Shown here piece after piece: positions 1-64,000 of a DNA stretch of 64,000 nt. The DNA is taken from NCBI RefSeq assembly GCF_009914755.1, contig NC_060934.1. The stretch is one strand, 5' to 3'. Under the pieces are notes generated by a model. The model searched no databases and had not been told where the DNA came from. It saw only the letters and a program-made list of their open reading frames with translations. A program made the position numbers and the translations under genes. This stretch comes from the human T2T-CHM13v2.0 reference genome, Homo sapiens. Numbering within the stretch: the stretch's first letter is position 1; every line of letters starts with the position of its first letter.

Positions 1-169
1 AGGATCACTTCTGCCTAAGTTTAAAAGGAAGAAACTGAGAATACCAGAATTTGCTGGCTAGAATTAGGGACCTCAGAGATCATCTACACCAGTCCCACAT
101 GACAATCGCAGCTCCCATGAAAGCACTGGCTCTGGCTTCCCTGGCCTCTGGTTCTTTCCTTATTATGTT

Positions 170-960
170 CATAGTTTCCTCTATCTCTCTGGTCACATAG
201 AGTGTATTTATAACACTGTTTTCAGGCCTCTGTCTGCTAATTCCATCATCCTTGTCATTTCTGCATTTGTTTCTACTGACTTTTTCCCCTGGTTGGGGGC
301 CATATTTTCTGGCATCTTTGCATGGCTAGTAATTTTTGACTGGATGCTAGACATTGTGATTTTACATTGTTGTGATTAAACACTGCTGTACTTCATTCCA
401 GCATGCAGCAAGTAACTTGAGCTCAGTTTCATTCTCTTGAGTTGGCTTTTAAGTTTTATTACTTACCAGAGTAGCCTTTGGTTTAAAGCTGTGATCTTTT
501 GGAGGACTTTGCCTGATACCCTCTATATTGTGAGGTATTTCCACACTGGCTGGAGGGAACATTGAGTACTGTGTGAGTTTTCTGAATTATTCCAGGCCTG
601 GTACTCTCTGGTGTCCTTTCTGCTGCCAGCCTCACGGAGCTTCACTCCACAGATGCAGAGATCAGCATTCAGACAGAGACTTAGGGTGGCCCTTCTGCAG
701 AACTCTGGTGTTCTCTCTTTGGGTGAGCAGCTCCCTCATCCTGGGTACTCTGACCTGCGAATCCTAGTGACTTCGCTTCTCTGAACTCCATTATCTTTTT
801 CCACCCAGTGAGACTCAGGGTTCAGTTGAGTTCTCCCTCCTGTGCGCAGCCCAAAGCTGCCTCCAGGAAGGAAGCTGGGCAACCACAGGGTGCACCTCAG
901 TTGTTTTACTCCTTTCAGGGATCACAGTCCTGCACCACCTGATGTCCAGCGTAGGAAAAC
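170..960 (-). mobile_element. Old degenerate L1M-like fragment
   Basis: T-rich degenerate sequence resembling an antisense ancient L1. No diagnostic ends seen. Confidence 0.35.
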
Positions 961-1063
961 CATTGTTTCATCCAGAGTCCTTACCTGGGCTAAGCTCTGC
1001 TACCATTATTTCATTAAATCTTCACAACACCCTAGAAGTCACACTATCTTAAAAATGAGGAAA

Positions 1064-1783
1064 TCTTGCCAGTCAGAATGGCAATGATTAAAAAGTCAAG
1101 AAAAAGTAGATGCTGGTGAGGCTGTGGAGAAATAGGAACACTTTTACACTGATGGTGGGAACGTAAATTAGTTCAACCATTGTGGAAGACAGTGTGGCGA
1201 TTCCTCAAGGACCTAGAACCAAAAAATATCATGTGACCCAGTAATCCCATTGCTGGGTATATACCCAAAGGAATAGAAATCATTTTACTATAAAGACACA
1301 TGCACACATAATGTTTATTGCAGCACTATTTACAATAGCAAAGACATGAAACCAACCCAAATGTCCACCAATGAAAGACTGGATAAAGAAAATGTGGTAT
1401 ATACACAACACGGAATACTATGCAGCCATGAAAAGGATGAGATCATGTCCTCTGCAGGGACATGGATGAAGCTGGAAACCATCATCCTCAGCAAACTAAC
1501 ACAGGAAGAGAAAGCCAAACACCACATATTCTCACTCATAAATGGGAGATGAACAATAGGAACACATGGACACGGTGGGGGCCAGACAACACACACACCA
1601 GGACCTGACAGGGGGCCAAGGGGAAGGAGAGCATTAGGACAAATATCTAATGCATGAGGGGCTTAAAACCTAGATGAAAGGTTGACAGGTGCAGCAAACC
1701 ACCATGGCACATGCATACCTATGTAACAAACCTGCACGTTCTGCACGTGTATCCCGCAACTTAAAGTAAAATTAAAAAAAAAA
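1064..1783 (+). mobile_element. 5'-truncated L1PA (PA7/PA8-like): ORF2 end plus 3' UTR, inserted in a MIR-like fragment
   Basis: Typical L1PA 3' end (...aacctgcacgttctgcac...acttaaagtaaaa), A tail, TSD AAAAATGAGGAAA at 1051-1063 and 1779-1791 after a TT/AAAA site. Confidence 0.9.
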
Positions 1784-2617
1784 TGAGGAAACTTAAGAGT
1801 GGCCAGGTAACTGTCTCAGAGTCAGACAACCGCTAAGGTCTTCAACACATTTGTTTCTATGAACTCTCCCTGGCACTGTCCTGGACCCAGAGGCCCAGAT
1901 GTAGAAGGTATGAGAGCATCCAGGCTCCAGGGACAAGGCCTTGCAACCAATATCCAGGCCTCCTTTCACTTCAGAATTCTCCTCCTGCAGATGTCCTGGC
2001 TCCCAGTTCCAGAGCTCCTTTCTTTGTGTACACAGTGTGGGAAGGACTGCTTGGTCTGCATTTATAGTCACCATCACATTTGCCCATAAGGCACACTGAC
2101 GCAGCACACAGCAGTCTCTATTTAACAGCATATTTGCTCAATGAAACTGATTGAAATTTAACACGTAGGGTCTGCCTTAATGATCTTCTTGGAGAATGCT
2201 GAGCAGTGCACCTGGAGTGTGGAGGCAGCGTCCAGGCTATTAGAGTGAAGCCAGTCAAGGTGGCTGCTTCTCAAACTGATTTTTCAATCTCAAGCTCCTC
2301 CTTCCTCCACTTTGACTTTATTTTACCAAGGATTTCAAACATGGAGAAAAAAGTAGAAAGATGAAACACTCATAGACCCATATCTAGACTGAGCAATTTT
2401 GCTTCATCTTGTTTATTCCTGTAGTATTTTAAATAACAAATACAATGACGGTTCACTTCTAAATACTCCAGCATGCAGCTCTAAAATTTAAGGATCTTTT
2501 CCCACCTAACCATAACAACTATTATTATACTTAACAAAATAAAAAAAATACATCATCTAACACCAGTCCATAGTTCAAACCACCTCTTGCCCTTGACATT
2601 TTTTTAGTGTTGGATAA

Positions 2618-2967
<350 letters not shown>

Positions 2968-3107
2968 AAATGTTGTATTTCTTACATCTTTTAAAATCTA
3001 GAACAGCTCTTCTCCACTGGCCCCTTCTTGCTCTATAATATTGACTATTGAAGAGACCAGACTACTACCTGAAAGAATATTCTACCTTCTGGCTTTGTTT
3101 CAGTGTC

Positions 3108-3403
<296 letters not shown>

Positions 3404-4340
3404 TGTTTCACTGTATTTCTTATGGTGTCACTTGTTCCTCAACCTCCTCTATTTCCTGTAAGCACGAAGTTGGGTCTAAAGTCTTGAATATACACTTTTG
3501 GGCTGGGTGGCATTGTGCATTGTGACTACATGCCTGGTCATCCAGTATGATGCCCAGATCTCCCACTGAATCCAAGAGGCAGTGGGCATAGGCCTTGTTC
3601 CTCTCCTTTCAAAGGGCAAAAAATCTGTGGTCAGGCCCCTTTTCCTGCATAAAATCTCCACATCCCTGTTCCATTCTCATCTCTCCCCACCGACTGAGAA
3701 ACATGCCCCATTGACTCACTGTGCCTTCTGGTACCTCCACCAGGCAAGATTTTGCTGAATTTACCTCCTGAATTTGCAGTGCACATGTGTGAAATTTTTT
3801 GGAATTAAAAAAATTAAAACTGTACTTTTCAAGATTTAAAACTGTAATATTGATTGTGTTCTTCATGGCCCCAAAGCAAGATTCTGTTGTATCTTGGAGG
3901 AGGGGGGTCACTACTCTGAAATCCCAGTGATGGGCAGCACTGAGCAACTGAGAGCCTCAGCATTCTTGGGCTTGTTCACACCCACAAGCTTGGCACAGAT
4001 CCAAGTCCTGCAAGATGCCTGGGAGGGCAACTGAGACCTGTGGCCCAGCCACATTGACTCAGGAGGTAAAAATGTCAACAGGCCACAACCTCCAGGGCTC
4101 CTGGAATTGGAGACGAAGCCAGTTCTGAGCTTATGCAACCATAGGACAGTGAGAGAGGACCATGGACTCGATTTAGAGCCACAAGATGAGAGCACTGCTG
4201 GAGCACCGTGGGGATGCTGACAAATCTTCTCAGGGCTTCAAGGACCGTGGCTACAGGTACATCTCAGCCAAACTTGGGCACATGTTGCAATCAAGGGACT
4301 GAAGCTACAACCACCTGGCCCGTGGTCCACCTGGAGTTTT

Positions 4341-4649
4341 GTTTTGTTTGTTTTTGAGATGGAGTCTCACTCTGTCACCCAGGCAGGAGTGCAGCGGTGC
4401 GATCTTGCTTCACTGCAATCTCCACCTCCTGGGTTCAAACAATTCTCCTGCCTCAGCCTCCTGAGTAGCTGGGACTACAGGTATGCGCACCCACGCCCAG
4501 CTAATTTTTGTATTTTTAGTACAGACAGGGTTTCTACTAAAACCCTGGTTGGCCAGGCTGACCTCGAGCTCCTGACCTCAAGTGATCTGCCTGCCTCAGC
4601 CTCCCAAAATGCTGGCTGGGATTACAAGCATGGGCCACTGTGCCCGGCC
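4341..4649 (-). mobile_element. AluS with an internal inverted micro-insertion
   Basis: Antisense Alu. TSD CCACCTGGAGTTTT. Confidence 0.9.
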
Positions 4650-7141
4650 CCACCTGGAGTTTTAAAATTCTGATTTATAAATTTATTATATGACAGTCTA
4701 CCAAAAGTATGCAAATCCGGCACTACACTTATTTATGCATTCAGTGAGTCACCTTTATCTGAGTGCAAGTGGCAACTGTTCTAGAAAATGGGAACCATGA
4801 GGTTATCAAAGAACCTGGAGGTAGGGTCAGATGAGGAAGCACATCATTATGATGTCTTACACATGCAGTCATGTCTCCTCTTATAATCCTAAGACTCACC
4901 TGTGAGATTCCTATTACAGCCCCTAGTTTACATGTAGGAATATCAGAACCCCAAGGTTTAGAAACAGAACGGCCAGAAACAGGAGGAGGATGGCCATGCA
5001 GCTGGGCGTGGCAAGGCCAGGCCTCCCAAGTCTGCATGACTCTTAAGCTCCTGGCCATTCGTTACAGCACGCCATCTCCAATGCAGAATCACACCAACAG
5101 AACTGAAACTGCACATTAAAGAGAAGGCGAGTGTCACCAAAATCTGTTTCCCAGGCTTCTTTGCAGAATTCCAAATTCCTAGCACGACCAATAAGGCCCT
5201 TCTTCTACCTCTGCAGCCTCAATTTATGTCACTTTCCTGTTGTTCCCTATGCTTCGGCCATCCTGGCCTTTCTGTGCTCTGAAGGAGTGGTGCTCCTTCC
5301 TAAACCAGGGCCTTTTCACGTGCTGTTCCCACTCCAGTTCACCTAGCTGGTTTCTGCTTATCCTTAAAGTCTGGGTTTATCTTATTTCCTCAAGGGAGGC
5401 CTCCCTGCTCTGGAGCAGGTCAGGCCACCATGTCCTTTACCGTAGAGCACCCTACTTGTCCTGGACAGCACCTTCACAGATGCTTCTCCTTCAAGGGGTC
5501 AGAGTCACCAGGCCACCACTACAGCGCCTGAGCCCCGGAGGTTTCTGATTTCCACAGAAAGCTTCAAGTGCATGCTGTGTGTGAGTGAGCCTGGCCACTT
5601 CCTCTGTGGGACTTCAGTTCCTTATCAGTAAAACAGAGCCCGTGGCTTTCCATGAATGTGGGGTTGACTTACCAGAATGCTCAGGTCCCACGTTATCCTC
5701 TTGAACGCAGCAGCTTTCCTCTAACCCACGAAAATGGAAAAGCTCCTGTGCCATTCCCAAATACTTATTTAATCTGCATTCTGGGTGGCCCCTAGGGCAG
5801 GTGACGGGCATTCTCTACCGCAGGATGGTGCCCCACCTGGTCCTCCCCAGGCCCTGTGGCCGTCCTGGCCACCTCCCTGTGGGCTCTCCCAGCCCTGCTG
5901 TTCAGCACTGTCCCTACCTCACAGAAGTAGGGACCTCTTTTTCTTACCTTCTTCCTTTTCTTACCTTCGTTCCTCCAATCCCTGATGGTCCCCAGACCTA
6001 CTGTAGTTGTCTCTGTGTCTTCGGAGAGAAGACACCCCATTAATGTGCCATGAAACCAAATTTATTCCATTTAAAGGGCTGCCTTCATTCGGAGGCTTTG
6101 TCCATGTCTTGGTTTTAACCTCTCTTTTCTGAAATTACAGTAAAAATAAATAGGTGTGTGTTGCTTTAACTTTTCCCTTGGAGAAATCTGAAGCCCCCAC
6201 CTTTTACTGTCATGGGAAACACCAGGGCCTGAGAAGAACTCCCACCTCGGGCGAGGATGCCGTTCCTGAGCCCCACGCGTGGCCTGGGCTTTCCTTTCCC
6301 TACTTCTCTCTTCCCCCGACTTCAGCAGATCCTGAGTCCCACAACTATTCTAGCATTAGCTTCTGCAAGCCCAGCTGGGCTGAGGTTTCTGCGGCTGCTT
6401 CCTCTTGGTCTCTCTGGAAAACTCCACTCATTCAGCACCCAAGCAAGAGGTCACCTGTCTGGAACGCACTCCCTCGGCAGCGCTGTGCCACCTCTTTCCA
6501 CCCCATTTGAGTGGCCGGCACTTACCTGTGCTGTTTGTTACCTGACGTGTCCCTTCTCCCACCTACCAGGCAGTTGGTGCGGCGCTCCCAGCACACTCGG
6601 GCAATGAGTGGGCAGGCGCTCAGGTAACGTTTGTCGAATGAATGAATGAGCCACGTGCTCAGGAGGACCCTTTCCAGAGCCTCTGCTGGTTTGTTCTGCT
6701 CCGGGACTCTCCACCAGGGAGAAATCCGAGCTGGGGACCTCGCACCACCAGGCTCCGGCCTAAGCCCGCGCCTTGCAAGCCGCCGGTTTCCTACCTCCCG
6801 TAGAAACCCCCCGTCCGTCCCGCCCCCCTAAGGGCGCACCCCTCTCACGGCGTGAGCGCCAGCCCCGGGAGCTCCAGGAACTCAGGAGAACCCCGCGGGG
6901 GTGCCCGGGTGCGGAGCGCGGGGCTGGGCGCACTGGGACAGAGGAAGGGGAGCCCCGGCGACCGCGGGGTCGGGGCCCAGGGTCCGCGCCGAGGGCGGGC
7001 GCAGAGCCCGCGGCCGTCCCGCCTCCCGCCGGCGCTCCCGGCCTTTCCCATCCGGCCCGCGACGCTCCGCCCGCCCCGTCCCACATGACGCCGCCTCCGC
7101 CGCAAACTTTTTCCTCCCCATCCTGTCGCGGCTCGAAAGGA

Positions 7142-7207
7142 ATGGAAAATGGCGGCCTAGACGCGGAGTTTCCTGCCCGACCCGCGGCGGCTCCGGCGGC
7201 GCCATGA
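7142..7207 (+). other. Candidate uORF (21 aa, MENGGLDAEFPARPAAAPAAP) whose TGA overlaps the DOCK1 ATG
   Basis: ATG at 7142, open to TGA at 7205-7207 (ATGA overlap). Depends on the TSS lying upstream of 7142. Confidence 0.5.
7146..7156 (+). promoter_or_regulatory. YY1 consensus site
   Basis: AAAATGGCGGC matches the YY1 motif typical of TSS-proximal 5' UTRs. Binding not demonstrated. Confidence 0.6.
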
Positions 7208-7249
7208 CGCGCTGGGTGCCCACCAAGCGCGAGGAGAAGTACGGCGTGG
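7204..7249 (+). CDS. DOCK1: DOCK1 (DOCK180, Rac GEF) coding exon 1: 15 codons plus 1 nt, start of the N-terminal SH3 region
   Basis: GCCGCC-like Kozak (ggcgccATGa). Translation MTRWVPTKREEKYGV matches the recalled human DOCK1 N-terminus. Followed by donor G|GTGAGC at 7250. Sits in a CpG island. Confidence 0.96.
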
Positions 7250-7474
7250 GTGAGCAGCGCCGCCGCCGCCGCGCCTCTCGCCCCAAGCCCAGGCTCCGGC
7301 GGGGCGGGTGTGCCGGGCGCCTGTTGCCGCCGCCCCGAGCGGCCGCCGGGCCGGGGAGAGGCGCTTCCGCCCGCGCCCGCGCCGCCGCCCCGCTCGCAAT
7401 GCCCGGCGACCCCGGCCGCCCCGCGCCCCCGGCGGCGTCAGCTCCAGCCCCGGGGATGCGGGTCGGGAACACGA

Positions 7475-7500
7475 GGGGGTGGGGTGGGAATGGGGGCGGG
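7475..7500 (+). other. Canonical G-quadruplex motif near the start of intron 1
   Basis: GGGGG-T-GGGG-T-GGG-AAT-GGGGG-C-GGG. Confidence 0.65.
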
Positions 7501-10500
7501 CGCGTCCCTCCCTAGGGTGTCCCCTCCGACGCCCGCTCCTCTGGACCTCTGCCGTGGAGCCCCCCGGGCTACCCCCAACTCCCCGGCCCCGGCCGCTGCT
7601 ATCTGCGCGGCTGGGCCCGTCAGGGAAGCCCAGGGGTCACTGTCTCGCGGCGGCTTCTGCTTCTTGGATGAACTTGCGTCCCGCGTCCGGGCTCTGGGTG
7701 GGCGGGCTCAGGTCGGCGCGGTCCCAGCGGAGAATTCCGCCCTTTCCCGGCGGGGAGGAGCGGGCGCGACCTGGGTGGCCAGCGCCCCTTGCCCCTCGGC
7801 GGTCTCGCTGGGGACCGTGTGGGACCTTGGAGAGAAGGCGAGCGGCCGAGCGCCCCAGTGGCCCCAGGCCTGGAGACCCTTCCGGGAGAGCGGGGGCCTG
7901 TTTTTGCTCCGCGGCTCTTTGTCGCTTCCGAGGGGGGATGGAAGGAGTCGGGTTGCAAGTTTACATTTCGGACCCGAGTGCGCATTCCTGAGAGGGAGGC
8001 TTTCCCTTGCGGCTGAATAGACGGGCCCGTCCGCGTGGGACCCGCATCCTTGCGCCCCGGGGACCCGCAGCCGGTCGCCGAGGCCTGCGGACGCCCACCT
8101 CTTCCTGATCCGCGCGCCTGGTGTCGGGACTGGGCCGTGGCTACTCTCCTGCTCTCCCGGGTCCGGGATCTTCCCAGTTGGTTTTCGGGCTTGCTATTCC
8201 CCGTCCCACCATCCACAGACATCCTTGACCGCCTGCCTCATCCAGGCCACTCGACTCGACTGGGAAGACCTTTGGTGGTCTCGCCTCCCACAGCCCAGGC
8301 TGTGTCTTCCAAGGGCACCGTCTCAGCAGCAGCCCCGCGCCCATTCTGTGCCTGGCCCGTGCTGGACCTGCCCGACCCTCTGCTGGTGTGGTTCGAATCC
8401 TGGCTCTCTGACTTTTGGGAAGCGCCCTGGCAGCCCTTGTCCCCGGAGCGCTCTCCTTTCTGTGAACAGTTGCTTCTCTCTGCTGTCAATGACTTACAGT
8501 GGGCCCTGACCACGGAGCCCGCTGGACAGTGGTCACGGGGACAGTCCTGGGACAGCCCTGGGTCCTACCGGGCCTGCACTTAGCTTGTTCCACATGCTGG
8601 GAGGCATAGGGGGCCTCCTTGCTTCAGGACCATTATGACTGAGCTTCCTCCCCATCTCCCCATTTTGCAGATGAGGAAACTGAGGCCCAGACACATTCAC
8701 AAAAGTGCAGGAGAGCTCATCTGACTGCAGACTCAGTGTGTAACCTGCACCCTGTGCACCACCTAATGGATTCAGTCTGGGGCACTTGGCACGGGCCTTC
8801 AGTTTGCATCGGAGGCGAGAGGTTCGGGTGGATATTCCACCTGAGAATGCTTGGGTTGTGGCGACAGTGGGGGTCCCTGCGGGGGTAGTGTGTAGAGGAG
8901 AGAGCTGAGGACTGACTCCCAGGGAACCTAGCACCAGCACACGCAGAGAGAGAGGAAGAGGTGGATAGGCAGGAGAGGCAGGAGGCTGGCAGAGGAGCAG
9001 GCATCCCATAGCCCTGGCCCTGCTGAGGAAGCAACTTAGGTGCCCATGGCCAGGGTGCAGTAGTGGCCATTGGGGGTGTAGTGGGGGCCATCGGGGTGCA
9101 GTGGGGGCCATCACTGCTCCCATTCTACAGAGGCAAGGAAGAGGTGGATTGCTTGCCTGAGCTCACATCACCAGTAAGTGGTGCCTCCTGGGTGTGAAGT
9201 GTGGCCGCCCTGGGTTCAGCTGCCACAGTGTCCTGTGCTTGCCTGCAGATGGGGAGGGCTTCTCTTTGGGACGCCACATTTTAAGAGACCTTGTTACCCT
9301 TCGTCTGCCCCCAGAGAGACCTGGATGGTGTCAGTTAGGATCCTATAGTGTAGCTGGATGGTCTGGAGAAGACTGAAAAGAATGTTCGTAGATGGGAGAA
9401 CGGGGTCTCCTTGCTGGGGAGGAGGCTGAGGGCCAGAACAGGGCGGTGCGCTTGAGTCTCACACCTTCCAGAAGCTTCACCAGCGCTCATGGTGGTGACT
9501 TCTAACATCACACCTCTTGCTAATACTTTGGTTTTAAGAAAACTCCATGTTTGATTATTAAGAAAAAATAAATTTAAAAAAGTTAAAAAAAGAAAAAATA
9601 GAAAACTGTTGGAAAATTTTAAAAGGCGAAAAGTATCTGGGATGGTTTTGCCAGGAAATGCTAGGAAAGATGTGAAGGGCTGAAGGTAGAGAAGAGAGTG
9701 GCTGCTGTGCTTCCTCTCACTGGGTGCAGATGACAGCTTGCTGGGTAGACAGTAATGAGACAGCACCACTCCATCGGCATCCAGAGGCACTTTAACCAGA
9801 GTCCCCCATCAGGGAGGGTGGGAGGGGAGCTGAGCATGAGCGCAATGGGGCCATCCCAGGCTCCCCACTTGTCTGCAAGTGTGCAGTGGGAGGATTTTAG
9901 TGGTTCTCACGAAGGATGCTGACTGGGAAGGATGTAGGTGCTGGGATGTAGGGATTTATTGCCAGTAGGTGATTGGCTGTTTCCACCTAAGGGAAAATTA
10001 CTGGAGGACCCCTCCACCATCCTTACCAACTCCAGCATTTTTCGGAGCTTAACAACAGGGCTGTGTTTCCCTGGAGGCGCTCTGGTGGCTCTGTGGGTGG
10101 ACCACACTTCCACTCTGGCCACTTGGCCCATGAACGAATCACGAGGGGTAAGAAAATGATAAAACTCCATCTCATTTGGAAACATGAATCACAGCTTATT
10201 GTTTGCAAGTACTTGGAATCTGTTAGAAGCATTGTTTGTAAATGAGATACTTCAGTTGTATATTTATTTTGTAAAATTGGGAAAGGAGTAAACAGCTGAT
10301 CTGGGGTTCCTTCTGCAAAGGCAGGAAATGCTGGTTCCTCCCAATTCATTCCACTGGGGGCTGCCTGTGAAATTTACCAGCCCGCGTTTCCCCCTTGGTT
10401 TTGAGTTGGTGGGTCATGTTTACAGGCCTGGCATATTAACAGGCATAAACCTTGACTCAGCTGTCACACTGGCCAGATGATCTTTTCTCTCACAGCCCAG

Positions 10501-10637
10501 TAGGCAGTTTTATGTCCCGACGTCAATAAAATTATGTTGCCATGGATCCTGTTCCTAAGATTAGGTGAAAAGATGCAGTATGTTCTAGAATCACACGTGA
10601 GGACCATGTGCTCACTCACTCACATCTCAACAATGGT

Positions 10638-11162
10638 GTTGAAGGCAGAATAATGGTCCCCAAAAAGGTCCACGCCCTAATCCCCAGACTCTGTGAATTC
10701 AATATGTTACATGGCAAAAGGGACTTGGCAGATGTGATTCAGGTTACTTGGAATTCGTAGATGGGAGATTATTCAGGACCATCCACGTGGGCACAGAGAA
10801 CTTTGGCTGTCAAAGTTGTGAAACAGGCAGTCAGAAGATCCTATGTTTGGAAGCACAGTTGCTGGCCCTGAGATGTAGGGGCTCACTTGCAAGGACCAGA
10901 GAGAGGCCTCAGGGAGCTACGGGAGGCCCCTAGCTAATGATCGGCAGTCACAAAGAATTGGATCCTGCCAACACCCTGAATGAGCTTGGAAACAGATTTC
11001 CTCCCCAGGGCCTCCTGCTAAGAGCCCAGCCAGCCAACACCTTGATTTTGAGACCCTGAGCTGCTGGGCGTGTGGCCTGTGGAACTGAGATAATACATTT
11101 GTGTGGTTTTAAGCTGGCTGGGTTGTGGGAATTTGTTACGGCAGCAGTGGAAAACTAATACA
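10638..11162 (+). mobile_element. MaLR LTR (MLT1D/E-like)
   Basis: TG...gcagaataatggtcccc start, ...ttgttacggcagcagtggaaaactaataca end. Confidence 0.75.
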
Positions 11163-12214
11163 GATGATGGGAGAGAAGCTTGCAGGGTGAGGCTCTCTTG
11201 CACCCTTGAGATCTGTTACTAAGTTCATTGAAGGTAGTGAACCCAAGTGTGCTCTTCACTTTGGCCACTTCCAAGTGCAGCTCTCAAATGGGATGGGGCA
11301 TTGGCACTGCTCTTACTCATAATGGGACCCTTGAGCAAATTACTCATACTTTCTTAGCCTTGGTTTTCTCATCTGTGAAGTGGAACCAAGCCTGCTTGCT
11401 GCCGAGTCGTGAGGACTCGCTGAGATGATGTTGGCAGAGAATTTAGCCCTGCGTTTAAGATATGCCAAGTACTCAACGAAGCGTTGCTTTTGTTAACTTT
11501 TTATTTAATAAAGCATAAAGTTTAGAAACATAGTGACAAGTGACTTCTGTGTGCGGTTAACGGGTTGCTGGAAAAATGCCTTTCTTCAAAAGTTGGTTTC
11601 TTGATAGTGTGTTTTGCTTTCTAATTGGGGTAGAAGTCACATTTGCTCAGTGTGAGGAGCCCGACTTGCGTGCCTTCACATTAGCTCTAAGCAATGATAA
11701 TTGCTAGGAATAGTGTGATATCCAAATAAATTTGGGAGCGTGGGGGTTGATGAGAGATCTCTTTTGTTATCTAGAGTAGCAAGCAAGCTGCTACTTTGGG
11801 GAAGAAAAATTAGATTTGATCATAAGTAAATAGAAATGCAGGCATTTTCATTCACTGGAATTGCAGCAAAACCAAATCAGGGCATATTATATTTCTACAA
11901 ACCTGATTTTACTTTGGAAACATAAGAAATTTAAATTTATTTCTATGCCATTGTTTGCCTAGGATACCAGACATCTGATCAGGATTGTCTTAGTGTGTGT
12001 CAATAGTTCTGTCTCTTTATCACCTCTGTGGATGCAGGTAGTGAAATGGGGAGGAAGAAATAGGCCACGTGGTGTCCTTTGCTGGGTGTGGCGCTGACGC
12101 CCCAGGGCCATCGCTGTAGCAAGCGCACACTTGTACGCTGTCCCCACCCTCCTTCCCTCCCTCCCTTTTCCCTTCTTTCTTTTCTTCCTCTCTGTACTTT
12201 GTATTTTCAGATGA

Positions 12215-12960
12215 TTGCATTAAACTTTGTATTTTCAGATAATTATAGCCAAATGCGGGTGTAAAATATAATTCAGGGAGATCGTGAGTAGCCATTACTA
12301 GTTTCACCTAAGGTTACGTCTTGTAAAGCTGTAGTACAGCATCACGACTGGGATATTGACATCGATAGTCAAGGTACAGAACATTTCCAGCACCACAAGC
12401 ACCACGCCTACCTCCCTCCACGCCTTTCTCCCCTCAAATCCTGGCCACCCTTTGCCTGTTCTGTGTTTTTATAATATTGTCCTTTAAAGAGTGTTCCGTT
12501 AGTGAAATTGCATAGGAGGTAAGCTTTCGGGATTGGCTTTTTTCACTCAGTATCTCTCTCTGGATATTCATCCGGGTGTTGCTTCTTTTCTTTGCTGAGT
12601 ATCATTTCATGGTCTGGATATGCCCCAGATTAACTGTTCACCTGTCGAAGGACATCTGAGTTTGGCTGTGACAAATACAGCTGCTGTCAACAAGCACATA
12701 CAGGTTTTAGTGTGAACCTAAGTCTTCATTTTCTGGGATAAATGCCCAGGAGTGCAGAGGCTGAGTCGTCTGGTAGTTGGATGTTTAGCTTTTTAAGAAA
12801 CTGCCAAACTTTCCTGGAGTAACTGTGCCAGTTCACATTCTCACCAGCAGCGTATATGTGATTGTAGATTTCTCGGAATCCTTGCCATCATTTGTCACCG
12901 TCCTTATTGCTTGTGTAGGTGTGTAGTTGTCTGTCATTGTGGTTGGAGTTTGCATTTGCC
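12215..12960 (-). mobile_element. Old L1M 3' fragment
   Basis: Antisense L1 motifs (gggataaatgcccaggagtg, aaactgccaaact, cacattctcaccagca). Confidence 0.7.
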
Positions 12961-13831
12961 TTGGTTTCATTTGGGAGCCAGCGTGCAGCTCCCTGTGCTG
13001 CTGCGGTACAGGAGAAGGCAGCCCACCCAGGGGGTGCTGGTGGGAGCGCTGTATGAGCGGGTCCACTGAGCTGTGAAATTGTCGAGTGTATTCAGGGAAG
13101 GACTTTGATCCAGTTTGAAGAGACATCATGGAGTGGAAGGCTGACCGGGCACATGCACCAGTGTGGAGACCACGGTTAACACCAGGTGGTCGCTTGTCAA
13201 GATGCGGTTGTCAAGATGTTCACTTTTCAAACCCTTCAGTGCATCCGGAAGGCCTTCAGGGAGGAAATGAGGAGGCGCCCGAGGAGGGGTCAGAGTTTGA
13301 GTTTTAGCCCTGACAAGGCCACTGTTCATGCATATGACCCAGGGTGAGTGTTTGAACCTCTTCCAGCCTGGTTTCTGCGTTTTTAAGCAGCGATGTTCTG
13401 GATGGTACTGTGGGCTTTGCTTCACTGAGGTTGGGCTGATGGGAGTTGACAGGAACTAATTAATGTATCTTAAGGCAGTTTGGAAACATTGTTATGCAAA
13501 TGGATTGCATTTGCCATCAGCCACTGTTCCTCAATTTGCTTTTATTGATATGATGGGAAGTGCTTTGGAGCTGACGTTGAAATCACAGTGTGGAATTTGT
13601 GTGTTAGTTGACTGGAGCTACCATGACAAAGGACCACAAGACAGGGTGGCTTAACCAACAGGACTGTGTTTCTTCACAATTCTGTAATGCCGGAGTCAAG
13701 GTGTTTTGGTGGTTGGTTTCTTCTGAGACCTCTCTCCTTGGGTTACAGACAGCTGTCTTCACCCTGTCTTCATAGGGTCTTCCTTCGGTGTGTGTCAGTG
13801 TCCTCATTTCCTCTTCTTACAAGGCCACTAT

Positions 13832-14127
<296 letters not shown>

Positions 14128-14128
14128 G

Positions 14129-14445
<317 letters not shown>

Positions 14446-16084
14446 TCATGCTGGATAAGGGCCTACCCTACCGTAAAGACCACACTTTGACTTAGTCACC
14501 TCTTTAAATTCCCTGCCTCCAAATACAGTCACACATCCAGGATGCTGAATTTCTGAGGTTAGAACACTGACATATGGATTTGGAGGGACACAGTGTAGCC
14601 CATAACAGTATGATTTTGATAACATAAGACTTTTCATCTACAGTTTCCCTCTGTCTTTAGTGGCCTTTGAATTTTTTTTTTTTTTTCCTGCAAGCCCATG
14701 GGTCCCTGGTGCTACTGGACTCGAGGGAGGTAAGGAGCTTTCTAATGGGACTCCAATTTGTTTCTGTTCAGATCTGGAAATTCCTTGTAATCAAATTAGT
14801 GACAGAACAATGCAATCAGGTAGTTTGAGATCCAAACAGGAACTTCAGAGCAGTTCTTTAAGTGTGATCATTCTCCTGTGAGTGTGGCTCAGTCTCTGAG
14901 CTCAACCTACCTGGGCTTAAGCTGCATTTAGCATTAGGATATTCACACATCCTGCTTGGACTTAATTCCAGTTTCTTACCATTTATGTTTTTGTAGCATG
15001 AGTAGGGCAGCCAGCCTCATATTGGCTCTGGAATCCCAGTTGGACAGTGATGGCAAAACTCGGGCTTTGGTGCTGGTGTCACACACTTGGTGACCCAGGG
15101 CTGTCCCACACAACTCCAGGGGGCACTGTTCTTCTCCACAGCCCACGAGGCTGGCTTCTGTCCTCCACTCGCACCTTGCGTGGCCCTCCGTGGCCTTGGG
15201 CCGTCAGAAAAGCGCTTTAGTATCAGGAGCTCATGGGGCAAGGGAGGGGGCTTGGCTCGTGACAAATAAATGACACCGGGCTTCTTGATGATGACTTACA
15301 AGCTCAGTTTTGGCCTGCCACTCTGCAGTTATCCACATGCCCACATGCACGTGGGAAACTGAGTATCCACGCAGGCACTCCCTGTCTTCAAAAGGCAGAT
15401 GGTTTCACCCCAGACAGATGTCTGTCAGTTCGTTGAATTTTCATTTGGGTGCCTTGAGGAGAAAAAGATGCTTTCTCTTGGCATATAGTGTGTGCTGTCA
15501 AAACAGCTCAGGTTAGGGGTCATAGAGATCCGTCTTTGAATATCAGCCTGGTGTCTTATTAGGCATGTCACCTTGGGGGTTATTTACCTTAAGCCTGAGT
15601 TTCTCCTTTGTAAAACTGGTGATAACACCAACCTCTTTGGGCCCTTCTGAGGAGAAAGAGATAACCTAGCCCAAACCGGGCCCATGGTCTGTGCTTGATA
15701 ATGTTAGTTTCTTTCATCCTTTATTGATTGCTTTGTAAGTAGAAGGCTGAGTTGCTTGGGACTGAATCTCTAGCTTAATTCAGGCTCTCCCCAGCCCTGC
15801 TGCATGGGCCCCATTGCTTCTGTAGCCCCTGCCTGTTGCAAAGTGCTGGTCAGAATTTTAATGTTAGCTCTGAGGTTAGATCAGGGACTGTAGTTCTTAT
15901 TGATTGCTGGGGGGTCCTGAAGGGACAGGATGAAGGCAGATCTCTACATCTCTCATCAGAAATGTTACCTTGAGTCTTTATCTAGATGCAGTTGCTGTTT
16001 AGACCTATGATTTGTTGCTGCATCTCCTGAGGAGTGTGATGCAAGATTTTTATGCCATCCTGAGTGATTTGTTTCAGTTTTAAA

Positions 16085-16350
16085 TTTTATTTTATTTATT
16101 TATTTTTATAGACAGGCTCTTGGTCTACTGGCCAGACCAGAGTGCAGTGATGCGATCATAGCTCACTGCAGCCTTGAACTCCCAGGCTCAAGTGATCCTC
16201 CAACCCTGGCCTTCTGAGTAGCTGGGACTACAGGTCTAGCTAATTAAAAAAAACTTTTTTAAGGAGATTGGGAGAGGGTCTTGTTATGTTGCCCTGGTCT
16301 CAAACTCTTGACCAAAGTGCAGGGATTAGAGATGTGAGCCACCACACCCA
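16085..16350 (-). mobile_element. AluJ
   Basis: atcatagctcactgcagccttgaactcc, degenerate. Confidence 0.8.
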
Positions 16351-16980
16351 GGGGAGTGATTTAACTTAATTGGTTACACTAGGTAAACTTAGGTGTATTT
16401 ATGTAACAGTCATGATTTCCTTTCTGACTGTTAGCTAGCTGCTGTAACAAACAGCCCCAACATTTTGCTGGCTTCATACAATACAAGTTTGTTTTTCATT
16501 TGTGTCAAAGTGGGCGGTGGGGAGGGTGAGCAGGGGCTCTGCTCTGCCCAGCCATTCAGAGTCTCTGGCTCCTTTGACCCTGCCAGTCTGCCCTCCACTG
16601 CCCTTCCCCATTCAACCTGTAGATGGGGAAAGAAAGAGATGAGGATGGTGCATAGATTTTCTTTCTGGCCTGGTCTGGGGGTGGTGCCCATCCCTTCTGC
16701 TCACATTTTCTCACCGTGACCTGAGTCTCTGGTCAGACCTGCAGCAAGTGGGGTGGGAAATGTAATCTGACTGTGTGCCTCGCAGGAAGAGGAGAATGTG
16801 GATTTGGTGGTCTCCTCCACGTGTTCCTATTGATGCTTATTTTCCATTACCAGGAAGAATGTTAGTCTGGACTCTTCAGCTTCATTGGCGTTGAGCATAG
16901 AGGTTGTACATCCTCAGGACTTTCACCCTGAAAGTCACTTGGCAGAACAGATGTTCATGTCCCTATAAAGACGGAAGTGA

Positions 16981-17438
<458 letters not shown>

Positions 17439-18305
17439 TCAGTGTGTCCTGTCCTTTTCATATCTGTCTGGCTGTTCCTGTTCCCACCATCCAAAAACAC
17501 ATGCACACCCCAGGCCCCTTTCCTGTGCTGTTTAATTCTTTTGGCCTCAGAAGGCTGTGTACTAAAGCTTGCTAATGAGAACCGTGTCTTTGTTTTTAAG
17601 TGTTTTTTGTCTTTATAGAATGGAATCTCTATATTCTGAAATAACTCTTGTCTATGAGTATGTATGCAATGAGAAAGGCTATAAAGTTAAATCAAGGAGA
17701 GCAACAGTGACTTAAAAGTTAGGCGTTGGGATACTATGGTGTGGAGTTTAGAGCACTGGATTGACAGCCTGAATAATAGGGTCTGGTATTCCTGGGTACA
17801 GCACTTAACTGCTGCCACCTCTGCCCTCCCTGAGCCCCAGGCCCCTTACCTGGAGTTAGGGCATATCCTAGCACATCTGTGCATCTCAGCTCTGCCCAGG
17901 GGAGAGAGCAGGACCGTGTGTGTGGAAGAGCTTTGAGAAGAGAAAGTACTACTTAGTGTTGGGTTATTCATGTTAAACTATTATACAGTCAATATTAACT
18001 TCTTATAGAGAAAATATATGATTTCTGGTGATTGTTTTAAATTGGAAAAGGACAGTGTGGCATTGTGAGTTTCACTTTCCTCAAAGTTTTATGATTTTTA
18101 TTTTACTTACTAGTAGACAAGTTTTCTAGTAATTGATTATGTTGTGAGTAGATGAACATCTTGCATAAGCAGCTAGCCTGGGCTGCTGTGTAACCTATGT
18201 ATAGAGACGAATGGTGATGAAGCCTGTATGTTTCAGCCTCGGTTAGGAAACCTTCTGTCCTAAGCCACAGAAAAGTTAAAGAAGACTCTGCCTCGAAATA
18301 ACTCA

Positions 18306-18450
18306 TTTCTTCCCTCCCTTCTCCCCTTCTTCCCTCATTCCTTCTGTCCTTTCTTCCTCCCCTCCTTCCTTTCCTCCTTCCTTTCCTCCCCTCCTTCCTT
18401 CTCCCCCTCCTTTCCTTCCTTCCCTTCTTTCTTCCTTCCTTCCTGTTTGC
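18306..18450. repeat. Polypyrimidine (CCTT/CT-rich) low-complexity tract
   Basis: Almost exclusively C/T. Confidence 0.85.
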
Positions 18451-18542
18451 TTGCCAGCCCTGTTCTTAGACATTGGTATCTGGAGCTGCCCTCATGGGGT
18501 TTATAGTCTGATACAGCCAACTCTTCCATATCTGAAACTCTC

Positions 18543-18794
18543 GAGGCCAGTGGTGTTTCAGAATTCCAGTTTGTCACAGTGCAGAGAGACAGGTGGGAGC
18601 TGTGTGAGGCCAGCGGTGTTTCAGAATTCCAGTTTGTCACAGTGCAGAGAGACAGGTGGGAGCTGTGCGAGGCCAGCGGTGTTTCAGAATTCCAGTTTGT
18701 CACAGTGCAGAGAGACAGGTGGGAGCTGTGCGAGGCCAGCGGTGTTTCAGAATTCCAGTTTGTCACAGTGCAGAGAGACAGGTGGGAGCTGTGC
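18543..18794. repeat. 63-bp tandem repeat x4
   Basis: Units start at 18543, 18606, 18669 and 18732 and are near identical. Confidence 0.95.
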
Positions 18795-19825
18795 TTGTGG
18801 CTCCTGTGCCAGACACCCCGAGCAGCTCTGGGCAACACCCTGGAGTCGAGCATATTGATTCTGCTGCCATGAGCGTGTGAACATTCACAGCACGAGGGAA
18901 GCCATCCGTAATTAGCTCCTCTCCGCTCAGGTTAGACTTTTGCAGTTAAATGAATTACAGAAATCTCTTTGGGTTTGGGAACTTTGTGGGTATTTCGGGC
19001 TTGTGGGTAATGAACTGTCGATGTTGTATTTTTTCACAGCTCAACCAACATATTCAGGTTTTGTCTTCTCAGGGCCTGTCATTCATTCTGGTTCTCTGAT
19101 CAGATTTCCTCAGACTGTGGGTGCCTGCAGCCAGCCCGGAAGCCCTTTAAAATGCCCTTCGTGGCCATCCTGGCCTCATTCCCAGATCCACTCCTGTCCA
19201 GCTGGGTGCCTGGCTGGTCCCCGGTCACAGTCTGCAATTCCCACTCCCCTGCCTCAGCTTCACAGGGTCTGTGGCTGATCCGAGTCAGGCCCTGGGCACT
19301 GCTGGCCTCATCACATTGGCCTCCGGACCCCTTCTGGAAGAGACTTATCCCTTTGTTCCACCCCGGGCTGTGGGGACAAGATTTTGCGAGAGCTGAGGGC
19401 CCAGTGAGAATGGTCTTGAGTCCTTAGGGCCTGGGAGCCCTAGGTGGAAGTGGGAAGGAGGAGGAGGAGAGTGGGGAGGAGATGTGAGGACTAAGCGCAC
19501 CCAGGGCCAGTTTAAGAGGTCAGGGTCGAGGACATTAGAGGCCTGTCTCCCCCAGGCGCATAAAGCTGTGAGTTTTCCTTCTTCAGTTCCTTAGGCAGAA
19601 CCCCTAAAGCAGATTCTGGGGTGATGGAACTCTGGGTATGAGTTCTTGTTAGCCAGGCATAGTTAGGAGCTTGGGCCTGCATCTGGACGAGAGAGACTCA
19701 GCTGTGCCCATTGAGAGCTTGTGCTGCCTGCAAAGTGACCTGCCTGAGGCTCATTGCCTGGTCCCTGTGAATATTAAGTGGCTTCAACACAAAGAAGGGA
19801 CTTCCAGGGGAGGCTGCCCGGGATT

Positions 19826-20020
19826 GCCAGTGCAGTGGGGCTCCGCTGATGCTCAGGATCACCAGCGTGCAGCGGGGACTCCACTGATGCCTGGGATTGA
19901 TTGCCAGCATGCAGCGGGGACTCCACTGATGCCTGGGATTGATTGCCAGCATGCAGCGGGGGCTCCGCTGATGCCCGGTATCCACCAGCGTGCAGCGGGG
20001 GCTCTGCTGATGCCTGGGCT
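19826..20020. repeat. ~39-42-bp tandem repeat, ~4.5 copies
   Basis: gcagcggggactccactgatgcctgggattgattgccagcat and variants. Confidence 0.85.
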
Positions 20021-20154
20021 TGCATGCCGCTGCCGCTGCCTACTGGTGCGTGGCGGTAGCCGCCTGTGCCCAGCTGGTGTGCTTGTCCAAGGTGATGACG
20101 GTACTTTTTATTGCACAGAGTTGCTGGAGAGTTGAATGACCTGGGTCATGTCAG

Positions 20155-20430
20155 CACAGTTTCTCAGTCCCTGCACTGTTGACATTCTGGGCAGGATAAT
20201 TTTTCACCCTGGGGAGCTGTCCTGTACCTTGCTGGATACTTAGCAGGGCCTGCCCAGTAGATCCCGGTAGCAGGATCCCCCTCCAGCTCTGTATGTTCTT
20301 CAGATGATTTGGGGATATCACTGGTATTTTAATAAGTTCTAGAATTTCCCCCATTGACATTGCCAGGATGTCAAGCCAGGATGTCTCAGCCATTGCCAAC
20401 TGTCCCGGGGGTAAGTGGGGCGGGATGGCC
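20155..20430 (-). mobile_element. MER20 (hAT-Charlie) interrupted by a 77-bp templated insert
   Basis: Matches recalled antisense MER20 (tttctca...cactgttgacattctgggcaggataat...gctgtcctgt...cattgccaactgtccc). Confidence 0.8.
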
Positions 20431-22494
20431 TAACTCATGGTAAACACTCAACAGCTGCTTACTGTTACTAATGATACTGTGTTATTAGCAGCAAAGTCAG
20501 CGAAGTCACTTCTGTATATTTGGGAAGAAAAGCTAGAAACCCCAACGACTTGGTCTGGCAGGGTGTGCAGGTGGGCACGGAGGATTCGGACAGGTGAGCA
20601 CGGAGGATTTGGAGGAGGAGAAAGTCAAGGTGCAGATGGGCACAGAGGATTTGGAGGAGGAGAAAGCCGAGAGGGAGTGTGGGGGCCCTTCGGCCAAGCT
20701 TCTTGGCTGTCTAAAGATCATTAGGAGCTGGCTGTGTTTCATTCTCCTTCTGAGAGACAAACATGAGTTTCTCTTGAGGCCAGGAGTGATGTGCAGATGA
20801 ACACGAATTGTGTGGCTCATCCCAACATGTCCTTTAAGAAACCCCATGCAGGCTGCTTAGAGACCTTCCTAAACGCAGGAACTCAAGCATTTGCTTCTTG
20901 GAGTTCTATTTGCTGGAATAAAGGCACTTATCAACCTCTTTTTTATTTTTCGAAAATAATAACTTATTTTCTTTAACATAATTGACTTCACCAGAGGCAA
21001 ATACCGATTTAGCAGGAAGGAAATGTGATTATTTTCCTTTCTAATTGCTGTGCTTCTATTAACTTCACAAGATTTGTTTTCAAGTCCTCCTAACGTCATA
21101 AGTGTTTTCCTGACAATTTTTCAAAGGCAGGAATCGTCCTGTTCCTCCAGGCACCGTGGCCAAGTGGCCAGATTTCTTCACATTATTCTTGGGGGTTGTT
21201 GCTTTGAGAATCAGCCCAGTGAGGCCAAGGGGAAGGGGAGGTGGGGGTGTGTGCAGGAGGCCTGAGACTTAGGTGACCCCGATGACGGTCTGTGCTATTT
21301 CCATACTCAGGCTCTGTGGCCGTCAGCCCGTTGCTCTGAGGGACAAAAGCTTTCTTATCCCAACCCAGGCTGGATGACCCCCCGATCCCGCGTTGCTCTC
21401 TGCAGTTCTGCGACATGCTTCCCCTCCAGTCCCCCTGGGGGCAGGTGGTGGCTCCGTGTCCCCTGCTAGACGGAGGGCCCTCGAGGGTGAGGCCTTAATC
21501 CTGTTGCTTTCTCTCTTCCCAGCACCTGCTGTGGTCCCTGGCACACCTTGCCGTACATTGAATGAAGGCAAAGGGAGAGATTTCATCTTAGCAAAATGTC
21601 ATGAACTGCCTGGAGAACCATGAGTTTTCTGTTGGTGGGGAGTTACGTCTTGGAGGGGGCGCCACTTCCAGGACTAAGGCAGTGTCGGCTCAGCTCGAGA
21701 ATGCAGTGGGTGACGGGGTCAGCAGCCCTAAAACTCCCTCCACCCCGGCTGTGGGAAGCACCCACTGGGGGCTCCATCCCGATGGGCTTCCTGAGCTAAA
21801 ATGGGTGCTTTGTCCATGCTGGATAAATATGTGGCGATGTTGGTGGGTTGGGCAAGTCAGTTACACGACTCTGTATGTTCTTCAGATGATTTGGGGATAT
21901 CACTGTTATTTTAATAAGTTCTAGAATTTCCCCCATTGACATTGCTACAAGGCAATTAAATTAAATTAAAGTTCCTTCTTAATAAAATGTTCCAGTAAAA
22001 CACTTTCCTAGTCCCCTTGTTGATACGTTTGTCTGCAGTGACTGGATTAGCTGGCGGGAGAATAGAAGAAAAGTGGATTTTGAAGGGAGATTGTGCTTGA
22101 GTCACGCTTCCAGCTCCTAGTCATTGTGGGACCCCAGTGGGGCTCCCCAGAGCTTTCGGGTCTTGATCATCTGTAAAATGAGGGTCCTGCCACCAGTCTT
22201 TTCTGCTCCCAAATGCAGTAATGAAAAGCCAATGAAATCAAAGTATATAATATATATGCTAAAGTACTTTGTAATTATAAAGCATTAAACAGCTAAAAGG
22301 AATAATAAATTCTGTTCAGAGCACAGATTGGCAAGCTTTTTCTGCAGAGATCTAGAAAATAAATACTTTAGGTTTTGCAGGCCAAGAGGCAAAATGGAGG
22401 ATACTATGTTAAGACATTAAACCTAGAACTACCATCTGACCCAGTGATTCTTCTCTTAGGTGTGCACCCAGAAGAAGTAGAAACAGTTCACATA

Positions 22495-22906
<412 letters not shown>

Positions 22907-23267
22907 GTTCAAACAAGTAGTTATTTACAATTGTTCGTAGCAGCATTAGTCACAATACTTAAAAGGTGGAAACAATTCAAATGTCCATCATTGGATGAAT
23001 GGATAAACAAAACATGGTATGTCCCTATAATGGAATATTATTCAGCCATGAAAAGGAATGAAACACCGATCATGCTACAGCATGGGTGAACCTTGAAAAC
23101 ATGCTAAGGGCAAGAAGCCAGTCACAGAGGGACATACATGATTCTATTAATAGGAAATGTGATTCTGTTTATATGAAATGTCCAGAATAGGCAAATCTGT
23201 AGGCACAGAAAGCAGATTAGTGGTTGCCCGGGACTAGGGGAGGGCGTGATGGGGAGTGGCCTCTTAG

Positions 23268-23588
<321 letters not shown>

Positions 23589-23616
23589 TAGGTAATTTAT
23601 AAGAAAAGAGGTATAA

Positions 23617-23921
23617 GGCTGGACACAGTGGTTCATGCCTGTGGCCCCAAAACCTTGGGAGGCCTAGGCAGGCTGATCCTTTGAGCCCAGAAGTTGGAGA
23701 CCAGCCTAGACAACATGACAAAACCCCATCTCTACAGAAAATTTAAAAATTAGCCAGGCGTGGTGGCACACACCTGTAGTCCCAGCTATTCAAAAGGCTG
23801 AGGTGGGAGGATTATGTCCCTGGAGCCCAGGAAGTGGAGGTTGCAGAGATTGCATCACTGCATTTCAGCCTGGGTGACAGAGTACGACCCTGTATCAAAA
23901 AAAAAAAAAAAAAAAAAAAAA
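23617..23921 (+). mobile_element. AluJ
   Basis: ttgagcccag in both arms, long A tail, TSD-like aagaggtataa/aagagttataa. Confidence 0.85.
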
Positions 23922-24514
23922 GGAAAGAGTTATAATTGGCTCATGTTTCTGTAAGCTGTACAGGAGTCATGGTGCTGGCATCTGCTTCTGGAGAGGCATC
24001 CGGAAACTTCCAATCATGGCAGAAGGGGAAGGGAGAGCCAATGCATCACAGGACAAGAGCAGGAGCAAGAGAGGGGAGGAGCTGCCACACTCTAGTCCAG
24101 TCTAGACCACACACTGGTCTAGAGTCTTAGAATCTTTTAGTTTTAGAATAATGACCATTATTTTTGTAACAACCAGTGTCTCGGGAACTCACTGAGTAAG
24201 AACTTGGTCCTCACCAAGAGGATGGTGCGAAGCCATTCCGGAGGGAGGCGCCATGATCCAAATCCCTCCCACAAGGCCCATCTTCAACATTGGGGATCAC
24301 ATTTCCACAAGAGATTTGGAGGGGACAGACATCCAAATGGTATCAGTGACTTTGGGGTTTCCTTATGCAGTGATGAAAATACTTAAGAACTAGACAGAGG
24401 TGGTGGTTGCACAACATTAGGAATGTACTAAATATTACACACTACTAAATTGTATACTTTAAAATGGTTAATTTTCTGTTATGTTAGTTTTACCTCCTTT
24501 AAAAAAAAAGATGA

Positions 24515-24831
<317 letters not shown>

Positions 24832-24916
24832 TTAGCTTATGGGCAGTATAAAGCTAAGCTGTGGGCCACATTTGGCCCATAGGCTGTAGTTTGCTGACCT
24901 CTGGTCTAGAGTCTTA

Positions 24917-25745
<829 letters not shown>

Positions 25746-25820
25746 GTGTAGAGAGAAACAGGCAGAGAAATAGGAGAGTTGAAGGGTACCCCACCCTCCT
25801 TGATTTCTAGTTGAGGAAAT

Positions 25821-26190
25821 GGAGGCTGTGAGTGCTGGAACTGAGCGGGGGGACTTGAGTGCTGGAACTGAGCAGGGGGAACTGAATGCTGGAACTGAGC
25901 AGGGGGAACTGAATGCTGGAACTGAGCAGGGGGAACTGAGTGCTGGAACTCAGTAGGGGGAGGCTGTGAGTGCTGGAACTCAGTAGGGGGAGGCTGTGAG
26001 TGCTGGAACTCAGTAGGGGGAGGCTGTGAGTGCTGGAACTCAGTAGTGGGAGGCTGTGAGTGCTGGAACTCAGTAGGGGGAGGCTGTGAGTGCTGGAACT
26101 CAGTAGGGGGAGGCTGTGAGTGCTGGAACTCAGTAGCGGGAGGCTGTGCATGCTGGAACTCAGTAGGGGGAGGCTGTGAGTGCTGGAACT
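25821..26190. repeat. Minisatellite with 27-bp units grading into 30-bp units (~12 copies)
   Basis: gaggctgtgagtgctggaactcagtagggg with period 30. Earlier units gaactgagcagggggaactgaatgctg with period 27. Confidence 0.93.
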
Positions 26191-27067
26191 GTCTCTGGGG
26201 AGCCCTGTCTGGAGCCTTAAAAAAGGCAAACGGCCCTTGAAACGGCAGGGTGGGGAGAGTTGACCAAAAGGTTAAAAAGCAATTTAACAGAAATCCAACT
26301 CTTCAGGATTCTTGCTTCTTCCACCGTGTTGCCTCCAGAAGAACAGAAAATGAAATCTCATTTTGCAGTTTTCGTCTGACCAGCAGTTACCATGGAGGGC
26401 CAGGTGTGGTCAAGGGCTCTAGAACGTTTGTCTGCACAGTTTCCCTCTTTGATCTCTGTGATTTATAGACAGGCACTTAAAGGTGGGATTAATGTGTAAA
26501 GAGCCTTCAGAGTGAAGGATCTAAGTCCCTGGAAATGAAGGATTGGATGAAAGTGTTTCTTAAGGACAAACTTTTAATAATTGTGGCATACATACTGTAG
26601 CATTAGTACTTCCATTGTACAAACTCAGTATTTGACTTACCTGCCAAAGTCTACTGCTTACCTGCACATAGGTGCATCAGCTTTGCAGATTCTTTTTAAA
26701 TGTGTCAACCCACGTTTTTAAAAACTGGTTTAGAAAATTCTCACTGGGCTTCCCGCCTCTATCACTGATCTAGTCATGATTCATCTTATGGCTGGGAAAG
26801 CATCACTAGCCTGGAGAAACTGAACGGTGGTGTTGAGTCTTGTTTTCAGTTTTTATTAGTATTTCCTGTTTCATACAGCCCACCTTTCTGGGCAATAAGC
26901 CTAACATACCATAGGCTGATTTTCTAAAACACTTTTATTTATGCACACACACATATACATGTAGTTAGAGCTGGGTGAAGTCCTGCCAGTAACCAGACCT
27001 GCTTTTTCATTTTATCCATCAGATCTCTTGGTGTCTTCTCTTACTACTCAGGGTACTCATGTGAACA

Positions 27068-27364
<297 letters not shown>

Positions 27365-27408
27365 GGCCTTATGTGAACATGTCTAAACACATACACACAC
27401 ATTGCAGA

Positions 27409-27411
<3 letters not shown>

Positions 27412-27460
<49 letters not shown>
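27412..27460. repeat. (TG)22 microsatellite followed by CGCGC
   Basis: Direct read. Confidence 0.95.
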
Positions 27461-28212
27461 CTAGGTGCATCTGCAGAAATAGGTCTACAACTCCAGGCTA
27501 TAGCTGGAGAATCTCCAGGATGGGCTTATGTCACAGTAGGGTGTGATGTGGGGTGTGCCTGCTATGTGTGTTGGGTGGGGTTGGAGTGGGATGGGTTGAG
27601 CTGGTAACACTGAGAATCTTTGGCCCTGAGCTCCATAAACTGAACCCGTGAGGGAGGTGCCTAGCTGGGTGCAAACTCCTTAATTCCTGTTTGACTTTGG
27701 CCCAGTTAGTTAACCGCTCTGAGCCTCAGTTTGCACATCTGTAGGGTGGGGATAAATAGTACTTGCTTCCTGTGACTGGAGAAAAGAGTGATGTGATAGG
27801 GGTAAAATGTTCAGCATCGTGCCCGACACCTGGTAGCCACCTGCTACATGGGAGTACCATCGGGGCACCATGTAAGCCTGAAAATTGATCCGGTGACAGA
27901 GCCACCGAAGTGTTTTGTCTTCTGTTTTCTTTTCTTTCTTTCTTTTTTTTTTTTAAATACTAGAGAGCTGTTAAGAATCATCAGATTTCCACATAAAACA
28001 CTTGATGTTTGCTCTCAGCTCGAAAATAGGTACAAACGTCAGTGTGAATTGAGATTTCCAGGAAAAGTAGACAAAAGAAAAAAAAGAACTTTGAACAACA
28101 TTTTCCCGTAAGTATTTTCATATATTTACATGTCAACTTAAGGGAAAACACAACTACTTATCTTGCAGTTTTACGACTGTATCACTTAATAAACATTCTA
28201 TGCCAGAGGAGG

Positions 28213-28652
28213 TTATGGGTTGAGTCCCCTGAAAAGACAGGTTGAAGTCCTAACCCTTAGTGCCTCAGAGTGTGACCTTACTTGGAAATGGGGTCATCAC
28301 AGATGTAATTCGTTAAGATGTGGTCATACTGGATTAAGGTGGGCGTTTAATCCAATATGCCTGGTGTCCTTGTTAAGAAGAGGAGGGACACGTGAGAACT
28401 CAGCCAAGTGAGGATGGAGGCAGAAGTGGGCGTTACACGGCCGCAAGCCAAGGAGTGTCCAGCAGCCCGTAGGGCTCCCTGGAGCTGGAAGAGGCAAGGA
28501 GGAAGTCTCCCCCAGAGGGTTTGGAGGGAGCATGGCCCTGTAGGCACCTTAATTTCTGACATCTGGCCTCTGAAACTGTGAGAAAATAAATATCTGTTAT
28601 TAGAAGCCACCAAGCTTTGGTACTTTGTGTGGCAGCCCCGGGATACTGACAC
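28213..28652 (+). mobile_element. MLT1B/C-like LTR
   Basis: ttatgggttga...gaagtcctaaccc...tgtgaccttacttggaaat...tttgtgtggcagccc...actgacaca. Confidence 0.8.
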
Positions 28653-29133
28653 AGTCGTAGAAATGCAGTTGAGACACAGGGGAAAAAGTATTTCTGTTAG
28701 TGGGCAATTGAGAAGGAGAGACTTGTAGGCTTTTAGTGCTCACTTCAGACCATTGGCGCCCTGCATCTTGTCTTATCTCCAGTCATTGAGGAAATAAGGC
28801 TCAGAACAATTGTGCTCCGGTGTATTTTGCGTCGTCTTTTTAGAAGAAAACTGCCTAGAGAGTGCGGTGGTGACTACCACGCCAGGTGTGTGACCATGAT
28901 AGCAGATTTCCGTCTCTGATCTGCTTTTTCTTTCAGTTTGGATTTGATGTGAATGTTGTTGACCAGAACTGGAGGTGAGCAGGAGAGAATTAACTGCCTT
29001 CCGTCCAGAGGGACTAGGCATTGAAATGTGCATTCCAGATTCCCCTGGAGCAGTGAACTTTGGAGTTAGAGGCCGAGCTGATGATCTCTTCCTTTCTTTC
29101 CAAAGAGGATGTCCGTGAGTTACTGTCTCATTC

Positions 29134-29460
<327 letters not shown>

Positions 29461-29982
29461 TAGTCAGAGCTGCCCACGTGGCGACACCCTCCCTAGGCGT
29501 TAAGGACTCAGTGAAGAACAACACCAGCTTGGTGTCCACCCTTGGGTTGCTGTGGCTGCCTAGCAGGAAGGACTTGGGGCCAGGCAGTTACCATGCTCGG
29601 CGGAGAGGTGAGTGGTCTCAGGGAAGACACCTGCCGTGCAGGTGAGGGGCACCTACCCAGGTGCCACCTGGTCTGCGAACGCCAGTGAGGGGTGTATTGT
29701 TTCTGGACTCTGACAGACATACTGAAGATACTCAGGGGAAGAGGGGCTAAGTGTTCTCAGCAGTGGGAACGGCACATCCTAGCCTCGTGTCGCTCGTTGG
29801 AGAAGCTGAAAAAATGAAACATGCACAGAGTGAAGGCGTTCAGCAGAGTGAGAATAAGCCGTGAATGGGAGAAAGGACTCGGAGCCTCCCAGGTCGAATA
29901 AGGGCCTGGAGGAACAGCATGAGCTCGTGGGACCCATCTCCCTGGGCTCTTGCTGTGGGCCAGGGTTCAGCCTGATGAGCTG

Positions 29983-30451
29983 CTGAGAGCCGTGTCCACG
30001 GCTGGTGTCCATGCGTCCCAGGCCCTGCCCCCAGGGACTTCAGTGGAGCCCGCAGCCTGACTCGTAAACTTGCTCAGTATTCTTAAGCCTCCAGCTTAAG
30101 ATGTGGTCATGCTAGATTAGGGTGGGCCTTTAATCCAGGATGCCTGGTGTCCTTGTTAAGAAGAGGAGGGACACATGAGAACTCAGCTGTGTCCTGAGAG
30201 CTGTGTCCTCGGCTGGTGTCCATGTGTCTCAGGCCCTGCCCCCAAGGGCCTCAGTGGAGCCTGCAGTCTGACTTGTGAACTTGCCCAGTATTCTTAAGCC
30301 TCCAGCTTAAGGTGTGGTCATACTGGGTTAGGGTGGGCCTTTAATCCAATATGCGTGATGTCCTTGTTAAGAAGAGGAGGGACGCATGAGAACTCAGCCA
30401 TGTGAGGATGGAGGCAGAAGTGGGTGTTACACGACCACAAGCCAAGGAGTG
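29983..30451. repeat. 211-bp tandem duplication containing a copy of the neighbouring MLT1 segment
   Basis: Units 29983-30187 and 30194-30398. 30307-30451 matches 28313-28457. Confidence 0.88.
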
Positions 30452-31489
30452 GAGGCTCTGGGGCAATTTACCACCCAATTTACCAGAAACTAAAGAGAAA
30501 TGGGCTTCCTTTCTTCCTCTCCTCTATTTCTAAGCGTTATTTTGTACAATCACCCCATAGCCACTGTTGGCGTGAGCCAGGAGGCTTGATCTGTTGGTCT
30601 AGACTGGTATTACAGTTAAGTATTTAATCAGGTCACTTTCAGAGGCTTGGCGGGAGGCCTTTAATCTCTTGGGCATTTTCACATGTCTCATTTGACGAGG
30701 GCCTCTCTGTCTAGAAAGACTGTAGGCTGGAGGCAGAGCTTCCAGCCGTGTTTAGATCCATCAGGTACAGGTGGAATTCCATGGAAGCTTATTTGCATTG
30801 GAATTGATTCTGCAATCCAGGATCAGAGCCTCTTATGGGCTACATTCCATTGACCTGGAATCCCAGAGGGTTAAGAGATGGTTTGCAGTTGGACTGATCT
30901 GGGGATGAACCATTTTCCCCAGATTGCTGGTTGTAATTTTTGGAATTTACCTCACCCTCTATGCTTTGGTGTGCTCACCTGTAAACTGGGGAGAAAAGCA
31001 ATTGCTACCCCTTAGTGTTTTCATGAGGATTCAGTGTTGACACCCAGGAGATATTATCATTTATTGGACTTTGCTCCCTAATCTAGTAGAGAAGTGGACC
31101 ACAGGGTGACAGTTAGGAGCTTCAGAGTGTTTGCTGTTGGCCAGAGAAGGGGCCTGGGGCTCAGTACTCATGGTGGAGTCTCTGGGAAGCTTCACCAAGG
31201 AGGCTCCTGGCGAGCCTTGGAGGACGCCGAGGATGTGGAGGGAAGCAGAGGGAGAGCGGCAGACTGGGAGGAGCCTGAGGGAGGCGCTACCTGGGCTCCA
31301 GCTTCAGATGCATGGGAGAGAGGTTGGGTGAGGGCCAGGAGTGCTCAGGCCCGTTTAACAGGTAGGACTTTTGTCCTGAGAACCTCAGGATGGAGGGACC
31401 ATTGCGGGGAGGGGCAGGGGAAGCAGGCGGGAGGGCACTTCAGGGCACAGTTGTTTAAGTTCATGAATCAGTTGCATGATTTAAAAACA

Positions 31490-32050
31490 AAATAATGAAG
31501 GTGAGAGTCACATAACATGTAGCTAACCGTTAACAAGAACAATTCAGTGGCATTTAGAAGGTCACAGTGTTGTGCAGCCACCGCCACTGCGTAGTCCAAG
31601 ACATTTCTATCACTCCAAAGGAAAGCCATGTACCCATTTAGCAGTTTCTTCTTTTTTTTCCTCTTCCCCCAGCTCCTGGCCACCACCAAACTGTGTTCTG
31701 TGTCTCTGGATTTATCTGTCCTGGTTAGTTCATAAAAATGCAGATCCCACGTGTGTGGTCCTTGTGTCTGCCTTCGTCCATTTAGCGTGCTTATCCACAC
31801 TGTGGCATGGATTGCTGCTTCATTCCTTTCTGTGGTGGAATAGCATTCTGCTGTATGAGTAGACCACGATTTGTTTGTCCATTCCCCTTGTGATGGACTT
31901 GTGGGTTCTTTCCACCTTTTGGCTCTTGTGACTGGTGCTGCTGGGAACATTCATGTCCACATGTGTGTTTGAGCAGGTGCTCAGTTCTCTTGGGTATGGA
32001 CCTCGGAGTGGAATTGCGGGGTCACGTGGCACTTCTGTGTTTCATTTAGT
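31490..32050 (-). mobile_element. Old L1M 3' fragment
   Basis: cagtggcatttag...ttgtgcagccacc...cccattta gcagt...tggaattgcggggtca. Confidence 0.72.
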
Positions 32051-33944
32051 TGCACGATTCTTGGACACAGCAGCAAAGGCTGGCTGAACTTCCTCTGGCC
32101 CAGGCCTGCACTACGTGCTTCACTTCTTACCTCCCTGAGCCTTCCCCGTGACCATCGGGGTGGGGAACAGGTGCCCTTCCCGGGTGGGTTGGCATGGGCG
32201 CCGGTGGTCCTCTTGGCCGCTTTGCTGTTCTGTCTCCTTAGAGGGGATGCAGCGCCTCCTCCTGCATTTCCAGGGCTGGCCCTCTCCAGCCTTGTGAGAC
32301 TGGAGATTCTGATTCTGTGGTTGAAGGCCTTGCATGGGCAAGGCCTGGCCTGGGGTCACTGGCCTCGTGCACAGGAGTCCAGGCCAAGGCAAGGTTTTGC
32401 CAAGGTTGGCATCTAAGACATGTAGAGACAAAGCTGCCTGTGCTGCCCCGATTGCATTAGCCATGGCAGAGAAGTGTGGACATCAGCACAAGGACTCGGG
32501 GCCCAGTCCCTGGTTTTCTCTAGGTGAGTACCCCCTACTGGGTTTTTGGCTATTTGGACATCAGGTGGTTTCTGACAGTTTTGAGATGCTTGACCTGAGG
32601 ACATGAAAGGGGAGCTGATAGAGGACGGACTCCCTGTCTCTTCATCAGATCCTGCAAGGGCCCATCTCCCCTGCCCATGGGCAGTGCCAGCATCAGATTC
32701 CCTGCGTCGAGGATGGGGGCCCCAGGAAGCCAGTTTATTTTGGAGTTGGGAATTCTCTTGGGCTAGTTGCTGCACGCCCACCGAGCCAGGTCTCTGACCC
32801 AGGAGGGATGGAGTATCTCGGAAATAAGATCTGGGCAGTATAATCCCAGAGGATGGTGGGTGGGAGAGACAACAGTGTGTTTTCACTGCAAGCCTCTCAT
32901 GAGCTTAGACTTGGAGAGACATGGATAGAAGCCAGGGGGAGAAGTCCAGACGGGATACTTTCACTTTCTATAAAATTAAAATGAATACCATTCCAGGCTG
33001 TCCTGGAGGAGCATTTGCACGCTGTGCAGCTGTGAGGTTTGGAGGGGTGAAGACACCAGGATGCATGGCTGATCCTTCTCTGTGTGGAAGTCTGTCTTGG
33101 AGCAGTGGGTGGTACCTGGTCTGGTGGCACCGGGGGAAGCGAGGCCCAGAAGTGCAGGTTCAGGAGCCCGAGCTGAGCTGAGCACAGGGAACACAACAGT
33201 GTGTTTTTGCTGGAAGCCTCTCATGGGCTCAGACTTGGAGAGGCATGGATAGAATCCAAAGACAGAAGCCCCCACTGGGGTTGGGGTGGGGCCTCATCTG
33301 TTGAATGGGGTGGTCGACTTTCCAGGAGTTTTCCAGCTCCACATTCCCATGTATTTCAGGGAAGCCATTCTGAAGCGGGAGGTGGTACAGCACAGAGTTT
33401 ATGCAGTCAGGCTCTGGCGGACGGCCTTCCTGTCACTTCCAGGAACCAATGTGTCTTCATCTATCGACTGAGGATATGCGTGGCCCCTGCTCTCCCTGGG
33501 CTTCGGGAGGATGCAGAGTCACTGGAAAGTGCTTAATCTTGTGCCTGGTACAGAGTACCTGGCATTATTATTAGCCCAGCCAGCTCAAACTCAATCTCCC
33601 CTTCCAGAGGTTACTTAGAAAGGTAACAAAGAATTGTCAGGTAGTAGAAAGGCATTAAGTCTTTTGTTAGCAAGATGGAATAAAAGTGGGCCACTGAGAC
33701 AGTTCATAGAATATTGATGGAGACGCTGATGACTCCTGAGATGCTACGTATTGGATGTGTGGATTCTGGAAGGTTGAGGATAGTCAAAGCTGAACTCCAG
33801 AATCAGTATTCAGAGTGCTTGATTATCTGAGCCCACAGGCCTAGCATTGAAGGAACCTCCTGCAGGCTAAATGTGAAGTTTAAAATTAGGGACTTGGATC
33901 AGCTGATGACTGCAAAATAGCAGAGAAGGGCCTTCAAAGCCATG

Positions 33945-34075
33945 CTGGGGCGGGGTGTGTTGGCATGCGCCTAGTCTCAGCTATGCCGAAGGCTGAGGCA
34001 GGACGATTATGAGTTCAAGCCCAGCCTGAGCAAAATAGTAAGACCCGTGTCTCCAAAAAACAGAACAAACAAAAA
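33945..34075 (+). mobile_element. Alu monomer (FLAM/FAM-like)
   Basis: aggctgaggcaggacgat...gagttcaag...cagcctgagcaa, A-rich tail. Confidence 0.65.
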
Positions 34076-35510
34076 TCCTGTCCTCCCGGGAAGACCTAGA
34101 GATTGCTTTTGACTAAACCCAATCAACAGGCTGATAGGATTTCTCGAAAAGTAAAATTAGCACCATTCCAGGCTGAACTGGAGGAGCATTGGAACACTGC
34201 AGCTGTGAGGTTTGGAGAGGCGGAGACACCAGGATATGTGGCCGTGTGGGACTCTGTCTTGGAGCAGCGGGTGGGACCTGGTCTGGTGGCACCAGGGGAA
34301 ACAAGGCCCAGCAGTGCAGGTTCCAGAGCCCCTGTTGAGCTGAGCTTAGGAGGCCCTTTGTGGTAGGTAAGGGGTGGACCGTCGCTGAAGTACCACGGCC
34401 CTCACTGGTAGAGGTGGGCGCACTGGGCCACTGGCTGATGCACAGGGCACAGGCGACTGCAGAATATCTCCAAGTCCCTCTCCGCTTGACATTTGGTTCA
34501 ATTACTGCCAGACTTGGGGGAACTTTCCCTCACCGCAGGTGCCCAGAGTTCAGATCAGGCCAAGAACTGGGCCCAGTGTCACCGTCAGCTCCTGGCCAAC
34601 TCCTCCCCTCCTGCTCTGGGGTCTCTCGTATATGTGTCCTTCAGTCCTTTTTCCATAGGTTGGCCTGGATATATGTGGAGGAGTCTGAGGCATTTTTGAG
34701 CTTGTGGAGGAGGACTGGGAGGACCTTGGCTTTGGATGTCTGGACAAGCAGAAGGCCCAGGGCCAGGGCCTTGATGTGGGGACCTTCCTCTGGGAGGCTG
34801 CCAATGTGGCAGGGCTTCCCACAATCAGGACAGATTCTGTGGAGGTGTTGAGATTTGCAGCTCTTGTGGGTGCGTTGAGGTGAAAGTACAACTTCATTTT
34901 AGGGGAAACAAATGTTTCTGATCAAAATGGTTAATGTTTGTGCTGTGTAGTAGATGCCTACAGCGGCAGCCTCTCCCAGTGGACACCTTTCGTTGGGTGA
35001 AGCTGTTACTGTAAGTGCCAAGATGAGAAATGATACTGTCTGTCCTTAAGGATTTAACTTTTGCCACTGTCAGAGGGGTAAGGAAGAAGCCAGCCTGGGC
35101 CCTTCGGTGTCCTCTAGAGCTGGGTTGCCTCCTGCCTGTAAAAGTTAAACAATGTAAGAATGCACAAGGATTCTGTAGAGCTCCCTGTACTTCCTGGGTT
35201 TTGCATGTGGCATTTGCTGAGGGTTCCCTGTCCTGCCTGCTGGCCTAGGGAGGGGGTAAAAAGATGGAGGAAGCAGGACATTGATTTTGGAGTGCCCTGA
35301 GTCAGCCCCCCGGATGAGCAGGAGGACATACATGCAGGGCAAACGGGAGGTTCCGCCCCTGGAAATGATGAGGTGTGTATTCCTTCTGCTTCTCTTTGAG
35401 GCATTGATGTTTTGTGGGAGGAGGGAGACATTTGCTGAGGGGCCATTTGAACCTCTCCAACATGAATTCTCCATTGATCTTATAATAGTGAATTTGAAGC
35501 TATTTTAATC

Positions 35511-35802
<292 letters not shown>

Positions 35803-35825
35803 CTATTTTACTCTTAAAACTCAGA

Positions 35826-35868
35826 TTTTTTTTTTTGAGACTAAGTTTCACTCTTGTTGCCCAGGCTG
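35826..35868 (-). mobile_element. Extremely 5'-truncated Alu (~30 nt plus tail) with TSD
   Basis: T-tract + gagactaagtttcactcttgttgcccaggctg, flanked by aaaactcagatttt/aaaactcaaatttt. Confidence 0.75.
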
Positions 35869-36434
35869 AAAACTCAAATTTTATATATAGTATTTCTATT
35901 GTCTTTAGTCTAAACAGGATCTAGATTTTTATTACCAAAACAAAACAGCCTGGCACCTGCCTTGTCATTTGTGCTTCTGAGAAAGGGGCACCGTTGATGT
36001 TGAGTCAGAACCTGTGTGACAAATGCTACGCTCAGGGGTAGCCTTGAGTGTGACCCACGTGCTGTGGGGCTCGCCCCGACACCACTGGGGCTCTGTTGCA
36101 GGCTCCCACCTTCGGAGAGAAGCCGTGCACCATTCGACTCACTTTTTCATAATCGTAACACTTGGTCGTTTAGAATCCAAAGCTGATAAATTCTGCAAAT
36201 ACCCAAAGACGAGTTATAACATTATCTTTAAAAATCACTGATACCTGACATGGAGCCATACATTTGGAGCAAGACTGGGCAATCTCTTTAAATCCACATT
36301 GCAGGTTTTTTGTTTTGTTTTTTTCCTGTTGAAAAGATGTGTGTCAACTTAACCTACTTTCGTACCTGCTGTGAGTCTAACTTTGTGCATGGCTTGCTAG
36401 CACAGCTAGTCACAGCCTATTTGGAATTTACGAG

Positions 36435-36458
36435 TTTTTTTTTTTTTTTTTTTTTTTT
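36435..36458. repeat. Poly(T) tract (~24)
   Basis: Direct read. Confidence 0.9.
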
Positions 36459-36487
36459 GTCTTCTTGATAAAGCCCTGTGCACATAG

Positions 36488-36800
<313 letters not shown>

Positions 36801-37672
36801 AGAGAGAAATATAAAACTTTTTTTGGAATGTAGACTATTATATCATAACCACATAAAAAGCCTCAATTAGGATGTTGCTGATTTTTATCTAGAGATTGTC
36901 CATGAAGAACTCCGTGAAGTTGGAAGAACAGCTGTAAATATTAATATACTTTGCTTAGTGATTGTGTGGCTTTAATCTACACTGTGTTCATGTGTGCTGG
37001 GTTTGTGCAGCCCCCTGCAGTAGGGCCGGAAGTTGGAGATCATAATTGCTCTATGCCAAATCTTGGCTGGCAGCCCCCAGAGGAGTTCTGGCTTGCATCC
37101 ATGTAGGAGGGCCTGGGAGATGCAGATTGGAGGCTTGTTCTTTAAAGGCCCAGTGGGGGTCTGGCCTGCCCTGCCCTCTGTGCTGCTGCTGGGACGTCCA
37201 GCCAGGCTGAGCCACATCCTTGAGCTGTCAGAGAGTGATGATGTCCTCTTCTCTCAACCTGGAATGCACCTTCCTCACCAGCAGCTCTTCCTTCCTTCCG
37301 CCTCTCTCCTTTCCTTCCTGTGTGTTCTGCTGTTTGCCTAACTTCTCTCTATCCCTTGGATACTTGCCTTCCTGTGGTTAAGGTGCCCCTACTCTGAGCT
37401 GTCCCAGCATCCTGTGAATCAGAGGGCAGTGCTGAATACTGCCTTGGGATCGCCTGGTTCCTGGGCCATCTCCACCATCTAACTCCATGAGGATAAGGGC
37501 AGCATCTGCCCTGCAGGCATCTACTGCCATCCTTGCCACAGGGCTGGTGCTTAGTAAATATTTGTTGAATGGACGAGGCTGAAATGTGTAAACTGCATGA
37601 ACTTTTTAAAGATTTGTGTGAGCACTGTTGCAAAATGTTTGAAAGTAGGGCTGTTCTGGAAAACAGTGGCAT

Positions 37673-37971
37673 TTTTTAATTTTTTTAGACAAGGCCTCAC
37701 TTTGTCATCCAGGCTGGAGTGCAGTGGCACAGTCATAGCTCACTGCAGCCTTGAACTCCTAGGCTCAAGTGATCTTCCCACCTCAGCCTCCCCAGTAATT
37801 GGGACTACAGGTGCACACCACCATACTTTGCTAATTTTTAAACATTTTGTACAGACAGGGTTTTGCTATGTTGCCCAGGCTGGTCTCAAATTCTTGGCCT
37901 CAGCTCAGGTGATCCTTGTGTCTCAGCCTCCCAAAGGATTGGGATTGCAAGCGTGAGCCACTGTGCTTGGC
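37673..37971 (-). mobile_element. AluJ
   Basis: catagctcactgcagccttgaactcctaggctcaag. Confidence 0.85.
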
Positions 37972-37974
37972 TGT

Positions 37975-38305
37975 AGACTTTTTGTGTTAAAAGGCCAGAA
38001 AGTAAATATTTTAGGTTTTGTGGGCCATCATGGTTTCTGCTGCAGCTACTCAGCTCTGCCATTGTAACACAAAAGCAGCCACAGACAGTGCATAGGCTCA
38101 TAAGCATGGCTGTGTTCCAATAAAACTTTATTTATAGACAGTGAAATTTGTATATACTCTATAGTTTTTGCATGTCATGAAACATTCTTATTTTGATTTT
38201 TTCCAAAGTATTTAAAAACATAAAAACCATTCTTAGCTCACAGGAGTACAAAAACTGGTGACAGTGAGATTTGGCTTCTAACCTGTAGTTTGCCCACCTC
38301 TGGTA
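37975..38305. mobile_element. MER58-like hAT DNA transposon
   Basis: aaaggccaga..gtaaatattttaggttttgtgggcca...ggctgtgttccaataaaactttattta...gtagtttgccc. Confidence 0.75.
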
Positions 38306-39711
38306 TTGGTTCAAAGTATTTCATGACAAAGACTCCCATTTATAAAGAATGCAAAACATTAGTGTAAAATCAGAGAAAAATGATCAAACTTATTGGGAGA
38401 AGTAGATTCCCAAACTGTTCCCTGGTGAACATGTGTGCTTACTTCTTTTTCCTTTATTTTATAAAATTGTGGCAAAACATACATACCATGAAATTTACTG
38501 TCTTAACCATTTTTAAGTGTACAGTTCAGTGGTATTAAGGACATTCATGTTGTGCAAACAGCAGCACCATTCGTCACCGGAACTCTTTTCATCTTCCCCA
38601 AAGCAACTCTGTGCCCATCAGACACTAACCCTCCCTTCCCCCTCTTCCTAGCCTCTGGCAGCCACCATTCTAGGAACGAATCTAGGAACTTCATAATCAA
38701 ATGGCATTTGTCATTTTGTGAGTGGCTTATTTCACTTAGTTTAGACGACTCTAGGAACTTCATAATCAAATGGCATTTGTCATTTTGTGAGTGGCTTATT
38801 TCACTTAGTTTAAAGCCCTAATGGTTCACTGTATTTTAGCATATGTCGTAATTTCCTTTCTTTGTAAGGCTGAATAATATTCCATTGTTTGTATATGCCA
38901 GTTTTGCTTATCCATCCATTGCCAACGGATACTTGGGTTGTCTCCATGTTTTAGCTCTTGTGAATAATGCTGCTATGAACATGGGTGTACAAATATCTCT
39001 TCAAGACCCTGATTTCACTTATTTTGAGTGTGTACCCAGAAGTGGAATTGGTAGGTCATATAGTAATTCTATTTTTAGTTTTTTGAGGGACTGCTGTACT
39101 GTTTTCTATAGTGGCTCTATCTGTTTTACATTCCCACCACTAGTACACAGGGGTTTGAGTTTCTCCACACTTGTTTTTCTCCAACACTTGTTATTTTCTG
39201 TTTTTTTTTTTGTCTTCTTTTTAATCATAGCCATTCTTATGGGTGTGAAGTGGTATCTTACTGTCCTTTTGATTTTCATTTTCTTAAGGGTTAGTGATGT
39301 TGAGCTTTTTTTTCATGAGCTTATTGATCATTTGTGTATCTTTTTGGAGAAATGTTTATTCAAGCTCTTTGCCCATTTTTAATGTTTCTTTGTTTTTATT
39401 GAGTTGTAGGAATTCTTTATTCTGGATATTAAGCCCTTAGTGGATATAGGATTTGGAAATATTTTATCCCATTCTGTGGTGTTGCCTTTCTACTCTGTTG
39501 ATAGTCTCCTTTGATACACAAAAGTTTTTAATTTTGATGAAGTCCAACTTCTTTATCTTGTTATTGTTGTTTTCTGTGCACTTGAGGTCATATCCAATAA
39601 ATAATTGCCAAATCCAGTGCCTCGAAGTTTTTCCCCTGTTTCCTGCTAAGAGTTTTACAGTTTTAGCTCTTGTGCTTAGGCCTTCTGTCCATTTTGAGTT
39701 AACTTTTGTGA

Positions 39712-40034
<323 letters not shown>

Positions 40035-40249
40035 TGGCTTCATTTTTTTGCTTGTGAATATCCAGTCTTCAGCCATTTGTTGAAACCATTTATTGTTCTT
40101 TCCCATTGAATGGTCTTGGCTCTCTGTTGAAACCGTTTGACCTTATACGTGAGGATTTATTTCCGGGCTCTCTATTCTCTTCTATTGGTCTCTGTATATC
40201 TGTCTTTACGGCAGCTGTTTTGATTGACACTTTTGATTATGAGTTCTTT

Positions 40250-41018
40250 CTTAGTCCATTTGTGCTGCTAGGACAACATACATGAGACTGGATAGTTTAT
40301 AAATAACAGCAATTTATTCTCATAGTTCTGGAGGCTGGGAAGTCCAAGATCAAGGCACTAGCAAATTCTGTGTCTAATGACGGCTGCTCCCTGCTTCCAA
40401 AATGGCACCTTGCTGCTACATTCTCCAGAGGGGATGAACACCGGAGGGGATGAAGACAGGAGGGGATGAACACCAGCGGGGATGAGCACCGGAGGGGATG
40501 AACACAGGAGGGGACGAACACAGGAGGGGATGAACACCAGAGGGGATGAGCACTGGAGGGGATGAACACAGGAGGGGACGAACACAGGAGGGGACGAACA
40601 CCTGAAAGGATGAACACGGGGGGACGAACACTGGGGGGGCGAACACCTGGGGGGACAAACACCGGGGGGGATGAGCACCGGAGGGGACGAACACCGGAGG
40701 GGATGAACACCTGAAGGGATGAACACGGTGGGGGGATGAACACCGGGGGGGGGACGAACACCGGAGGGGACGAGCACCGGAGGGGATGAACACAGGAGGG
40801 GATGAACACCGGAAGGGATGAACACTGTGCCCTCACATGGCAGAAGGGATGCAAGGGAAGGAACCCCCTTCCTTAAGCTCTTCTATAAGGGGCCTGATTC
40901 CATCCGTGAAGGTTTCATCCTCCTGATTTAGTCACCCCTCAAAGTCCCACCATTTAAAACGATGACATTGGCTATTGAGTTTCAACACATGAATTCTGGG
41001 GGACATCAGACCATAGCA
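40250..41018 (-). mobile_element. MaLR LTR (MST/MLT1A-like) containing an internal VNTR
   Basis: cttagtccatttgtgctgcta...atttattctcatagttctggaggctgggaagtccaagatcaagg...tttcaacacatgaatt...cagaccatagca. Confidence 0.8.
40427..40826. repeat. 16-bp G-rich minisatellite, ~25 copies
   Basis: ggaggggatgaacacc / ggaggggacgaacaca variants. Confidence 0.93.
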
Positions 41019-41956
41019 GTAGCTTTGTACTAAATTTTGAAATCAGGAAGTGCAAGTCCGCTAGCTTTGTTCTTTTTCAAGATTGTTTTGGCTATTCAGG
41101 GTCCTTTGAGATTTCATCTAAATTCTAGGATGAATTTTTCTATTTCTGCATGTACCTGTTTACTTTTGCTGTATTTCTTAGGCTGGTAGGTTAAGGGACA
41201 TCAGTGTTTTTACTTTAACTTAAAGTTATCTTTTAATTTTTCTCTCGTTTGTAGCAGCTTGATTTAGTAATCACTCACCTCAGGTGATCCTCCTGCCTCG
41301 GCCTCCCAGAGTGCTGGGATTACAGGCGTGAGCCACCGCGCCTGACCCAAAATACCTATTTTAGAAAACAAACTCTTCAGTCCAGATGAGTCCGAGTCGT
41401 CACGAGACCAGTGTTCTGTGATGGGCTGTAGTTCAGGGAAGTGGATTAGTGCTGCTGCTTTCATTCCTTTGGATGCTTTGGTTTGGTGTTTGTTAATCCC
41501 AGAAGTCAGATTATTAGGCCTTTCTGTATTTGGGTCCCTCTCTCGGCAGCTGTAAGTGTGACGCATGTCCCCAATGAAGGAGACTGCTTCCTTTGTCCTT
41601 TGAAGGCCACGCCTACCTTGTTGCCTGAATAGGAGCCTCCATGAGCTGGTGGCTGCATTTAGCCCTGAGTTGGGGCTGGCATTGGGAGAGTCTAGGGTAA
41701 GACAGATTTGGAGGAGAAGCAAGAAGGAGAAGGGTGCAACTCCTCTCTAGTGCCTTTCCAACCTTTGAGAATTGTTTTTCACAAATGATGTTTTTGCCTC
41801 TAATCTGGTTATTTCTTTGTAGTCTCAGTAATGGATAAGAAATTTGCCCTGTGAATTAATCACGGTTTACAGGGATGATGGCAGAATCAAAGTATTTGGG
41901 GATTCAGTGATTTGCCTTGCTTTGTAATTTTGGTTTAATTTGCAGTTGGGAGTTGA

Positions 41957-42469
<513 letters not shown>

Positions 42470-43161
42470 TAATTAGTTTATCAAGTAAAATTTGACTTGT
42501 ATTGACAAGAACTGGAGTTGTGATAGCAAACAGTAATTGCTAACTCTATCTTATCAGGGAAATCAAAAGCGTCTATTGAATTACAGTGACTCTATTATAT
42601 TGCCCTGTAACCTCACCAAGATGATTCTTCGGAGGATGATTAAATGTAGTCATGAATCCATATATATGAGAAAGCAAACAGATGGATAAACAACCAAAGT
42701 AATTATCATCTGTACATTCACATTTTTCCATCACAATATTTCAGGGACCTGCTGGTCCAGAGTCATCTGTTTGGTCATTGTCTGGGAGGATGACATTCTT
42801 CATAAAATGTGCTCGGTTGGTTTATCTGCCGTGCAGTGTTACCAGAGGGCATTTCAGCTGTTTAAACTCCCAGAAAGTGTTGGTAGCTTCCTTGTTTTTA
42901 TTGGTGTCTAGTGGACACAGGGGACAAGAGTAAGTTTGATGGGATGTATCCTGTGGTTATGAGAGGAGATGCTATACTGTGTAAAGAAACCTCTAAAAAC
43001 CAGTTTAAAAAGATTGTTTTATGGATAGATTGCATTACCTAAATTCTGATGAAATATTTCATTTCATGGTGCTAGTTTTAACTTTAGTCTTTTAAAACAC
43101 AAAAGTAAAACCAATCCAACAACAAAAACATCTTCAAAACCGCAGTTAAACAGCATCTGTG

Positions 43162-43608
<447 letters not shown>

Positions 43609-43713
43609 TTATTCTCTTTTAAGCTGCTTTGTTTAAAGGATTCTAAAGTCACATCATGAGGAGGGGAGAGCCAAGAGGGTGTCGGATGTGTGTTGTCACT
43701 CTGATATTTGCTC

Positions 43714-44009
<296 letters not shown>

Positions 44010-44276
44010 GATATTTGCTCATTTTCTGAGTGTTTTGTGAGTCCTGAGGAATGAGCTCAAGGAGGAGATGGGTTCATTCCTTCTTCTAGGTTTCTTTTCG
44101 AGTGGGGTGAAGCTCACTTTTAGTTTCAGGTGGAAGCTGTGCACTGGATTCATTTGGGAGCAGGTTGGCAGGTAGAACAGTAGAATAAATCGTGAAGACC
44201 TACAAGCGTTAGAATGCGAGAGGAATGGATGGAGCTGCTCCTTCCTTCTGATTTGCAGGAAGTTTCCTTAATGGAA

Positions 44277-44318
44277 CGAGCCAGCCCCGAGGGAGCCGAG
44301 CCAGCCCCGAGGGAGCCG
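44277..44318. repeat. Perfect 20-bp tandem duplication
   Basis: cgagccagccccgagggagc x2. Confidence 0.9.
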
Positions 44319-44630
44319 TCATCTGGGACCCTGGGATCTGCGATGCAGCAGAGTTCCATTATCCCGTTTATTTTTACTGTAAATACACTCAATGTTACAC
44401 AAATTCATTAAAAGATAAGCATGATCTGTCCTGTTGGGAAGCTTCTAATGGAAAGTAGGGGATAGCTGATGATTCCTCTGGATGGGCGTTTATTTGCAAG
44501 ATGTTTCTTTCCAGAAAATGCTTAACTAGATTACATGTTTCATGACCTCAGTATAAATTCTTTTAGTTTTCCTGACCTTTTGTGATTTTAGTTACTATCC
44601 TAAAATATATTGATTTCTTTTTCTTGTTCA

Positions 44631-45100
<470 letters not shown>

Positions 45101-46318
45101 TTAATCTCTGTGTGCAGCCTTTCTGTTAAATGGGAGTAGTAATAGTGGTTGTAGCATAAGATTGAGGTTAAACGAGTAAGTGTATGTAAGCACCTACTGA
45201 ATGCTATTTAAGTTAATGCAATCATTCAGTGGATTTCGGCTAAATTCATGCATTCAGTAAATATTTACCCTGTGCCTGCAAAATGACTGCTGTGTGCTTG
45301 GCCCTGGGATACAATAGGGACTGAAGTAGATATGGGGGATTGGCAAGTAAGTAGGCAGCCACAAGACAGCTGTGAATGGTAGGAGGGAGAAAGGACTACC
45401 AAGGGAGGCTTCCTGGAAGAAGCGGCTTTTTAAATAGGTGCTTTGAAGAGATTAGATATGAGTTAATGAGATGAAGAGGGGTAGGAAGGAGTAGCATCAG
45501 TTTAGCTGAGGGCCCTGAGGTGCAAGAGTGCACAGACCACTGAAGTTCAGTCTGGGTGAGTCGAGGCGAGGCTGGGTGCCAAGCAGGGTCGTCCCAAGCT
45601 GTCTGGAGGAATTTGGACTTAATGCTCAGAGCAGTGGCTGGTGATTGAAAGGTTCAGAGTGGATGATTCTTGAAGGGTCCAGAGCTATATCAGATTTTGT
45701 TGCAGGAAGAGTTCATGGGCAGTGGTTTGAAGAACGGGAAGGAGAGGAGACAGGTGATGGGGAGGCATGGCAGCCGTGCAGGGGAGGTGATGGGGCCTGA
45801 GTGGGGTTGATGGTGGTGGGGGTGGGGAGGAGCCAGTGGGTTTGAGAATATTAGGAGGATAAGGAGTGCCATGTCCTGACTGATTGGTTGTAGACGAGGG
45901 GAGGGAAGTGTCTAGGCCTGGATGCAGGGGCTGCTGGTCTCCGGTGGTCCTGGAGAAGGATGAACTCAGGGTACAGTTCTTCCCCAGCACTGGGCACAGG
46001 GTGCAGGGCTGTGCCCGTGGTAGACAGTAGGAAATGCTTGCTGCAGGAAGCCCTCAGCACGCAGAGCCATGTGTGGTCTCTGAACCTTGCAAGCGGACCT
46101 GCCGAGGCAGCTGTTGGGTGGCTGGAGCAGTTTACGCAGTTGGGAGTCAGCACGAAGATGCGTATGGAAGCCTCCAGAGATGACCTGTGTGGGAGGGTTT
46201 GGAAAGTGAGGAGAAGCTGAGGAGCTGGAGTCCCAAAGAACAACTGCGCAAAGGACTGAGATGGAGGAGACCGGGGAGCGGAGGCCCAGGGAGGACACCA
46301 AGCCTGAGGAGGAAGTGA

Positions 46319-47300
<982 letters not shown>

Positions 47301-47689
47301 TTTATGGATTTTCTTTTAGGAAATGAATGGAGTGAGTCAAATACTCTTTACCTGTGGACATGCTCAGCTGTGCATCTGGTTTTGCTGCCACCGGCCTCTT
47401 TTTCCAGTCCCAAGAAACACGTGTTCATGAATCCACTTGGGTGCAGGTGCACATACTGTATGGCTGGCGGTCGTGAGCAGTTTCTTCGAAGTTTCTGGCA
47501 CTTTGCTGATGCAGGCAGTTCAGTGTCGGAGTGGCCAAGAGCAGGGGGTTTTGGGCACACCTCTGCCGTGCATCTCATGATTGCCGCAGTGCTTTATTGA
47601 GCGTAACAACTTGGAATGCTCAGGTGTGGTTTGCGGCATTCACTTGCTGATGAACGTTCATAGGCAGAGACGCTCTGGACTCTTTTTAA

Positions 47690-48560
47690 ACAGCTTTCTC
47701 GAGCAGTTACTCACATACCATGCAGGGTATCCACTGTAAAAGTCTGCCATTCAGTGGTTTTTGGCATATTACATTAATTTTTTAAATTTATGGGAAAAAT
47801 ATATATAACATAGAATTTTCCCCTTTAACCCTTTAAAAATGCACATTTCATTGGCATTAAATACATCTACAGTGTTGTGCTACTCATTCTCTGTTTCCAA
47901 GACTTTCACCGTCCCAGACAGAAACTTTGTATCCGTTAAAAGCTAATTCTTGGCCAGACACGGTAGCTCATGCCTGTATTCCTAGCACTTTGGGAGGCCG
48001 AGGTGGGTGGATCACTTGAGGTCAGGAGTTCAAGACCAGCCTGGCCAACATGGTGAAACCCCATTTCTACTAAAAATACAAAAATTAGCTGGATGTGGTG
48101 GCGGGCACCTGTAATCCCAGCTACTTGGGAGGCTGAGGCAGGAGAATCGCTTGACCCGGAAGGCGGAGGTTGCAGTGAGCTGAGATCGCAGCACTACACT
48201 CCAGTCTGGGCAACAGAGCGAGACTTCATCTAAAAAAAGAAAAAGCTAACTTTCCATTCCCTGTCCCCTCAGCCTCCGTTAACTTCTAATCTATTATATT
48301 TTCTGTCTCTGAATTTGACTACTCTAGGAGCCACATAGGAACGGAATTGCACAGTATTTGTCCTTTTGTGCCTGGCTAATTTCGCAGAGCACAGTATCTT
48401 CCGGGTTCATCCATGTCACAGCACACGTCAACACTTCCTTGCTCTGAAGAATATTTCACTGTATGCATTAGCCACATTTTGTTTAATTTGTTCATCTCTT
48501 GATGGACACTTGTGACATGGTTTCTTCCCAGCATTTGACTGTTGTGAACAACTTGTCCAC
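47690..48560 (-). mobile_element. Old L1M 3' fragment(s) with a nested Alu
   Basis: ttctgtctctgaatttgactactctagg, cagtatttgtccttttgtg, gttcatccatg. Confidence 0.7.
47952..48245 (+). mobile_element. AluSx/Sz-like
   Basis: Full-length. TSD-like aaaagctaat/aaaagctaac. Confidence 0.9.
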
Positions 48561-48929
48561 TCTTTGCTGGAGGAAGTGCGTTAGTGCCCATCTCACGGTC
48601 ACAGCGGACAGGCTCACTTCTTGGATCAGACGCTCATTGTGAAGCAGATCAATGCAGTGAGAATGCAGGTCTGATCCTGTCCCCCCATCCCTGGCCCATG
48701 ACTGGGGAGAGATGCGGTCCAAGGACTGGTACCTGGAGGCTTGGCAGCAGCATGCCCTCCTTCCTCCTGCTCTTTGCCTCAGTCTTTGCGTGCAGAAATG
48801 GGATTGCTGTTAGCCCTATTTCATAGGGTTGATATGGGATGATGTGGTATTCCATGGTGTTTCTGGTCTTTCTCAGGGCAGAATAAAGTTTACCTCTGCC
48901 ATGATGATGGTGGTGCTGGTAATGTGGTT

Positions 48930-51900
48930 GATGATGGTGGTGGTTGGTAGTACTACTGTTGGTGGTGATGGTGGTGGTTGGTAGTATTACTGTTGGTGGT
49001 GATGGTGGTGGTTGGTAGTATTACTGTTGGTGATGGTGGTGGTTGGTAGTATTACTGTTGGTGGTGATGGTGGTGGTTGGTAGTATTACTGTTGGTGGTG
49101 ATGGTGGTGGTTGGTAGTATTACTGTTGGTGGTGGTGGTGGTGGTTGGTAGTATTACTGTTGGTGGTGATGGTGGTGGTTGGTAGTATTACTGTTGGTGG
49201 TGGTGGTGGTTGGTAGTATTACTGTTGGTGGTGGTGGTGGTGGTTGGTAGTATTACTGTTGGTGGTGGTGGTGGTGGTTGGTAGTATTACTGTTGGTGGT
49301 GGTGGTGGTGGTTGGTAGTATTACTGTTGGTGGTGATGGTGGTGGTTGGTAGTATTACTGTTGGTGGTGATGGTGGTGGTTGGTAGTATTACTGTTGGTG
49401 GTGGTGGTGGTGGTTGGTAGTATTACTGTTGGTGGTGGTGGTGGTGGTTGGTAGTATTACTGTTGGTGATGGTGGTGGTGGTTGGTAGTATTACTGTTGG
49501 TGGTGATGGTGGTGGTTGGTAGTATTACTGTTGGTGGTGATGGTGGTGGTTGGTAGTATTACTGTTGGTGGTGATGGTGGTGGTTGGTAGTATTACTGTT
49601 GGTGGTGGTGGTGGTGGTTGGTAGTATTACTGTTGGTGGTGGTGGTGGTGGTTGGTAGTATTACTGTTGGTGGTGGTGGTGGTGGTTGGTAGTATTACTG
49701 TTGGTGGTGGTGGTGGTGGTTGGTAGTATTACTGTTGGTGGTGATGGTGGTGGTTGGTAGTATTACTGTTGGTGGTGATGGTGGTGGTTGGTAGTATTAC
49801 TGTTGGTGGTGATGGTGGTGGTTGGTAGTATTACTGTTGGTGGTGATGGTGGTGGTTGGTAGTATTACTGTTGGTGGTGATGGTGGTGGTTGGTAGTATT
49901 ACTGTTGGTGGTGGTGGTGGTGGTTGGTAGTATTACTGTTGGTGGTGGTGGTGGTGGTTGGTAGTATTACTGTTGGTGGTGGTGGTGGTGGTTGGTAGTA
50001 TTACTGTTGGTGGTGGTGGTGGTGGTTGGTAGTATTACTGTTGGTGGTGGTGGTGGTGGTTGGTAGTATTACTGTTGGTGGTGATGGTGGTGGTTGGTAG
50101 TATTACTGTTGGTGGTGATGGTGGTGGTTGGTAGTATTACTGTTGGTGGTGGTGGTGGTGGTTGGTAGTATTACTGTTGGTGGTGGTGGTGGTGGTTGGT
50201 AGTATTACTGTTGGTGGTGGTGGTGGTGGTTGGTAGTATTACTGTTGGTGGTGATGGTGGTGGTTGGTAGTATTACTGTTGGTGGTGATGGTGGTTGGTA
50301 GTATTACTGTTGGTGGTGATGGTGGTTGGTAGTATTACTGTTGGTGGTGATGGTGGTGGTTGGTAGTATTACTGTTGGTGGTGATGGTGGTTGGTAGTAT
50401 TACTGTTGGTGGTGATGGTGGTGGTTGGTAGTATTACTGTTGGTGGTGATGGTGGTGGTTGGTAGTATTACTGTTGGTGGTGATGGTGGTGGTTGGTAGT
50501 ATTACTGTTGGTGGTGGTGGTGGTGGTTGGTAGTATTACTGTTGGTGGTGGTGGTGGTGGTTGGTAGTATTACTGTTGTTGGTGATGGTGGTGGTTGGTA
50601 GTATTACTGTTGGTGGTGATGGTGGTGGTTGGTAGTATTACTGTTGGTGGTGATGGTGGTTGGTAGTATTACTGTTGGTGGTGATGGTGGTTGGTAGTAT
50701 TACTGTTGGTGGTGATGGTGGTGGTTGGTAGTATTACTGTTGGTGGTGATGGTGGTTGGTAGTATTACTGTTGGTGGTGATGGTGGTGGTTGGTAGTATT
50801 ACTGTTGGTGGTGATGGTGGTGGTTGGTAGTATTACTGTTGGTGGTGATGGTGGTGGTTGGTAGTATTACTGTTGGTGGTGGTGGTGGTGGTTGGTAGTA
50901 TTACTGTTGGTGGTGGTGGTGGTGGTTGGTAGTATTACTGTTGTTGGTGATGGTGGTGGTTGGTAGTATTACTGTTGGTGGTGATGGTGGTGGTTGGTAG
51001 TATTACTGTTGGTGGTGATGGTGGTGGTTGGTAGTATTACTGTTGGTGGTGGTGGTGGTGGTTGGTAGTATTACTGTTGGTGGTGGTGGTGGTGGTTGGT
51101 AGTATTACTGTTGGTGGTGGTGGTGGTGGTTGGTAGTATTACTGTTGGTGGTGGTGGTGGTGGTTGGTAGTATTACTGTTGGTGGTGATGGTGGTGGTTG
51201 GTAGTATTACTGTTGGTGGTGATGGTGGTGGTTGGTAGTATTACTGTTGGTGGTGATGGTGGTGGTTGGTAGTATTACTGTTGGTGGTGATGGTGGTGGT
51301 TGGTAGTATTACTGTTGGTGGTGATGGTGGTGGTTGGTAGTATTACTGTTGGTGGTGATGGTGGTGGTTGGTAGTATTACTGTTGGTGGTGATGGTGGTG
51401 GTTGGTAGTATTACTGTTGGTGGTGATGGTGGTGGTTGGTAGTATTACTGTTGGTGATGGTGGTGGTTGGTAGTATTACTGTTGGTGGTGGTGGTGGTGG
51501 TTGGTAGTATTACTGTTGGTGGTGGTGGTGGTGGTTGGTAGTATTACTGTTGGTGGTGGTGGTGGTGGTTGGTAGTATTACTGTTGGTGGTGGTGGTGGT
51601 GGTTGGTAGTATTACTGTTGGTGGTGGTGGTGGTGGTTGGTAGTATTACTGTTGGTGGTGGTGGTGGTGGTTGGTAGTATTACTGTTGGTGGTGGTGGTG
51701 GTGGTTGGTAGTATTACTGTTGGTGGTGATGGTGGTGGTTGGTAGTATTACTGTTGGTGGTGATGGTGGTGGTTGGTAGTATTACTGTTGGTGGTGATGG
51801 TGGTGGTTGGTAGTATTACTGTTGGTGGTGATGGTGGTTGGTAGTATTACTGTTGGTGGTGATGGTGGTGGTTGGTAGTATTACTGTTGGTGGTGATGGT

Positions 51901-54900
51901 GGTGGTTGGTAGTATTACTGTTGGTGGTGATGGTGGTGGTTGGTAGTATTACTGTTGGTGGTGGTGGTGGTGGTTGGTAGTATTACTGTTGGTGGTGGTG
52001 GTGGTGGTTGGTAGTATTACTGTTGTTGGTGATGGTGGTGGTTGGTAGTATTACTGTTGGTGGTGATGGTGGTGGTTGGTAGTATTACTGTTGGTGGTGA
52101 TGGTGGTTGGTAGTATTACTGTTGGTGGTGATGGTGGTTGGTAGTATTACTGTTGGTGGTGATGGTGGTGGTTGGTAGTATTACTGTTGGTGGTGATGGT
52201 GGTTGGTAGTATTACTGTTGGTGGTGATGGTGGTGGTTGGTAGTATTACTGTTGGTGGTGATGGTGGTGGTTGGTAGTATTACTGTTGGTGATGGTGGTG
52301 GTTGGTAGTATTACTGTTGGTGGTGGTGGTGGTGGTTGGTAGTATTACTGTTGGTGGTGGTGGTGGTGGTTGGTAGTATTACTGTTGGTGGTGGTGGTGG
52401 TGGTTGGTAGTATTACTGTTGGTGGTGGTGGTGGTGGTTGGTAGTATTACTGTTGGTGGTGGTGGTGGTGGTTGGTAGTATTACTGTTGGTGGTGGTGGT
52501 GGTGGTTGGTAGTATTACTGTTGGTGGTGGTGGTGGTGGTTGGTAGTATTACTGTTGGTGGTGATGGTGGTGGTTGGTAGTATTACTGTTGGTGGTGATG
52601 GTGGTTGGTAGTATTACTGTTGGTGGTGATGGTGGTTGGTAGTATTACTGTTGGTGGTGATGGTGGTGGTTGGTAGTATTACTGTTGGTGGTGATGGTGG
52701 TTGGTAGTATTACTGTTGGTGGTGATGGTGGTGGTTGGTAGTATTACTGTTGGTGATGGTGGTGGTTGGTAGTATTACTGTTGGTGGTGGTGGTGGTGGT
52801 TGGTAGTATTACTGTTGGTGGTGGTGGTGGTGGTTGGTAGTATTACTGTTGGTGGTGGTGGTGGTGGTTGGTAGTATTACTGTTGGTGGTGGTGGTGGTG
52901 GTTGGTAGTATTACTGTTGGTGGTGATGGTGGTGGTTGGTAGTATTACTGTTGGTGGTGATGGTGGTGGTTGGTAGTATTACTGTTGGTGGTGATGGTGG
53001 TGGTTGGTAGTATTACTGTTGGTGGTGATGGTGGTTGGTAGTATTACTGTTGGTGGTGATGGTGGTGGTTGGTAGTATTACTGTTGGTGGTGATGGTGGT
53101 GGTTGGTAGTATTACTGTTGGTGGTGATGGTGGTGGTTGGTAGTATTACTGTTGGTGGTGGTGGTGGTGGTTGGTAGTATTACTGTTGGTGGTGGTGGTG
53201 GTGGTTGGTAGTATTACTGTTGTTGGTGATGGTGGTGGTTGGTAGTATTACTGTTGGTGGTGATGGTGGTGGTTGGTAGTATTACTGTTGGTGGTGATGG
53301 TGGTTGGTAGTATTACTGTTGGTGGTGATGGTGGTTGGTAGTATTACTGTTGGTGGTGATGGTGGTGGTTGGTAGTATTACTGTTGGTGGTGATGGTGGT
53401 TGGTAGTATTACTGTTGGTGGTGATGGTGGTGGTTGGTAGTATTACTGTTGGTGGTGATGGTGGTGGTTGGTAGTATTACTGTTGGTGGTGATGGTGGTG
53501 GTTGGTAGTATTACTGTTGGTGGTGGTGGTGGTGGTTGGTAGTATTACTGTTGGTGGTGGTGGTGGTGGTTGGTAGTATTACTGTTGTTGGTGATGGTGG
53601 TGGTTGGTAGTATTACTGTTGGTGGTGATGGTGGTGGTTGGTAGTATTACTGTTGGTGGTGATGGTGGTGGTTGGTAGTATTACTGTTGGTGGTGGTGGT
53701 GGTGGTTGGTAGTATTACTGTTGGTGGTGGTGGTGGTGGTTGGTAGTATTACTGTTGGTGGTGGTGGTGGTGGTTGGTAGTATTACTGTTGGTGGTGGTG
53801 GTGGTGGTTGGTAGTATTACTGTTGGTGGTGATGGTGGTGGTTGGTAGTATTACTGTTGGTGGTGATGGTGGTGGTTGGTAGTATTACTGTTGGTGGTGA
53901 TGGTGGTGGTTGGTAGTATTACTGTTGGTGGTGATGGTGGTGGTTGGTAGTATTACTGTTGGTGGTGATGGTGGTGGTTGGTAGTATTACTGTTGGTGGT
54001 GATGGTGGTGGTTGGTAGTATTACTGTTGGTGGTGATGGTGGTGGTTGGTAGTATTACTGTTGGTGGTGATGGTGGTGGTTGGTAGTATTACTGTTGGTG
54101 ATGGTGGTGGTTGGTAGTATTACTGTTGGTGGTGGTGGTGGTGGTTGGTAGTATTACTGTTGGTGGTGATGGTGGTGGTTGGTAGTATTACTGTTGGTGG
54201 TGATGGTGGTGGTTGGTAGTATTACTGTTGGTGGTGATGGTGGTGGTTGGTAGTATTACTGTTGGTGGTGATGGTGGTGGTTGGTAGTATTACTGTTGGT
54301 GGTGATGGTGGTGGTTGGTAGTATTACTGTTGGTGGTGATGGTGGTGGTTGGTAGTATTACTGTTGGTGGTGATGGTGGTGGTTGGTAGTATTACTGTTG
54401 GTGGTGGTGGTGGTGGTTGGTAGTATTACTGTTGGTGGTGGTGGTGGTGGTTGGTAGTATTACTGTTGGTGATGGTGGTGGTGGTTGGTAGTATTACTGT
54501 TGGTGGTGATGGTGGTGGTTGGTAGTATTACTGTTGGTGGTGATGGTGGTTGGTAGTATTACTGTTGGTGGTGATGGTGGTTGGTAGTATTACTGTTGGT
54601 GGTGATGGTGGTCGTTGTTAGTATTACTGTTGGTGGTGATGGTGGTTGGTAGTATTACTGTTGGTGGTGATGGTGGTGGTGGTTGGTAGTATTACTGTTG
54701 GTGGTGATGGTGGTGGTGGTTGGTAGTATTACTGTTGGTGGTGATGGTGGTAGTTGGTAGTATTACTGTTGGTGGTGATGGTGGTGGTTGGTAGTATTAC
54801 TGTTGGTGGTGATGGTGGTGGTTGGTAGTATTACTGTTGGTGGTGGTGGTGGTGGTTGGTAGTATTACTGTTGGTGGTGATGGTGGTGGTTGGTAGTATT

Positions 54901-57900
54901 ACTGTTGGTGGTGATGGTGGTGGTTGGTAGTATTACTGTTGGTGGTGATGGTGGTGGTTGGTAGTATTACTGTTGGTGGTGGTGGTGGTGGTTGGTAGTA
55001 TTACTGTTGGTGGTGGTGGTGGTGGTTGGTAGTATTACTGTTGGTGATGGTGGTGGTGGTTGGTAGTATTACTGTTGGTGGTGATGGTGGTGGTTGGTAG
55101 TATTACTGTTGGTGGTGATGGTGGTGGTTGGTAGTATTACTGTTGGTGGTGATGGTGGTGGTTGGTAGTATTACTGTTGGTGGTGGTGGTGGTGGTTGGT
55201 AGTATTACTGTTGGTGGTGGTGGTGGTGGTTGGTAGTATTACTGTTGGTGGTGGTGGTGGTGGTTGGTAGTATTACTGTTGGTGGTGGTGGTGGTGGTTG
55301 GTAGTATTACTGTTGGTGGTGATGGTGGTGGTTGGTAGTATTACTGTTGGTGGTGATGGTGGTGGTTGGTAGTATTACTGTTGGTGGTGATGGTGGTGGT
55401 TGGTAGTATTACTGTTGGTGGTGGTGGTGGTGGTTGGTAGTATTACTGTTGGTGGTGGTGGTGGTGGTTGGTAGTATTACTGTTGGTGGTGATGGTGGTG
55501 GTTGGTAGTATTACTGTTGGTGGTGATGGTGGTGGTTGGTAGTATTACTGTTGGTGGTGATGGTGGTGGTTGGTAGTATTACTGTTGGTGGTGGTGGTGG
55601 TGGTTGGTAGTATTACTGTTGGTGGTGGTGGTGGTGGTTGGTAGTATTACTGTTGGTGGTGGTGGTGGTGGTTGGTAGTATTACTGTTGGTGGTGGTGGT
55701 GGTGGTTGGTAGTATTACTGTTGGTGGTGGTGGTGGTGGTTGGTAGTATTACTGTTGGTGGTGATGGTGGTGGTTGGTAGTATTACTGTTGGTGGTGATG
55801 GTGGTGGTTGGTAGTATTACTGTTGGTGGTGGTGGTGGTGGTTGGTAGTATTACTGTTGGTGGTGGTGGTGGTGGTTGGTAGTATTACTGTTGGTGGTGG
55901 TGGTGGTGGTTGGTAGTATTACTGTTGGTGGTGATGGTGGTGGTTGGTAGTATTACTGTTGGTGGTGGTGGTGGTGGTTGGTAGTATTACTGTTGGTGGT
56001 GGTGGTGGTGGTTGGTAGTATTACTGTTGGTGGTGGTGGTGGTGGTTGGTAGTATTACTGTTGGTGGTGATGGTGGTGGTTGGTAGTATTACTGTTGGTG
56101 GTGATGGTGGTGGTTGGTAGTATTACTGTTGGTGGTGATGGTGGTGGTTGGTAGTATTACTGTTGGTGGTGATGGTGGTGGTTGGTAGTATTACTGTTGG
56201 TGGTGATGGTGGTGGTTGGTAGTATTACTGTTGGTGGTGATGGTGGTGGTTGGTAGTATTACTGTTGGTGGTGATGGTGGTGGTTGGTAGTATTACTGTT
56301 GGTGGTGATGGTGGTGGTTGGTAGTATTACTGTTGGTGATGGTGGTGGTTGGTAGTATTACTGTTGGTGGTGGTGGTGGTGGTTGGTAGTATTACTGTTG
56401 GTGGTGATGGTGGTGGTTGGTAGTATTACTGTTGGTGGTGATGGTGGTGGTTGGTAGTATTACTGTTGGTGGTGATGGTGGTGGTTGGTAGTATTACTGT
56501 TGGTGGTGATGGTGGTGGTTGGTAGTATTACTGTTGGTGGTGATGGTGGTGGTTGGTAGTATTACTGTTGGTGGTGATGGTGGTGGTTGGTAGTATTACT
56601 GTTGGTGGTGATGGTGGTGGTTGGTAGTATTACTGTTGGTGGTGGTGGTGGTGGTTGGTAGTATTACTGTTGGTGGTGGTGGTGGTGGTTGGTAGTATTA
56701 CTGTTGGTGATGGTGGTGGTGGTTGGTAGTATTACTGTTGGTGGTGATGGTGGTGGTTGGTAGTATTACTGTTGGTGGTGATGGTGGTTGGTAGTATTAC
56801 TGTTGGTGGTGATGGTGGTTGGTAGTATTACTGTTGGTGGTGATGGTGGTCGTTGTTAGTATTACTGTTGGTGGTGATGGTGGTTGGTAGTATTACTGTT
56901 GGTGGTGATGGTGGTGGTGGTTGGTAGTATTACTGTTGGTGGTGATGGTGGTGGTAGTTGGTAGTATTACTGTTGGTGGTGATGGTGGTAGTTGGTAGTA
57001 TTACTGTTGGTGGTGATGGTGGTGGTTGGTAGTATTACTGTTGGTGGTGATGGTGGTGGTTGGTAGTATTACTGTTGGTGGTGGTGGTGGTGGTTGGTAG
57101 TATTACTGTTGGTGGTGATGGTGGTAGTTGGTAGTATTACTGTTGGTGGTGATGGTGGTGGTTGGTAGTATTACTGTTGGTGGTGATGGTGGTGGTTGGT
57201 AGTATTACTGTTGGTGGTGGTGGTGGTGGTTGGTAGTATTACTGTTGGTGGTGGTGGTGGTGGTTGGTAGTATTACTGTTGGTGGTGATGGTGGTGGTTG
57301 GTAGTATTACTGTTGGTGGTGGTGGTAGTTGGTAGTATTACTGTTGGTGGTGATGGTGGTAGTTGGTAGTATTACTGTTGGTGGTGATGGTGGTGGTTGG
57401 TAGTATTACTGTTGGTGGTGGTGGTGGTGGTTGGTAGTATTACTGTTGGTGGTGATGGTGGTGGTTGGTAGTATTACTGTTGGTGGTGATGGTGGTTGGT
57501 AGTATTACTGTTGGTGGTGGTGGTGGTGGTTGGTAGTATTACTGTTGGTGGTGATGGTGGTAGTTGGTAGTATTACTGTTGGTGGTGATGGTGGTGGTTG
57601 GTAGTATTACTGTTGGTGGTGGTGGTGGTGGTTGGTAGTATTACTGTTGGTGGTGGTGGTGGTGGTTGGTAGTATTACTGTTGGTGGTGGTGGTGGTGGT
57701 TGGTAGTATTACTGTTGGTGGTGATGGTGGTGGTTGGTAGTATTACTGTTGGTGGTGATGGTGGTGGTTGGTAGTATTACTGTTGGTGGTGGTGGTGGTG
57801 GTTGGTAGTATTACTGTTGGTGGTGATGGTGGTTGGTAGTATTACTGTTGGTGGTGATGGTGGTGGTTGGTAGTATTACTGTTGGTGGTGGTGGTAGTTG

Positions 57901-59835
57901 GTAGTATTACTGTTGGTGGTGATGGTGGTAGTTGGTAGTATTACTGTTGGTGGTGATGGTGGTGGTTGGTAGTATTACTGTTGGTGGTAGTATTACTGTT
58001 GGTGGTGATGGTGGTGGTTGGTAGTATTACTGTTGGTGGTGGTGGTGGTGGTTGGTAGTATTACTGTTGGTGGTGATGGTGGTTGGTAGTATTACTGTTG
58101 GTGGTGATGGTGGTGGTTGGTAGTATTACTGTTGGTGGTGGTGGTAGTTGGTAGTATTACTGTTGGTGGTGATGGTGGTAGTTGGTAGTATTACTGTTGG
58201 TGGTGATGGTGGTGGTTGGTAGTATTACTGTTGGTGGTAGTATTACTGTTGGTGGTGATGGTGGTGGTTGGTAGTATTACTGTTGGTGATGGTGGTGGTT
58301 GGTAGTATTACTGTTGGTGGTGGTGGTGGTGGTTGGTAGTATTACTGTTGGTGGTGATGGTGGTAGTTGGTAGTATTACTGTTGGTGGTGGTGGTGGTGG
58401 TTGGTAGTATTACTGTTGGTGGTGGTGGTGGTTGGTAGTATTACTGTTGGTGGTGGTGGTGGTAGTTGGTAGTATTACTGTTGGTGGTGGTGGTGGTAGT
58501 TGGTAGTATTACTGTTGGTGGTGATGGTGGTGGTTGGTAGTATTACTGTTGGTGGTGGTGGTGGTGGTTGGTAGTATTACTGTTGGTGATGGTGGTGGTT
58601 GGTAGTATTACTGTTGGTGGTAGTATTACTGTTGGTGGTGATGGTGGTGGTTGGTAGTATTACTGTTGGTGATGGTGGTGGTTGGTAGTATTACTGTTGG
58701 TGGTGGTGGTGGTGGTTGGTAGTATTACTGTTGGTGGTGATGGTGGTAGTTGGTAGTATTACTGTTGGTGGTGGTGGTGGTGGTTGGTAGTATTACTGTT
58801 GGTGGTGGTGGTGGTTGGTAGTATTACTGTTGGTGGTGGTGGTGGTAGTTGGTAGTATTACTGTTGGTGGTGGTGGTGGTAGTTGGTAGTATTACTGTTG
58901 GTGGTGATGGTGGTGGTTGGTAGTATTACTGTTGGTGGTGGTGGTGGTGGTTGGTAGTATTACTGTTGGTGATGGTGGTGGTTGGTAGTATTACTGTTGG
59001 TGGTGATGGTGGTGGTTGGTAGTATTACTGTTGGTGGTGATGGTGGTGGTTGGTAGTATTACTGTTGGTGATGGTGGTGGTTGGTAGTATTACTGTTGGT
59101 GGTGATGGTGGTGGTTGGTAGTATTACTGTTGGTGGTGATGGTGGTAGTTGGTAGTATTACTGTTGGTGGTGATGGTGGTGGTTGGTAGTATTACTGTTG
59201 GTGGTGGTGGTGGTGGTTGGTAGTATTACTGTTGGTGGTGGTGGTGGTGGTTGGTAGTATTACTGTTGGTGGTGGTGGTGGTGGTTGGTAGTATTACTGT
59301 TGGTGGTGGTGGTGGTGGTTGGTAGTATTACTGTTGGTGGTGGTGGTGGTGGTTGGTAGTATTACTGTTGGTGGTGATGGTGGTGGTTGGTAGTATTACT
59401 GTTGGTGGTGATGGTGGTGGTTGGTAGTATTACTGTTGGTGGTGATGGTGGTGGTTGGTAGTATTACTGTTGGTGGTGATGGTGGTGGTTGGTAGTATTA
59501 CTGTTGGTGGTGATGGTGGTAGTTGGTAGTATTACTGTTGGTGGTGGTGGTGGTGGTTGGTAGTATTACTGTTGGTGGTGATGGTGGTAGTTGGTAGTAT
59601 TACTGTTGGTGGTGGTGGTGGTGGTTGGTAGTATTACTGTTGGTGGTGATGGTGGTAGTTGGTAGTATTACTGTTGGTGGTGGTGGTGGTTGGTAGTATT
59701 ACTGTTGGTGGTGATGGTGGTGGTTGGTAGTATTACTGTTGGTGGTGATGGTGGTGGTTGGTAGTATTACTGTTGGTGGTGATGGTGGTGGTTGGTAGTA
59801 TTACTGTTGGTGGTGGTGGTGGTGGTGGTGGTGGT
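48930..59835. repeat. Giant 34-bp-unit minisatellite (GGTAGTATTACTGTTGGTGGTG[A/G]TGGTGGTGGTT)n, roughly 320 copies
   Basis: Units start at 48946, 48980, 49014 and so on. 31-, 37- and 18-bp length variants. Copy number estimated as length divided by unit size. Confidence 0.97.
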
Positions 59836-62800
59836 AATACTGCTGGTGGTGATTGTGTTGGTAGTACTGATGTTGCTGGTGAGGGTGATGAAGGTGGTAA
59901 TACTGTCCAGCCGGGCCTTTTGAGGGCATCTGGATGAACCTCTTTTTTACGTGGGGTGGGGTCGGGATAGGCACCCTGAAACAGGGCCCTCAAAATGCTC
60001 CAGGCCACAGATGGAGAAGGAAAGTTTCCCGATGTGGGGTTGCAGGGTCAGGTATGCTGAGCCAGAGGCACTGCTTCCCAGGAATCCTCACCTCTCGGAG
60101 CCTGTGATGCGGGCGCCCAGCTGTGCAGCTGCCATCCAGCCTGGATCCCAAGCTTCCCCTCCCTGGAATCATTCTGAGCTGCTCTGATCCTTTGGGCTGG
60201 ATTTTCCATCCTCTCCCTCAAAGGGAACCTTGCCCCCTATGCCTTTCCTGAGGTTGGGGATATGTGTGCTGGGCCTGGCCCAGGGTAGTACTGGGGTTGC
60301 GTGAGAAGGCAGGTCTGGAGCTGGTTGTATGCCTGGGCCCCGCAAGCTGGGCTTTCAGAATCCCTTTCAGTGGCCCGGGCCCACCCCCTGGACCCTGTTC
60401 CCTTTGTAACTGAGCTTTCGTCTTTGCTTTGGTTCCCTGGCCACCCTTCGGGATCCTGGCCTCCCCTTTCTGGGAGTGGTGCACGTTCTGCTGGGGGGAG
60501 GTGCATCCTGCCCTTGCTGCCTGCCTGGCACTCTGGGTTCCCCTCTGCACTTGTTTGCTGATCCATCTCCATTGAGTCCCGAAGGTGTTTATTGAAGGTG
60601 ACCTGGGTTGGGGGACATGGGGTTAACACACCCAGCTCCTGCTCTCCTGCAGCCCTCTCCCTGTGGGGAATGGGGAGCCGCAGGACAGCCCCTAAGCTGT
60701 CTAGTGCCTCTGGGGATTCCAGGAAGGCACTTCTTGGGTGGACATGTTGCTTGACAAGTGCAACCCAGGCAGGATTTCGGCTCCCACGTGTCCCTTCAGC
60801 CCTGAGCCTTTGGCAGTGAACACACCTACCAACTATACATGGCAGTCCAAAGTGGGTAGGTGTGTGAGGGAGGGTTGGTCCTATGATGAGACCCATTCTT
60901 GTGAATTCCTTTTTCCCAGGGCATCAGTACATCCCCTGCTTAATTTCAGAGCAGCAAGGGCAGAGCTGGGACATGGTTGGATCTCTCTGTGATGAGAGCA
61001 TCGGGTGTTGAATGTCCTTTCTGTGCTATAACTATAAATTCATGTTAGACAGCAAAATGTAGGCATTTGACTGATGCAGGAAGGATCTGGAGGGGAAAAG
61101 TATTACTCAAGAATATTTCACCTAAAAAGGACTTTGTGACAAGGTTTGCTTGTGACAGTCCTTGTATGATATTGGGTGATATTTCTTGTGACTTTTGTTT
61201 TGACATGTCTCTGGCTGGTTTTATGAGGGCTATTTGGGGAGCACCAAAGGGAGAGTGGCCAGAGAGGCAAAGCTCTGTCTGGCTCTCGATGGGAGGGCTG
61301 TGCTTTTTTAGAGTGTGGAGCCGCGTGTTATGCAGCATGCAGTGTTGTGGCTAGGGACAGAAGCTGGGTCGGAAACATTAGCCCCCCAAAGCAGGTTTCT
61401 CCCACCTTCTAGACCTGCGTCTTTGAGGAGCCATCTAACATCCTCTCTAAGCCTCATTTTTTTTTTTCCATTTGTGAAATGGGAATGAGTAGTAATCCCT
61501 CCCTTGTAAAGTTTTTGTGATAATGAAATTAGATAAATTAGGTAGTCCACGAGAAGCAGTCAGTGGCTGTTCCATGGTAAGGGGCTAATAGCTCTCATTA
61601 CAGCTTTTCCTAGTTGTGTTATTTGGAGAGCAGGTTCCTAATTCGAGTTCGCCACAGCTTATCTGTGTCATGTCTTGTCTCCTCTTTGGGTGGCAGTTCT
61701 TACCTGGGATCTTGGGTGGTAAATATTGGTTTGTTGGTCTGGATTGACTGGATGATTGGAGGTCTGGTCTGTGCTTGCCTGCAGGGTCAGCTTAGCCTAG
61801 CTGTGACATGTAAAGGCTCTCTCTCCTTTAGACTGGGGTTCCATTCATGGGATTAATGGAATTGTTATTTCATCCTGTCTCAAGGGCTTTCTGGAATAAG
61901 GGCAATGGGGCCTTTGACAGTGCCCAGAATTGTCACTGTCCCTTTGAAGCAAAGGGAAATCGGTTGCAGAGAGAGGGACTCTGCAGCCTTTGTTGTGGAC
62001 GCAGCAGTACAGTTACTCTTTGTTTGGGATGTGCTGGGAGTGCTGTTCTCAGAGCAAGGCCACATGATGCCTGGAGGTGGGGCGGCAGCATGCCCTCCTT
62101 CCTCCTGCTCTTTGCCTCAGAGTCTTTGTGTGCAGAAATGGGGTTTTTGTTAGCCCCACTTCATAGGGTTAATATGGGATGATGTGAGGAAATGCGTCAA
62201 GTGTTCGTTGGAGTTTCTGGTCTTTCCCAGGGCAGAATGAAGTTTAACTCTACCATGATGATGGTGGTACTGGTGATAGCGGTGGTGCTGGTGATGTTGG
62301 TGATGTTATTGTTGATGATGGTGGTTGGTAGTATTGCTGTTGGCGGTGATGGTGGTGGTGGTAACATTGCTGGCGGTGATTGTGTTGGTAGTATTGATGT
62401 TGGTGGGGGTGGTGAAGGTGGTAGTATTGTTGGTAGTAGTAGTATTGGTGATGGTGGTGGTAGTATTGTTTTTGGTAGTGTTTTTAGTATTGATGATAGT
62501 GGTGGTAGTGTTGTTGGTAGTATTGTTGGTAGTGTTAGCATGGTTGTTGGTGGTAGTATTACTGGTAGTAGTGTTGGTGATAGTGGTGATGGTGGTAGTA
62601 TTGGTAGTGGTGGTGGTAATATTGGTGATGGTGGTAGTATTGGTAATATTAGTGATAGTGGTGGTGGTAGTATTGTTGGTAGTATTGGTAGTGTTAGTAG
62701 TGGTAGTATTGTTGGTAGTATTGTTGGTGATAGTGGTGATGGTAGTATTGTTGATAGTATTGGTAGTGGTGGTGGTAGTATTGGTGATGGTAGTAGTATT

Positions 62801-63102
62801 GCTAATATTAGTGATAGTGGTGGTGGTAGTATTGTTGGTAGTGTTGGTAGTATTGGTAGTAGTGGTAGTATTCGTAGTATTGTTGGTGATAGTGGTGATG
62901 GTGGTAGTGTTGTTTTTGTTGGTATTATTGCTGTTGGTAGTATTGTTGGTGATGTGTTGGTGGTGATTGTGGTGGTGGTAGTATTGTTGGTAGTGTTTTT
63001 GGTAGTGTTGGTGGTGGTATTGTTGTTGGTGGTAGTATTGTTGTTTGTAGTATTGGTGACAATGGTAGTAGTAGTAAGTATTGTTGTTGGTATTACTAGT
63101 AT

Positions 63103-63592
<490 letters not shown>

Positions 63593-64000
63593 TGGTGGTA
63601 GTATTGTTGGTGATACGGTAGTATTGTTATTGTTGGTAGTGTTGTAGGTGATGGTGATGGTAATAGCATTGTTATTGTTCATAGTATTGTAGGTGATGGT
63701 GGTGGTGGCGGTAGTATTGTTATTGTTGGTTGTATTGTTGGTGATGGTGGTAATATTGTTACTGTTGGTAGTATTGTTGGTAGTGTTGGTGATGTGGCGG
63801 TAGTATTGTTGGTAGTGTTGGTGATGTTATTCTTGGTAGTATTGTTGGTGATGGTGGTGGTGGTAGTATTGGTGGTAGTATTGTTGGTGATGTATTATTG
63901 GTAGTGTTGGTGTTGTTATTCTTGGTAGTACGGTTGGTGATGGTGGTGGTAGTATTGGTGGTAGTGTTGTTGGTGATGTAGTATTGTTGGTACTGTTGGT

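What the first reader, a model, noticed from the sequence alone, without database searches (positions are those of the whole stretch)
20287..62430. Recurrent short-range templated duplications: at least six events in ~40 kb of one intron
Seen, all in direct orientation and non-tandem: 20287-20363/21869-21945, 24114-24169/24901-24956, 30307-30451/28313-28457, 32966-33179/34141-34347, 41277-41397/42320-42439, and the 48732/62070 block. None shows a poly-A tail or classical retrotransposition TSD. Identities range from ~80% to 100%, so the events span a long period. Established: templated insertions from nearby DNA are a signature of Pol theta end joining and MMBIR/SDSA template switching. Inference: this intron may be a persistent break-repair hotspot with a 0.8-2.5 kb donor reach. 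Whether the density exceeds background is unknown.
Basis: partly seen in the sequence, partly recalled or inferred. Interest (0 to 1): 0.7.

Follow-up and report, generated by a model that had tools for sequence, protein, structure and literature searches.

The report
Six local repair-copy scars in DOCK1
The first intron of human DOCK1 holds six short stretches copied from DNA 0.7-2.2 kb away, likely scars of germline break repair of an already described kind; they are a few times denser than in a small control set, which does not establish a hotspot, and one copy likely seeded an 11-kb minisatellite.

Summary
All six pairs are real, direct and non-tandem; none arose in 10 shuffles. They are not independent repeat insertions. 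Two interrupt older repeats whose flanks are contiguous in distant copies. Two copy part of a neighbouring repeat, and two are unique. They fit the published class of repair-mediated duplications (Pace 2009, PMC2671141: donor under 5 kb, mean 1.2 kb, filler or microhomology, no poly-A), so the phenomenon and its reach are known. The hotspot claim is not shown. One pipeline gave 5 events in 51 kb here and 4-6 in about 148 kb of controls (27-41 per Mb): a 2.4-3.6-fold excess, p 0.055-0.13, and up to 7-fold, p 0.016, at the strictest cut. At those control rates tens to hundreds of such clusters are expected genome-wide. The 60 kb next door had no direct event. Divergences form two age classes, 0-1% and 8-14%. 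By-products: the 11-kb 34-mer VNTR lies inside one copy, and two inverted Alus show gene conversion.

The parts
20287..20363 (+). Event 1 acceptor, 77 bp, inserted in an old DNA-transposon copy (MER20-like; name recalled)
   Evidence: 76/77 to donor; only two genome matches; host flanks project to within 5 bp of each other in 8 of 13 distant copies
21869..21945 (+). Event 1 donor; lies inside the RefSeq enhancer 21456-22004
   Evidence: hub annotation
24094..24169 (+). Event 2 acceptor: 20-nt filler (24094-24113, holding a 9-nt inverted copy of the acceptor's start) plus 56-bp copy, inserted in a solo-LTR-type repeat (MST-like; name recalled)
   Evidence: 56/56; filler; host flanks 2-7 bp apart in 9 of 14 distant copies, within 13 bp in 12 of 14, three of these being paralogues of one region
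24901..24956 (+). Event 2 donor
28313..28457 (+). Event 3 donor, internal part of an intact LTR-type repeat (about 28205-28645; MLT1-like, name recalled)
   Evidence: distant family copies align across it at 67-74% over long spans, versus 92% for the local copy
29983..30451 (+). Event 3 acceptor complex: U(113)-M(92)-6 nt-U(113)-M(145); M pieces at 30096-30187 and 30307-30451
   Evidence: donor/M1/M2 differences split 5/4/3, so insertion and tandem duplication are about the same age
32869..33271 (+). Event 4 acceptor complex: A(79)-17 nt-B(32965-33183)-9 nt-A'(79)
   Evidence: A/A' 15.2% and B/donor 13.6% divergent; only local match in genome search
34140..34345 (+). Event 4 donor
41277..41397 (+). 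Event 5 acceptor: end of an Alu plus 48 bp of that Alu's unique flank
   Evidence: 105/121; unique tail 42/48
42320..42439 (+). Event 5 donor, spanning the edge of the Alu 42089-42397 and its flank
48732..59906 (+). Event 6 acceptor, inferred original length about 350 bp, now holding the VNTR
   Evidence: left part 19/183 and right part 7/78 mismatches to donor; left part matches only the donor in the genome search
48932..59887 (+). 34-bp GT-rich VNTR, 324 copies, 16 segment types with higher-order blocks; its unit matches the donor at 62313-62346
62070..62420 (+). Event 6 donor: unique 190 bp running into a GGT-rich low-complexity tract
43156..44014 (.). Inverted Alu pair (43156-43487 +, 43703-44014 -) with a likely gene-conversion tract at about 43221-43357; a seventh local templated event, not in the finding
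   Evidence: two variants found only in this pair (2 of 60 and 2 of 43 motif sites in the pool); 3 mismatches in 137 bp versus 11 in the first 56 bp

Best explanation
These are six real short copies of nearby DNA, likely repair-mediated duplications left by separate germline double-strand breaks, and their clustering is likely the upper tail of a common process in a somewhat unstable distal region rather than a dedicated hotspot. Shown: each copy, its donor, the direct orientation, the 0.7-2.2 kb gaps, the interrupted host repeats (events 1, 2), the fillers (events 2-4) and the absence of poly-A. Inferred: a break at the acceptor site is resected 1-2 kb each way; one 3' end primes at a short match on the opposite resected tail or on the sister or homologue (giving direct orientation), copies 56-350 nt, lets go, and is rejoined to the other end, sometimes after short extra rounds of priming that leave the fillers (Pol theta-like). 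Inferred: events 3-6 date from the anthropoid era, events 1-2 are much younger, and the VNTR expanded inside copy 6 afterwards.
For: Anatomy matches Pace 2009 (read parts 1-6 of 8): donor under 5 kb, mean 1.2 kb, mean length 162 bp, and all 39 proximal breakpoints they inspected lacked poly-A/T and showed microhomology, filler or deletion. Host flanks are contiguous in distant copies. Uniqueness or far higher local identity. Gaps fit 1-2 kb of resection per side of meiotic breaks and the excess of hotspot SVs under 2 kb (PMC7615360, passages and section 10). The same kind of event turns up in controls: 6 events (4 with a direct copy) in about 148 kb effective, four confirmed as local-only by genome search. 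Donor side 5 downstream of 6 is not significant (p 0.22); Pace's chr10 rows split 22 to 20.
Against: The window exceeds controls in every comparison (2.4-7-fold). The 60 kb of direct neighbours held no direct event (one weak inverted 72% pair). Six acceptors fall within 28.4 kb of a 113-kb non-VNTR span (p 0.005 before selection). Both young events are here and none in controls (p 0.067). Controls are small and less GC-rich (39-45% versus 49%). No outgroup empty site was seen, so true microhomologies, dates and the direction of event 4 are inferred. No enzyme can be assigned from sequence.
Confidence: 0.68

Rival explanations
1. A persistent, locus-specific break or error-prone-repair hotspot in the first 13-42 kb of DOCK1 intron 1, active for tens of millions of years and so independent of any one PRDM9 allele (for example promoter-proximal transcription stress in a 558-kb gene).
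For: 0 direct events in 60 kb of neighbours versus 5-6 here (p 0.016-0.03 uncorrected); two age classes at one place; an Alu conversion and a giant VNTR in the same 30 kb; at the low end of the control interval (7 per Mb) only 0.05 such clusters are expected genome-wide.
Against: At the point estimates (26-39 per Mb) 78-658 clusters of six within 28.4 kb are expected by chance; the interval was drawn after seeing the events; Pace saw no trend to cluster; tandem arrays are raised in the neighbours too (12 in 124 kb versus 3 in 162 kb, p 0.004), which points to a regional effect.
Confidence: 0.2
2. Two-step origin: a 1-2.5 kb tandem duplication followed by deletion of most of one copy.
For: Gives the same direct orientation; event 4 (A-B-A' layout, equal divergences 15.2% and 13.6%) and event 3 fit it; tandem duplications are common here.
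Against: For events 1 and 2 the deletion would have to start within a few bases of the duplication junction; the 17- and 9-nt spacers of event 4 match neither expected neighbour.
Confidence: 0.07
3. Independent insertions of repeat families, retrotransposed or transduced copies, or assembly artefacts.
For: Events 3 and 5 contain repeat sequence; event 2 is 100% identical; the genome search for event 5 found neither a distant copy nor the local donor, so it was uninformative.
Against: Events 1, 4 and 6 match only locally; event 3 is 92% local versus 74% for the best long distant copy; event 5 includes 48 bp of unique flank at 42/48; no poly-A; five of six pairs differ in sequence and event 2 carries a structured filler.
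Confidence: 0.05

Closest known systems
Repair-mediated duplications (Pace, Sen, Batzer, Feschotte 2009, PMC2671141)
   Same: Length 56-350 bp, donor within 5 kb (their mean 1.2 kb), host repeat interrupted, fillers and small deletions, no poly-A, most events old.
   Different: Their catalogue (824, 0.62 per Mb of repeat DNA, called minimal) has no row labelled DOCK1 and none of its 42 proximal chr10 rows lies between hg18 126.1 and 130.9 Mb. Self-alignment here suggests a background of tens per Mb. Events 3 and 5 copy repeat sequence and would likely be filtered out by their method.
Doublets / short paired duplications (Thomas et al. 2004, PMC478600; paper not held, seen only as cited by Pace; details recalled)
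   Same: Short same-strand pairs about 1 kb apart; events 1 and 2 fit.
   Different: Events 3-6 are longer and 8-14% diverged, beyond an exact-match definition.
Pol theta templated insertions (10.1101/2019.12.20.882852, passages)
   Same: Short direct and inverted fillers from flanking DNA, as in the event 2 filler.
   Different: 3-30 bp and typically within 30 bp of the break; the main copies here are longer and 25-70 times farther away.
Meiotic-break insertions by template switching within resected DNA (PMC7615360, passages and section 10)
   Same: Insertion bias, sizes within the 1-2 kb resection range, higher rate near telomeres.
   Different: That work concerns present-day PRDM9 hotspots and polymorphisms; no DSB map could be laid over this window, and four events are likely far older than any current hotspot.

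Membership tests
Repair-mediated duplication (Pace 2009) | Insertion of at least 50 bp copied from a donor more than 50 bp and less than 5 kb away | tested here: met
   All six; gaps 731-2163 bp; event 6 measured from the acceptor's right end
Repair-mediated duplication (Pace 2009) | Acceptor interrupts a repeat whose two halves are contiguous within 30 bp | tested here: met
   Event 1: 8 of 13 distant copies within 5 bp (right-flank scores weak, 5 landed elsewhere); event 2: 12 of 14 within 13 bp. Not applicable to events 3-6
Repair-mediated duplication (Pace 2009) | Only one other copy in the genome | tested here: inconclusive
   Met for events 1, 4, 6 (the search can miss copies); event 2 had no distant hit, but only 40 of 3898 candidates were scored; events 3 and 5 contain repeat sequence
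Repair-mediated duplication (Pace 2009) | No poly-A/T tail | tested here: met
   the T5 at event 2 is part of the donor
Repair-mediated duplication (Pace 2009) | Filler, small deletion or microhomology at junctions | tested here: inconclusive
   Fillers of 20, 6, and 17 plus 9 nt at events 2, 3, 4 and a loss of about 2-7 bp at event 2; microhomology cannot be called without the empty site
Repair-mediated duplication (Pace 2009) | Empty orthologous site in an outgroup | not testable with these tools
   no primate genome held (no relatives)
Pol theta templated insertion (TINS) | 3-30 bp insert templated within about 30-50 bp of the break | tested here: not met
   Main copies are 56-350 bp from 0.7-2.2 kb; only the event 2 filler fits
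Doublets (Thomas 2004; definition recalled) | Exact match of 25-100 bp, same strand, about 1 kb apart | tested here: met
   Event 2 (56 bp exact) and event 1 (exact runs of 37 and 39 bp); events 3-6 are too diverged
Local mutational hotspot | Density above matched background after allowing for selection of the window | tested here: inconclusive
   2.4-7-fold, p 0.016-0.13 uncorrected; expected chance clusters range from 0.05 to thousands across the control interval

The most novel reading that the evidence does not exclude
The 5' part of DOCK1 intron 1 is a long-lived, PRDM9-independent hotspot of resection-range template capture. Over 30 million years or more it made six repair duplications, an inverted-Alu conversion and an enhancer-fragment copy, and one capture seeded an 11-kb minisatellite that now carries 187 matches to the recombination 13-mer, a direct case of a repair scar giving birth to a giant VNTR. 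Such captures may also be more than ten times commoner genome-wide than the published catalogue.
Probability: 0.18. Interest if true: 0.6.

Novelty: new member of a known kind. Interest (0 to 1): 0.27.

Why it matters
As members of a class described in 2004-2009 the six copies are ordinary. Three things keep some value. The small control set suggests such duplications occur at tens per Mb, far above the 0.62 per Mb of repeat DNA in the published minimal catalogue, which makes a T2T-wide recount and a real test of clustering feasible. A true hotspot lasting across many PRDM9 turnovers would contradict the reported lack of clustering. And event 6 shows a traceable origin for a very long VNTR, next to alternative DOCK1 exons (60298-60855).

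Tried and rejected
Independent repeat insertion, retrotransposition and chance similarity were rejected. Donor-side bias (5 of 6, p 0.22) and orientation difference from controls (p 0.45) are not significant. Distal enrichment in Pace's 42 chr10 rows is weak: 8 within 10 Mb of the ends (p 0.30), 14 within 15 Mb (p 0.08). Outside the VNTR the 13 matches to the degenerate 13-mer show no clear tie to acceptors; the nearest is 20583, 220 bp from event 1. Rows dropped before counts: six loci overlapping the window; two of three paralogous loci (L029, L030) from the control length; the L050 421/2330 pair (two end repeats of one LTR element, by recalled family features); two L050 pieces and two L054 pieces each merged into one event; boundary hits between the window and L046 that were GGT low-complexity matches. 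Event 6 is not found by the pipeline and was counted only in rows marked manual. The repeat finder output was swamped by the VNTR. The genome search for event 5 returned only itself. Thomas 2004 could not be read. Literature searches listed no paper on these DOCK1 duplications, this VNTR or clustering of such duplications; most subscription papers are not searched, and bioRxiv supplements were not seen. PMC7666470 names DOCK1 once in a gene table, unrelated as far as seen.
Full report
Observation. The sixth block is a copy at 48732-59906 of 62070-~62420. Its two ends match the donor at about 10% divergence, and an 11-kb array of a 34-bp unit (324 copies) sits between them. A uniform self-alignment filter (45 bits or more, gap 50 bp-5 kb, tandem arrays and multi-copy repeats removed) left 7 of 89 pairs in the window; they are exactly events 1-5 and their companions. 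Ten shuffles gave none.

Which copy is new. Event 1 (20287) splits an old repeat: its two flanks project to within 5 bp of each other in 8 of 13 distant copies, while 5 weak right-flank alignments landed elsewhere. Event 2 (24094-24169) splits an LTR-type repeat: flanks within 13 bp in 12 of 14 copies, three of them paralogues. It carries a 20-nt filler with a 9-nt inverted copy of its own start. In event 3 the copy at 28313 is the middle of an intact LTR-type repeat, and the fragments at 30096 and 30307 match it at 92% against 74% for the best long distant copy. They sit in a 211-bp tandem duplication of about the same age (differences split 5/4/3). Event 4 is a 219-bp copy between two 79-bp direct repeats with 17- and 9-nt spacers; it matches only locally, and its direction is inferred. 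Event 5 starts inside an Alu and runs 48 bp into the unique flank of the Alu at 42089-42397 (42/48). In event 6 the donor continues into a GGT-rich tract while the copy stops, and the VNTR unit matches the donor at 62313-62346, so the array likely grew inside the new copy. Repeat family names (MER20-, MST-, MLT1-like) are recalled; no repeat library was on hand.

Age. Ungapped divergences are 1/77, 0/56, 12/145, 28/206, 16/123 and 26/261; the last four are homogeneous (p 0.35). Pace's chr10 rows show 0-2.7% for human and human-chimp events and mostly 4-16% for events shared by all primates. Events 3-6 therefore look anthropoid-era and events 1-2 young, with wide intervals (upper limits 6-7%).

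Known class. Pace et al. 2009 (PMC2671141; main text parts 1-6 of 8 and Table S1 searches read) describe 824 human repair-mediated duplications with donors under 5 kb. Mean distance is 1.2 kb, mean length 162 bp, maximum 619 bp, with microhomology, filler or deletion and no poly-A in all 39 proximal cases inspected, and no trend to cluster. They link them to the doublets of Thomas 2004, which I could not read. Their table has no DOCK1 row, so these six appear uncatalogued there.

Density. Controls were six 10-kb chr10 neighbours, five 10-kb tiles about 7 Mb from other chromosome ends, and 37 loci of about 3.2 kb (35 counted), about 148 kb effective after edge correction. They held six events: L007 (465 bp, 82%, direct), L027 (141 bp, 86%, direct), L050 (direct, in two pieces), L054 (direct plus inverted), L028 (inverted) and a weak inverted pair in L045. 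The first four were local-only in genome searches. Rates are 41 per Mb (15-88) for all and 27 (7-69) for direct, against 97 in the window: ratios 2.4 and 3.6, p 0.13 and 0.055. At 100 bits the ratios are 4.7 and 7.0 (p 0.034, 0.016); counting event 6 by hand gives 2.9-4.3 (p 0.062, 0.023). For the hotspot: the neighbours, best matched in GC (45% versus 49%), held no direct event, also across tile edges, and six acceptors lie within 28.4 kb of 113 kb (p 0.005). Against it: the window was picked from about 48,700, and at 26-39 per Mb 78-658 such clusters are expected by chance; only near 7 per Mb does this fall to 0.05. Complex tandem arrays are raised across window and neighbours alike (12 in 124 kb versus 3 in 162 kb, p 0.004), as expected of a distal region. 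The test is underpowered; the hotspot is neither shown nor excluded.

Mechanism. Shown are the products. Inferred is the route: a germline break is resected, one 3' end primes at a short match 0.7-2.2 kb away on the opposite tail or the sister or homologue, copies 56-350 nt, disengages and is rejoined. Meiotic breaks are resected 1-2 kb per side, and hotspot SVs are enriched below 2 kb and biased to insertions (PMC7615360, passages and section 10). In cultured cells a third of insert donors lay within 2 kb of a cut site (10.1101/2022.09.30.509517, passages). Pol theta alone fits the fillers but not the main tracts: its inserts are 3-30 bp, typically from within 30 bp. A tandem duplication followed by deletion gives the same product and cannot be excluded for events 3 and 4 without outgroups.

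Extras. Two inverted Alus 215 bp apart share a 1-bp deletion and a substitution found in no other Alu of the pool (2 of 60 and 2 of 43 motif sites), with 3 mismatches in 137 bp: likely gene conversion. The VNTR has 187 minus-strand matches to the degenerate recombination 13-mer (motif recalled; a GGT-rich repeat matches it easily, so this is only a lead).

Verdict. Real, well supported members of a known class. The hotspot reading is about 0.2 likely. Interest 0.27.

Noticed in passing
window 43156-43487 / 43703-44014: Inverted Alu pair 215 bp apart sharing two private variants and a 137-bp tract with 3 mismatches; likely gene conversion.
   Followed up: partly
window 48932-59887: 11-kb VNTR, 34-bp unit, 16 segment types with repeated higher-order blocks, 86% G+T on the plus strand, 187 matches to the degenerate recombination 13-mer; lies inside the event 6 copy, 0.4 kb before alternative DOCK1 exons at 60298-60855.
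   Followed up: partly
window 21869-21945: The event 1 donor is inside a RefSeq enhancer (21456-22004), so 77 bp of it were copied 1.6 kb upstream.
   Followed up: no
window 18542-18794, 19862-20022, 25821-26190, 38676-38812, 40428-40825: Several further minisatellites and tandem duplications (63x4, 42x4, 30x13, 69x2, 16x25); the wider region is richer in them than distant controls.
   Followed up: partly
window 62256-64000 and L046:1-1120: Old GGT/GTA-rich low-complexity tract continuing about 1.1 kb past the window end, interrupted near 63105-63590 by other sequence including an Alu.
   Followed up: no
L007 (C17:35111567-35114694), L027 (C4:127595177-127596099), L050:7182-8606, L054:3111-4939, L028:142-687: Local non-tandem duplications in control DNA; L054 combines a direct and an inverted copy as a fold-back; suggests tens per Mb genome-wide.
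   Followed up: partly
L050:421-2669: Two 345-bp direct repeats, 89% alike, 1.56 kb apart; read as the two end repeats of one LTR element (family recalled) and excluded from counts.
   Followed up: no
DOCK1 (literature): Preprint 10.64898/2026.06.06.730619 lists DOCK1 among genes with very old polymorphisms in humans and Pan (one passage); position within the gene not seen.
   Followed up: no
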